From the NCBI GenBank assembly GCA_030390025.1, contig CM059432.1:8742001-8806000 (forward strand): a stretch of DNA of 64,000 nucleotides. The letters are read 5' to 3'. The position numbers and the translations under genes were made by a program. Under the pieces are notes generated by a model. It was not told the DNA's origin. It saw only the letters and a program-made list of their open reading frames with translations, and did no database searches. Shown one piece after another: positions 1 to 64,000 of the stretch (positions are counted from its first letter, which is position 1; each line of letters opens with the position of its first letter). The DNA comes from Squalus acanthias (taxonomy: Eukaryota).

Positions 1-291
1 TTGCTGGTGGACATGGTCGGTAAATGAAGTCCTTCATACAATTTCCAAAGCGTTTCCAGTCTCCAGAAGAATCAAGGCTGCTTGCAGGCCTTAAATCCAA
101 CAGCATTGACGTCATCGGCGGCGACTTTCTGTATGAAAAGACTCATTGGGCCAGTGGTTCCCACATGCAGGAAATCAATTGCCCAATTAGGGGAAAATCC
201 CACTTTTTCAACACTTCACTTAGGAGTCGGGGTCCTGACACGATTTCCACCTGACACGCCCCAGCCCGCCCACACTGACAAAATCCAGCCC
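1..291. mobile_element. Terminal part of a non-autonomous PIF/Harbinger-type element (GGGCTGGATTTT TIR family)
   Basis: Ends in AAAATCCAGCCC (280-291). The reverse complement of ~82-291 aligns by eye with the left ~190 bp of the 34257-35061 element (GGGCAATTGA..CATGTGGGAACC..GAAAGTCGCC). Left boundary not seen. Confidence 0.7.
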
Positions 292-944
292 GACGCCTCC
301 AGCACTCAATGTGATATGAATGGAGAAGTGTCATCCCAGAAAGGGGCTCGATTGGGATTTGGCTTTCTTTAATGCGCTGCTGATTAAGCTGACCTTTAGA
401 CTGTGTAATGATGTCCTGCTCTTAGCCTGAATATTAAACAGTACAATTCAATTTCACAGAGACTCCGCACTAACTTCAATAAAGAAAATAATTCAGTCTT
501 GCGACGCTCACATGGGATTTTCCCAGCAATGTGCCAGCACACACGGAGTCGAAATAATTCACTTATTTAAAATACCCAAACTTAGTCAGGTTCTGTAATC
601 AATGCAAATTATTTTGTCATGCAAAGGCGCATTTCCCTGACTTGTAGTTTTTAATGGAAGAATTGTTGCCATTCCAATTATAGTCTTCAATGGAGATATT
701 TCAAGCAATTTCTAGTCAAGGCCTAAATCTTTGGTTTCCATTTCAAGTGCCAGAGCTTATCATTTTTATGAAGTACCTTAGATAATATGTCAGACGTGCA
801 TGCTGGGGAGGCTGTATTCTAAGAACAAGTAGCTGGAAAAGCTGTCAGATGCTGTTGTTAATTCCTTACTGACTTTAGGTCATGATTGCTGAGACTATAC
901 AACTGCCAGTTAAATGCTAAAATGTATTACGACGCCAGGTTAAT

Positions 945-1061
945 GTGGCAGATCTTGACTTTGGCCGAAAGCGTGATGGCGAGGCGGCAGCCCGTTTTTT
1001 GCATCTCTCCCGATTCGCTCTCCCCCGTTTTACACTAACGCACAAAGTCGAAATCTGCCCC
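945..1061. mobile_element. 117-bp Harbinger-type (Tourist-like) MITE
   Basis: Imperfect 18-bp TIRs GTGGCAGATCTTGACTTT / AAAGTCGAAATCTGCCCC, flanked by an AAT duplication (942-944, 1062-1064). Confidence 0.7.
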
Positions 1062-1087
1062 AATCAATCTGAAGAAAGAATGAACCA

Positions 1088-1370
1088 AAAGAAAGACTTG
1101 CATTTATATAGCGCCTTTCACGACCTCAGGACGTCCCAAAGCGCCTTATTTTTACTTTTTGAAGTGTAGTCACTGTTGTAATGTAGGAAACGGGACCGCC
1201 AATTTGCGCACAGCAAGATCCCACAAAAAAGCAATGTGATAATGACCAGATAATCTGTTTTTTAGTGATGTTGATTGAGGGATAAATATTGGCCCCAGGA
1301 CACCAGGGAGAGCTCCCCCCCTGCTCTTCTTCGAAATAGTGCCGTGGGATCTTTTACGTCCACTTGACAG
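1088..1370 (-). mobile_element. DeuSINE (SacSINE1-like) 3' portion
   Basis: Reverse complement of the SINE body and tail seen at 50759-51124 (GATCCCA.GGCACTATTT.GAAGAAGAGCAGGGG ... AAATGCAAGTCTTTC). Confidence 0.8.
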
Positions 1371-1649
1371 AAATTCCACTTCACAACTGTCTGACTAGTT
1401 GGAACAGAGACATGAACTGTTTAAAGTGACTACAATTTGAGTTTGCTTTTGGAGCCTAATGAAAGAATTGGAGTTGGCTTTTGAAATATTAGTTGGATGT
1501 TCTGCATTCTACCTAGAGAATAGGATCCTTTTGAACTGTTACATTTTTCGTTAAGTTTATTTACTTCTTTATTTTATTTCCCTTCTCACAGAGAGATGTG
1601 CATAGCTTGCAGGTAATGTGAGGGGGCAGGAAGATGAGAAGGATTTATG

Positions 1650-2150
1650 TGATTGCACTGGAGAGGGTAGAGAGGAGATTTACGAGGATATTGCCTGGGC
1701 TGGGGAATTGTAGCTATGAGGAAAGATTGGATAGGCTGGGGTTGTTTTCTTTGGAACAGAGGAGGCTGAGGGGAGATTTAATTGAGGTGTATAAAATTAT
1801 GAGGGGCCCAGATAGGGTGGATAGGAAGGACCTATTTCCCTTAGCAGAGAGGTCAATAACCAGGGGGCATAGATTTAAAGTAATTGGTAGAAGGATTAGA
1901 GGGGAGTTGAGGAGAACTTTTTTTCACCCAGAGGGTGGTGGGGGGTCTGGAACTCACTGCCTGAAAGGGTGGTAGAGGCAGAAACCCTCATCGCATTTAA
2001 AAAGTACTTGGATATGCACTTGAAGTGCTGTAACCTACAGGGCTACGGACCAAGAGCTGGAAAGTGGGATTAGGCCAGATAGCTCTTTTTCGGCCGGCAC
2101 AGACACGATGGGCAAATGGCCTCCTTCCGTGCTGTAAATTTCGATGATTC
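1650..2150 (+). mobile_element. CR1/HER1-like LINE, 5'-truncated 3' end
   Basis: Encodes the CR1 ORF2 C-terminal motif SYEERLDRLGLFSLEQRRLRGDLIEVYKIM, followed by a 3'UTR ending ..GATGATTCTA. Confidence 0.9.
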
Positions 2151-2261
2151 TATAAGAGAAGCCGAACGTCATCACAAGCTATCGCTACTTCTCCAACTCC
2201 AACACCCTATATGGCTTTCCTCCTTAGGATTTGTAGAGCTTCCATCTTCTGAAAGGGTAAG

Positions 2262-2395
2262 AGAAAGAAAGAAAGACTTACATTTATATCGCGCCTTTCA
2301 CAACCTCAGATTGTCCCAAAGCGCTTTACAGCCAATCAAGTACTATTTGAAGTGTGGTCGCGGTTATAACGTCGGAAACGAGCCAGCCAATTTGT
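2262..2395 (-). mobile_element. DeuSINE 3' tail fragment
   Basis: GAAAGAAAGACTTACATTTATATCGCGCCTTTCACAACCTCAG matches the SINE tail of the other copies. Confidence 0.7.
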
Positions 2396-2950
2396 GAATT
2401 TGCAGTTATTTGAAAATGAAAGGATATGTAAATCGCGTGAGGTAAACTTATCTGACTTGAAAATATTGAAACACAAAAAAAGGAACATGAAGGCGTTCCT
2501 TTCGAATATGACAAATATATCAAAGCGAACTATGGTACTGACATGACAGAAACAAAGAGTCTTTCTGACTGCATACAACAGAGTAAGTTACAAAGCATTA
2601 TGTACAGTGATCTACGAGCAGCGCGAACAAAAGATGACAGATTCTTTACCTGAGGCAAGATTGTGTCCAATTTTTTTTTTTTACCTCCTACTTGATATGA
2701 TCCAGCATTTAGGAACCTTTTGAAACGAGGTCATTTAAGAAGGTGAATCAAAGAGCTTTTGAAGTAGTTTATTTGTACTTGTTAAAGGCCTGTGGCATTG
2801 CTTACAGGCAATTGAAAAGAAAAAAAAGTGTCCCCGCTTTGCTGTAATTGTATATTTGCGCGTCTTATATTCTTTCTCTCGATTTAAACACATAACCAAA
2901 ATTGATACTTCAGTGCAATACTGAGGGAGTGCGGCATTGCAGGAGTTTCT

Positions 2951-4904
2951 GGCCGAGAAATTTGTTCACTCCAGCCTGCGAATGTGTCGGCCCCGTGAAC
3001 ACCCAATATTGGGCCTCGGGCCGACATTTACGTGAGACCGGTGAGCTGCAGACGCCTTCTGGGATTCTCCAGGCAGCTCGCTGGCGAAGTCGGTTATAAT
3101 TCCGGGCTCCTGCTGTGCGCCGGCAACGGGCCTCGGATAAATCTGGCGAAGCTGGGTGTGGGGGGGCAGCGATCGGGAGGGGCAGGGTCAATCGGGGAGG
3201 AGAGGGGCGAATGGGAGGGAGGGGGGGTGACTGGGAGGGGGAGGGGGGTGATCGGGAGGGTCACAGGTCAATCGGGGAGGAGAGGGGCGAATGGGAGGGA
3301 GGGGGGGTGACCGGGAGGGGGAGGGGGGTGATCGGGAGAGGGGCTATCGGGAGGGAGGGGGGCGATCGGGAGGGAGGGGGGCGATCGGGAGAGGGGCTAT
3401 CGGGAGGGAGGGGGGCGATCGGGAGGGAGGGGGGGCGATCGGGAGAGGGGCTATCGGGAGGGAGGGGGGCGATCGGGAGGGAGGGGGGCGATCGGGAGAG
3501 GGGCTATCGGGAGGGAGGGGGGCGATCGGGAGAGGGGCTATCGGGAGGGAGGGGGGCGATCGGGAGGGAGGGGGGCGATCGGGAGAGGGGCTATCGGGAG
3601 GGAGGGGGGCGATCGGGAGGGAGGGGGGCGATCGGGAGGGAGGGGGGCGAACGGGAGGGAGGGGGGCGATCGGGAGGGAGGGGGGCGATCGGGAGGGAGG
3701 GGGGCGAACGGGAGGGAGGGGGGCGATCGGGAGGGAGGGGGGCGATCGTTAGGGAGGGGGGCGAATGGGAGGGAGGGGGGCGAACGGGAGGGAGGGGGGC
3801 GATCGGGAGGGAGGGGGGCATACGGGAGGGAGAGGGGCGAACGGGAGGGAGGGGGCGATCGGGAGGGAGGGGGCGATCGGGAGAGGGGCTATCGGGAGGG
3901 AGGGGGGCGATCGGGAGGGAGGGGGGCGATCGGGAGGGAGGGGGCGAACGGGAGGGAGGGGGGCGAACGGGAGAGGGGCGAACGGGAGGGAGGGGGCGAA
4001 CGGGAGGGAGGGGGGCGAACGGGAGGGAGGGGGGCGAACGGGAGAGGGGCTATCGGGAGGGAGGGGGGCGAACGGGAGGGAGGGGAGCGATCGGGAGGGA
4101 GGGGGGCGAACGGGAGAGGGGCGAACGGGAGGGAGGGGGGCGAACGGGAGGGAGGGGAGCGATCGGGAGGGAGGGGGGCGAACGGGAGGGAGGGGGCGAT
4201 CGGGAGAGGGGCTATCGGGAGGGAGGGGGGCGAACGGGAGGGAGGGGGGCGATCGGGAGGGAGGGGGCGATCGGGAGGGGGGAGGGGGTAAGCGATAAGG
4301 AGGGGGTCGAGCGGGTGCCAGCAATGGTCTTCGACACTGCAGTGGACCCGTTAGGAGCACTTCGGTGGAATGTGCTGAGGATGTGAAAGGATCAACACCA
4401 ATACAATTATTCTTTTTCCATTTCCTTCTTTCTATCTCTCTCTCTGCTTGCCTCTCACATTAATTTTGTTGTTGTCCCTGTCTCTGTTTGTATCAGATTT
4501 TTTTTTCCTTTCCCCTTTCTCTCTGTAAGTCTCTCTATTCGTTAGGAGACCTGAGGAGAGAAGGAGCAGAATTGGTCGGAAGGCTGGGGTGAATCGTTGC
4601 GATATGGAGCACCGCCAGGTGGACAGGCTCCACTACTTTAGACCCTCCATGGTTAGGCCCAAGACCTTCAGCTCCATCACAGGTCACTGTTGTATTATTC
4701 TTCTCACAGGTCATCTTATCGATCTGTGCTGAAAGAGCACTACGTGTAACAGATCACTGAGGTGTTACAACTCCACAGGGTTGAAGTTCGGGAGTGCCCA
4801 TTTTGGCCGGAAATGGGCGCGCAACTCCTGCCCGCCATACAGGGGGATTGGTAGACCTGTTAGTGCTTGAAAAACGGGCAATGCGCGGCCGAATTTATAG
4901 GCCC
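2951..4904. mobile_element. Putative degenerate Harbinger-type non-autonomous element(s) hosting the G-rich minisatellite
   Basis: CpG-rich ends GGCCGAGAAATTT and GAATTTATAGGCCC loosely resemble the TIR of 58734-59475. No matching TSD, so it may be two fragments. Confidence 0.3.
3165..4290 (+). repeat. G-rich minisatellite, 15-20 bp units (GATCGGGAGGGAGGGGGGC and variants)
   Basis: Directly visible tandem units with GATC, GAAC and TATC variants; accounts for the Gly/Arg-rich ORFs at 3115-4386. Confidence 0.95.
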
Positions 4905-4929
4905 ACAAGTCTTCGCAGAAATAGAAGTG

Positions 4930-5092
4930 AAGGATTTGTTAAATAAGGCTGAGATTGACAGATATTTGAGCTATAGGGGAGTCAAGGGTTATGGAGAGCA
5001 GGCGGGAAAGTGGCGTTGAGGCCAAAATCAGATCAGCCATGAGCAGGCTCGAGGGGCCGAATGGCCTACTCCTATTTCTTATGTGCTTATGT
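4930..5092 (+). mobile_element. CR1 LINE extreme 3' end
   Basis: AAGGCTGAGATTGACAGATATTTG..GGCTCGAGGGGCCGAATGGCCTACTCCT..CTTATG tail, typical of shark CR1 3' ends. Confidence 0.75.
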
Positions 5093-5444
5093 TCCAGGTA
5101 TCTGTCTCGTAAGTATGAGATACATCATGGTACAAACAAGCTAATGGAAGTCCACTATTGATTTTCTGAGACCGGTGAGAGCTTGGGGGAAGAATTGCTT
5201 CGTTGCTGAGTGTTGCAATCTCATGCCTGTGCTCAATAAGATTTTCTCTGTCGGTATTTCCAGCAGAAATGTAAATACATTTTTTATATATGCATTTATG
5301 ATCTTAAAATCTGCTGCTCATAGCGAGCATACCAATTCTTCCCCCCAGTGTTCCTGATTATTATATTGACACAAAGTATTGCCAATTGTATACCTTGTCT
5401 GAAATTTATATTTTGTCAAGCGCTGATTACGTACTGGCATATAT

Positions 5445-5828
5445 CTTTTTTTGTAACTCGTTCCGGGATGTGGGCGTCGCTGGCAAGGCCAGCATTTATT
5501 GCCCATCCCTAATTGCCATTCAGAAGGTGGTGGTGAGCCACCATCTTGAACCGCTGCAGTCCGTGTGGTGAAGGTGCTCGCACAGTGCTGTTAGGGAGGG
5601 AGTTCCAGGATTTTGACCCAGCGACGATGAAGGAACGCCGATGTATTTTCAAGTCAGGATGCTGTGTGACTTGAAGGGGAAGTTGGAGGTGGTGGTGTTC
5701 CCATGCGCTTGTTGCCCTTCTCATTCTAGGTGGAAGAGGTCGCGGGTTTGGGAGGTGCTCCTGAAGAAGCCTTGGCAAGTTGCTGCAGTGCATCTTGTAG
5801 ATGGTACACACTGTAGCCACGGTACGCC
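5445..5828 (-). mobile_element. Non-LTR retrotransposon (CR1/L2-group LINE) 3' end, ORF2 C-terminus
   Basis: Minus strand reads HHRRTVATVCTIYKMHCSNLPRLL...RRSFIVAGSKSWNSLP...FKMVAHHHLL*. The SF...WNSLP motif is characteristic of CR1/L2-group ORF2 ends. AATAAA on the minus strand at 5495-5500. Confidence 0.8.
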
Positions 5829-8800
5829 GGTGGTGGATGGGGTGAATATTGAAGGTGGTGGATGGGGTGAATTTATGAAGGTGGTGGATGGGGTGAATAT
5901 TGAAGGTGATGGATGGAGGGTATATTGACGGTGGTGGATGGAGTGAATATTGAAGGTGGTGCATGGGGTGAATATTGAAGGTGGTGGATGGGGTGAATAT
6001 TGAAGGTTGTGGATGGAGTGAATATTAAAGGTGGTGGATGGGGTGAATATTGAATGTGGTGGATGGAGTGAATATTGAACGTGGTGGATGGAGTGAATAT
6101 TGAAGGTGGTGGATGGGGTGAATATTGAAGGTGTCGGATGGGGTGAATATTGAAGGTGGTGGATGGGGTGAATATTGAAGGTGGTGGATGGGGTGAATAT
6201 TGAAGGTGGTGGCTGGGGTGAATATTGAAGGTGGTGGATGGGGTGAATATTGAAGGTGGTGGATGAGGGAATATTGAAGGAGGTGGATGGGTGAATATTG
6301 AAGGTGGTGGATGAGGTGAATATTGAAGGTGGTGGCTGGGGTGAATATTGAAGGTGGTGGATGGGGTGAATACTGAAGGTCGTGGATGGAGTGAATATTG
6401 AAGGTGGTGGATGGAGTGAATATTGAAGGTGGTGGATGGGGTGAATATTGAACGTGGTGGATGGGGTGAATATTGAAGGTGGTGGATGGAGTGAATATTG
6501 AAGGTTGTGGAGGGATTGAATATTGAAGGTGGTGGATTGGGTGAATATTGAAGGTGGTGGATGGGATGAATATTGAAGGTGGTGGATGGGGTGAATATTG
6601 AAGGTGGTGGATGGGGTGAATATTGAAGGTGGTGGATGGGGTGAATATTGAAGGTGGTGGATGGAGTGAATATTGAAGGTGGTGGATGGAGTGAATATTG
6701 AAGGTGGTGGATGTGGTGAATATTGAAGGTGGTGAATGGGGTGAATATTGAAGGTGGTGGATGGGTGAATATTGAAGGTGGTGGATGGGGTGAATATTGA
6801 AGGTGGTGGATGGGGTGAATATTGAAGGTGGTGGATGGGGTGAATATTGAAGTTGGTGGATGGAGTGAATATTGAAGGTGGTGGATGGGGTGAATATTGA
6901 AGGTGGTGCATGGGGTGAATATTGAAGGTGGTGGATGGGGTGAATTTATGAAGGTGTTGGATGGGGTGAATATTGAAGGTGGTGGATGGGGTGAATATTG
7001 AACGGTGGTGGATGGGGTGAATATTGAAGGTGGTGGATGGAGTGAATATTGAAGGTGGTGGATGGAGTGAATATTGAAGGTGGTGGATGGAGTGAATATT
7101 GAAGGTGGTGGATGGAGTGAACATTGAAGGAGGATGATGGGGTGAATATTGAAGGTGGTGGATGGGGTGAATATTGAAGGTGGTGGATGGAGTGAATATT
7201 GAAGGTGGTGGATGGGGTGAATATTGAAGGTGGTGGATGGAGTGAATATTGAAGGTGGTGGATGGGGTGAATATTGAAGGTGGTGGATGGGGTGAATATT
7301 GAAGATGGTGGATGGAGTGAATATTGAAGGTGGTGGATGGGGTCAATATTGAAGGTGGTGGATGGGGTGAATATTGAAGGTGGTGGATGGTGTGATATTG
7401 AAGGTGGGGGATGGGTTGAATATTGAAGGTGGTGGATGGGGTGAATATTGAAGGTGGTGGATGGGAGTGAATATTGAATGTGGTGGATGGGGTGAATATT
7501 GAAGGTGGTGGATGGGGTGAATATTGAAGGTGGGGGATGGGGTGAATATTGAAGGTGGTTGATGGGGTGAATATTGAAGGTGGTGGATGGGGTGAATATT
7601 TAAGGTGGTGAATGGGGTGAATATTGAAGGTGGTGGAGGGAGTTAATATTGAAGGTGGTGGATGGAGTAAATATTGAAGGTGATGGATGGGGTGAATATT
7701 GAATTTAGTGGAGGTAGTGAATATTGAAGGTGGTGGATGGGGTGAATATTGAAGGTGGTGGATGGGGTTAAACTTGAAGGTGGTGGATGGGGTGAATATT
7801 GAAGGTGGTGGATGGAGTTAATATTGAAGGTGGTGGATGGGGTGAATATTGAAGGTGGTGGATGAGGTGAATATTGAAGGCGGTGGATGGGGTGAATATT
7901 GAAGGTGGGGGATGGAGTGAATATTGAAGGTGGTGGATGGGGTGAATATTGAAGGTGGTGGAGGGAGTGAATATTGAAGGTGGTGGATGGGGTGAATATT
8001 GAAGGTGGTGGATGGGGTGAATATTGAAGATGGTGGATGGGGTGAATATTGAAGGTGGTGGATGGAGTAAATATTGAAGTTGGTGGATGGAGTGAATATT
8101 GAAGGTGGTGGCTGGGGTGAATATTGAAGGTGCTGGATGGGGTGACCAATTAAGGTGGTGGATGGGGTGAATATTGAAGGTGGTGGATGGGGTGAATATT
8201 GAAGGTGGTGGATGGGGTGAATATTGAAGGTGGATGATGGGGTGAATATTGAAGGTGGTGGATGAGGTGAAAATTGAAGGTAGTGGATGGGGTGAATATT
8301 TAAGGTGGTGGATGGTGTGAATATTGAAGATGGTGGATGGGGTGAATATTGAAGGTGATGGATGGGGTGAATATTGAAGTTGGTGGATGGGGTGAATATT
8401 GAAGGTGGTGGATGGGNNNNNNNNNNNNNNNNNNNNNNNNNNNNNNNNNNNNNNNNNNNNNNNNNNNNNNNNNNNNNNNNNNNNNNNNNNNNNNNNNNNN
8501 NNNNNNNNNNNNNNNNNNNNNNNNNNNNNNNNNNNNNNNNNNNNNNNNNNNNNNNNNNNNNNNNNNNNNNNNNNNNNNNNNNNNNNNNNNNNNNNNNNNN
8601 NNNNNNNNNNNNNNNNAAGGTGGTGGATGGGGTGAATATTGAAGGTGGTGGATGGGGTGAATATTGAAGGTGGTGGATGGGGTGAATATTGAAGGTGGTG
8701 GATGGGGTGAATATTGAAGGTGGTGGATGGGGTGAATATTGAAGGTGGTGGATGGAGTGAAATTTGAAGGTGGTGGATGGGGTGAATATTGAAGGTGGTG

Positions 8801-11800
8801 ATGGGGTGAATATTGAAGGTGGTGGATGGGGTGAATATTGAAGGTGGTGGATGGGGTGAATATTGAAGGTGGTGGATTGGGTGAATATTGAAGGTGGTGG
8901 ATGGGGTGAATATTGAAGGTGGTGGATGGGGTGAATATTGAAGGTGGTGGATGGGGTGAATATTGAAGGTGGTGGATGGGGTGAATATTGAAGGTGGTGG
9001 ATGGGTGAATATTGAAGGTGGTGGATGGGGTGAATATTGAAGGTGGTGGATGGGGTGAATATTGAAGGTGGTGGATGGGTGAATATTGAAGGTGGTGGAT
9101 GGAGTGAATATTGAAGGTGGTGGATGGGGTGAATATTGAAGGTGTGGATGGGGTGAATATTGAAGGTGGTGGATGGTGTGAATATGAAAGGTGGTCGGAG
9201 GGAGTGCATATTGAAAGGTGGTGGGGGTGAATATTGAAGGTGGTGGATGGGAGTGAATATTGAAGGTGGTGGATGAGGTGAATATTGAAGGTGGTGGATG
9301 GAGGTGAATATTGAAGGTGGTGGATGGGTGAATATTGAAGGTGGTGGATGGGGTGAATATTGAAGGTGGTGGATGGGTGAATATTGAAGGTGGTGGATGG
9401 GGTGAATATTGAAGGTGGTGGATGGGGTGAAATTTGAAAGGTGGTGGATGGGAGTGAATATTGAAGGTGGTGGATGGGTGAATATTGAAGGTGGTGGATG
9501 GAGTGAATATTGAAGGTGGTGGATGGGGTGAATATTGAAGGTGGTGGATGGGTGAATATTGAAGGTGGTGGATGGGGTGAATATTGAAGGTGGTGGATGG
9601 GGTGAATATTGAAGGTGGTGGATGGGGTGAATATTGAAGGTGGTGGATGGGTGAATATTGAAGGTGGTGGATGGGGTGAATATTGAAGGTGGTGGATGGG
9701 GTGAATATTGAAGGTGGTGGATGGGTGAATATTGAAGGTGGTGGATGGGGTGAATATTGAAGGTGGTGGATGGGGTGAATATTGAAGGTGGTGGATGGGG
9801 TGAATATTGAAGGTGGTGGATGGGGTGAATATTGAAGGTGGTGGATGGAGTGAATATTGAAGGTGGTGGATGGGGTGAATATTGAAGGTGGTGGATGGGG
9901 TGAATATTGAAGGTGGTGGATGGGTGAATATTGAAGGTGGTGGATGGGTGAATATTGAAGGTGGTGGATGGGTGAATATTGAAGGTGGTGGATGGAGTGA
10001 ATATTGAAGGTGGTGGATGGGTGAATATTGAAGGTGGTGGATGGAGTGAATATTGAAGGTGGTGGATGGAGTGAATATTGAAGGTGGTGGATGGGTGAAT
10101 ATTGAAGGTGGTGGATGGGTGAATATGAAGGTGGTGGATGGGGTGAATATTGAAGGTGGTGGATGAGGTGAATATTGAAGGTGGTGGATGGGAGTGAATA
10201 ATTGAAGGTGGTGGATGGGGTGAATATGAAGGTGGTGGATGAGTGAATATTGAAGGTGGTGGATGGAGTGAATATTGAAGGTGGTGGATGGGGTGAATAT
10301 TGAAGGTGGTGGATGGAGTGAATATTGAAGGTGGTGGATGGGTGAATATTGAAGGTGGTGGATGGGGTGAATATTGAAGGTGTTGGATTGAGTGAATATT
10401 GAAGGTGGTGGATGGGGTGAATATTGAAGGTGGTGATTGGAGTGAATATTGATGGTGGTGGATGGGTGAATATTGACGGTGGTGGATGGGTGAATATTGA
10501 AGTGGTGGATGGGGTGAATATTGAAGGTGGTGGATGGGTGAATATTGAAGGTGGTGGATGGGTGATATTGAAGGTGGTGGATGGGGTGAATATTGAAGGT
10601 GGTGGATGGGGTGAATATTGAAGGTGGTGGATGGGGTGAATATTGAAGGTGGTGGATGGGGTGAATATTGAAGGTGGTGGATGGGGTGAATATTGAAGGT
10701 GGTGGATGGGGTGAATATTGAAGGTGGTGGATGGAGTGAATATTGAAGGTGGTGGATGGGGTGAATATTGAAGGTGGTGGATGGGTGAATATTGAAGGTG
10801 GTGGATGGGTGAATATTGAAGGTGGTGGATGGGTGAATATTGAAGGTGGTGGATGGGGTGAATATTGAAGGTGGTGGATGGGGTGAATATTGAAGGTGGT
10901 GGATGGGGTGAATATTGAAGGTGGTGGATGGGGTGAATATTGAAGGTGGTGGATGGGGTGAATATTGAAGGTGGTGGATGGGGTGAATATTGAAGGTGGT
11001 GGATGGGAGTGAATATTGAAGGTGGTGGATGGAGTGAATATTGAAGGTGGTGGATGGAGTGAATATTGAAGGTGGTGGATGGGGTGAATATTGAAGGTGG
11101 TGGATGGGGTGAATATTGAAGGTGGTGGATGGGGTGAATATTGAAGGTGGTGGATGGGTGAATATTGAAGGTGGTGGATGGGAGTGAATATTGAAGGTGG
11201 TGGATGGGTGAATATTGAAGGTGGTGGATGGGGTGAATATTGAAGGTGGTGGATGAGGTGAATATTGAAGGTGGTGGATGTGAGTGAATATTGAAGGTGG
11301 TGGATGAGGTGAATATTGAAGGTGGTGGATGGGGTGAATATTGAAGGTGGTGGATGGGGTGAATATTGAAGGTGGTGGATGGAGTGAATATTGAAGGTGG
11401 TGGATGGGAGTGAATATTGAAGGTGGTGGATGGGGTGAATATTGAAGGTGGTGGATGGGAGTGAATATTGAAGGTGGTGGATGGGGTGAATATTGAAGGT
11501 GGTGGATGGAGTGAATATTGAAGATGGTGGATGGAGTGAATATTGAAGGTGGTGGATGGAGTGAATATTGAAGGTGGTGGATGGGTGAATATTGAAGGTG
11601 GTGGATGGGGTGAATATTGAAGGTGGTGGATGGAGTGAATATTGAAGGTGGTGGATGGGGTGAATATTGAAGGTGGTGGATGGGGTGAATATTGAAGGTG
11701 GTGGATGGGGTGAATATTGAAGGTGGTGGATGGGTGAATATTGAAGGTGGTGATGGGGTGAATATTGAAGGTGGTGGATGGGTGAATATTGAAGGTGGTG

Positions 11801-14800
11801 GATGGGTGAATATTGAAGGTGGTGGATGGGGTGAATATTGAAGGTGGTGGATGGGTGAATATTGAAGGTGGTGGATGGGGTGAATATTGAAGGTGGTGGA
11901 TGGGTGAATATTGAAGGTGGTGGATGGGGTGAATATTGAAGGTGGTGGATGGGGTGAATATTGAAGGTGGTGGATGGGTGAATATTGAAGGTGGTGGATG
12001 GGAGTGAATATTGAAGGTGGTGGATGGGGTGAATATTGAAGGTGGTGGATGGGGTGAATATTGAAGGTGGTGGATGGGGTGAATATTGAAGGTGGTGGAT
12101 GGGGTGAATATTGAAGGTGGTGGATGGGTGAATATTGAAGGTGGTGGATGGAGTGAATATTGAAGGTGGTGGATGGGGTGAATATTGAAGGTGGTGGATG
12201 GGTGAATATTGAAGGTGGTGGATGGGGTGAATATTGAAGGTGGTGGATGGAGTGAATATTGAAGGTGGTGGATGGGAGTGAATATTGAAGGTGGTGGATG
12301 GGGTGAATATTGAAGGTGGTGGATGGAGTGAATATTGAAGGTGGTGGATGGGGTGAATATTGAAGGTGGTGGATGGGTGAATATTGAAGGTGGTGGATGG
12401 GGTGAATATTGAAGGTGGTGGATGGAGTGAATATTGAAGGTGGTGGATGGGGTGAATATTGAAGGTGGTGGATGGGTGAATATTGAAGGTGGTGGATGGA
12501 GTGAATATTGAAGGTGGTGGATGGAGTGAATATTGAAGGTGGTGGATGGGATGAATATTGAAGGTGGTGGATGGGGTGAATATTGAAGGTGGTGGATGGG
12601 ATGAAGTATTGAAGGTGGTGGATGAGTGGTGAATATTGAAGGTGGTGGGATTGGGTAAACTATTGAAGGTGGTGGATGGGCACAGTGAATATTGAAGGTG
12701 GTGGATGGGGTTGAATTACTTGAAGGTGGTGGATGGAGCCGTGAATACTGGAAGGTGGTGGATGGGATGAATTTTGCAAGGTGGTGGATGGGGTGAATAT
12801 GAAAGTGGTGGAGGGAGTGAAAATTGAAATGTGGGGATGGGTGTGAATATTGGAAGGTGGGCAGGGAAGTGAATATTGAAGGTTGGTGGATGGGGGGACT
12901 ATTGAAGGTGGTGGATGAGTGAATATTGAAGGGGGTGGATGAGGTGAATATTGACGTGGTGGATGGAGTGACTATTGAAGGTGGTGGATGGGTGTGAATA
13001 TTGAAGGAGGTGGATGGGGTGAATATTGAAGGTGTGGATTAGTTAATATTGAATGTGGTGTGGGGTGAATATTGAAGGTGCTGGATTGATAAATATGACG
13101 GTGGTGGATTGGGGTGAATATTGAAGGTGTGGATGGTGGTGAATATTGAAGGTGGTGGATGGGGTGAATATTGAAGGTGTGGATGGGAGTGAATATTGAA
13201 GGTGGTGGATGGGTGAATATTGAAGGTGGTGGATGGGTGAATATTGAAGGTGGTGGATGGGGTGAATATTGAAGGTGGTGGATGGGGTGAATATTGAAGG
13301 TGGTGGATGGAGTGAATATTGAAGGTGGTGGATGGGTGAATATTGAAGGTGGTGGATGGAGTGAATATTGAAGGTGGTGGATGGGGTGAATATTGAAGGT
13401 GGTGGAGGGAGTGAATATTGAAGGTGGTGGATGGGGTGAATATTGAAGGTGGTGGATGGGAGTGAATATTGAAGGTGGTGGATGGGGTGAATATTGAAGG
13501 TGGTGGATGGAGTGAATATTGAAGGTGGTGGATGGGGTGAATATTGAAGGTGGTGGATGGGGTGAATATTGAAGGTGGTGGATGGGTGAATATTGAAGGT
13601 GGTGGATGGGGTGAATATTGAAGGTGGTGGATGGGAGTGAATATTGAAGGTGGTGGATGGGGTGAATATTGAAGGTGGTGGATGGGAGTGAATATTGAAG
13701 GTGGTGGATGGGAGTGAATATTGAAGGTGGTGGATGGGGTGAATATTGAAGGTGGTGGATGGGTGTGAATATTGAAGGTGGTGGATGGAAGTGAATATTG
13801 AAGGTGGTGGATGGGGTGAATATTGAAGGTGGTGGATGGGTGAATATTGAAGGTGGTGGATGGGGTGAATATTGAAGGTGGTGGATGGGGTGAATATTGA
13901 GGGTGGTGGATGGTGGAGAGATATTGAAGGTGGTGGATGGGTGAATATTGAAGGTGATGGATGGGGTGAATATTGAAGGTGGTGGATGGGGTGATATTGA
14001 GGTGGTTGATTGACGTGAATATTGAAGGTGGTGATGGGGTGAATATTGAAGGTGGTGGATTGAGGTGAATGTTGAAGTTGGTGGATGGGGAGAATATCTG
14101 AAGGTAGATGGATGAGGTGTGAATATTGAAGGTGGTGGATGGGGTGAATATTGAAGGTGGAGGATGCGTTGAATAATTGAATGTGGTGGATGAGGGTGAA
14201 TATTGACGGTGGTGTATGGCGTGAATATTTGAAGGTGGTGGATGGAGGTGAATATTGAAGGTGGTGGATGGGTGAATATTGAAGGTGGTGGATGGGGTGA
14301 ATATTGAAGGTGGTGGATGGGTGAATATTGAAGGTGGTGGATGGAGTGAATATTGAAGGTGGTGGATGAGGTGAATATTGAAGGTGGTGGATGGAGTGAA
14401 TATTGAAGGTGGTGGATGGGGTGAATATTGAAGGTGGTGGATGGGGTGAATATTGAAGGTGGTGGATGGGGTGAATATTGAAGGTGGTGGATGGGGTGAA
14501 TATTGAAGGTGGTGGATGGAGTGAATATTGAAGGTGGTGGATGAGGTGAATATTGAAGGTGGTGGATGGAGTGAATATTGAAGGTGGTGGATGGAGTGAA
14601 TATTGAAGGTGGTGGATGGGTGAATATTGAAGGTGGTGGATGGGTGAATATTGAAGGTGGTGGATGGGTGAATATTGAAGGTGGTGGATGGGTGAATATT
14701 GAAGGTGGTGGATGAGGTGAATATTGAAGGTGGTGGATGGGGTGAATATTGAAGGTGGTGGATGAGGTGAATATTGAAGGTGGTGGATGGGGTGAATATT

Positions 14801-17800
14801 GAAGGTGGTGGATGGGAGTGAATATTGAAGGTGGTGGATGGGAGTGAATATTGAAGGTGGTGGATGAGGTGTGAATATTGAAGTGGTGGATGGGGTGAAT
14901 ATAGAAGTAGGTGGATGGAGTGAATATTGAAGGTGGTGGATGGGGGTGAATATTGAGAGGTGGCTGGACTGGAGTGTGAATATTGAAGGTGGAGGATGGG
15001 GTGAATATGAAGGTGGTGGATGGAGATGAATATCTGAAGGAGGTGGATGTGAGTGAATATTGAAGGTGTGGATGGGGTGAATATTGAAGTGGTGGATGGA
15101 GTGAATATTGAAGGTGGTGGATGAGGTGAATATTGAAGGTGGTGGAGGGTGTGATATTGAAGGTGGTGGATGGGGTGAATATTGAAGGTGGTGGATGGAG
15201 GTGAATATTGAGGTGGTGGATGGGGGAATATTGAAGGTGGTGGATGGGAGTGAATATTGAAGGTGGTGGATGGAGTGAATATTGAAGGTGGTGGATGGGG
15301 TGAATATTGAAGGTGGTGGATGGGGTGAATATTGAAGGTGGTGGATGGGGTGAATATTGAAGGTGGTGGATGGGGTGAATATTGAAGGTGGTGGATGGGG
15401 TGAATATTGAAGGTGGTGGATGAGGTGAATATTGAAGGTGGTGGATGGGTGAATATTGAAGGTGGTGGATGGGGTGAATATTGAAGGTGGTGGATGGAGT
15501 GAATATTGAAGGTGGTGGATGGGTGAATATTGAAGGTGGTGGATGGAGTGAATATTGAAGGTGGTGGATGGGGTGAATATTGAAGGTGGTGGATGGAGTG
15601 AATATTGAAAGTGGTGGATGGGGTGAATATTGAAGGTGGTGGATGAGGTGAATATTGAAGGTGGTGGATGGGAGTGAATATTGAAGGTGGTGGATGGGTG
15701 AATATTGAAGGTGGTGGATGGGTGAATATTGAAGGTGGTGGATGGGGTGAATATTGAAGGTGGTGGATGGAGTGAATATTGAAGGTGGTGGATGGAGTGA
15801 ATATTGAAGGTGGTGGATGGAGTGAATATTGAAGGTGGTGGATGGGTGAATATTGAAGGTGGTGGATGGGGTGAATATTGAAGGTGGTGGATGGGGTGAA
15901 TATTGAAGGTGGTGGATGGGGTGAATATTGAAGGTGGTGGATGGGGTGAATATTGAAGGTGGTGGATGGGGTGAATATTGAAGGTGGTGGATGGGGTGAA
16001 TATTGAAGGTGGTGGATGGGGTGAATATTGAAGGTGGTGGATGGGTGAATATTGAAGGTGGTGGATGGAGTGAATATTGAAGGTGGTGGATGAGGTGAAT
16101 ATTGAAGGTGGTGGATGGAGTGAATATTGAAGGTGGTGGATGGGGTGAATATTGAAGGTGGTGGATGGGGTGAATATTGAAGGTGGTGGATGGGGTGAAT
16201 ATTGAAGGTGGTGGATGGGTGAATATTGAAGGTGGTGGATGGGGTGAATATTGAAGGTGGTGGATGGAGTGAATATTGAAGGTGGTGGATGGGGTGAATA
16301 TTGAAGGTGGTGGATGGGGTGAATATTGAAGGTGGTGGATGAGGTGAATATTGAAGGTGTGGATGAGTGATATGAGTGGTGGATGGTGAATATTGAAGGT
16401 GGTGGATGGGGTGAATATTAAGGTGGTGGATGGGGTGAATATTGAAGGTGGTGGATGGGTGAATATTGAAGGTGGTGGATGGGTGAATATTGAAGGTGGT
16501 GGATGGGAGTGAATATTGAAGGTGGTGATGGGGTGAATATTGAAGGTGTGGATGGGGTGAATATTGAAGGTGGTGGATGGGGTGAATATTGAAGGTGGTG
16601 GATTGGAGTGAATATTGAAGGTGGTGGATGAGGTGAATATTGAAGGTGGTGGATGGAGTGAATATTGAAGGTGGTGGATGGGTGAATATTGAAGGTGGTG
16701 GATGGGGTGAATATTGAAGGTGGTGGATGGGGTGAATATTGAAGTGGTGGATGGGAGTGAATATTGAAGGTGGTGGATGGGAGTGAATATTGAAGGTGGT
16801 GGATGGAGGTGAATATTGAAGGTGGTGGATGGGGTGAATATTGAAGGTGGTGGATGGGTGAATATTGAAGGTGGTGGATGGGTGAATATTGAAGGTGGTG
16901 GATGGGTGAATATTGAAGGTGGTGGATGGTGAATATTGAAGGTGGTGGATGGGGTGAATATTGAAGGTGTTGGATTGAGTGAATATTGAAGGTGGTGGAG
17001 GGTTGAATATTGAAGGTGTGGATGGAGTGAATATTGAAGTGGTGGATGGGGTGAATATTGAAGGTGTGGATGGGGTGAATATTGAAGGTGGTGGATGGGT
17101 GAATATTGAAGGTGGTGGATGGGTGAATATTGAAGGTGGTGGATGGGAGTGAATATTGAAGGTGGTGGATGGGGTGAATATTGAAGGTGGTGGATGGAGT
17201 GAATATTGAAGGTGGTGGATGGGTGAATATTGAAGGTGGTGGATGGGTGAATATTGAAGGTGGTGGATGGGGTGAATATTGAAGGTGGTGGATGGGGTGA
17301 ATATTGAAGGTGGTGGATGGGTGAATATTGAAGGTGGTGGATGGAGTGAATATTGAAGGTGGTGGATGGAGTGAATATTGAAGGTGGTGGATGGGTGAAT
17401 ATTGAAGGTGGTGGATGGGGTGAATATTGAAGGTGGTGGATGGGTGAATATTGAAGGTGGTGGATGGGGTGAATATTGAAGGTGGTGGATGGGGTGAATA
17501 TTGAAGGTGGTGGATGGGGTGAATATTGAAGGTGGTGGATGGGGTGAATATTGAAGGTGGTGGATGGGTGAATATTGAAGGTGGTGGATGAGGTGAATAT
17601 TGAAGGTGGTGGATGGGGTGAATATTGAAGGTGGTGGATGGGGTGAATATTGAAGGTGGTGGATGGGTGAATATTGAAGGTGGTGGATGGAGTGAATATT
17701 GAAGGTGGTGGATGAGGTGAATATTGAAGGTGGTGGATGGAGTGAATATTGAAGGTGGTGGATGGGGTGAATATTGAAGGTGGTGGATGGAGTGAATATT

Positions 17801-20800
17801 GAAGGTGGTGGATGGGTGAATATTGAAGGTGGTGGATGGGGTGAATATTGAAGGTGGTGGATGGGTGAATATTGAAGGTGGTGGATGGGGTGAATATTGA
17901 AGGTGGTGGATGGAGTGAATATTGAAGGTGGTGGATGAGGTGATATTGAAGGTGGTGGATGGAGTGAATATTGAAGGTGGTGGATGGGGTGAATATTGAA
18001 GTGGTGGATGGAGTGAATATTGAAGGTGGTGGATGGGGTGAATATTGAAGGTGGTGGATGAGGTGAATATTGAAGTGGTGGATGGGGTGAATATTAAAGG
18101 TGGTGGAAGGAGTGAATATTGAAAGGTGGTGGATGAGGTGACTATTGAAGATGGTGGATGGAGGTGAATATGAGGTGGTGGATGGGATGAATATTGAAGG
18201 TGGTGGATGGAGTGAATATTGAAGGTGGTGGATGGGGTGAATATGAAGGTGGTGGATGGGTGAATATTGAAGGTGGTGGATGGGGTGAATATTGAAGGTG
18301 GTGGATGGGGTGAATATTGAAGGTGGTGGATGGGCTGAATATTGAAGGTGGTGGATGGGGTGAATATTGAAGGTGGTGGATGGAGTGAATATTGAAGGTG
18401 GTGGATGGGGTGAATATTGACGGTGGTGAATGGGTGAACTATTGAAGGTGGTGAGGGAGTGAATATTGAAGGTGGTGGATGGGTGAATATTGAAGGTGGT
18501 GGATGGGGTGAATATTGAAGGTGGTGGATGGAGTGAATATTGAAGGTGGTGGATGGGGTGAATATTGAAGGTGGTGGATGGAGTGAATATTAAAGGTGGT
18601 GGATGGGGTGATATTGAGGTGGTGGATGTGGTGAATATTGAAGGTGGTGGATGTGGTGAATATTGAAGGTGGTGGATGGATTGAATATTGAAGGTGTTGG
18701 ATGGAGTGAATATTGAAGGTGGTGGATGGGTGAATATTGAAGGGTGGTGGATGGGGTGAATATTGAAGGTGGTGGATGGGTGAATATTGAAGGTGGTGGA
18801 TGGGTGAATATTGAAGTGGTGGATGGGTGAATATTGAAGGTGGTGATGGAGTGAATATTGAAGGTGGTGGATGGATGAATATTGAAGAGGTGGATGGAGG
18901 AGATATTGAAGGTGGTGGATGGGGTGAATATGAAGGTGGTGGATGGGTGAATATTGAAGGTGGAGGATGGGGTGAATATCGAAGGTGGTGGATGGGGTGA
19001 TAATGAAGGTGGATGGAATTGAGGAAGTGTGAATATTGAAGGTGGTGGATGGGCGTGAATATTGAAGGTGGTGGATGGAGTGAATATTGAAGGTGGTGGA
19101 TGGAGTGAATATTGAAGGTGGTGGATGGGGTGAATATTGAAGGTGGTGGATGGGTGAATATTGAAGGTGGTGGATGGGGTGAATATTGAAGGTGGTGGAT
19201 GGGTGAATATTGAAGGTGGTGGATGGGGTGAATATTGAAGGTGGTGGATGGGGTGAATATTGAAGGTGGTGGATGGGGTGTGAATATTGAAGTGGTGGAT
19301 GAGTGAATATGAAGGTGGTGGATTGGGTGAATATTGAAGGTGTTGGATTGAGTGAATATTGAAGGTGGTGGATGGGGTGAATATTGAAGGTGGTGGATGG
19401 GGTGAATATTGAAGGTGGTGGATGAGGTGAATATTGAAGGTGGTGGATGGGTGAATATTGAAGGTGGTGGATGGGGTGAATATTGAAGGTGGTGGATGAG
19501 GTGAATATTGAAGGTGGTGGATGAGGTGAATATTGAAGGTGGTGGATGTGGTGAATATTGAAGGTGTGAATTGAGTGAATATTGAAGGTGGTGGATGGGG
19601 TGAATATTGAAGGTGTTGGATTGAGTGAATATTGAAGGTGGTGGATGGGGTGAATATTGAAGGTGGTGGATGAGGTGAATATTGAAGGTGGTGGATGGGG
19701 TGAATATTGAAGGTGGTGGATGGGGTGAATATTGAAGGTGGTGGATGGGTGAATATTGAAGGTGGTGGATGGGTGAATATTGAAGGTGGTGGATGGGGTG
19801 AATATTGAAGGTGGTGGATGGGGTGAATATTGAAGGTGGTGGATGGGGTGAATATTGAAGGTGGTGGATGGGGTGAATATTGAAGGTGGTGGATGGGGTG
19901 AATATTGAAGGTGGTGGATGGGGTGAATATTGAAGGTGGTGGATGGGGTGAATATTGAAGGTGGTGGATGGAGTGAATATTGAAGGTGGTGGATGGGGTG
20001 AATATTGAAGGTGGTGGATGGGTGAATATTGAAGGTGGTGGATGGGGTGAATATTGAAGGTGGTGGATGGAGTGAATATTGAAGGTGGTGGATGGGGTGA
20101 ATATTGAAGGTGGTGGATGGAGTGAATATTGAAGGTGGTGGATGGGGTGAATATTGAAGGTGGTGGATGGAGTGAATATTGAAGGTGGTGGATGGGGTGA
20201 ATATTGAAGGTGGTGGATGGGAGTGAATATTGAAGGTGGTGGATGGGGTGAATATTGAAGGTGGTGGATGAGGTGAATATTGAAGGTGGTGGATGGGGTG
20301 AATATTGAAGGTGGTGGATGGGGTGAATATTGAAGGTGGTGGATGGGAGTGAATATTGAAGGTGGTGGATGGGTTGAATATTGAAGGTGGTGGATGGGGT
20401 GAATATTGAAGGTGGTGGATGGGTGAATATTGAAGGTGGTGGATGGGGTGAATATTGAAGGTGGTGGATGGGTGAATATTGAAGGTGGTGGATGGGTGAA
20501 TATTGAAGGTGGTGGATGGGGTGAATATTGAAGGTGGTGGATGGGGTGAATATTGAAGGTGGTGGATGGAGTGAATATTGAAGGTGGTGGATGGGTGAAT
20601 ATTGAAGGTGGTGGATGGAGTGAATATTGAAGTTGGTGGATGGGTGAATATTGAAGGTGGTGGATGGGGTGAATATTGAAGGTGGTGGATGGGTGAATAT
20701 TGAAGGTGGTGGATGGGTGAATATTGAAGGTGGTGGATGGGGTGAATATTGAAGGTGGTGGATGGGTGAATATTGAAGGTGGTGGATGGGGTGAATATTG

Positions 20801-23800
20801 AAGGTGGTGGATGGGGTGAATATTGAAGGTGGTGGATGGGTGAATATTGAAGGTGGTGGATGGGGTGAATATTGAAGGTGGTGGATGGGGTGAATATTGA
20901 AGGTGGTGGATGGGGTGAATATTGAAGGTGGTGGATGGGGTGAATATTGAAGGTGGTGGATGGAGTGAATATTGAAGGTGGTGGATGGGGTGAATATTGA
21001 AGGTGGTGGATGGGTGAATATTGAAGGTGGTGGATGGAGTGAATATTGAAGGTGGTGGATGGGGTGAATATTGAAGGTGGTGGATGGGGTGAATATTGAA
21101 GGTGGTGGATGGGGTGAATATTGAAGGTGGTGGATGGGGTGAATATTGAAGGTGGTGGATGGAGTGAATATTGAAGGTGGTGGATGGGTGAATATTGAAG
21201 GTGGTGGATGGGTGAATATTGAAGGTGGTGGATGGGGTGAATATTGAAGGTGGTGGATGGAGTGAATATTGAAGGTGGTGGATGGGGTGAATATTGAAGG
21301 TGGTGGATGAGGTGAATATTGAAGGTGGTGGATGGGGTGAATATTGAAGGTGGTGGATGGGTGAATATTGAAGGTGGTGGATGGGTGAATATTGAAGGTG
21401 GTGGATGGGTGAATATTGAAGGTGGTGGATGGGGTGAATATTGAAGGTGGTGGATGGGTGAATATTGAAGGTGGTGGATGGAGTGAATATTGAAGGTGGT
21501 GGATGGGGTGAATATTGAAGGTGGTGGATGGGAGTGAATATTGAAGGTGGTGGATGGGGTGAATATTGAAGGTGGTGGATGGGTGAATATTGAAGGTGGT
21601 GGATGGGGTGAATATTGAAGGTGGTGGATGGGGTGAATATTGAAGGTGGTGGATGGGGTGAATATTGAAGGTGGTGGATGGGGTGAATATTGAAGGTGGT
21701 GGATGGAGTGAATATTGAAGGTGGTGGATGGAGTGAATATTGAAGGTGGTGGATGGGGTGAATATTGAAGGTGGTGGATGGGAGTGAATATTGAAGGTGG
21801 TGGATGAGGTGAATATTGAAGGTGGTGGATGGAGGTGAATATTGAAGGTGGTGGATGGGGTGAATATTGAAGGTGGTGGATGGGGTGAATATTGAAGGTG
21901 GTGGATGGGATGAATATTGAAGGTGGTGGATGGGGTGAATATTGAAGGTGGTGGATGGAGTGAATATTGAAGGTGGTGGATGGGAGTGAATATTGAAGGT
22001 GGTGGATGGGTGAATATTGAAGGTGGTGGATGGGGTGAATATTGAAGGTGGTGGATGGGTGAATATTGAAGGTGGTGGATGGGGTGAATATTGAAGGTGG
22101 TGGATGGGGTGAATATTGAAGGTGGTGGATGGAGTGAATATTGAAGGTGGTGGATGGGTGAATATTGAAGGTGGTGGATGGGTGAATATTGAAGGTGGTG
22201 GATGGAGTGAATATTGAAGGTGGTGGATGGGGTGAATATTGAAGGTGGTGGATGGAGTGAATATTGAAGGTGGTGGATGGGTGAATATTGAAGGTGGTGG
22301 ATGGAGTGAATATTGAAGGTGGTGGATGGGGTGAATATTGAAGGTGGTGGATGGGTTGAATATTGAAGGTGGTGGATGGGGTGAATATTGAAGGTGGTGG
22401 ATGGGGTGAATATTGAAGGATGGAGTGAATATTGAAGGTGGTGGATGGGTGAATATTGAAGGTGGTGGATGGGGTGAATATTGAAGGTGGTGGATGGGGT
22501 GAATATTGAAGGTGGTGGATGGGGTGAATATTGAAGGTGGTGGATGGGGTGAATATTGAAGGTGGTGGATGGGTGAATATTGAAGGTGGTGGATGAGGTG
22601 AATATTGAAGGTGGTGGATGGGTGAATATTGAAGGTGGTGGATGGGGTGAATATTGAAGGTGGTGGATGGAGTGAATATTGAAGGTGGTGGATGGGGTGA
22701 ATATTGAAGGTGGTGGATGGAGTGAATATTGAAGGTGGTGGATGGGGTGAATATTGAAGGTGGTGGATGGGGTGAATATTGAAGGTGGTGGATGGGGTGA
22801 ATATTGAAGGTGGTGGATGGAGTGAATATTGAAGGTGGTGGATGGGTGAATATTGAAGGTGGTGGATGGAGTGAATATTGAAGGTGGTGGATGGGGTGAA
22901 TATTGAAGGTGGTGGATGGGTGAATATTGAAGGTGGTGGATGGGGTGAATATTGAAGGTGGTGGATGGGTGAATATTGAAGGTGGTGGATGTGGTGAATA
23001 TTGAAGGTGGTGGATGGGGTGAATATTGAAGGTGGTGGATGGGGTGAATATTGAAGGTGGTGGATGGGGTGAATATTGAAGGTGGTGGATGGGTGAATAT
23101 TGAAGGTGGTGGATGGGGTGAATATTGAAGGTGGTGGATGGGAGTGAATATTGAAGGTGGTGGATGGGGTGAATATTGAAGGTGGTGGATGGGGTGAATA
23201 TTGAAGGTGGTGGATGGGGTGAATATTGAAGGTGGTGGATGGGGTGAATATTGAAGGTGGTGGATGGGTGAATATTGAAGGTGGTGGATGGGGTGAATAT
23301 TGAAGGTGGTGGATGGGTGAATATTGAAGGTGTATGGAATGGTGATTGAATATTGAAGGTGGTGGATGGAGTGAATATTGAAGGTGGTGGATGGGGTGAA
23401 TATTGAAGGTGGTGGATGGGGTGAATATTGAAGGTGGTGGATGGGGTGAATATTGAAGGTGGTGGATGGAGTGAATATTGAAGTGGTGGATGGGGTGAAT
23501 ATTGAAGGTGGTGGAGGGGTGAATATTGAAGGTGGTGGATGGGGTGAATATTGAAGGTGGTGGAGGGAGTGAATATTGAAGGTGGTGGATGGGGTGAATA
23601 TTGAAGGTGGTGGATGGGAGTGAATATTGAAGGTGGTGGATGGGGTGAATATTGAAGGTGGTGGATGAGGTGAATATTGAAGGTGGTGGATGGGGTGAAT
23701 ATTGAAGGTGGTGGATGGGTGAATATTGAAGGTGGTGGATGGGGTGAATATTGAAGGTGGTGGATGGGTGAATATTGAAGGTGGTGGATGGGTGAATATT

Positions 23801-26800
23801 GAAGGTGGTGGATGGGGTGAATATTGAAGGTGGTGGATGGGGTGAATATTGAAGGTGGTGGATGGGGTGAATATTGAAGGTGGTGGATGGAGTGAATATT
23901 GAAGGTGGTGGATGAGGTGAATATTGAAGGTGGTGGATGGAGTGAATATTGAAGGTGGTGGATGGGATGAATATTGAAGGTGGTGGATGGGGTGAATATT
24001 GAAGGTGGTGGATGGGGTGAATATTGAAGGTGGTGGATGGGGTGAATATTGAAGGTGGTGGATGAGGTGAATATTGAAGGTGGTGGATGGGTGAATATTG
24101 AAGGTGGTGGATGGAGGTGAATATTGAAGGTGGTGGATGGGGTGAATATTGAAGGTGGTGGATGGGGTGAATATTGAAGGTGGTGGATGGGGTGAATATT
24201 GAAGGTGGTGGATGGGGTGAATATTGAAGGTGGTGGATGGGTGAATATTGAAGGTGGTGGATGGGGTGAATATTGAAGGTGGTGGATGGGTGAATATTGA
24301 AGGTGGTGGATGGAGTGAATATTGAAGGTGGTGGATGGGTGAATATTGAAGGTGGTGGATGAGGTGAATATTGAAGGTGGTGGATGGGGTGAAAATTGAA
24401 GGTGGTGGATGGGGTGAATATTGAAGGTGGTGGATGGGGTGAATATTGAAGGTGGTGGATGGAGTGAATATTGAAGGTGGTGGATGGGTGAATATTGAAG
24501 GTGGTGGATGGGGTGAATATTGAAGGTGGTGGATGGGGTGAATATTGAAGGTGGTGGATGGGGTGAATATTGAAGGTGGTGGATGGGGTGAATATTGAAG
24601 GTGGTGGATGGAGTGAATATTGAAGGTGGTGGATGGGGTGAATATTGAAGGTGGTGGATGGGTGAATATTGAAGGTGGTGGATGGAGTGAATATTGAAGG
24701 TGGTGGATGGGTGAATATTGAAGGTGGTGGATGGGGTGAATATTGAAGGTGGTGGATGGGGTGAATATTGAAGGTGGTGGATGGGGTGAATATTGAAGGT
24801 GGTGGATGGGGTGAATATTGAAGGTGGTGGATGGGGTGAATATTGAAGGTGGTGGATGGGGTGAATATTGAAGGTGGTGGATGGGTGAATATTGAAGGTG
24901 GTGGATGGGTGAATATTGAAGGTGGTGGATGGGGTGAATATTGAAGGTGGTGGATGGGTGAATATTGAAGGTGGTGGATGGGGTGAATATTGAAGGTGGT
25001 GGATGGGTGAATATTGAAGGTGGTGGATGGGGTGAATATTGAAGGTGGTGGATGGGGTGAATATTGAAGGTGGTGGATGGGGTGAATATTGAAGGTGGTG
25101 GATGGGTGAATATTGAAGGTGGTGGATGGGGTGAATATTGAAGGTGGTGGATGGGGTGAATATTGAAGGTGGTGGATGGGGTGAATATTGAAGGTGGTGG
25201 ATGGGGTGAATATTGAAGGTGGTGGATGGGGTGAATATTGAAGGTGGTGGATGGGTGAATATTGAAGGTGGTGGATGGGGTGAATATTGAAGGTGGTGGA
25301 TGGGGTGAATATTGAAGGTGGTGGATGGAGTGAATATTGAAGGTGGTGGATGGGGTGAATATTGAAGGTGGTGGATGGGGTGAATATTGAAGGTGGTGGA
25401 TGGGGTGAATATTGAAGGTGGTGGATGGGGTGAATATTGAAGGTGGTGGATGGAGTGAATATTGAAGGTGGTGGATGGGGTGAATATTGAAGGTGGTGGA
25501 TGGGGTGAATATTGAAGGTGGTGGATGGGGTGAATATTGAAGGTGGTGGATGGGGTGAATATTGAAGGTGGTGGATGAGGTGAATATTGAAGGTGGTGGA
25601 TGGAGTGAAAATTGAAGGTGGTGGATGGGGTGAATATTGAAGGTGGTGGATGGGGTGAATATGAAGGTGTGGATGGGTGAATATTGAAGGTGGTGGATGG
25701 GGTGAATATTGAAGGTGGTGGATGAGGTGAATATTGAAGGTGGTGGATGGGAGTGAATATTGAAGGTGGTGGATGGGAGTGACTATTGAAGGTGGTGGAT
25801 GGGGTGAATATTGAAGGTGGTGGATGAGGTGAATATTGAAGGTGGTGGATGGGGTGAAAATTAAGGTGATGGATGGGGTGAATATTGAAGGTGGTGGATG
25901 GGGTGAATATTGAAGGTGGTGGATGGGAGTGAATATTGAAGGTGGTGGATGGGTGAATATTGAAGGTGGTGGATGAGGTGAATATTGAAGGTGGTGGATG
26001 GAGTGAATATTGAAGGTGGTGGATGGGGTGAATATTGAAGGTGGTGGATGGGGTGAATATTGAAGGTGGTGGATGGGAGTGAATATTGAAGGTGGTGGAA
26101 TGGGAGAGAATATTGAAGGTGGTGGATGGGGTGAATATTGAAGGTGGTGGATGGGTGAATATTGAAGGTGGTGGATGAGTGAATATTGAAGGTGGTGGAT
26201 GGGTGAATATTGAAGGTGGTGGATGGGGTGAATATTGAAGGTGGTGGATGGAGTGAATATTGAAGGTGGTGGATGAGTGAATATTGAAGTGATGTTGAAT
26301 ATTGAAGGTGGTGGATGGGTGAATATTGAAGGTGGTGGATGGGTGAATATTGAACGTGGTGGATGGGGTGAATATTGAAGGTGGTGGATGGGAGTGAATA
26401 TTGAAGGTGGTGGATGAGGTGAATATTGAAGGTGGTGGATGGGGTGATATTGAAGGTGGTGGATGGGGTGAATATTGAAGGTGGTGGATGGGGTGAATAT
26501 TGAAGGTGTGGATGGGGTGAATATTGAAGGTGGTGGATGGGATGAATATTGAAGGTGGTGGATGGAGTGAATATTGAAGGTGGTGGATGGAGTGAATATT
26601 GAAGGTGGTGGATGGAGTGAATATTTGAAGGTGGTGGATGGGGGTGAATATTGAAGGTGTTGGATGGGTGAATATTGAAGGTGGTGGTGAATATTGAAGG
26701 TGGTGGATGGGTGAATATTGAAGGTGGTGGATGGGGTGAATATTGAAGGTGGTGGATGGGGTGAATATTGAAGGTGGTGGATGGGGTGAATATTGAAGGT

Positions 26801-29800
26801 GGTGGATGGGGTGAATATTGAAGGTGGTGGATGGAGTGAATATTGAAGGTGGTGGATGGGGTGAATATTGAAGGTGGTGGATGGGGTGAATATTGAAGGT
26901 GGTGGATGGGGTGAATATTGAAGGTGGTGGATGGGTGAATATTGAAGGTGGTGGATGGGGTGAATATTGAAGGTGGTGGATGGGGTGAATATTGAAGGTG
27001 GTGGATGGGGTGAATATTGAAGGTGGTGGATGGGGTGAATATTGAAGGTGGTGGATGGGGTGAATATTGAAGGTGGTGGATGGGTGAATATTGAAGGTGG
27101 TGGATGGAGTGAATATTGAAGGTGGTGGATGGGTGAATATTGAAGGTGGTGGATGGAGTGAATATTGAAGGTGGTGGATGGGGTGAATATTGAAGGTGGT
27201 GGATGGGGTGAATATTGAAGGTGGTGGATGGGGTGAATATTGAAGGTGGTGGATGGAGTGAATATTGAAGGTGGTGGATGGGGTGAATATTGAAGGTGGT
27301 GGATGGGGTGAATATTGAAGGTGGTGGATGGGTGAATATTGAAGGTGTGGATGAGGTGAATATTGAAGGTGGTGGATGGGTGAATATTGAAGGTGGTGGA
27401 TGGGTGAATATTGAAGGTGGTGGATGAGGTGAATATTGAAGGTGGTGGATGGGTGAATATTGAAGGTGGTGGATGGGGTGAATATTGAAGGTGGTGGATG
27501 GAGTGAATATTGAAGGTGGTGGATGGGGTGAATATTGAAGGTGGTGGATGGGGTGAATATTGAAGGTGGTGGATGGAGTGAATATTGAAGGTGGTGGATG
27601 GGTGAATATTGAAGGTGGTGGATGGAGTGAATATTGAAGGTGGTGGATGGGGTGAATATTGAAGGTGGTGGATGGAGTGAATATTGAAGGTGGTGGATGA
27701 GGTGAATATTGAAGGTGGTGGATGGGGTGAATATTGAAGGTGGTGGATGGGGTGAATATTGAAGGTGGTGGATGGGGTGAATAATGAAGGTGTGGATGGG
27801 GTGAATATTGAAGGTGGTGGATGGGTGAATATTGAAGTTGGTGGATGGGGTGAATATTGAAGGTGGTGGATGGGGTTAAATATTGAAGGTGGTGGTGGAG
27901 TGAATATTGAAGGTGGTGGATGGGGTGAATATTGAAGGTGGTGGATGGGTGAATATTGAAGGTGGTGGATGGGGTGAATATTGAAGGTGGTGGATGGAGT
28001 GAATATGAAGGTGGTGGATGGAGTGAATATTGAAGGTGGGTGGATGGGGTGAATATTGAAGGTGGTGGATGGGTGAATATGAAGGTGGTGGATGAGGTGA
28101 ATAATGAAGGTGGTGGATGGGGTGAATATTGAAGGTGGTGGATGGAGTGAATATTGAAGGTGGTGGATGGGAGTGAATATGAAGGTGGTGGATGGGTGAA
28201 TATTGAAGGTGGTGGATGGGGTGAATATTGAAGGTGGTGGATGGGTGAATATGAAGTGGTGATGGGTGAATATTGAAGGTGGTGGATGAGGTGAATATTG
28301 AAGGTGGTGGATGGAGTGAATATTGAAGGTGGTGGATGGAGTGAATATTGAAGGTGGTGGATGGGGTGAATATTGAAGGTGGTGGATGGGTGAATATTGA
28401 AGGTGGTGGATGGGTGAATATTGAAGGTGGTGGATGGGTGAATATTGAAGGTGGTGGATGGAGTGAATATTGAAGGTGGTGGATGGAGTGAATATTGAAG
28501 GTGGTGGATGGGGTGAATATTGAAGGTGGTGGATGGGTGAATATTGAAGGTGGTGGATGGGGTGAATATTGAAGGTGGTGGATGGGGTGAATATTGAAGG
28601 TGGTGGATGGAGTGAATATTGAAGGTGGTGGATGGGGTGAATATTGAAGGTGGTGGATGGAGTGAATATTGAAGGTGGTGGATGGAGTGAATATTGAAGG
28701 TGGTGGATGGGGTGAATATTGAAGGTGGTGGATGGGGTGAATATTGAAGGTGGTGGATGGGGTGAATATTGAAGGTGGTGGATGGAGTGAATATTGAAGG
28801 TGGTGGATGGGGTGAATATTGAAGGTGGTGGATGGGGTGAATATTGAAGGTGGTGGATGGGGTGAATATTGAAGGTGGTGGATGGAGTGAATATTGAAGG
28901 TGGTGGATGGGTGAATATTGAAGGTGGTGGATGGGTGAATATTGAAGGTGGTGGATGGGGTGAATATTGAAGGTGGTGGATGGGAGTGAATATTGAAGGT
29001 GGTGGATGGAGGTGAATATTGAAGGTGGTGGATGGGGTGAATATTGAAGGTGGTGGATGGAGTGAATATTGAAGGTGGTGGATGGGGTGAATATTGAAGG
29101 TGGTGGATGGGGTGAATATTGAAGGTGGTGGATGGGGTGAATATTGAAGGTGGTGGATGGGGTGAATATTGAAGGTGGTGGATGAGATGAATATTGAAGG
29201 TGGTGGATGTGAGTGAATATTGAAGGTGGTGGATGAGGTGAATATTGAAGGTGGTGGATGGGGTGAATATTGAAGGTGGTGGATGGGGTGAATATTGAAG
29301 GTGGTGGATGGGAGTGAATATTGAAGGTGGTGGATGGGGTGAATATTGAAGGTGGTGGATGGGGTGAATATTGAAGGTGGTGGATGAGGTGAATATTGAA
29401 GGTGGTGGATGGGAGTGAATATTGAAGGTGGTGGATGGAGTGAATATTGAAGGTGGTGGATGGGGTGAATATTGAAGGTGTTGGATGGAGTGAATATTGA
29501 AGGTGGTGAATGGGGTAAATATTGAAGGAGGTGTGCAATGGGAGGTGACTATTGAAGGTGTGGATGGGGTGAATATTGAAGGTGTTGGCTTGAAGTGAAT
29601 ATTGAAGGTGGTGGATGGAGTAAATATTGAAGGTGGTGGAAGGGGTGATATTGAAGGTGGTGGAGAGTGAATATATTACGGGGTGGATGGGGTGAATATT
29701 GAAGGTGGTGGATGGGGTGAATATTGAAGGTGGTGGATGAGGTGAATATTGAAGGTGGTGGATGGGGTGAATATTGAAGGTGGTGGATGGGAGTGAATAT

Positions 29801-32307
29801 TGAAGGTGGTGGATGGGTGAATACTGAAGTGGTGGATGAGGTGAATATTGAAGGTGGTGGATGGGTGAATATTGAAGGTGGTGGATGGGGTGAATATTGA
29901 AGGTGGTGGATGGGAGTGACTATTGAAGGTGGTGGATGGGGTGAATATTGAAGGTGGTGGATGGAGTGAATATTGAAGGTGGTGGATGGAGTGAATATTG
30001 AAGGTGGTGGATGGGGTGAATATTGAAGGTGGTGGATGGGTGAATATTGAAGGTGGTGGATGGGGTGAATATTGAAGGTGGTGGATGGGGTGAATATTGA
30101 AGGTGGTGGATGGGGTGAATATTGAAGGTGGTGGATGAGGTGAATATTGAAGGTGGTGGATGGGAGTGAATATTGAAGGTGGTGGATGGGGTGAATATTG
30201 AAGGTGGTGGATGGGGTGAATATTGAAGGTGGTGGATGAGGGTGAATATGAAGGTGGTGGATGGGTGAATATTGAAGGTGGTGGATGGGGTGAATATTGA
30301 AGGTGGTGGATGGGGTGAATATTGAAGGTGGTGGATGGGGTGAATATTGAAGGTGGTGGATGGAGTGAATATTGAAGGTGGTGGATGGGGGTGAATATTG
30401 AAGGTGGTGGATGGGGTGAATATTGAAGGTGGTGGATGGGTGAATATTGAAGGTGGGGACTGAGGTGAATATTGAAGGTGGTGGATGGAGTGAATATTGA
30501 AGGTGGTGGATGGAGTGAATATTGAAGGTGATGGATGGGGTGAATATTGAAGGTGGTGGATGGGGTGAATATTGAAGGTGGTGGATGGGGTGAATATTGA
30601 AGGTGGTGGATGGAGTGAATATTGAAGGTGGTGGATGAGGTGAATATTGAAGGTGGTGGATGGAGTGAATATTGAAGGTGGTGGATGGGTGAATATTGAA
30701 GGTGGTGGATGGGGTGAATATTGAAGGTGGTGGATGGGGTGAATATTGAAGGTGGTGGATGGGGTGAATATTGAAGGTGGTGGATGGGGTGAATATTGAA
30801 GGTGGTGGATGGGGTGAATATTGAAGGTGGTGGATGGAGTGAATATTGAAGGTGGTGGATGGAGTGAATATTGAAGGTGGTGGATGGGGTGAATATTGAA
30901 GGTGGTGGATGGGGTGAATATTGAAGGTGGTGGATGGGGTGAATATTGAAGGTGGTGGATGGGTGAATATTGAAGGTGGTGGATGGGGTGAATATTGAAG
31001 GTGGTGGATGGAGTGAATATTGAAGGTGGTGGATGGAGTGAATATTGAAGGTGGTGGATGGGGTGAATATTGAAGGTGGTGGATGAGGTGAATATTGAAG
31101 GTGGGGGATGGGGTGAATATTGAAGGTGGTGGATGGGGTGAATATTGAAGGTGGTGGATGGGGTGAATATGAAGGTGGTGGATGGGGTGAATATTGAAGG
31201 TGGTGGATGGGGTGAATATTGAAGGTGGTGGATGGGGTGAATATTGAAGGTGGTGGATGGGAGTGAATATTGAAGGTGGTGGATGGGGTGAATATTGAAG
31301 GTGGTGGATGGGGTGAATATTGAAGGTGGTGGATGGGTGAATATTGAAGGTGGTGGATGGGGTGAATATTGAAGGTGGTGGATGGGGTGAATATTGAAGG
31401 TGGTGGATGGGGTGAATATTGAAGGTGGTGGATGGGGTGAATATGAAGGTGGTGGATGGGGTGAATATTGAAGGTGGTGGATGGGGTGAATATTGAAGGT
31501 GGTGGAGGGAGTGAATATTGAAGGTGGTGGATGGGGTGAATATTGAAGGTGGTGGATGGGGTGAATATTGAAGGTGGTGGATGGGGTGAATATTGAAGGT
31601 GGTGGATGGAGTGAATATTGAAGGTGGTGGATGGGTGAATATTGAAGGTGGTGGATGAGCTGAATATTGAAGGTGGTGGATGGAGTGAATATTGAAGGTG
31701 GTGGATTGGGTGAATATTGAAGGTAGTGGATGGGAGTGAATATTGAATGTGGTGGATGGGCTGAATATTGAAGGTGGTGGATGAGGTGAATATTGAAGGT
31801 GGTGGATGGGGTGAATATTGAAGGTGGTGGATGGGGTGAATATTGAAGGTGGTGGATGGGGTGAATATTGAAGGTGGTGGATGGAGTGAATATTGAAGTT
31901 GGTGGATGAGGTGAATATTGAAGGTGGTGGATGGAGTGAATATTGAAGGTGGTGGATTGGTTGAATATTGAAGGTGGTGGATGAGGTGAATATTGAAGGT
32001 GGTGGATGGAGTGAATTTTGAAGGTGGTGGATTGGGTGAATATTGAAGGTGGTGGATGAGGTGAATATTGAAGGTGGTGGATGAGGTGAATATTGAAGGT
32101 GGTGGATGGAGTGAATATTGAAGGTGGTGGATGGGGTGAATATTGAAGGTGGTGGATGGGGTGAATATTGAAGGTGGTGGATGGGGTGAATATTGAAGGT
32201 GGTGGATGGGGTGAATATTTAAGGTGGTAAATGGAGTGAATATTGAAGGTGGTGTTTGAGGTGAATATTGAAGGTGGTAAATGGAGTGAATATTGAAGGT
32301 GGTGGAT
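5829..32307 (+). repeat. 25-bp satellite array (GAAGGTGGTGGATGGGGTGAATATT)n, roughly 1000+ units, ~26.5 kb
   Basis: Directly visible. Main variants lie in the GGGG stretch (GGAG, GAGG, GGG, GGGAG). Confidence 0.99.
8417..8616. other. Assembly gap (200 N) inside the satellite
   Basis: Run of exactly 200 N, probably a scaffolding placeholder. Confidence 0.99.
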
Positions 32308-33316
32308 TTGGAAAGAAGCTCAATTTGTAGCTGTGATAGTTTTGTTTTTATCCACCAAAAGGATGAGAAACTTTGATCATGCTCAGTCACAAGTGTTAAA
32401 CATGTTGACTCAATGGTTCCTTTCTTCATGGCAGAATATGTGGAGTAAGAACAACAACGGAAAGGATCTGCGTGTTAATTGCAAAGATATGATATTGACG
32501 AGCAGAAAAAGGCCACACCTCATGTTGGCTGGAGTGACAGGACTAGACTCTTCCCACCCAGCCTCCACACCCACGCAATCTCCAGGGAGAGGCAAAAAAA
32601 GAAACAGGGCCAATAAAGGGAAAAAAATACCCTGTACAATTCCTCTCCGATCCCCTCAGGCGATCAAAACCAGTCCGGGAGTCCAATTGATTGCGACTGA
32701 CTGACAAGCTATGTTCAAAGAAAAGATAAAGGTGAGCAGGACTGCAGTCTTTATAGCCATGTCTTGACTGTCACCATTTGAGAGGGAATCCGCAGGCACT
32801 GTAGCTGTACTTGCGTGAAAATTATTTGCGTGGTTTATTTTGTCTCCCTGTAAGTACCACAAAACAGGAACGAGTTCAACCTGCCCAACTCCCTTTAAAA
32901 TGACAATGTTGAATTGCAAGGAGTATTTTAAGTACGGTTGAAATCTATGCGAGTGAGACCTTGTTAACTGCAGCAAAATGCCATGTAAGAGGAATGTTTC
33001 ATTTACCACTGCCTACTGACAGTTTGATAAAATGGCAAATGAAAACTTTCCAAAAATTTAATTAAGGGCATCAGTTCGGACAGAGATGAACTACATTATG
33101 GTTGGACATAGCGGCTAATTCCATTGACCCATCACAAACATTCTGCTTCTTCTGTTGGACCAAGCAATGGCAGATAAGCGTACAGATTTTATTTTGTACA
33201 GGTAGCATTTTCCTTATCACACGAGTCACTTCCCATTAAGTTGTCTGTAAATGAATTGGGACACTAGCATTTATTTTTTCACCGTAAGTTGCTTAATGTA
33301 ACTGGGCATAGATTGA

Positions 33317-33851
33317 GCAACAACCACTACTTGCATTTATATGGCGCCTTTAACGTAGTTAAACGTCCCAAGGCGCTTCACAGGAGCGATTATCAAACAA
33401 AATTTGACACCGAGCCACATAAGGAGATATCAGGACAGATGACCAAAAAGCTTGGTCAAAGAGGTAGGTTTTAAGGAGCACCTTAAAGGGGGAAGGAGAG
33501 GTAGAGAGGCCGAGAGGTTTAGGCAGGGGGTTCCAGAGCTTAGGGCCTCGGCAGCAGAAGGCACGGCCGCCAATGGTTGAGCGATTATAAACATTGGGTG
33601 CTCAAGAGGGCAGAATTAGAGAGAAGTGCAAAGATCTCGGCAGGTGTTGTAGGGCTGGAGGAGATTACAGAGATAGCAAGGGCGTGTGGTCATGTAAGGA
33701 TTTGAAAACAAGGGTGAGAATTTTAAAATCGAGGCGTTGCTTAACTGGGAGCTAATGTAGGTCAGCGAGCACAGGGGTGATGGGTGAACGGGACTTGGTG
33801 CGAGATAGGACACGGGCAGTCGAGTTTTGGAAGACCTCAAGTTTACGGAGT
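33317..33851 (-). mobile_element. L2 LINE 3' end
   Basis: Near copy of 61700-62230. Its (CAA)n/TTGCATTTATAT tail is shared with the DeuSINE tail. Confidence 0.85.
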
Positions 33852-34256
33852 TCCTTTTTATATTCCCCTCACCACCATCTATAAATATGAAAAGACTCTG
33901 CGGCAGCCTGCATGAGCAACAGTTGCATCAGAACGACACTGCACTGTTGTATAATTGGGTCTCAAATTCCGGCAGATTTTTCCCATCCATTTAGCTTTGA
34001 ATTGGTTGCTATGATTGTTTTGTTTCTGCTGAAGGAAGTGATTCCCAGTGGCTCCTTTCTTCACAAACCTTTGAGTCCACAACACAAAATTAAATGTATT
34101 TGTACTGCCTGAAGTCTGATTACAGCTCTTTTTTCTTTACCGACACAACATTGTACAGATCCTTTCAGGGCAAATCTCACTGAGAGGTTACAGAAAGTAT
34201 CGATGGAACAACAGATCGGGTGTGGACAAAAAGCTGGTAAGAGAAAGAAATATTTA

Positions 34257-35061
34257 GGGCTGGATTTTGTCTTGCGGTCGGGTTGGGGTCGTGTGATCCG
34301 CATTTCGTGTTTCCCTCCCGACTGCAGATTAATGTGGATGAATGATGCAATTTTCACTTAATAGGGCAATTGAGTTCCAGCATGTGGGAACCCATGAACC
34401 AATTAGTGGTTTCAGTCTGAAAGTCGCCTCTGATGATGTCATCATTGCAGGTCAGAGACTGACTGCCTGGTCTCAGAGACTGCCTGGCTCTTGCTGTGAG
34501 TGGACCTGCCTGGCTTTTGCTGTGAGTGGACCAGCCTGGCTTTTGCTGTGAGTGGACCAGATGCAAAATGAGCAGCTGAGAGAGAGAGAGAGAGATTTTT
34601 TTGCAACCAAGTCCTCCCAGGCAGTCTCTGAAGACATTCAATGCAGCAGCATCAGAGGCGACTTTCAGACCTAATACTATTACTACCTTCATCACAATAC
34701 TACTACTACCTTCATCACCATCACATCTCCGTTGTAATAGTGGACCTGCAGCTGCTAGTCAGCTATCCACTTGTGCTCCCGCCAGGTTTCACTGGCGTGT
34801 TTCACATCAGGCGTACTTCACGTCGGAAAAGGGTTAAACGAGCTAAAACATTTCAAAATGGCATTACAGAGCCAATTTAGGGCTTGTTAAGTGCTTTAAT
34901 GGCCTCTCCCACCTCTTGGAGGCGGGACGGAGTCGGGAACACTGCGACTGAGTTTGTCAAAATTGCGTGGAGGCGGGATGGTGTCGGGACCCCCGACCCC
35001 GCAACTTTAACCCCCCACACGCCTCCAAACCCGACTCCACGCGTCATTGAAAATCCAGCCC
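34257..35061. mobile_element. 805-bp non-autonomous PIF/Harbinger element
   Basis: Perfect 12-bp TIR GGGCTGGATTTT/AAAATCCAGCCC; TTA TSD at 34254-34256 and 35062-35064; internal 26-bp triplication at ~34483-34559. Confidence 0.9.
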
Positions 35062-35068
35062 TTAAAGT

Positions 35069-35543
35069 CCAACATCCCCAGCATCGAAGCTTTGACCACG
35101 CTCGATCAGCTCCGATGGACGGGCCACATCTTCCACAAGCCTGATACGCGACTCCCAAAACAAGCGCTCTACTCGGAGCTCCGACACGGCAAGAGAGCCC
35201 CAGGTGGGCAGAGGAAACACCTCAAGGACACCCTCAAAGCCTCCTTGAAAAAGTGCAACATCCCCACCGACACCTGGGAATCCCTGGCCCAAGACCGCAC
35301 AAAGTGGAGGAGAAGCATCCGGGAAGGCGCCGAACACCTCGAGTCTCTTCGCCGGGAGCAAGCGGAAGCCAAGCGCAAACAGCGGAAGGAGCGCACGTCA
35401 ACCCAAGCACCCCACCCACCTGCCCCTTCAACCACCGTCTGCCCCACCTGTGACAGAGAGACATCAGTCACCTGAGAACTCATTTTTAGTGTGGAAGCAA
35501 GTCATCCTCGGTTCCCGAGGGACTGCCTAAGAAGAATAAGAAG
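35069..35543 (+). mobile_element. RTE-clade LINE, 5'-truncated, with (AAG)n-type tail and 21-bp TSD
   Basis: Encodes LRWTGHI..PDTRLPKQALYSELRHGKRAPGGQRKHLKDTLK (RTE ORF C-terminus). TSD AGAGAAAGAAATATTTAAAGT at 35545-35565; the left copy is split by the MITE. Confidence 0.9.
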
Positions 35544-35556
35544 GAGAGAAAGAAAT

Positions 35557-35838
35557 ATTTAAAGTAATTGGTGGAGGAATTAGAGGGGAGCTGAGGAGAA
35601 ATGTTTTCACCCAGAGGGTTGTGGGGGTCTGGAACTCACTGCCTGAAAGGGTGGTAGAGGCAGAAACCCTCATCACATTTAAAAAGTACAGTACTTGATA
35701 TGCACCTGAAGTGCCGTAACCTGCAGGGCTACGGACCAAGAGCTGGAAAGTGGGATTAGGCTGGTTAGCTCTTTTTCGGCTGGCACAGACACGATGGGCC
35801 GAATGGCCTCCTTCTCTGCTGTAAACTTCTATGATTCT
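35557..35838 (+). mobile_element. CR1 LINE 3' end
   Basis: Highly similar to 1872-2150. Confidence 0.85.
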
Positions 35839-36270
35839 AAAGAAAGACTTGGATTTATATAGAGCCGTTTCATGACCTCAGGACGTCCCAAAGTGCTTTA
35901 CAGCCAATGAAGTACTTTTTGAAGTGTAATTACTGTTGTAATGTGGGAAACGTGGCAGCCAAATTGCACACAACAAGCTCCCACGAACAACAATGCGATA
36001 ATGACCAGATAATCTGTTTTAGTGGTGTTAGTTGAGGGATAAATATTGGCCATGACACAGGGGAGAACTCCCCTGCTCTTCTTTGAAATAGTGCTATGGG
36101 ATCTTTTACGTCCACCTGAGGGGGCCGACGAAGCCTCGGTTTAACGTCTCATCCAAAAGGCAGCACCTTCGACAGTGCAGCACTCCCTCAGCACCGCACT
36201 GGAGTGTCAGACTAGATTTTGTGCTCAATTCCCTGGAGTGGGATTTGAACCCACAACCTTCTGACTGGTA
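35839..36270 (-). mobile_element. DeuSINE (SacSINE1-like), near full length
   Basis: Tail, Deu core and B-box region (GGTTCAAATCCC on the minus strand) are present. Confidence 0.85.
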
Positions 36271-36494
36271 AAAGTGAGCACCAAAATATATTAAAAAGGT
36301 AAACACCCAGAAACCAAACCGAGAACCACTTGTTTAAGCCTATGTTAGCCTCAAAGTTCTTGATTCCCTCTCTAAACCTTTCCAATTCTCCACCTCCCTC
36401 TCTCCTCCTTTGAGACCCTCCTTAAAAACCCAACCCTTTGACCAAGCTTTTCGTCACCTCTCCGAACATCTCCTTCTTTGGGTTTTGCAGCATT

Positions 36495-36888
36495 TCTGAG
36501 AATCTCTGGTTAGGCCACAGCTCCAGCACTGTGTACAGTTTTGGGCTCTAAACTGTGGGAAAAAATTGGGACAGAGGGGATTTCGGGTGATTTGATAAAG
36601 ATGTTTAAAATTATGAAGGGATAGGACAGAGTAGATAGAAGTGGACTGTTTCCAATGATTGAGGAGTCTCGAACGAGGGAACATGGATATATGGGATTTG
36701 GGGCGGGCGATACACAGAGGGTTGTGAGGCTTTGGAATGTACTACTGGGGTTAGTGATTGAAACAGAGACCTTGTTAAAATTTAAGAATAGGATAGATAG
36801 GTGGCATAAGGAAAGGGGTCTACTGGGCTATAGCAACAACACAGGCACATGGAATTCGGACTATGGCTCACGTGGAGGATAAATACCA
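36495..36888 (+). mobile_element. Degenerate CR1 fragment (preceded by an L2 tail fragment at ~36340-36485)
   Basis: GGTTAGGCCACAGCTCCAGCACTGTGTACAGTTTTGG and TQRVVRLWN..FKNRIDR motifs. Confidence 0.65.
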
Positions 36889-36889
36889 A

Positions 36890-37630
36890 GGGGAGAATTT
36901 TAGCCCCAGAAACCGGGTGGGTTGGAGTTGGGTGGGAAGTTAAAGAGTTAAAAAAAACTGAATCCCAACCCCAACCCGCCCACTGCCGGTTTTAATGGAG
37001 GTGGGATAGGGGGTGGGCGGGCAGCCAACCTGCTGCCAGGAGGCGGGTCGCCCATTTAAATATTATAATGAGGCTGTCGTACCTCATGGCGATCCACCAT
37101 TTCAAATTTAACTGTGGGTGGGTGGGTTTCCCGGGCCTCGGGAAACCCGCCAGCTAAAGGGAGGCGAGGACTGCTGGATCCAGGAGGCACGTGCCTTTCC
37201 ACGTACCTCCTGGATCCAGTGTTCCTGCCTCACCCATCTGCCATGGTCAGACACTCCCCCGACCCCCCGCCCTAAGATCCCCACCCCCCCCACAAGGCCT
37301 CCAATTTCCCCCCTGACCTCCCTTCCCCGAGGCCTGCGATCGTGCTCCGACCTCCCTAACCCCCAAGGCCTCCGGTCTCCCTCCCGACCTCCCCTCCCTC
37401 GAAGCATCCGATCGCCTTCCCGGCCTTTCCCCTCCAGCCCCGAACCTCCGGCTCTCAACCAACAACCCCCCCACCCCCCAAATCCCTCCCTCCCTCCTCT
37501 CTGTGGTCTAGTGCTGCAGGCCTAGGAACCTGGGAACTGGTGTTTTGAAATGCTAATCAGGCCCTGCCATTAAATTTGGCAGGGCTTGCAGGAAACCCGT
37601 TCTCCGGCCCAACATGGACAGGTTAGTCCC
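36890..37630. mobile_element. Harbinger-type MITE-like fragment with C-rich interior
   Basis: Starts GGGGAGAATTTT; internal inverted GGGTGGG/CCCACC motifs. Right TIR not clear. Confidence 0.4.
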
Positions 37631-37778
37631 AATAACCTGTTTCCACATGTGTGTCTATGCAATTCTGTCTTTTGGATTAATCATGATTTGGCTACAGTGT
37701 CATGGACCAAACATTATTTACAATGGTTACATCCGTACCTTTTTACTGGAGACTTACCAAATATGATGAAAATGCATT

Positions 37779-37941
37779 GGGGTAGATTTTCACCTTTGTG
37801 TGATAGCGGATCATTAGAAAGGAGAATCGGGCAGGGCGCATAACGGGGGGCAGGGGAGGGGGTGGGGGGTGGGGGCAGGGGTGGAGGTGGCGATCAGCTC
37901 CCGCCCGTTTTTCGCCACCTCCGAAAGTGCAACCCTACCCC
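37779..37941. mobile_element. Short MITE related to 945-1061
   Basis: TIRs GGGGTAGATTTTCAC / GTGCAACCCTACCCC; flanks ATT/ACT; shares GAATCGGG interior with the reverse complement of 945-1061. Confidence 0.55.
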
Positions 37942-39152
37942 ACTGTAAACACGGCTTACCACGGGTTAACAGTCATTCCACCAGAGACTAGTAAGAGGTC
38001 CTGACAAAGGAGATAACTGCAGCAAGGGAGGAGATTGCAGAGGCAAAATCTCATTACCTATTTGTCAGCCAAATAATCACTTCAACTTATCTTTCTGTCA
38101 TCTTTTAATGAGTGTGTGAATTGTACAATGCCATTTAGCAGAATGCCTCTTATAACAATAAAGATTCATTTTAATCAGAAGCTGAAAGGGTGTCCAATGT
38201 GACTAACAAAAGTCTTCAAAGCCTTTTGATATTTCCTGTTTTTATAGAATGGGGATTTAATTATTCAGATTGTTAAAATAGAACGATCATGTTTTTAAAT
38301 GATGCGCTCTTTTGAATCAATTTTATCATGCCTTGGACATTCGGAATTAATTATTGTTCGTAACTTCGCACACTTAAAGTCTTGGCTGTGACATGCTTCA
38401 ACCTTTAACAAAATAATTGCTAAACTTAACTAGAATGGTGGGCATTCAACAGGGCAGGGAGCCTCAGGGAGCCCTGGCTAACTTTTCTACTCCCTCGCCA
38501 TGCGTGTTTAACACAGATCAGGAACTGAACCTGAATCTGAAGTTAGAGGTACATTTATACCAATAAACCCATAACAAAGTCAAAGTTGTTCCACAGTCAG
38601 CTCTTCGCCATCTCTTAATAACCTGGGGCCAGTAGCACCAAGAACGTGCCAATTCCCGAGGGTGCGGATCCAGAACTTCTCACAAGACTCATTCTGCCTT
38701 GCTAGACAGGAGCTTACTGTGAGGCGATTGGAACCAGCAACTGTTTGATCGAAAACTAAACACCTAGTCGCTGGTGCACACTGACCCTTACAGGTTAGAC
38801 AGTGAGCTCTGTGCTGCTATTAAAAGAAAAAACAAACAAACAAATAGTGAGCTATACTACAGCGGTTGGATTCCAGGAAGATTGTGGTCGATTCCACCCC
38901 CCACCCCTCTTGGGAGTTCAAGTTACATCCCTTGCTGAACTCAGCAAGTCTCTGCGAACATCGAACGGTACATTGCAGCATTCAACAACAAGGAAATGCT
39001 TCCGAGAACATTCTCGCGACACTTTTATTTAATGGTTTCCTTTAAAGGTGCTCTCATTATGACATGATGCGGAGATGCCGGTGTTGGACTGGGGTGGACA
39101 AAAATGAGAAGTCGCACAACACCAGGTTATAGTCCAACAGTTTTATTTGAAA

Positions 39153-39189
39153 TCACGAGCTTTCGGAGCGATGCTCCTTCGTCAGGTAA
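39153..39189 (-). ncRNA. Mirror hammerhead ribozyme motif on the opposite strand
   Basis: Reverse complement reads TTACCTGACGAAGGAGCATCGCTCCGAAAGCTCGTGA. Confidence 0.65.
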
Positions 39190-39194
39190 AGACT

Positions 39195-39231
39195 TTACCT
39201 GACGAAGGAGCAGCGCTCCGAAAGCTCGTGA
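39195..39231 (+). ncRNA. Minimal type I hammerhead ribozyme motif (Penelope-type)
   Basis: TTAC-CTGACGA-A-GGAGC-AGC-GCTCC-GAAA-GC-TC-GTGA: conserved CUGANGA and GAAA boxes, 5-bp stem II, stem I TTAC/GTGA, vestigial stem III with AGCT palindrome. Confidence 0.7.
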
Positions 39232-39469
39232 TTTCAAATAAAACTGTTGGACTATAACCTGGTGTTGTGCGACTTCTCATTATGACATGGCACTGAATCA
39301 CTTTTTAGTTATCTTACTTTCATTTCTGTGAGGTGACTGTGGCAATGAGTGGAATCGCCATAAACTCCAAGGAGTTTGATGACCTCAACAAGGTCAGCAA
39401 TGGTAAGAATGGTTTCAAATGAAGAACAGGGCAGATAGCGGAATCACAGAGAAACATATGGGCACTCGA

Positions 39470-40800
39470 TAGCTGTGGCTCAGTGGGTAGCACCCTTGCC
39501 TTGGAGTCAGAAGATTGTGGGTTCCACGTCTCACTCCATATTAAACAAAAATCTTGGCTGAAAGTGCAGTGTAGTACGAAGGTGCCGTCTTTTGGATGAG
39601 AAGTTAAACCGAGGCCCCGTCTGCTCTATCAAGTGGATGTAAAAGATCCCCAAGGCACTATTGCGAAGAAGAGTAGGGGGAGTTATCCCTGATGTCCTGG
39701 TCAATATTTATCCCTCAATCAACATCACTAAAACAGATCTTCTGGGCATGTAAGGGGTTTTCTCCGATACTGGTCCCCCGTTACACACAGTTCTTGGACG
39801 TCAGGATTTATAAGAACAAAATACACACGGCACAGGGTTTTGGCTCAACCTTTGATTTGTTTGTTTATTGAACACACACACACACACAATTACTTCCCCA
39901 GTATAAATCCCTACGATTTATATCAGGCTAACAACCCCAAAATACAAACCCCTACGCAAGGGTCATTTGCATCGAAGCAATATGACACAGTTAAACCCGT
40001 CCGCGATTTGACTGTTACATACAAAGTTACCCAGACTCAATCACAAAACCCTTATTGTGATCTGACTGAAACTCACAAACTTACTCAGACTCAATCATAA
40101 AAGCCCCCTCTATGATTTGACTGAAACATACAATCACCACTCCCGATTGGCTGTCTCCTGGAGTTGATTGTAGGCCCAAATTCTTCTGCTCATTGTTCTT
40201 GCATTAGCTTCCGACACCGACTCTCTTCATAGTGCCTTTTCCTTTAAACCAAAAACCAACTTGCAATATCTAGAAACACATATCCTGGCCCCCTCCTGTG
40301 CACACAATGGCCATATCAAAATGTGTGAATGTCTCTAACAGAGAACTCTTGATGGCTAATTGTCCCTCGTATTGTCCATTGATTACTTGGGCACCGACTG
40401 TCTGCATCGGGGTCCTTTCTGACAATGCAACCTTCCCAAGGTGACTGCATATGCTAGTTGTTGCTTTCTGTTAGCATTCGTATTCAAATGGTTCAGGGCC
40501 CGGCCCATTGTCTCGGGCTGCACTGATACCATGGTCCAAGGTGAACAATGTAACCCCTTAAGGTAAATGAATATGCGTAAATGTTCCTTTTCAGAAGCAT
40601 TCATATTTTAGATTGTCTGTGAAAAGTGATATCCGGTCTCTTGATGGTTCGTAGTTTCGGCTGCAATGTTTGAATTAACCCTTTATTGCCCATCTCTTTT
40701 TGCGGGCTGTGCAGTTCTGGGTTTTATATTTCATAGTCCAATTTTTACCATGGGGGGGAGGAACGGATCCTACAGGCATTATCATATTGCTGTTTATGGG
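39470..40800 (+). mobile_element. DeuSINE interrupted by a solo LTR (SINE parts ~39470-39748 and 40775-40800)
   Basis: tRNA-like head TGGCTCAGTGGG..GTGGGTTC and Deu core; the SINE resumes as (GGCA)TTATCATATTGCTGTTTATGGG after the LTR. Confidence 0.8.
39749..40774 (-). mobile_element. Solo LTR (1026 bp), ERV1- or Gypsy-type
   Basis: TG...CA ends (TGTAAGG / CCTACA), 4-bp TSD GGCA (39745-39748, 40775-40778), AATAAA on the minus strand at ~39864. Confidence 0.75.
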
Positions 40801-43800
40801 AAATTGTGCCCTCTACACCCAAGTCCAAGTCATTAATATATATCAAGAAAAGCAGTGGTCCTAGTACCGACCCCCTAGGGAACACCACTGTATACCTTCC
40901 TCCAGTCCGAAAACAACCGATCACCACTACTCCGTTTCCTGTCACTGAGCCAATTTCCTATCCATGCTGCCACTGTCCCTTTTATTCCATGGGCTTCAAC
41001 TTTGCTGGAAAGCCAATTATGTGGCACTTTATTAGACGCCTTTCAGAATTCAATGTACACCACGTCAACCGCATTACCCTCATCAACCCTCAGTTACCTC
41101 ATTAAAAAACGCAATCAAGTTAGTTAAACATGATTTGCCTTTAACAAATCCGTGCTGGCTTTCCTTAATTAATCCACACTTGTCCAAGTGACTGTTAATT
41201 TTGTCCCAGATTATCATTTCTAAGAGCTTCCTCACTACCAATGTTAAACTGACTGGCCTGTAGTTGCTGGGATTATCCACACACCATTTTTTGAACAAGG
41301 GTATAACATTTGCAATTCTCCAGTCCTCTGGCACCACCCCTGTATCTAAGGAGGATTAGAAGATTATGGTCAGTACCTCTGCAATTTCCATTTTTACTTC
41401 CCTCACCATCCTAGGATGCATCCCATCTGGTCCTGGTGACTTATCAACTTTAAGTACAGCCAGCTTTTCTAGTACCTCCTAGTTATCAATTTTTATCCCA
41501 TCCGGTATCTCAACTACCTCTCTTTCACTATGGCTTTGGCAGCATCTTCTTTCTTGGTAAAGACAGATGCAAAGTACTCATTTAGTACCTCAGCCATGCC
41601 CTCTGCCTCCATGTGTAGGTCTCCATTTTGGTCCCTAATCGGCCCCACCCCTCCTCTTACTACCCGTTTACTATTTATATGCCTATAGAAGACTTTTGGA
41701 TTCCCTTTTAGGTTAGCTGGCAATCTATTCTCATACTCTCTCTTTTCCCCTCTTATTTCCTTTTCCACTTCCCCTCTGAACTCTCTATATTCAACCTGGT
41801 TCTCACTTGTGTTCTCAACCTGATATCTGTCAAACGCCCCCTTTTTCTGCTTCATCTTACTCTCTATCTCTTTCATCATTCAAGGAGCTCTGACATTGTT
41901 TGCCCTACCTTTCCCCCTAGTGGGAATGTACCTCGACTGTACCCGAACCATCTCCTCTTTAAAGGCAGCCCATTGTTCAATTACAGATTTGCCTGCTAAT
42001 CTTTGATTCCAATTTACCTGGGGCAGATCCGTTCTCAATCCACTGAAACTGGCTTTCCTCCAATTAAGTATTTTTACTCTAGATTGTTCCCTGTCCTTTT
42101 CCATAGCTAATCTAAACCTTATGATACTATGATCACTGTTCCCTAAATGTTCACCTACTGATACTTGCTCCACTTGACCCACCTCATTCCCCAGAACCAG
42201 ATCCAGCAATGCCTCCTTCCTTGTTGGGCCGTAAAAGTACTGATCAAGAAGGTTCTCCTGAACACACTTCAGAAATTCTTCCCCCTCTCTGCCCTTTACA
42301 CTATTACTATCCCAGTCTATTAGGATAGTTGAAGTCCCCCATTATCTATAGTTCTTGCATCTCTGTAATTTCCCTGCAAATTTGCTCCTCTATATCCTTC
42401 CCACGAGTTGGGGGCCTATAGAATACACCTAGTAGTGTAATGGCACCTCTATTGTTTCTTAACTCTAACCAAATAGATTCTGTCCATGACGCCTCCAGGA
42501 CATCCTCACTCCAGCACTGTAATATTCTCCTTAATCAATACTGCCACCCCACCTCTTTTCTTTCCTTCCCTATCTTTCCTGAACACCTTATATCCAAGAA
42601 TATTTAATACCCAATTCTGTATTTTTTTGAGCCAGGTCTCCATTATCACCACAACGTCATATTCCCATGTGGCTAGTTGCACCTGCAGCTCACCAACCTT
42701 ATTTACCACGCTTCGTGCATTCACACACATGCACTGTAAACCTATCTTAGAACTTCTTGTATTCTCTCTTAGTCTGACCCCATCTAATAACCTCACTATC
42801 TCTTACTCTAGTGCTATCTGTCTCTCCCCATCCTTTGTGCACTTTGTTTCTCCTTTCTAATGCTGCATCCTGGTGCCCATCCTCCTGCCAAATTAGTTTA
42901 AACTCTCCCCAACAGCACTGGCAACCGCCCCTCCCTCAACCCACCCCCCCCCACCCCCCCCCCCCCCCCCCGCCCCCGCCGTGATGATATTGTTACCAGC
43001 TCTGTTGAGGTGCAACCCCTCTGGCCTGTACAGGTCCCACCTCCCCCAGAACTGGTCCCAATGTCCCAGGAATCTAGAGCCCTCCCTCCTGCACCATCTC
43101 TTCAGCCACGCATTAATCTGCTCTATCCTCCTATTTCTATACTCACTCGCGCGTGGCACCGGGAGTAATCGGAGATTACTGCCTTTGAAGTCCTGCTTTT
43201 TCATCTCTTTCCTATCTCCCTAAAATCTGCCTGCAGGACCTCATCCCTCTTTCTACCTATGACGTTGGTGCCGATATGGACCACGACCTCTGGCTGTTCA
43301 CCCTCCCCCTTCAGAATGCCCTGCAGCCGTTCAGTGACATCCTTGACCCTGGCACCAGGGAGGCAACATACCATCCTGGAATCACGTCTGTGGCCGCAGA
43401 AACGCCTGTCTGCTCCCCTAACTATCGAATCTCCTATCACTATTGCTTTCCCGATCTTCCTCCTCCCCCCCTGTACAGCTGAACCACCCATGGTGCCATG
43501 GACTTGGCTCTGGCTGTGCTTCCCCAGAGGAACCATCGCCCTCACCAATACTGGTTAGAGAGTGAGATGCACTCAAGGGACTCTTGCACTACCTGCCTGG
43601 TCCTGCTTGTCTGTCTGATGGTCACCCATTCCCTCTCTGCCTGCAAACTCTTACGCTGCAAGATGACCACCTCCTGAAACGTGCTATCCACCTAGCTCTC
43701 AGCCTCACGGATGCACTGCAGTGACACCAGCTGCTGCTCAAGCTCGGAAACCTATTAACTAACTTAACAGAAATAAACTCAAGACTTAAAAAAACAATCA

Positions 43801-44270
43801 CCAGCTATTCATCAATCAGCTCCTTCCCTTGTGCTGACGTCAATTTAGGTTTTTTACCTCGTTCCCTGATGCTCGCGCTCCCTCCGGGCTTTGGGCTCTG
43901 GGCCTACTTTTATCTGTGGCCGCTCCTCTTGCTCTCCCGCAGGTCCGCTCTCGTGCCTATTAACTTAGAGTCCTTGGGTTCTGTGGCTCCAATCCTCCTT
44001 TTCAGTCAGACGTCTCAACCACCTTCTGCCTCTCCGCAGAATTCCTGCTCTCACCAAATTCCTCCACTCTGCTTGCGATCCACTCCGTTTGCATTCACCC
44101 AGCTCTGTCTCCAAGCTCTGAGCTGTTGTAAACTGGTGCCTCGTGTATATACCTTTTGGGAGTCAAACAAGTTACAACTGCTTAAATCAGCTTCTAGCTC
44201 ACAGCTTTTACCACCTAATCAGGCAACCATTACAGCTGATAGCTGCTAACCCTCTCTGCACCCTCTCTAA
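40801..44270 (-). mobile_element. Long degenerate CR1 LINE: 5'UTR, ORF1 (SGNH esterase-like), ORF2 (APE endonuclease + partial RT); 3' end missing
   Basis: ORF1 motifs IVIGDSIVRG..CLPGARVKDV..VHIGTN; endonuclease motifs CVNARSV, IMETWL, GNSDH; RT motifs NYRPVSLT, QHGFVKGKSCLTNL, GSVLGPLLFLIYINDLD. Multiple frameshifts and stops. Confidence 0.92.
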
Positions 44271-44273
44271 GGT

Positions 44274-45469
44274 GGGAACTTCACTCTGTATCTAACCCGT
44301 GCTGTACCTGCCCTGGGAGTGTTTGATGGGACAGTGTAGAGGGAGCTTTACTCTGTATCTAACCCGTGCTGTACCTGCCCTGGGAGTGTTTGATGGGGCA
44401 GTGTAGAGGGAGCTTCACTCTGTATCTAACCCGTGCTGTACCTGCCCTGGGAGTGTTTGATGGGACAGTGTAGAGGGAGCTTTACTCTGTATCTAACCCG
44501 TGCTGTACCTTCCCTGGGAGTGTTTGATGGGACAGTGTAGAGGGAGCTTTACTCTGTATCTAACCCGTGCTGTACCTTCCCTGGGAGTGTTTGATGGGGA
44601 CAGTGCAGAGGGAGCTTTACTCTGTATCTAACCCGTGATGTACCTGCCCTGGGAGTGTTTGATGGGACAACGTAGAGGGAGCTTTACTCTGTATCTAACA
44701 CGTGCTGTGCCTGCCCTGGGAGTGTTTGATGGGACAGTGTAGAGGGGGCTTTATTCTGTATCTAACCCGTGCTGTACCTGCCCTGGGAGTGTTTGATAGG
44801 ACAGTGTAGAGGGAGCTTTACTCTGTATCTAACCCCGCGCTGTACCTGCCCTGGGAGTGTTTGATGGGACAATGTAGAGGGAGCTTCACTCTGTATCTAA
44901 CCCGTGCTGTACCTGCCCTGGGAGTGTTTGATAGGGACAGTGTAGAGGGAGCTTCACTCTGTATCTATCCTGTGCTGTACCTGCCCTGGGAGTCTTTGAT
45001 GGGACAGTGCAGAGGGAGCTTTACTCTGTATCTAACCCATGCTGTACCTGCCCTGGGAGTGTTTGATTGGACAGTGTAGAAGGAGCTTTACTCTGTATCT
45101 AACCCGTGCTGTACCTGCCCTGGGAGTGTTTGATGGGACAGTGTAGAGGGAGCTTTACTCTATATCTAACCCGTGCTGTACCTGCCCTGGGAGTGTTTGA
45201 TGGGACAGTGTAGAGGGAGCTTTACTCTGTATCTAACCCGTGCTGTACCTGCCCTGGGAGTGTTTGATGGGACAGTGTAGAGGGAGCTTTACTCTGTATC
45301 TAACCCGTGCTGTACCTGCCCTGGGAGTGTTTGATGGGGACAGTGTAGAGGGAGCTTCACTCTGTATCTAACCCGTGCCGTACCTGCCCTGGAGTGTTTG
45401 ATGGGGCAGTGTAGAGGGAGCTTTACTCTGTATCTAACCCGTGCCGTACCTGCCCTGGAGTGTTTGATG
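44274..45469 (+). repeat. 67-bp tandem repeat, ~18 copies (ACTCTGTATCTAACCCGTGCTGTACCTGCCCTGGGAGTGTTTGATGGGACAGTGTAGAGGGAGCTTT)
   Basis: Directly visible, highly homogeneous units; resembles a dispersed minisatellite common in shark assemblies. Confidence 0.97.
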
Positions 45470-45689
45470 TTGACACCAGGTGCTGAGAATGTTAAACTGT
45501 TCCACTCCCCCACAATGACATCCAGCACCTCGATGGCAATAAAACTCATAAAGTAACAGAAGCTTTTTCCCTGGACATAGATATTGAGAGGACAGGGAAT
45601 GTCTGTAACAAGTCATCAAGTAGTTCTCGTCTTATCTTAGAATCAAGGACTCAATAGACTGTGTGTTTCAAACAAAGCTGATTTATCTA

Positions 45690-46025
45690 TACAGAATTTT
45701 AAAATCCAGCCCAGTTATTGGGGTTTTAACAGCCACAAAATATAAGATGGCCATTAATAATTCCAGGAGGGAATTCAGGAGAAACTTGTATACCCAGAGA
45801 GTGGTGAGAATATGGAACTCGCCACCACAAAGAGTAGTTGAGGCTAAAAGTATAGATGCATTTCAGGGGAAGCCACATGAGTGTGTAAGGAATAGAAGGA
45901 TATGTTGATAGGGTGAGATGAAGTAGGGTGAAAGGAGGCTCGTGTGGAGCATAAACACCGGCACGGACCAGTTGGGCCGAATGGCCTGTTTCTGTGCTGT
46001 ACATTCTATGTCTATGTTTCTATGT
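45690..46025 (+). mobile_element. CR1 3' end
   Basis: RREFRRNLYTQRVVRIWNS motif and (TCTATG)n tail. Confidence 0.8.
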
Positions 46026-46416
46026 TAACCGCTAACTGCCACTGACCGTGCAGTTTCTTTTATGCTACAAGACAAAATTCCAATCTGATGATTACTTACC
46101 TTATACCTACCAGTGAATTCCTCCTCTCCACCGATTCCTGCTCTCACCAAATTCCCCCACTCTGCTTGCGATCCGCTCCGATTGTGTTCTCCCAGCTCTG
46201 TCTCCAAGCTCTGTCTCCCAGCTCTGTCTCCAAGCTCTGTGCTCAAGCTCTGATGTCATCCGTTAAGGACAGGCACCTGCTGAATAGCCCAATCCTACAG
46301 TCTCGCCGGCCAATCGAAAATAGGACGCAATCAACTTGTTCATTTCATTTTGATTTCCCTTGACTTTAACATTTGGATTTGGATTTTGTTAATTTTGTTC
46401 AAAGTAGTTTAGGAAA

Positions 46417-46600
46417 CGAAAGAAAGACTTGCATTTCTATAGCGCCTTTCACAACCTCAGGATGTACCAAAGCGCTTTACAGCCAATGAGATACCTGAGA
46501 AGCGTAGTCACTGTTGTAATGTAGGAAACACGGCAGCCAATTTGCGCACAGCAAGCTCCCACAAACAGAAATGCGATAAATGACCAGATAATCTATTTTT
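46417..46600 (-). mobile_element. DeuSINE 3' portion
   Basis: Matches the tail of the other copies. Confidence 0.8.
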
Positions 46601-46636
46601 TGTGGAAGGGCCACCCCACCCTGTAACTTTAGTGAG

Positions 46637-46940
46637 ATCATCCTTTAATTCTGGCCCCTTGCGCATCCCCGATTTTAATCGCTCCACTATTGGCGGCCGT
46701 TCCTTCAGCTGCCTTGGCCCTAAGCTCTGTAATCCTCTCCGCCTCCCTCCCTCGCTCTCCCCCTTTAAGACGCTCTTTAAAACCTACCTCTTTGACCAAG
46801 CTTTTGGTCGCCTGTCCTAATATCTCCTTATCTGACTCGGTGTCCAATTCTGTTTGATAACGCTCCTGTGAAACGCCTTGGGATGTTTTACTACTTTAAA
46901 GGTGCTATATAAATGCAAGTTATTGTTGCTTGTTGTTGTT
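46637..46940 (+). mobile_element. L2 LINE 3' end
   Basis: Reverse complement of the 61700-62000 sequence; ends TATATAAATGCAAGTTATTGTTG. Confidence 0.8.
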
Positions 46941-47017
46941 TAATGGGAGATACTTAATGCATCTCAGTGGGATTGAGCCTTCCCTAATCCCACAGTCCTA
47001 CCAGCCTATCTAAAATA

Positions 47018-47420
47018 GGACAAAAGCAAAATACTGCAGATGCTGGAAATCTGAAATAAAAATAGAAAATGCTGGAAATACCCTACAGGTCGGGCAGCAT
47101 CTGTGGAGAGAGAAACAGAGTTAACGTTTCAGGCCGATGACCCTTCGTCAGAACTGGAAAAAGCTGGAGATGGAACAGGTTTTTAAGCAAGTGCAGGGAC
47201 AGGGAAAGGGGGGAGGGGAGGAAAGAACAAAAGGGAAAGTCTGTGATAGGATGGAAGGCAGGAGAGATTAAGAGACATTAAGAGATGGTGCAAGGCAAAA
47301 GGAGATGGTAATGGGACAAGTTAAGAAACAAAAGATGGCTCTAGGTGAAGTGTAAATGGCACAGAATGAAAGACAGCTGCCATGTGGGAGAGAGAAAAAT
47401 AAATAAATAAATAAAATAAA
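47018..47420 (-). mobile_element. Penelope-like element terminal fragment
   Basis: AAAATACTGCAGATGCTGGAAATCTGAAATAAAA..CAGCATCTGTGG terminal motif plus a hammerhead motif on the minus strand. Confidence 0.65.
47119..47155 (-). ncRNA. Minimal hammerhead ribozyme motif (Penelope-type)
   Basis: Minus strand AGTT-CTGACGA-A-GGGTC-ATC-GGCCT-GAAA-CG-TT-AACT; stem I AGTT/AACT; AACGTT palindrome in place of stem III. Confidence 0.6.
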
Positions 47421-47837
47421 TGGAAAAAAATAGCATATCTAAAATATCTAAAATAGGACCTCCTCATCATGTTCAAGTTTCATATTTCCTGTTCCCAATA
47501 AATAGCTCTGCCAAAAGGCAAATGACCATGGATTCCTCACACAACACATTCTCAGTTTTATCCTAAATATCAGTGAGGAGTGCCAAGTTAAAGTGAGGAG
47601 TTTCTCCATGGGGGAGGAGAACTAAAGAGAGCATTACTCCCGTATGCTCTCAATAACCACCTAGTGAAAACTTGCAGAACAGCATTGTTGATGGGTGGGA
47701 GTGGTTGTCCAGTCCACTCTCAACAACAACAATTTGCATTTATAAAGCGCCTATAATGTTAAGAACGTCTTGAGACACTTTACAGAGAAATAGAAGGAAA
47801 ATAGACGTGGCAGCAGGAAGGTAGATGTTGGGAGGGG

Positions 47838-48312
47838 AACATAGGAGCAGAAGGAGGCCATTCAGCCCCTCGAGCCTGTTCCGCCATTCAATGAGATCAT
47901 GGCTGATATGACTTAACTCCAAATACCCGTCTTTGGCCCATATTGCTTAAAATCTTTGGTTAACAAAAATTTATCAATCTCAGATTTAAAATTAACAATT
48001 GATCCAGCATCAACTGCCATTTGTGGAACCATTTGCAGAAGAGAGTTCCAAACTTCTACCACCCTTTGTGTGTAGAAGTGTTTCTTAATTTCGCTCCTGA
48101 AAGGTCTGGCTGTAATTTTTAGACTATGCACCCTCGTCCTAGATTCCCCAACCAGCGGAAATAGTTTCTCTCTATCCACCCTATCTGTTCCCCTTAATAT
48201 CTTGAAAACTTCGATCAGATCACCTCTTAACCTTCTAAATTCCAGGGAATACAACCCTAGTTTGTGTAATCTCTCCTCGTAACTTAACCCTTGGAGTCCA
48301 GGTATCATTCTA
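47838..48312 (-). mobile_element. CR1 3' end inserted in a degenerate L2 tail (~47720-47790, 48313-48400)
   Basis: MIPGLQGLSYEERLHKLGLYSLEFRRLRGDLIEVFKI...FYTQRVVEVWNSL. Confidence 0.9.
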
Positions 48313-49784
48313 GGCTTGGTTAAAGAGATGGGTTTTGAGAAGGTTTTTAAAGGGGGGAGAGGGAGGCGGAGAGTTTTGGGAAGGAATTCCAGAGAACAGG
48401 ACTCGGGTAGGAATTGCTATAGGACATGGGAAACCTAAAAGGTGGCATCAAAATAAATGCTTTTAAGAACCTAATGGATTACTATAAAGGAGTATTTCAA
48501 ATATATTGTTGCATTTTTATTAAGCTAATGTAAATCAATATAACCCAGAATCTTGTTAATACTTACCTTTTTATAGAAATCATATTTAAGACTTCAGTTC
48601 CTCACTCTTAACTGGTGCACTTAATGGTGATTGTTGAAACTGTGATTGATCAGAAGTGGTACGTATGGGATATAACATCCTCTTTGAGGACATTGCAGTA
48701 ATCCAGGATTCCTTATTTTCTGAACTATTGATTCACTGAATCATTTATAATGTTTTCTTAATGCTCCAATAAATTAAATCAGTTCACAATCTTTCAGACA
48801 AGGACATAACTCAAACCTGGTTACAGCTTTCCCTACTACAGCACTCCCAGGATCATCCTCAGTGTTAGAGTCCCAGCAAATATTTCAGTCATACCTACAC
48901 TGCAATAAATAGGGGGCCCACCAAAAGCCTGCAGTAGTTCCAATAGTTGGTTGAATATTTATTCCCTGGCTTTATTATAAGAGAACCAATTTCTCACGGC
49001 CAGTTAGATAGGCCAACTCGAATTTTCACAAAGGTTGTCCCGATCTGCTGCTGCAGAAATGCCGTAAACCATGTATCTCAGCCATATATGTCCTTTCTCC
49101 AGACATCCTACTGATCTCCAACCAAAATTACGGCAGGAGATCAGGAGAAGCCCCATGGAAATTCAGGACCTGTATCTCTTAAACATACCCAAAACTATCC
49201 TCAAATAGATAGACCTGTAATGGTACATGTTGGGTTAAATTGGCCATGTTGTGTGGATTTACATGATGTTGATGCCTGTTTTTAACATGGACTTTCTGCC
49301 CACCTCTGAAATAATTAACATATGGCAACATACTTAGATACACAAGACAAAGAATATTTGTATCAGTCTGTGTTGATGTCATGTTAACAACCTGATTGTT
49401 ACTTTTTTTTGCGAATCAATGTGTGGTACGCTCACTCAATATTATCACGTATAGTCTTTTAGTGGAGACTGGCAGCGGATCTCAGGCCTGTTAACCAAAC
49501 ATTAATAAACGTCTTTCTGCACCGATTTTCTCTTCCTCTCCCAAAGGCACTGGCTCGTGCTGGGCTCTGGTTCCATGGTGTGAACGTCCCTCCAGCACTT
49601 CATCCAAGTGAGCACGAACAGTGAGTGTCAACAGGCTACATGAAGATGAGGGACATCAGAACCTTGTCAGATTCCGTCCTTAGACAATGTCAGCACATAC
49701 ATACTGACCAACAGAAGTCACTGGACTGGATACCCTGGCTGATATTCTCCTCCTTAGATCAGGGGCATGTCAGGTTACGCGGAA

Positions 49785-50078
49785 TTACATAGAAATTATG
49801 GCACAGAAACAGGCCATTTGGCCCAACTGCTCCATGCCGGTGTTTACAGCTCCACACGAGATCCTCCCAACCCACTTCATTTAACTCTATCAACATATCC
49901 TTCTATTCTTTCTCCCTCATGTACTTATCTAGCTTTGCCTTAAATGCATCTATGCTATTCGCCTCAACTACTCCCTGTGGTAGCGAGTTCCACATTCTAA
50001 CCACTCTCTGGGTGAAGAAGTTCCTCCTGAATTCCTTACTGGATTTATTAGTGACTATTTTATATTTATGACCGCTAG
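49785..50078 (-). mobile_element. CR1 3' end
   Basis: FRRNFFTQRVVRMWNSLPQGVVEANSIDAFKAKLD; same subfamily as 45690-46025. Confidence 0.85.
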
Positions 50079-50351
50079 TCAGGTGCTGTGCCACTCCAAC
50101 TATTGCTGTGGTGGCATGTGGCTAAATTAATACAGACATGGGTTTGAACCTGGTATCTACCTGGCCTGTATGGTTGAGTACCAACCCTAGACAGTGCAAA
50201 TACTGACTGTGCCACCAGTCGAGCTATTGGACCGATGGTTCGAATGAGGTTTCTGTGGGAGAATCAGCACAGCTTTTAAATCCTGGGGACATTGCGCTTG
50301 GATATTTTCTAAAACGTAACTTTCCTATAATATGACTACATGCTCCACTGG

Positions 50352-51124
50352 TGGCAGCCGTGTCTCAGTGGGTAGCACCCTTGCCTCTGAGACAGAAGGG
50401 TGTGGGTTCAAGTCCCACTCCAGAGACTTGAGCCTAAAATCTCAGCCAGTGGTTAGCACTGTTGCCTCACAGCGCCAGAGACCCGGATTCGAATCCGGCC
50501 TCGGGTGACTGTCTGTGTGGAGTTTGCACATTCTCCCCGTGTCTGTGTGGGTTTTCGTCCGGGTGCTCCGGTTTCCTCCCACAGTCCAAAGATGTGCGGG
50601 TTAGGTTGATTTGGCTATGATAAATTGACCCTTAGTGTTAGGGGGATTAAATACGTGGGGTTACGGGGATAGGGTGGGATATGTGTCGGTGCAGGCTCGA
50701 TGGGCCGAAATGGCCTCTATCTGCATTGTGGGATTCTGTGATTCTGTGTGATTCTGTGACATTCCAGTGCAGGGCTGAGGAAGTGCTGCACTGTCGGAGG
50801 TGCCGTCTTTCGGATGAGACGTTAAACCGAAGCATCTGCTCTCTCGGGTGCATGTAAAAGATCCCATGGCACTATTTTGAAGAAGAGCAGGGGAGTTCTC
50901 CCTGGTGTCCTGGGCCAATGTTTCTCCCTCAATCAACATCATTAAAACAGATTATCTGTTCATTTTCACATTGCTGTTTGTGGGAGCTTGCTGTGCACAA
51001 ATTGGCTGCCGCGTTTCCTACATCACAACAATGACTACACGCCAAAAAGTACTTCATTGGCTGCAAAGCGCTTTGGGACGTCCTGAGGTCGTGAAAGGCG
51101 CTGTATAAATGCAAGACTTTCTTC
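50352..51124 (+). mobile_element. Full-length DeuSINE (SacSINE1-like) interrupted by an HE1 SINE
   Basis: tRNA-derived head with A/B boxes (50352-50444), Deu core GCCGTCTTTCGGATGAGACGTTAAACCGA, L2-like tail. Confidence 0.85.
50445..50758 (+). mobile_element. HE1 SINE (V-SINE superfamily)
   Basis: CAGTGGTTAGCACTGTTGCCTCACAGCGCCAG..TGTGTGGAGTTTGCACATTCTCCCCGTG..GGTGCTCCGGTTTCCTCCCACAGTCCAAAGA V-domain; CR1-like (GATTCTGT)n tail. Confidence 0.9.
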
Positions 51125-51697
51125 CTTTGAGGCCAAAGTTTCATGAGAGAAGCGATGTCCTGATTTACATGATGTTGTTTCCTTGGATCACTTATTTTAC
51201 AGTTTTATTGCTTCAAAGCAGTTGGTTTGTTTCACCTTGAAGGAAAAAACTAACTACAACCTGCAGACACATCACCTTTTATCACGCCCAGGGGCACAGT
51301 TAAAACCCACCCAACCAGCAATGACGCTGAAGAATTTTACGCCCTTTGCTTCTTCGGAGGCCAAACTAATGTCTCCTTTTAGTTATGTCCTCATTTTTAT
51401 GAACTCAATGAACTGCCATCCTCTCAGAGGATATGGGACCATACCATGGCAAAGTAATACACGGATACAATCCCCTATGCTTCACACAATAAGTGATTGG
51501 AGGATACACCCAACAGACCAGTGTGCCTCCACTCCTGGAATCCCAATTGGACGATACTTGTTCGAGAAATTATCAGAGTGAGGAGGGGAAGGGATTTTTT
51601 TCCTACATATTCTAGACATGCCTGAAAAAATCTAGCCATGTTAAGCTTTCATCAGCAGAAGACCATTCTGGATCACCATTGATTTAAACCTGCTTGC

Positions 51698-51860
51698 TTA
51701 GGAATATAAGAACAGGAGGAGGCCATTCAGCCCCTCGAGCCTGTTCCACCGTTCAATCAGATCATGCTGATCCGCACCTCAACTCCATTTACCCGCCTTT
51801 TGCTCCATATCTCTTGATACCCTTGCCGAGCAAAAGTCTATCGATCTCAGTCTTGAAAAG
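51698..51860 (-). mobile_element. CR1 3' end (probably the same element as 53731-53944 and 58165-58390)
   Basis: FKTEIDRLLLGKGIKRYG and 3'UTR on the minus strand. Confidence 0.8.
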
Positions 51861-51869
51861 TGTCCAGCC

Positions 51870-53730
51870 TTGTGCAATTGTCGAATTACAGTATGCAGAC
51901 GACGCTTGCGTCTGTGCACACTCGAATGTCGAACTCCAAACCATCGTCAACACCTTCACCGAAGCGTACGAGAGCATGGGCCTTACACTAAACATCCGTA
52001 AGACAAAGGTTCTCTACCAACCTGCCCCCGCCACAAAGTACTGCCCCCCGATTATCAAAATCCACGACAAGGCCTTGGACAACGTGGACCACTCTCCATA
52101 CCTCAGGAGCCTACTGTCAACAAGGGCAGACGTCGATGACGAAGTCCAACACCGCCTTCAGTGTGCCAGTGCAGCCTTCGGTCGCCTGAGGAAGAGAGTG
52201 TTTGAAGACCAGGACCTCAAACCCGGCACCATGCTCATGGTCTACAGAGCAGTAGTGATACCCGGCCTGCTTTCTGCCTCAGACACATGGATAATGTACA
52301 GCAGGCACCTCAAAACACTGGAGAAGTACCACCAACGCTGCCTCCGCAAGATCCTGCAAATCCATTGGCAGGATAGGCGCACCAACGTCAGTGTTCTCGC
52401 TCAGGCCAACATCCCCAGCATCGAAGCTTTGACCACGCTCGATCAGCTCTGATGGACGGGTCACATTGTCCGCATGCCCGATACGAGACTCCCAAAACAA
52501 GCACTCTACTCGGAGCTCCGGCACGGCAAGAGAGCCCCAGGTGGGCAGAGGAAACGCTTCAAGGACACCCTCAAACCCTCCTTGAAAAAGTGTAACATCC
52601 CCACCGACACCTGGGAATCCCTGGCCCAAGACCGCACAAAGTGGAGGAGAAGCATCCGGGAAGGCGCCGAACACCTCCAGTCTCTTCGCCGGGAGCAAGC
52701 GGAAGTCAAGCTCAAGCAGCGCACGTCAACCCAAGCACCCCACACCCACCCGTCCCCTTCAACCACCGTCTGCCCCACCTGTGACAGAGACTGTGGGCTG
52801 GATTTTCATTGACCCGTGGAGTCGGGTTTGGAGGCGTGTGGGGGGTTAAAGTTGCAGATTCAGGGGTCCCGACCCCATCCCGCACCCAACCCCCCTCCAT
52901 GCCAGTTTCGCTGGCGGCGGGTACCCGACCTGTGCTGAGACCCGCCGCCCCGAGGCGAGAAGGGGATTAGTGACAATTAACTGCCTGTTAACAGGTAGTT
53001 AACAGGCAGTTTTTTGCCTAATCCCTATTTTAATGGCTGAAATGTGGGCTTCCCGACAGGTCCCAACCACGCCAAGTTAGCGAGGCGGACCATGGGTCTG
53101 CAGGGGTTGGAGGGGTCGATATGTCCGGTGGGCAGGTGAGTGATGGGTGCATGTGTGCAGAGGTAAGTGTGTAAGGTAAGTGCAAAGTGTGGGAAAAAGT
53201 TTTACTTACCTTAACTTCCTCCTGCAGGTGTCAGCCCTTCAGGTCTCGGGAGTCAGAAATCTCACCGGCACAGAAAGCACAATGGCTGTGGTGCTGTCAA
53301 AAGTTTCAGCCTCTGTTTTCTGTGCTGGAATGATTTCTAACTCAGCCTGAGAGGAAGGACTCAAGTTAGAAGACAGATTGTCAGTGTTTGACAGCTTCAC
53401 AGAGCTGTCAAATGCTGATATTTCATCTCTCAAAAGCTCTTGACAGATGAAATGTCAATCTGTGACATCACCTGTTGCCGGGTGGCCCTTAATTGGCCTG
53501 CTGAGCTCACTGAGCGGGCTCAACAAGGTCAATCAAGGGAAAATACAGTGGGTTGGCCACAAGTCGATGGAGGCGGGTCTACAACCCAAAAAGTGGGATT
53601 CCCGACTCCATCACGACCCCAGTATCAAAATCCAGCCCTGTAGGTCCTGCATTGGACTCATCAGTCACCTGAGAACTCATTTTTAATGTGGAAGCAAGTC
53701 ATCCTCGGTTCCGAGGGACTGTCTAAGAAG
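51870..53730 (+). mobile_element. RTE-clade LINE, 5'-truncated (RT from YADD to the 3' end), split by a MITE
   Basis: VELQYADDACV..GLTLNIRKTKV..AFGRLRKRVF; in-frame stop at 52450-52452; 3' part nearly identical to 35069-35543; ends TAAGAAG. Confidence 0.92.
52795..53638. mobile_element. 844-bp non-autonomous PIF/Harbinger element
   Basis: TIR GGGCTGGATTTT/AAAATCCAGCCC; TGT TSD (52792-52794, 53639-53641). The left ~90 bp is the reverse complement of the right end of 34257-35061. Confidence 0.9.
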
Positions 53731-54257
53731 CACTAGCTTTTAGTGATTTGTGTACATAGACACTTAAATCTCTTTCCTCCTCCGCAGCATCTCGAAGAAA
53801 ATATTCCAATTTATCTGTCTCAGATCCAAAGTGGATGACAACACACTTTCCCACATTGAATTCCATCTGCCATAGTTTTGCCCACTCAGCTAATCTGTCT
53901 ATGTCCCTTTATAACTTCCTGCTCCCATCTACACTACTTACCATGGGGTAAAAATTCAGTTGGTTGCGCCTCCCGTTAGCGCCTTAAGAGGGCGCTAATG
54001 GGGCGCAAAGCCGCTAGCGCCCGGGTGCAGCGATGTTTGCGCCGCTCGGGAACTTAACTAGACATTGTGCGGCGGCGCTAAACTTTACCGCTGCGACCAC
54101 CTGCGCGCGCAGATTGTGACGTCATTCCATGGTGCGACGCCCTTGTGGCGCCCCGGAGCGGAAATTGAGTGGCGCCCCCTGCCTTACCGCCTGGCGCATC
54201 CAACGACCGGAAGACTGGAACGCTATCAATCGCTGTGGGGCTGGTGGGGGGGGGCGC

Positions 54258-54265
54258 TATTTAAA
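54258..54265 (+). promoter_or_regulatory. Putative TATA box of the transposase gene
   Basis: TATTTAAA in a GC-rich context, ~200 bp upstream of the likely ATG. Confidence 0.35.
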
Positions 54266-54459
54266 GGGGGCTTCTTCCTGTCTTTTTCTGTGGTTGACAT
54301 TTTTGCACTACTCGTTCTGAGAGAGAGAGAGAGATGCGGAGAGAGAGAAAGAGAGACTTCTGCATTGAGTCAACGCTTTGTGAGGTAGTTTTGCCTACTG
54401 ATCCTAACTTCGCTGGTACTTTAGTTGCTGTCCTTCATAACTTTGCTTGCAAAGAGACT

Positions 54460-55620
54460 ATGGGGGCTGCACTGAATGGGGGCGTCGTCCTGCTCCAGCT
54501 GAATCGGAGGACACAGAGACGCAGAGAGAGAGTGGCAATGATGGCCAGACGGAGGAGGGCCAACAGGCATATGTACAGGAGAGCTTACCCTCCCAGGGTA
54601 TATCGTGAACAGCTCTCCTACATTCATATGTCTGAGGAGCTGTGTTTGCGAAGGCTGCGATTCAGCAAGGAGGTGGTCACTGAGCACTGCCACCTGCTGC
54701 AGCCAGATCTGCAGCCTCAACTGAGGTCCAGGACGTCTCTGTCGGTGGCAGTGAAGGTCACAGTGGCTCTCAACTTCTATGCTACTGGCTCATTTCAAGC
54801 TGTTGCTGGGGACCTCGCCAATATCTCCCAGTTCGCGGTGCATTGCTGCATCCGGCAGGTCACAAATGCCCTCTTTAAAAGGAGACGAGAGTTCATCTCT
54901 TTCCCCATGACCCCAGACAAGCAGCGTGACCGCGCTCTGGGCTTTGCGAGGATAGCGGGCTTCCCCATGGTGCAGGGCGCCATTGACTGCACGCATGTGG
55001 CTTTGCGTGCTCCACATGAGAATGCCGAGGAATTCCGGAACAGAAAGGGGTTCCATTCCTTGAATGTTCAGTTGGTCTGTGACCACAGACAGCTGATACT
55101 CGCTGTCAATGCCCACTATCCTGGCAGCTGCCACGATGCTTTCATCCTGCGCCAGACTACTGTGGCAGAACTTTTCGAGGCACCGCATCAGCCAGTTGGT
55201 TGGCTTCTCGGGGACAAGGGGTATCCATTGAGCACCTGGCTGATGACACCGCTCCGTACGCCCAACACCCCTGCTGAGCTGCGGTACAACGAGAGCCATC
55301 AAGCTACCAGGAACATCATTGAGCGCACAATCGGCGTGCTGAAGCAACGGTTCCGCTGTCTCGACCATTCTGGAGGAGCCCTGCAGTACTCGCCTGAGCG
55401 AGTATCCAACTTCGTAGTTGTGTGCTGCATGTTGCATAACATGGCAATCGTCAGGACCCAGCCAATGCCACCAGGCCTTGGAGCACCACCAGAGGAGGAG
55501 GAGGAAGAGGAGGAAGAGGACGAGGAGGATGATCATCAGCAGCACCAAGGCGGGAGGGCGGCCCACAATGGTGAAACTGCAAGGGCCGTCCGTCAACGGC
55601 TGATAGCAAGCCGCTTCTAG
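54460..55620 (+). CDS. PIF/Harbinger DDE transposase (HARBI1-like, DDE_Tnp_4 type), ~386 aa, uninterrupted
   Basis: HTH-like region VALNFYATGSFQ..ISQFAVH; catalytic motifs GAIDCTH, PGSCHDAFI, LLGDKGYP, NIIERTIGVLKQRFRCL, CCMLHN; acidic tail. Likely start ATG 54460 (the frame is open from 54334). Confidence 0.93.
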   Translation: MGAALNGGVVLLQLNRRTQRRRERVAMMARRRRANRHMYRRAYPPRVYREQLSYIHMSEELCLRRLRFSKEVVTEHCHLLQPDLQPQLRSRTSLSVAVKVTVALNFYATGSFQAVAGDLANISQFAVHCCIRQVTNALFKRRREFISFPMTPDKQRDRALGFARIAGFPMVQGAIDCTHVALRAPHENAEEFRNRKGFHSLNVQLVCDHRQLILAVNAHYPGSCHDAFILRQTTVAELFEAPHQPVGWLLGDKGYPLSTWLMTPLRTPNTPAELRYNESHQATRNIIERTIGVLKQRFRCLDHSGGALQYSPERVSNFVVVCCMLHNMAIVRTQPMPPGLGAPPEEEEEEEEEDEEDDHQQHQGGRAAHNGETARAVRQRLIASRF

Positions 55621-55932
55621 GGCCCCTGCTGTGGAAATGGCTTCTGCCATTGCTAACAACATCAATGAACCCAGCACGCAACCCCTAAGCCGGACAAGGC
55701 ACCAATGATTCCAAACACCAAACATGTATATTTTGAATACAAAAACTTATTTATTTTACAAACTCTGTGTGTGTCATTTCCTCATGACAAACTCATAGAA
55801 ATAAACACAAAAAAACAGTCATTAACATAACTGGTTCTCACAACCTGGAGATAATGTCCAAAACACTAGACAAAAGTTGGACCACGAACCTCGGCCTTTA
55901 ATAAAAAAATGACCAGCATTTTGTCACACCTC

Positions 55933-56909
55933 CTACTTTTTGCCCTTCGAGGGTGATCTCCTTCCCTTGCGCACTTCCCCCCTTCTAACCCTACTGCCCC
56001 TCCGTAATGGGACCTCAGTGGCTGCAGCAAGGCTGGTGGAAGGCTGCAGATTGTCAGACCCTGACACTGCAGATGCCCCTGAAGGACGGCCTCGACCAGT
56101 TCTGGGCCTGGAGGGCCCGGCTGCAGACTGCACCAACTCTGCATGGGCGGCAGCAGTCTGTCCTACAGGCGGTGGCAAGTGCAGTGGAGAAGTGACAGTG
56201 TTGGCAGCAGGAATGCTGTCATCGTGAGAGAGGACAGCAACTCCCTGCTCGCCCGACACACTGGCACTCCCACGGGGCAGCACTTCAGCATCCGGAGCAA
56301 TCTGCTGGAGCACAGATTGCTGGCCTGCTGCGGCGCGGTGAGAGCCCCGGGGACATGTGAACGAACCATCGAGGTTGGCAGCAGTCAGTGCTCGCGTGGC
56401 CTCAATCTGAGTCTGCATGAGAGCAGTCAGAGATGGGATCATGGCAGTCAGTGACTGAATTGCAGCACTAAGCGTTAGTGTGGCATCCGCCTGTGCTACA
56501 GCGAAGTGCTCCACACTCCTTGCCAGTGACTCAATGCATTCGGGCACCCTTCCCACTGCACCCATGAGCTCAGTGTGTATGCCCACCGCCTGGGTGTTCA
56601 TTTCTGCGATCAGCCGCTCCTCCTCTGCGTCCATTGCAGTAGGAGTCGCTGGTATACTCTCCCTCTGGGGAGAAGGCCCCCGTTCTTCCCTACCCCCATG
56701 GCATTGCTGCAGCCCACTGGGTCCTGGAGCTTCACCCTCATCAGACCCTTCCCCCCTGCTCCCCTCCAGGGAAGGCGTGTTCCCAGTGTGGGCATGGGCT
56801 TCCTCGGGAGAGGGTGGCACTGATGCTCCGGCTTCCTCTTCCTCCTCGGCTGCAGCTTCACTCCCACTGGCAGCTTCAGGGCCCGTCTCCTCAGCTGGTG
56901 AATCACCAT
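55933..56909 (-). pseudogene. Harbinger Myb/SANT-like protein, exon 3 (acidic, coiled-coil-like and basic tail)
   Basis: Acceptor CCCTGCTTTCAG|AT; phase 1 joins in frame to ORF 55933-56820; ends RRGSRVRRGEVRKGRRSPSKGKK* (NLS-like). Spliced total 1377 nt. Confidence 0.75.
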
Positions 56910-57068
56910 CTGAAAGCAGGGAGGTACAAGAGTGGCTTTAGCGTGAGGACAGGGTGGCAGTAAGGGAGGAATAAGTGCAGCGAGTTAGCAAGTTGGATTG
57001 AAAGTGTCAAAGGCTGGTGTTGTGAGGGACAAGTGGAAGGACAGAGGACAAAAAGGTGATGACCTTAC

Positions 57069-57231
57069 CATTGCTGTCCAGAACGGGGTCGGCGTCTCCA
57101 GTGGCGACGGGACCGATCACCCGGCTTGCCACAATCCTGTGGACGCGCTCCTCAAGATCGCTGAGGGGTTGCAGCTGAGGCCGCCCTCCACCTGCCCGTT
57201 GCTGCTGTCTCCTATTATGCGCCAGCTTGGC
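57069..57231 (-). pseudogene. Harbinger Myb/SANT-like protein, exon 2
   Basis: Acceptor TTTTACTTGCAG|GCC; AKLAHNRRQQQRAGGGRP..LSDLEERV (TGGG-like motif typical after this domain); donor G|GTAAGG; 163 nt, phase 0 to 1. Confidence 0.8.
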
Positions 57232-57265
57232 CTGCAAGTAAAAGGACAGCATCTGAGTAAATATA

Positions 57266-57429
57266 CAGCCATGGTCTTGCCTGATGTGCCTCCCATAGGT
57301 GAATAGCCCTTACTGTATGCAGCCATGGTCTTGCCTGATGTGCCTCCCATAGGTGAATAGCCCTTACTGTATGCAGCCATGGTCTTGCCTGATGTGCCTC
57401 CCATAGGTGAATAGCCCTTACTGTATGCA
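57266..57429. repeat. Perfect 54-bp triplication in intron 1 of the Myb gene
   Basis: CAGCCATGGTCTTGCCTGATGTGCCTCCCATAGGTGAATAGCCCTTACTGTATG at 57266, 57320 and 57374. Confidence 0.95.
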
Positions 57430-57569
57430 AAGTGTGGAATGTGTGTGTGTGTTTCATGAAAGGGCCATAGGTGTTGGATGAGTGTTGTGCATTGGGGTTT
57501 TAAGACCCTCTGGCCATAGAGTGAGGTTGAGATGGAGGGATGGAGAGGTATTGAGAAAAAGCCACTCAC

Positions 57570-57806
57570 CCTGACGACCCGAGTGAGGTCGTTGAACTTT
57601 TTGCGGCATTGAACATGGGTCCTGGGCACCATGCTCCTGGAGGAGACGCTCTGAGCCACCTCCCTCCACACTCTTCTGTACTCGCGTGGCAAAGGCCTCC
57701 TGCCACTCTCAGGGAAGAGTATACATCTTCTGCGCTCCACCGCACCAACCAGAGCATCCAAGGCCCGCTCGGTGAAGTGCTGAGCTCGTTCTCTCACCCT
57801 CTACAT
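57570..57806 (-). pseudogene. Harbinger Myb/SANT-like DNA-binding protein, exon 1 (premature TAG at codon 2)
   Basis: GCCAAGG ATG TAG AGG GTG AGA..; F..RALDALV..VERRRCILF..W REVAQSVS..RTHVQCRKKFNDL trihelix/Myb motif; donor AGG|GTGAGT at 57569. Confidence 0.85.
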
Positions 57807-58733
57807 CCTTGGCAGCAAAATGGATTCACAGGTCTCTCCAGGCTGAGATTCAAGGCTGCAATGAGCAGGGTGAGGCTGGGGAGCAAGTTGGCCCCCCCGC
57901 TTTAAGAACTGGCCGGCGCCAGTGTGTCTGTGTTCCCTCGCTAACTGGCAGCACCTGTGCTGCGCTCGCGCGCTGAGTTAGCGCCTCACTGCTCGGCCTT
58001 TGCGCCTTAAGACAGGTGTGCAGCGCCTGATTTAGCGCTCCACTCACCTCCCGGGGCGGTAAAAGTGAAGTTTCCAGTCAGTGGCGATAATTAGCGCCAG
58101 GCGCTAATTTTTGCGTCCAGACGATATTTGCGCCCCAAACGGGGCGTGACCTAATTTTTCCCCCATGTCTCCTAAATTAGTGTCATCTGCAAACTTGGAT
58201 ATACAACTATCTATTCCTTCATCCAAGTCATTAATATATATAAATGACTTGAAAAGCTGAGGTCCCAGTGTAGATCCCTGGGGAGCACTAATTATCACAT
58301 TGCCAATCGGAGAGCATTCCCTTTATCCCTACTCTCTGTCTCCTACCTCCCAACTTATTACCAACCCATGTCACAAGCTCACCTCCAATTCCATGCAAGA
58401 CTACCACTGCCCCACTGCCTTTGTTCTTGCAGGAGAAGGTGACACACAACATGCGAGAGCATGTCACGAATTGAGGAGGGCGAGGACACATACGCAACCT
58501 GTCGCCACTGGAGGAGCAGGTCTTGGAGATGACGGGCAGGTGGGAATACATGGCCCTGGCTGCAGGACACGCCCTCACGCTCACATCTTACCCTCTTTCC
58601 CTTCTCACTTCAATCTCCCAACACACTCTGCATGACATACTGCAGCTACTTTCATCAGCCAATCATCTCTCTCTGCTTACTCTTGATGCTAATAGCTAAC
58701 TCTTGCCTCTCTCTCTCTCTATATATATATATC

Positions 58734-59475
58734 GGCCCAGAAATTGATCTCGCTCTGTTCCCGCGGGGGTAAGGCTTTCCCGCGATCTCTCACCTCGCTT
58801 GTGCTTTTTCAGATCCAGCTCACACGAACTTGATGTTCTAGAGATCAGCTGGGCAGTGCTTGCGTATCCCAGCGGCGTAGTGAATTCGTGCGAGCTGTGG
58901 GATCACGTGACTCAGTTAGAGCCAATGGCAGCACACCATCTTCCATTCATAAGTTTCACATACGTGCTGTGAAATCTATGAATCTTACACCCCCCCAAAA
59001 TGACAGCTAAACCTCAATTAAATAAAAAAAAAACCATCACATTAATAAAATAAGTATAGTTAATTAAATTAACCATTTTAAATAAAAAATTAAATTTTTG
59101 AAAAAATTTAAAATCTTTTAAAAAGTTATAAAAATAAACTTACCTGTCTTTAAAGTCTCTAAAAAAGATATACCTGTTAAAAAATTTTTAAAAAAATACT
59201 TAATTCACTACTTACCTTCTTAAAAGTGGGTCTTACTCCTCCTTTTTACATTTCTAAAATCTTCAGTACTTACCTGCGCGTCCAAAGCATGAAGTGCACA
59301 GCGTGCGCGCAGCCTGTAGCGCGCACGCGAAGCACCGAGGAACCGCCCCCTTTTCAAAAGAGCAATTGCCGGTTTTCAGCGCATGCGCAGGGCATGCAGA
59401 AAACCGGCAATTGGAGTGGGAATACGCGAGAGTACGCAGTGCGTACTCTCACGTCGCGGGATCAATTTCTGGGCC
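58734..59475. mobile_element. 742-bp Harbinger-type MITE with AT-rich core
   Basis: 20-bp TIR GGCCCAGAAATTGATCTCGC / GCGGGATCAATTTCTGGGCC (1 mismatch); ATC TSD (58731-58733, 59476-59478). Confidence 0.9.
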
Positions 59476-59567
59476 ATCATTTCAGGTGCAGAAAATGTAG
59501 AGGATGCTGTGGAAATTCAGGAAGAGGAAGGCAGCTATCCCGAAGGTACAGCGTCACTCAATCTGAC

Positions 59568-59838
59568 CCAATTTTCATCTCTCCACCATTGGCAGCCGTG
59601 CCTTCAGCTGTCTCGGCCCTAAGCTCTGGAATTCACTCGCTAACCCACCCGGCCTCTCTACTCTCTCTCATCCTTTCAGACGCTCCTTAAAGCCTACCTC
59701 TTTGATCAAGCTTTCGGACACCTGCCCAAATATCTCCTTATGTGGCTCGGTGTCAAATTTTGTTTGATAATCGCCCCTGTGAAGCGCCTTGGGATGTTTT
59801 ACTACATTAAAGGCGCTATATAAATGCAAGTTGTTGTA
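59568..59838 (+). mobile_element. L2 LINE 3' end
   Basis: Same sequence family as 46637-46940; tail AAATGCAAGTTGTTGT. Confidence 0.85.
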
Positions 59839-60509
59839 GCAAGCACCAGATCAGAGACTGGTATCATGTGTAGCGGGTAGGCGAGAAGAGGGGTCTTGTC
59901 ACGGTGGATCACTGGGCACAAGTGTGCAGGATGGAGCCGATGGCACAGGAGCCAGCTCACCGGAGCACGAGATCACATACTGGATCTGCTACAAAGGACT
60001 CAGATATTGACCTCAAGAGCCCAGGCTATCAAGGAGAGCTGATGGCGATACACCAGGAAATGTGAAGTGCACTGGCCAGCCTGCCAGCGGGCTTGCACAC
60101 AATCGCTGAGGGCAGGGAGAAATCCAGCTTCAATTTGTGTTGGGGCTAACACTGAGAGGATGGAGCCCGTGCTGTCGGCCATGGAGCGAGTGGTCAGCTC
60201 CATGAACACAGCAGCAGGGCCCACCATGATGGAGCCTCTGCCAACAGGCCTGACAGCTTCCATGACGCTCCGTACTGCTGCCACCTTGGCCCTGGGGTCC
60301 AGCAGGTCCTCTGGCTTTCAAAGCATCAAGCTGAATTGCCTCCTTCGGTGCTGTATGCATCCCGATTTTAATCGCTCCACCGCTGCTGGCTGTGCCTTCA
60401 GCTGCCTGGGCCCCGAGGCTCTGGAAGTCCCTGCCTAAACCTCTCTGCCTCTCTCTCCCTTAACACCCTTGCCTAACAAAAACTTTCAAAGTTTGTATGT
60501 GACGAGCGC

Positions 60510-60910
60510 CGTCTTGGCTAAGTTTGGTAGCACCCTTGGCATAGACATTGGAAGATTGTAGATTGAAGCCCCAACTCCGACTGGAGCACAGAACCAAGGC
60601 TGACACTTCAGTCTGACACTGAGAAAGTGCAGCATTCTCAGAGGTGTTGGTCCTCCAGATCAAATGTTAAAACGGAGGCCCCATCTGCCTATTCCAGAGG
60701 TCCAGGTGGATGTTGATGACTCCATGGCACTATTCAAAAAACGACTCAATTGAACATTCACCTCATTGCCGTTGTTGGGACAATGATGTGCACAATGTGA
60801 CTGCTGGCTTTGCCTCCCTAACAACAAAGACTGCGCTTCAAAGTCATTCATTATGCATAAAGTGCTTTTGGATATTTGGTGAGAGATATATTATAGCAAG
60901 CCAAATCTTT
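60510..60910 (+). mobile_element. Old degenerate DeuSINE
   Basis: Diverged head, Deu core (GTTAAAACGGAGGCCCC..CCATGGCACTATT) and tail. Confidence 0.55.
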
Positions 60911-60941
60911 CTTACTTTAACACAGTCATTAATCTGTTTAT

Positions 60942-61340
60942 TTCAAGTCCCACTCCAAGGATTTGAGCACGAAAAAAATCCAGGCTGACACTCCAGTGCA
61001 GTACTGAGGGAATGCTGCACTGTCGGAGGTGCCGTCTTTCGGATGAGACGTTAAACCGAGGCCCCCGTCTGCCCCCTCAGGTGGACGTAAAGGATCCCAG
61101 GGCCACTATTTATCCCCGGTGTCCTGGGCCAATATTTATCCCTCAATCAACATCACTAGAACAGATTATCTGGTCGTTATTACATTGCTGTTTGTGGGAG
61201 CTTGCTGTGCACAAATTGGCTGCCGCGTTTCCTACATTACAACAGAGACTACACTTCAAAAAAAGTACTTCATTGGCTGAAAAGTGCTTTGGCACGTCCG
61301 GTGGTTGTGAAAGGCGCTATAGAAATGCAAGTCTTTCTTT
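60942..61340 (+). mobile_element. DeuSINE, 5'-truncated
   Basis: TTCAAGTCCCACTCCA through AAATGCAAGTCTTTCTTT. Confidence 0.85.
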
Positions 61341-61699
61341 GTTCTTTCAGTACTTTGAAGAAAAAGTCTTGCCCAAGAATTTTCTTCCCCCTTAAAGTTC
61401 CACCTTTACAGTTATTTCCAGTGCCAGCCAATTTGCCTCCCTCAAGCTATGACCAATCCCGTCGCTTGTAAGCGGTAATAACACAATGTAGAAATTACGG
61501 CACTTAATGACAATAAATAATTAAAAATACTTTTTTTTTTAATATCTAAACATATACATAATTTTATGTGCACACACGTTCCCTAAAGGTATCCAAAGAG
61601 ACAGTGCTTTCATTAGAAGAATGAAGACACCATAAAGCAGGTAATCTAACTTTCTTCATTGCTGTGATCAATGATCCACACCAGGTCAGAAGACCACTC

Positions 61700-63235
61700 T
61701 CAACAACAACAACTTGCATTTATATAGCGCCTTTAACATAGTAAAACGTCCCAAGGCGCTTCACAGGAGCGATTACCAAACAAAATTTGACACCGAGCCA
61801 CAGAAGGAGAAATTAGGACAGGAGAACAAAAGCTTGGTCAAAGAGGTAGGTTTGAAGGAGCGTCTTAAAGGAGGAGAGAGAGGTAGCGAGGCGGAGAGGT
61901 TTAAGGGAGGGAATTCCAGAGTTTAGGGCCTTGGCAGCTGAAGGCACGGCCACCAAAGGTGGAGCGATTAAAATCAGGGATGCTCAAGAGGCCAGAATTA
62001 GAGGCGCGCAGATATCTCAGAGGGCTGTGGGGCTGGAGGAGGTTACAGAGATAGGAAGGGGCGAGGCCATGGAGGGATTTGAAAACAAGGATGAGAATTT
62101 TGAAATCGAGGCGCTGCTTAACCGGGAGCCAATGTAGGTCAGTGAGCACAGGGGTGATGGGTGAACGGGACTTGGCACGAGTTAGGACACGGGCAGCCGA
62201 GTTTTGGATGAGCCGAAGTTTACAGAGGATAGAACGTGGGAGGCCGGCCAGGAGTGCGTTGGAATATTCAAGTCTAGAGGCAACAAAGGCATGGATGAGG
62301 GTTTCAGCAGCAGATGAGATGAGGCAGGGGCGGAGTCAGTCGATTTACGGAGGTGGAAATAGGCGATCTTAGTGATGGCGGATATGTGGTCGGAAGCTCA
62401 TCTCGGGGTCAAATATGACATCAAGGTTGTGAACAGTCTGGTTCAGCCTCAAACAGTTGCCAGGGAGAGGGATGGAGTCAGTGGCTAGGGAACGGAGTTT
62501 GTGGCGGGGACTGAAGACAATGGCTTTGGTCTTCCCAATATTTAGTTGGAGAAAATTTCTGCTCATTCAGTACTGGATGTCAGACAAGCAGTCTGACAAT
62601 TTAGAGACAGTGGAGGGGTCGAGAGAAGTGGTAGTGAGGTAGAGCTGGGTGTTGTCAGCATACATGTGGAAACTGATGCTGTGTTTTTGGATGAAGTCGC
62701 TGAGGGGCAGCATGTCGATGAGAAATAGGAGGGGGCCAAGGATAGATCCTTGAGGGACACCAGAGGTAACAGTGCGGGAGCGGGAAGAAAAACCATTGCA
62801 GGTGATTCACTGGCTACGATTAGATAGATAAGAATAGAACCAGGCGAGTACAGTCCTATCCAGCTGGACGACGGTGGAGAGGCGTTGGAGGAGGATGGAG
62901 TGGTCAACCATGTCAAAGTCTGCAGACAAGTCAAGAAGGATGAGGAGGGATAGTTTACCTTTGTCACTGTCACATAGGATGTCATTTGTGACTTTGATGA
63001 GAGCCGTTTCGGTACTGTGGCAGGGAAACCTAATTGGAGGGATTCAAACATGGAGTTCCGGGAAAGATGGGCAAAGATTTGGGAGGCGACAATACGTTCA
63101 AGGACTTTGGAGAGGAAAGAGAGGTTGGAGATGGGGCGGTAGTTTGTAAGGACGGAGGGGTCAAGTGTTGTTTATTGAGGAGAGGTGTGATGATGTCATA
63201 TTTGAAGGAGAGGGACAGTACCTGAGGAGAGACAT
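61700..63235 (-). mobile_element. L2 LINE, 5'-truncated (RT to 3' end), frameshifted
   Basis: Minus strand ISFHMYADNTQLYL, NFLQLNIGKTKAIVF, LHWLPVKQRLDFKIL, GGRAFS..PKLWNSLP; (CAA)n tail. Confidence 0.92.
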
Positions 63236-63236
63236 T

Positions 63237-64000
63237 TCAGTATGGATTTCAAAAGGGAAAGTCTTGCTTGACCAACCTCATTGAATTTTTTGGAGAGGTA
63301 ACAGAGGGAATAGACAAGGGTAATGTAGTAGATGTAATTTATCTAGATTTTCAAAAGGCCTTCGATAAGGTACCTCATAATAGACTAATGAATAAGGTCA
63401 GAGAATGCAGAGTCAGGGGACAAGTAGCAGAAGGGATAGCTAGCTGGCTTCAAGACAGGAAGCAAAGAGTAGGAGTAAAGGGTAGCTATCCACAGTGGCA
63501 GAAGATGGGTAGTGGTGTTCCACAAGGATCAGTGCTGGGACCACTGTTGTTCCCAATTTATATTAACGATTTAGACTTTGGAATCAAAAACACAATTTCT
63601 AAATTTGAAGATGACACCAAATTGGGTGAGTCAATATTGAGGAGGACTGCAACAAAATACAGGAGGACATTAATAAACTTGCAGAATGGGCATATAATTG
63701 GCAAATGAAATTCAACACAGATAAATGTGAGGTATTACATTTTGGTAGGAAGAATAAGGAGGTCACTTATTACTTGGAGGGTGCGAGTCTGGGTGGGGTA
63801 GAGGAGCAAAGGGATCTCGGAGTACAAATACACAAATCACTAAAAGTAGTGACACAGCTTAGCAAGGCCATAAAAAAGCAACCTAGGGTTTATTCCTAGA
63901 GGGATAGAATTGAGAAGTAGTGACAGTTATGCTAAACTTGTATCGAACCTTGGTTAGACCACACTTGGAGTACTGCGTACAATTCTGGTCGCCATATTAT
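63237..64000 (+). mobile_element. CR1 LINE RT region, runs off the window
   Basis: KSCLTNLIEFF..DVIYLDFQKAFDKVPH..GVPQGSVLGPLLF..SKFEDDTKL, MKFNTDKCEVLHFG; frameshifted. Confidence 0.92.

What the first reader, a model, noticed from the sequence alone, without database searches (positions are those of the whole stretch)
5445..32307. A 26-kb satellite apparently born from a LINE ORF2 coding segment, still fused to its parent
Seen: on the minus strand the array runs without a break, in frame, into the LINE ORF2 C-terminus (..PSTTFNIHPIHH|RRTVATVCTIYKMHC). The LINE sequence stops being unique exactly where the array starts (5829) and does not resume after 32307. Scattered variant units (GTGGAGGGAGTGAAT at ~7958, 13402, 23560, 31503; GGGGTGACCAATTAAGG at ~8140) look like ancestral LINE sequence. 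Inference: an internal GGTGGTGGA direct repeat 25 bp apart in this LINE seeded a ~1000-fold amplification at or near its 5' truncation point, so a satellite is caught next to its source.
Basis: partly seen in the sequence, partly recalled or inferred. Interest (0 to 1): 0.75.

Follow-up and report, generated by a model that had tools for sequence, protein, structure and literature searches.

The report
Giant minisatellite grown from shark LINE
About a thousand copies of a 25-base repeat grew out of a short natural near-duplication inside a jumping gene of a shark and still sit against the parent copy; this is a clear and unusually large case of an already known way in which repeat DNA is born.

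Summary
The array is real (25 bp, about 1,060 units, 5829-32307) and its origin is confirmed. Public contigs of the LINE family run colinearly through 5869 and then continue into upstream ORF2, and a horn-shark copy reads IGTPSTTFNIHSLHHR. So the LINE itself carries an imperfect direct repeat 25 bp apart. The satellite unit is a hybrid of the two LINE copies. The parental letters survive as the commonest and joint-third commonest variants and are linked (6 of 7 against 174 of 663, P=0.002). One claim fails: a 200-N scaffold gap (8417-8616) breaks the array, so only 2.6 kb is physically joined to the LINE and the true size is unknown. The interior also looks like noisy long-read consensus. The insertion is shared with another organism that has little of the repeat. 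Both edges are older (about 3% diverged) than the interior (0.4%). This is the known direct-repeat slippage route for transposon-derived minisatellites, at unusual scale. This scan has noted similar LINE-derived arrays, with other units, elsewhere in the same genome. Verdict: new member of a known kind.

The parts
5250..5444 (.). Single-copy flank at the LINE 3' end; same flank joined to the LINE tail in another organism (G)
   Evidence: table 8: X1 record 1 spans 5250-5485 (3 other letters); X22 record 9 spans 5250-5498 (13 other letters, 11 gap letters)
5445..5508 (-). LINE 3' UTR and decayed A-rich tail
   Evidence: family contigs end here in T-runs on the + strand (table 7, places 5464-5467)
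5509..5828 (-). C-terminal 106 codons and stop of ORF2 of a CR1-group LINE (probably the elasmobranch Zenon lineage; clade not tested)
   Evidence: homologues in shark gene models and ENA contigs at 57-76% identity; profile reaches full-length endonuclease + RVT_1 proteins
5829..5869 (-). The seed: the LINE's own imperfect direct repeat, 25 bp apart; in this copy the proximal repeat has been overwritten by the array consensus at 5838 and 5841
   Evidence: tables 3 and 7; P0013 reads IGTPSTTFNIHSLHHR
5829..8416 (.). LINE-proximal part of the array: 103 complete units, old (3.2% substitutions per site outside positions 12-13), few indels; contiguous with the LINE
7954..7978 (.). Unit carrying both ancestral LINE letters (G10 and A13); others start at 7629, 13398, 23556, 31498
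8129..8153 (.). Single unit whose last third resembles the letters that follow the distal LINE repeat (7 of 8)
   Evidence: the only one of 1056 units with 3 or more substitutions in positions 17-25; 26 of 10,206 possible 4-substitution clusters match as well
8417..8616 (.). 200-N scaffold gap inside the array; hidden length unknown
8617..31597 (.). Homogeneous interior: 925 units, 0.4% substitutions per site in indel-free units, 0.46 indels per unit (267 of 287 deletions in homopolymers), bursts of errors; looks like noisy long-read consensus
31598..32307 (.). Distal edge: 28 complete diverged units (2.7% per site) plus a partial unit, then unrelated sequence; no target-site duplication found

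Best explanation
A giant minisatellite (VNTR-like satellite array) that grew in place from a 5'-truncated CR1-group LINE of a shark. Steps: (1, shown) this LINE subfamily carries in ORF2 two imperfect repeats 25 bp apart. (2, shown for the 3' junction) a copy inserted here before organisms A and G separated; its 5' part is absent, by truncation in or just beyond the distal repeat or by later deletion (inferred). (3, inferred from the anatomy) misalignment between the two repeats, by replication slippage or unequal exchange, crossing at positions 14-16, made a first extra unit that has the first 16 letters of the distal repeat and the last 9 of the proximal one: this is exactly the array consensus; crossings or conversions at other points give the A13 and G10+A13 units. 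(4, inferred) an early array of at least 130 units aged to about 3% divergence; a much later internal expansion and homogenisation added most of the length and left the old units at both edges. The G-rich, C-free strand may help instability through weak G-quadruplexes (speculative). No function is indicated; the product is neutral repeat DNA.
For: LINE contigs colinear through 5869 with G5838/A5841 and upstream ORF2 as loose end; P0013 and P0019 carry the same peptide. Of 75 possible substitutions, A13 ranks first (203 of 1056 units) and G10 joint third (12), and G10 goes with A13 in 6 of 7 against 174 of 663 (Fisher P=0.0019). Orthologous flank-LINE junction in run X22. Depth in the last, array-only bin relative to a LINE bin: 1.5e-3 (X1) and 2.0e-2 (X5) in organism A against 1.2e-4 (X22) and 2.6e-5 (X6) (computed table 2; the tool warns that summed depth is no copy number). 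Head-to-tail joints in contigs of both samples of A (tables 5, 5c). Edges 3.2% and 2.7% against interior 0.43%, longer old zone on the LINE side. Mechanism in print: 5-10 bp direct repeats flanking a motif seed minisatellites (PMC6947457 passage; PMC3389668 passages).
Against: The gap means that the 23.7-kb part is not shown to be joined to the LINE. The first unit, next to the LINE, has lost both ancestral letters, so the junction itself has been rewritten. The last partial unit stops at position 10 (or 14 with two mismatches), short of the 16 letters the hybrid needs, and no target-site duplication was found, so the original 5' junction is not preserved as such. No duplicated blocks or higher-order period were found in the interior (best diagonal 11.9 against 10.0 +/- 1.0 in 30 shuffles), although block duplication with low noise gave higher scores in most simulations. 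The LINE letters at 5848-5853 are not among the 40 of 124 rows shown; they are inferred from the peptide FNI. G4Hunter is only 1.0 over the array and 1.2 for the consensus.
Confidence: 0.78

Rival explanations
1. The unit is LINE-derived but was born at another copy; a multi-locus satellite family later became joined to this LINE copy by ectopic recombination or conversion through the shared 41 bases.
For: The first unit has the satellite letters rather than the LINE letters; no target-site duplication and no LINE 5' part. Two CR1-derived arrays in the same genome were judged by earlier agents to be members of abundant families (unchecked notes).
Against: The oldest and longest diverged zone lies against the LINE. 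Summed depth of perfect units is only 0.15-2% of LINE depth in organism A and divides to order 10^3-10^4 units against single-copy contig depths of about 10 and 35 (rough), which one or a few arrays of this size would explain.
Confidence: 0.1
2. The first tandem units were made during insertion: the reverse transcriptase slipped back 25 nt on its RNA template at the repeat, perhaps stalling on G-rich cDNA, and terminated there; chromosomal expansion followed.
For: The array starts at the repeat and the element ends there; the first-strand cDNA is the G-rich strand. A slip at positions 14-16 gives the same hybrid unit.
Against: Nothing here separates this from post-insertion slippage; organism G, which shares the insertion, shows little of the repeat, though a few units would not be seen. 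Depth along the LINE cannot show a truncation hot spot because the reference itself leaves the LINE after 5869.
Confidence: 0.08
3. The size and continuity are largely an assembly product: a short (2.6 kb or somewhat longer) array at the LINE was scaffolded to a separate array, or the interior is an inflated noisy read.
For: 200-N gap; interior indel rate 0.46 per unit against 0.07-0.08 at the edges, with substitutions and indels rising together (Spearman 0.49, P=0.0005); one-G-short units are 166 of 926 in the interior against 2 of 103 on the left and no such deletion is listed for the third unit in public contigs (table 4; absence there is weak).
Against: Both sides have the same orientation, each has one diverged edge against unique DNA, and they share the A13 frequency (27 of 95, 139 of 592, 8 of 26 indel-free units) and rare variants. 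Noise adds differences and cannot make the interior more uniform than the edges while keeping a 24-29% variant. Tandem joints exist in independent contigs.
Confidence: 0.1
4. Chance resemblance between an unrelated G-rich satellite and the LINE end.
For: The unit is low in complexity.
Against: 39 of 41 letters colinear at the exact junction as far as one search shows, 10 of 12 residues identical to P0013 in frame (counted by hand), and linkage of the two ancestral letters.
Confidence: 0.01

Closest known systems
Direct-repeat model of minisatellite origin (Haber & Louis 1998) and Alu-derived minisatellites (Jurka & Gentles 2006); seen only as described in passages of PMC6947457 and PMC3389668
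   Same: A motif bounded by 5-10 bp direct repeats inside a retroelement is duplicated by slippage or unequal exchange and then expanded in place; incomplete terminal unit.
   Different: Parent is LINE ORF2 coding DNA, not a SINE; about 1,060 units or more against mean 2.3-2.4 units for Alu-derived repeats (PMC3389668 section 3.2); the unit is a demonstrable hybrid of two imperfect repeats.
SINE-derived satellites (sSat) of squamate reptiles, PMC10702118 (abstract and passages)
   Same: Tandem arrays of an internal retroelement segment with leading and trailing parent parts; longer arrays more uniform; unit number varies between related species.
   Different: SINE parent, longer units (145 nt given for one family), many loci, and described as not amplified to the degree of typical satellites.
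LINE ORF2-related repeats: chicken HinfI (CR1 3' UTR and partial ORF2), Phodopus PROsat (L1 ORF2), seal Pvc 20 (L1 ORF2); seen as listed in review PMC9659126 (passages)
   Same: Tandem repeat related to LINE ORF2.
   Different: In those, a LINE fragment is embedded in or resembles part of a larger monomer, or is a microsatellite; here the whole 25-bp monomer is LINE coding DNA and the parent is adjacent.
Mouse (GGCAGA)n VNTR family from a dimer in SINE B1, and Ms6-hm/Hm-2 from MaLR LTRs (table rows of PMC9659126 and PMC6947457)
   Same: A pre-existing short dimer in a retroelement seeds a G-rich tandem array in place.
   Different: 6-bp (B1) units and non-coding parents; hypermutability was not tested here.
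Elasmobranch Zenon elements, CR1 group (PMC13343379, passages)
   Same: CR1-group ORF2, poly-A tail said to be unique to Zenon among CR1-group elements, nearest relatives outside vertebrates.
   Different: No RT domain in the window and no named Zenon reference at hand, so the assignment of the parent is a lead only; the words tandem and satellite do not occur in that paper's main text.

Membership tests
Transposon-derived minisatellite/satellite (direct-repeat route) | Whole monomer is homologous to one segment of a transposable element family | tested here: met
   colinear 5829-5869; P0013
Transposon-derived minisatellite/satellite (direct-repeat route) | Segment bounded by short direct repeats one unit apart in the parent | tested here: met
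   9-bp perfect, 14 of 16 imperfect repeat 25 bp apart, tables 3 and 7
Transposon-derived minisatellite/satellite (direct-repeat route) | Array lies at the parent position in a genomic copy and ends in an incomplete unit | tested here: met
   only the first 2.6 kb is gap-free
Transposon-derived minisatellite/satellite (direct-repeat route) | Expansion happened in place after insertion (orthologue has the element with few or no units) | tested here: inconclusive
   Shared 3' junction and low repeat depth in X22, but no contig spans the site
Classical satellite DNA family | Very large or multi-locus arrays, in heterochromatin | not testable with these tools
   No genome held; contig depths suggest order 10^3-10^4 units (rough)
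Classical satellite DNA family | Higher-order repeat structure (present in some families only) | tested here: not met
   power falls with noise
Hypervariable VNTR | Allelic length variation between individuals | tested here: inconclusive
   Perfect-unit depth differs strongly between samples S1 and S2, but a rare-variant joint gives similar counts in both; summed contig depth is no copy number
CR1-group LINE (parent) | ORF2 with endonuclease and reverse transcriptase domains | tested here: met
   By homology only: 6 of 6 full-length hits scanned have RVT_1 and an Exo_endo_phos-type domain; the window fragment itself has no Pfam hit
Zenon clade (parent) | Poly-A tail | tested here: met
   T-runs before 5464-5467 in all four runs (table 7), preceded on the element strand by a short GAAT-type repeat
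Zenon clade (parent) | RT phylogeny within Zenon; no ORF1 | not tested
   No RT in the window, no named reference; distant single long ORFs lie on 3.3-4.1 kb contigs, which is only suggestive
G-quadruplex-destabilised minisatellite (CEB1 type) | G-triplet tracts with short loops forming stable G4 that cause instability | tested here: inconclusive
   G4Hunter 1.0-1.2; mostly GG doublets and one G4 run per unit; no experiment. CEB1 paper seen as abstract and outline only

The most novel reading that the evidence does not exclude
This 41-bp stretch of a high-copy shark LINE is a mobile satellite seed: the G-rich imperfect repeat favours 5' truncation and slippage at the same spot, so independent copies repeatedly launch the same hybrid 25-mer, and this shark lineage lets such seeds run to tens of kilobases by conversion-like scrambling that leaves no duplicated blocks. 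With the sister LINE subfamily that lacks two codons here (GTTSTNIQ) as a built-in control and a shared insertion in a related organism as the ancestral state, satellite birth and runaway growth would become directly measurable.
Probability: 0.2. Interest if true: 0.6.

Novelty: new member of a known kind. Interest (0 to 1): 0.33.

Why it matters
Most satellites have lost their source. Here the parent, the two seed repeats, the crossover interval (positions 14-16), surviving ancestral letters, an old-edge and young-core age structure and a related organism with the same insertion are all within reach, so the direct-repeat model can be checked step by step at a scale several hundred times that of typical transposon-derived repeats. 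It is a good teaching and test case, not a new mechanism; its wider value depends on whether the same LINE position does this repeatedly.

Tried and rejected
No whole genome is held, so no LINE consensus, copy count or search for other arrays. No second copy of this LINE in the window and no upstream part. Metagenome scan gave 2 weak unrelated loci among 230 candidate stretches, not used. The unit had 0 matches in viral contigs. Rfam: 0 matches in the window. Pfam on 85 flanking ORFs (1-5445 outside the 19-bp array, and 32308-37200): 2 weak hits below cut-off, no host gene found; short exons would be missed. Long ORFs in the array were rejected as compositional. Higher-order repeats: not found; one lag on the left part (15 units, z 4.0 against 3.5) is marginal and not pursued. 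Target-site duplication: longest shared word 6 letters, not at the junctions. Copy-number difference between samples S1 and S2 was considered and not claimed. The X6 contig ends about 8 bases into the tail and says nothing on whether organism B has the insertion. Low-level repeat depth in X22 and X6 may be LINE contigs laid one unit out of register. Literature: 8 searches found no paper on this repeat or on LINE-derived satellites in sharks; the library lacks most subscription journals and no supplements were read, so this is not proof of absence.
Full report
1. What is there. Tandem Repeats Finder reports one array at 5829-32307, period 25, 1064 copies, 93% matches. A wrap-around alignment gives 1059 units, 1056 complete; 987 SspI sites. 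The + strand has 61 C in 26,279 bases. The array is not unbroken: exactly 200 N lie at 8417-8616, the usual form of a scaffold gap (my knowledge). 2,588 bases are contiguous with the LINE and 23,691 lie beyond the gap. No foreign insertion was found in the array apart from the gap.

2. The parent. On the minus strand 5829-5512 encodes 106 residues ending at a stop at 5509-5511, followed by a short UTR and a decayed A-tail at 5445. The nine hits of two searches are shark gene models with this piece fused in, or unnamed ENA/JGI proteins, at 57-76% identity. A profile of four sequences reached 1,374 proteins at E up to 0.001; 6 of 6 full-length ones that I scanned carry an endonuclease domain and RVT_1. 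So this is the end of a LINE ORF2, in a shark-type genome. The family ends in poly-A, which PMC13343379 (passages) calls unique to Zenon among CR1-group elements and reports for elasmobranchs; I did not test the clade.

3. The key test: does the LINE contain the unit? No genome is held and the window has no second copy, so I laid contigs of four public runs on 5250-5905 at 80% likeness (4 of the 24 runs listed). Tens of thousands of contigs lie on the LINE part. They continue into the array: at 5838 they read G instead of T (92, 73, 93, 96% of depth in X1, X5, X22, X6) and at 5841 A instead of G (94, 67, 94, 98%). In X1, 98 contigs leave the reference after 5869 with a loose end beginning CCAATCAAG (agreement 0.64; only 24 of about 2,800 loose-end rows are shown, and this place is shown for X1 only). 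Read by hand on the minus strand the loose end gives IQDKAARLIG, as in P0007. Independently, P0013, a horn-shark gene model with this LINE fused in, reads IGTPSTTFNIHSLHHR, against PSTTFNIHPIHHR in the window. The LINE therefore has two imperfect repeats 25 bp apart, 14 of 16 letters alike, the first 9 identical. The letters at 5848-5853 are not among the 40 of 124 rows shown and are inferred from the peptide.

4. The unit is a hybrid. The consensus has T10 and G13, the letters of the distal repeat, followed by the nine letters that follow the proximal repeat. One misalignment crossing at positions 14-16 produces it. The parental letters persist: among 75 possible substitutions A13 is first (203 of 1056 units), A12 second (65), G10 joint third (12); G10 goes with A13 in 6 of 7 clean cases against 174 of 663 (Fisher P=0.0019). 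The unit at 8129 is the only one with three or more substitutions in positions 17-25 and matches 7 of 8 letters that follow the distal repeat; 26 of 10,206 possible four-substitution clusters do so, so it is probably a relic or a conversion from another LINE copy. Against a simple picture: the very first unit has lost both ancestral letters; the last partial unit stops at position 10, or 14 with two mismatches; there is no target-site duplication; the upstream LINE is absent from the window. Both junctions have been reworked, or the 5' end was deleted later.

5. Order of events. This copy differs from the family majority at no fewer than 21 of 374 positions (rows shown for X1). A contig of organism G spans 5250-5498, flank into LINE tail, with 13 other letters and 11 gap letters, so the insertion predates the A/G split. 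Depth in the last bin (array only) is 8,185 (X1), 228,468 (X5), 863 (X22) and 86 (X6), against 3-12 million on the LINE; the tool warns that this is no copy number, but it points to growth in the lineage of A and to order 10^3-10^4 units in all. Head-to-tail joints appear in contigs of both samples of A, so the tandem is real. Within the array, indel-free units differ from the consensus (positions 12-13 left out) by 3.2% per site on the left (95 units), 0.43% in the interior (592) and 2.7% at the right edge (26): old edges, young core, the longer old zone next to the LINE.

6. Quality of the interior. Indels are 0.46 per unit there against 0.07-0.08 at the edges, 267 of 287 deletions fall in homopolymers, and substitutions and indels rise together in bursts. 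This looks like unpolished long-read sequence. It cannot explain the greater uniformity, since noise adds differences and the A13 variant stays at 24-29%. It does limit the search for structure: I found no higher-order period, no clustering of A-type units (378 transitions against 382 +/- 13) and no duplicated blocks (11.9 against 10.0 +/- 1.0, shuffle maximum 12.7), whereas simulated growth by block duplication usually scored higher at 5-15% noise and often not at 25%. Either noise or short-patch conversion has scrambled the pattern; this is unexplained.

7. Mechanism. Shown: native seed repeat, hybrid unit, surviving parental letters, shared insertion, age structure. Inferred: first duplication by slippage or unequal exchange, later internal expansion with homogenisation. 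Speculative: help from G-quadruplexes (G4Hunter 1.0-1.2). No host gene or RNA family was found nearby and no function is indicated.

8. Comparison with what is known. The direct-repeat route is described in PMC6947457 (passages) and PMC3389668 (abstract, passages and section 3.2), which finds 23% of human minisatellites and satellites to be transposon-derived, with Alu-derived ones averaging 2.3-2.4 units. PMC10702118 (abstract and passages) describes SINE-derived arrays in reptiles. PMC9659126 (passages) lists LINE ORF2-related repeats. PMC10620051 (passages) quantifies shark tandem repeats; the passages I saw do not address their origin. PMC4245944 and PMC5491262 were seen as abstract and outline only. 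Eight searches found no account of this repeat; supplements were not read and repeat libraries could not be searched. Earlier notes of this scan report three other LINE-derived arrays in the same genome (28, 49 and 51 bp units; unchecked), and no look-alike of this unit.

9. Verdict. It is a new and unusually large member of a known kind. Interest 0.33; it would rise to about 0.6 if the same LINE position proves to launch such arrays repeatedly.

Noticed in passing
window 44274-45469: 67-bp tandem array, 17.8 copies, 94% matches; the unit has no match elsewhere in the window.
   Followed up: partly
window 3169-4287: G-rich 19-bp tandem array, about 59 copies, same strand skew as the large array, 1.2 kb from the LINE tail.
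   Followed up: no
window 54298-57800: Harbinger/PIF-type transposon: open 440-aa DDE_Tnp_4 frame on + and a Myb/SANT frame on -, facing each other.
   Followed up: partly
window 35011-35475 and 51688-52812: Two fragments of another LINE family, 92% identical over 397 bases, one with a weak RVT_1 hit.
   Followed up: no
window 41514-43558, 47913-48416, 61701-63708: Further decayed LINE fragments (RVT_1 at 63226-63705) and several copies of a ~370-bp interspersed repeat (for example 35840-36209, 50757-51123, 60942-61340).
   Followed up: no
P0001, P0003-P0006, P0013: The ORF2 end of this LINE is fused in frame into at least six predicted shark protein isoforms (PSMG2, prostacyclin receptor, KCNH2, CAT4, PBX4, JMJD8 models): frequent exonisation or an annotation artefact.
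   Followed up: no
P0007, P0008, P0010, P0012, P0014 against P0013, P0019: Two LINE subfamilies differ by two codons exactly at the seed (GTTSTNIQ against GTPSTTFNIH); the short one is a natural control for array formation.
   Followed up: partly
window 8617-31597: A-type units (29%) are interspersed as if at random, with no blocks or period; noise or conversion, unresolved.
   Followed up: partly

Follow-up and report, generated by a model that had tools for sequence, protein, structure and literature searches.

Two probable Penelope-like ends, 5'-truncated and joined head to head, in the genome of Squalus acanthias

Penelope-like elements, their inverted ends and their hammerheads

Insertions of Penelope-like elements (PLEs) are described, in the accessible text of PMC3846280 and PMC8557442, as carrying an inverted 5'-truncated pLTR, an optional tail and TSDs of 8-10 bp; the accessible part of PMC8969392 is likewise a source for inverted pLTRs, palindromic junctions, one-sided tails and short TSDs. 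The origin of the inverted pLTRs and of the tails is left open (PMC8557442, PMC11167929, in the portions available). The hammerheads of metazoan PLEs, as they appear in the accessible text of PMC4209133, share a CUGANGAH core with an extra unpaired base, a G10.1-C11.1 pair, GAAA, a loopless palindromic stem III, a short helix I and an AU-rich 3' flank. Monomers do not cleave and dimers cleave at a low level; pairs on opposite strands, 100-700 bp apart, are reported in the same paper.

Among the closest systems is Poseidon_Ac (PAc) of the green anole. Its pLTR hammerhead cleaves only with the element's protein, and cleavage is dispensable for insertion in vitro; the protein, a predicted dimer, cuts both strands, extends them and initiates at the two sites that bound the tail (PMC11167929, accessible text). 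A second set of relatives, the non-LTR retrozymes, are non-coding and PLE-derived, carry a type I hammerhead, are arranged as head-to-tail tandem arrays, and are present in the single chondrichthyan sampled (bioRxiv 10.64898/2026.07.22.740005, available portion).

The insertion and its family

The insertion that concerns us here lies in a 64,000-nucleotide stretch of shark DNA, the whole of which is called the window. Very probably it consists of two 5'-truncated copies of a hammerhead-bearing pLTR, drawn from an abundant Penelope-like family and placed head to head by a recent insertion event. At its heart is a 179-nt palindrome, the coordinates of which, first proposed in a sequence-only reading, are borne out: a left and a right arm (39103-39191 and 39193-39281), each of 89 nt and 99% complementary, flank a 1-nt centre at 39192, and the folded hairpin reaches -174.4 kcal/mol (z = -21), which none of 200 shuffles equalled. 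The left arm reads in the sense of the minus strand and, from the comparison of the arms and from contigs, is a 5'-truncated pLTR-like end; the right arm is its inverted counterpart on the plus strand, also 5'-truncated. The insert is asymmetric, in that the left arm extends beyond the palindrome by 36 nt (39067-39102, minus strand): in minus-strand orientation the left copy measures 125 nt, and the right copy is the identical stretch minus its last 36 nt. This 3' extension, confined to one arm, resembles the optional tail of PLEs, for which lengths of 30-40 bp are given in the accessible text of PMC8557442 and PMC11167929.

The whole is bounded by a direct repeat (39052-39066 and 39275-39289) that is identical at 15 of 15 positions, and its right copy shares 7 nt with the right arm, both as the sequence-only reading had it. 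The first 7 nt of the right copy also equal the majority sequence of the family, and the last 3-4 nt of the left copy also fit the family's long 3' end; since family ends fall at 39063/39064, the left copy probably overlaps the element as well, by 3-4 nt. Identical repeats and one difference per 89 nt indicate that the insertion is young, and with nothing present except two pLTR stumps it is also coding-free, as had been supposed. The lone mismatch between the arms (39171/39213) does lie within loop II, where it had been placed. It is no evidence of selection: the chance that a lone mismatch falls in that loop is p = 3/89, and of the 89 arm nucleotides 54 lie outside the ribozyme (39196-39230).

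Comparison with EN+ PLE insertions (PMC3846280 and PMC8557442, as far as their text is available) brings out likenesses and differences. Alike are the head-to-head pLTRs, the palindromic junction, the one-sided tail of 30-40 nt (36 here) and the short TSD. The present insertion differs in comprising only two pLTR stumps with no ORF, in having a TSD of 15 nt instead of 8-10, and in showing microhomology at both outer junctions. Hallmarks of EN+ PLEs that are present here include the minimal hammerhead, a 36-nt tail on one arm with two corresponding family ends, and an inverted 5'-truncated copy with variable truncation; from these non-coding hallmarks, derivation of the family from PLEs can be put forward with considerable confidence. 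A layout of inverted 5'-truncated pLTR plus tail is already described for PLEs, and on the best reading this is not a new class of element. The likeness to PAc (PMC11167929, accessible text) extends to the pLTR hammerhead, the tail between two ends and the AT-rich target (the present TSD has ATT at 39056); the PAc ORF starts at stem II, where the present element, in contrast, has no start codon. With the non-LTR retrozymes, as far as the available text of the preprint (bioRxiv 10.64898/2026.07.22.740005) describes them, the element shares its non-coding nature, PLE derivation and type I hammerhead, but they are head-to-tail arrays and its copies stand head to head on opposite strands; no tandem repeat was found at the element, and with inverted copies its layout is not that of a retrozyme.

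Public contigs place this copy in its family. Four of 24 listed runs were compared: X1, X2 and X12 from organism A (that X12 is RNA is only a guess) and X7 from organism C. Contigs matching the element number 11,211, 16,884, 21,331 and 1,831 in X1, X2, X7 and X12, respectively, and summed depth in the three large runs is of the order of 1e6 over the element against ~5-30 in the flanks (a ratio that is not a copy number). This shows the element to be a very abundant dispersed repeat in two organisms. Among the 24 of 643 loose ends that are listed, those continuing into unrelated flanks (agreement 0.36-0.52) cluster at 39063/39064 and at 39095-39107 / 39277-39283. The first position accounts for 91 and 70 contigs in X1, 107 in X2 and 15 and 12 in X12; loose ends at 39277-39283, the family's short 3' end, at which the tailless right arm stops, account for 25, 38, 195 and 5 contigs. 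The family has long and short 3' ends ~36 nt apart, and the present insertion has one of each. (In organism C only short ends are found among the rows listed for X7, at 39107 and 39277 with 196 and 195 contigs, and organism A lists more long ends; judged from these few rows, tail usage may differ between species.)

The same contigs characterize the centre. Copies of the family fit through 39192 and then run 5' into related sequence that is not palindromic; loose ends just before 39192 occur in all four runs (29, 52, 84 and 5 contigs). Both arms are therefore 5'-truncated, and the source RNA, continuing there in other sequence, had no native hairpin at 39192. (A note on coverage: X12 has family contigs and none from the flanks of this locus, and is uninformative about the present copy; among the contigs listed none crosses either junction by 31 nt, and X2 gets 24 nt into the element; the right flank at 39298-39375 has no coverage in X1 or X2, a gap that proves nothing.) In organism C, a contig of X7 covers 39274-39450 and then continues for 55 letters that do not match the element; residual X7 depth around 39029-39037 is consistent with another piece of that contig. 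This coverage pattern, which comes without the letters themselves, suggests that organism C has an empty site here.

Searches beyond these contigs added little. By blastn there is no second copy of the family in the window, only a 25-nt match of 80%, to another hammerhead, and exact-pattern scans of viral, metagenome and prokaryote genome collections gave 0 matches. The literature searched holds no paper on the present shark family; Repbase, Dfam and most subscription journals were outside that search, so the family may well be catalogued. Three 11-nt words of the element found two matches in the supplement of PMC8557442, both in unrelated context.

The window as a whole is repeat-rich animal DNA, with satellite, fragments of LINE-type RT/endonuclease and a Harbinger-like gene pair. 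The satellite occupies 26.5 kb (5829-32307; 25-nt unit, ~1064 copies, 93% matches, GC skew near 1, a gap of 200 N at 8417-8616), and a second tandem array lies at 44274-45469 (67-nt unit, 17.8 copies, 94% matches). LINE-type fragments at 41086-43219 (minus strand), 51688-52452 (plus) and 62563-63896 have RVT_1, Exo_endo_phos and GDSL-like matches, several under the Pfam cut-off. The Harbinger-like pair (54298-57800) comprises an open 440-aa DDE_Tnp_4 frame (plus strand, E = 4e-40) and a convergent Myb/SANT frame (minus strand, E = 1e-8), and may be a young, near-intact element. An imperfect GC-rich hairpin at 37146-37239 has matches to miRNA models at sub-threshold level only. Directly to the right of the insertion is a dispersed repeat (~39465-39750) with inverted relatives at 36001-36171, which we take to resemble a tRNA-derived SINE; an ARAGORN search of 32000-64000 found no tRNA.

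The hammerhead: sequence, variation and fold

Each arm carries a minimal type I hammerhead core, one on either strand, as the sequence-only reading had claimed. On the plus strand (39196-39230), helix I is formed by 39196-98 and 39228-30, the core by 39199-39205 followed by an extra unpaired A at 39206, and stem II by 39207-11 and 39215-19; GAAA occupies 39220-23, N17 is C39227, after which the cut is predicted, and stem III (39223-26) is loopless and palindromic and is not closable within one molecule. The mirror copy on the minus strand (39154-39188) has its core from 39185 to N17 at 39157 and carries the loop II mismatch at 39171. An AATAAA, read directly from the letters and correctly noted at the outset, lies 3' of the hammerhead in an AU-rich stretch (39237-39242, plus strand; mirror at 39142-39147); a similar AU-rich stretch succeeds the minimal hammerheads of the published alignment (PMC4209133, accessible part).

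That this is the minimal hammerhead of Penelope type with its palindromic stem III, as first recognized, is upheld by agreement with the published consensus (Fig. S3 of PMC4209133, in the text available) at every position, including the extra base before stem II; the stem III letters are identical to those of the turtle row of that paper. A descriptor built from the consensus matches exactly twice in the whole window, once in each arm, and never in 60 order-2 Markov sequences of 37.5 kb each, searched on both strands. The present cores differ from the opposite-strand pairs of PMC4209133, as far as its accessible text describes them, in starting just 14 nt apart. The searched text of its supplement, of which file 1 was outside the search, contains no shark row. 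Hammerhead models, to which the sequence-only reading had looked, find nothing: none of three Rfam scans, on segments of 6 kb, 151 nt and 61 nt (16, 20 and 3 matches), returned a hammerhead family, and the loopless stem III is the likely explanation. (The miRNA matches that Rfam did return fall below gathering scores, merely mirror the hairpin, and are set aside.) Another minimal hammerhead, standing alone and belonging to a different PLE-type family, is found at 47127-47151 on the minus strand; its stem III is palindromic, its helix I has 4 bp, and it escaped the descriptor by virtue of a G-U closing pair in stem II.

Variation among family copies touches the ribozyme sparingly. Fifteen of the arm's 89 positions vary, five of them within the ribozyme: both bases of a helix I pair, N7, N17 and C11.1, where the variant is U and pairing is kept. 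None of 11 core positions has an alternative letter at 5% or more in the four runs (p = 0.13, by itself not significant). The shares of T39196 and A39230 over the four runs are 0.07/0.09, 0.25/0.29, 0.02/0.01 and 0.06/0.05 (r = 0.99, from unphased alleles in four runs of two organisms, which are not four independent points), and such co-tracking is as expected if a U-A pair were exchanged for C-G in helix I. The pattern of variation points to selection on the fold in the source elements and would have no bearing on activity at the present locus.

Could the ribozyme work where it now lies? A transcript entering from either side contains one sense hammerhead with its complement placed before it; an active dimer is impossible in cis, because the two hammerheads are on opposite strands and each transcript has only one. 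In such a read-through RNA the best fold that retains helices I and II is put at -115.3 kcal/mol against -174.4 kcal/mol for the hairpin, a cost of ~59; on these calculated energies the transcript would fold as a long hairpin to the exclusion of the ribozyme, and the competition between double-stranded RNA and ribozyme fold that had been foreseen holds in silico. (The nearest-neighbour energy of the double-hammerhead dimer, -14.7, gives no advantage over two monomers with the same pairs, at -7.5 each; this is uninformative, because tertiary terms and protein are absent from the model.)

Two templates or one?

How did two copies of the same end come to face each other? Given a PLE origin, priming on two templates, at about an even chance of being correct, is placed somewhat ahead of the tentative reading in which the mirror arm was copied from the first cDNA. 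It is preferred because the end of the short arm is one shared across the family and corresponds to an RT start of PAc, and because the PAc protein extends both strands (PMC11167929, accessible text). The following course can be proposed: 1) an RT/GIY-YIG protein acting in trans would nick both strands 15 nt apart, at the outer edges of the 15-mer; 2) each target 3' end would pair with element RNA, over 3-4 nt where the tail ends and over 7 nt where it starts, and prime reverse transcription; 3) both cDNAs would halt just 5' of helix I and be joined by repair. The hammerhead would serve the source element, requiring a second RNA or the help of protein; at the present locus it would be a passenger, since read-through RNA should make the long hairpin. 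No GIY-YIG family was found by Pfam among 131 window ORFs (of 143 listed, of at least 75 aa and outside the satellite, 12 at 2913-4459, in or adjoining low-complexity repeat, were left out). L1 twin priming also involves two primers, an inversion, a TSD and microhomology at the second priming site, as here; it inverts different parts of one RNA, whereas here the same 89 nt occur twice.

The outer junctions bear on this proposal. At 39103-39106 this copy has the letters most frequent in the runs of organism A (59-100% per site); the mirrored bases of the left arm being majority letters, the 7-nt overlap on the right is element sequence that matches the target. Microhomology of target to element amounts to 7 nt at one junction and 3-4 nt at the other. 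Seven matching nucleotides have p = 6e-5 with the register fixed and ~1e-3 with a dozen registers allowed, for a single locus that was chosen for its repeat. Two-sided microhomology, which was not found for PLEs in the literature searched (most subscription journals lying outside it), suggests paired priming on both strands. It does not sit comfortably with PAc, which, in contrast, initiates at RNA sites non-homologous to the cut DNA (PMC11167929, accessible text).

The tentative alternative accepts the same PLE origin and requires only one RNA template: the first cDNA would be copied back upon itself through a fold-back or hairpin-capped intermediate, which would then be resolved at the tail boundary. 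It is the simpler account of two facts that count against two templates, namely that the 5' ends of the arms are no more than 1 nt apart and that two minor alleles (T39196/A39188 and C39227/G39157) are found in both arms. It also has precedent: in their available portions, PMC3846280 proposes self-priming for palindromic junctions and PMC8557442 explains the tail by an intermediate that the endonuclease resolves. Nevertheless, there is no natural hairpin for priming, family copies being non-palindromic past 39192; the short arm ends at the family-wide site that serves PAc as an RT start, according to the accessible text of PMC11167929; and a single active subfamily would equally generate shared minor alleles.

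Is the palindrome, instead, a non-autonomous mini-element, transcribed and mobilized whole? The sequence-only reading took it for a distinct mini-retroelement, and that claim is not supported: other copies run on past the centre in the 5' direction, and their head-to-head joins fall at many different points. Junctions do recur near here, as shown by a centre variant 3 nt shorter (summed depth 2266 in X1, 3 contigs, and 4231 in X2, 9 contigs) and by six contigs among those listed that cross the centre, one of them (X7 record 28) with at least 31 letters on each side; a recurrent RT stop would also yield a recurrent centre. Against mobilization as a unit, breakpoints differ among the best 15 of 245 head-to-head joints (each side only 19-28 nt long), their offset from symmetry ranging between -97 and +8 nt, many copies run 5' beyond the centre, and a perfect 89-bp hairpin would presumably make a poor RT template; this reading is quite improbable. 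(The joints call for caution in another respect. Seven of those 15 best-supported joints, of 245, are mirror-symmetric within 10 nt, against 0.21 under the null, p = 0.02, and the allele difference at 39227/39157 alone produces symmetry. An apparent pile-up of arm 5' ends at the predicted cut site, with joints at 39228-39230 and 39152-39156, was likewise set aside as an effect of alignment, because most family copies differ at 39227/39157, which halts the alignment, and the letters between joints agree.)

An artefact of assembly or of library fold-back deserves mention, perfect palindromes being prone to it and none of the listed contigs spanning the locus, and is very improbable in the face of distinct single-copy flanks, an exact 15-nt duplication, one mismatch between the arms, an X2 contig that joins the left flank to 24 nt of the tail (fewer than the 31 nt required, and from what may be the source sample itself), and a layout that is common within the family. 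Least probable of all is a hairpin DNA transposon (MITE) with hammerhead-like words by chance: a short inverted repeat with a TSD and an open Harbinger-like transposase ORF within the window would suit it, but the inverted repeat is not terminal (the match between the arms ends 36 nt inside the left end), Harbinger elements have TSDs of 3 nt and this one has 15, the minimal PLE hammerhead consensus is followed in full, and the helix I alleles co-track.

To return to two-template priming, a further step may be ventured, although it is unlikely to be correct. The loopless palindromic hammerhead would serve as an RNA dimerization signal: it would pair two RNAs, and a dimeric PLE protein would prime on both target strands through short base-pairing, one for each end of the tail. 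If true, this would account at a stroke for the inversion of one pLTR, for a tail on a single side, for arms whose 5' stops coincide at the margin of helix I and for microhomology at either junction, and the abundance of such stumps would make it checkable by counting.

Taken as a single object, the insertion is one young copy of a huge family in a layout already described, and of little importance. Its kind may matter in two ways. Stumps such as these would, if transcribed, be ready-made double-stranded RNA; Penelope is reported to be heavily A-to-I edited in lizard (PMC5625713, in the portion available). And short intact copies that retain both junctions let priming on two templates be separated from fold-back copying.
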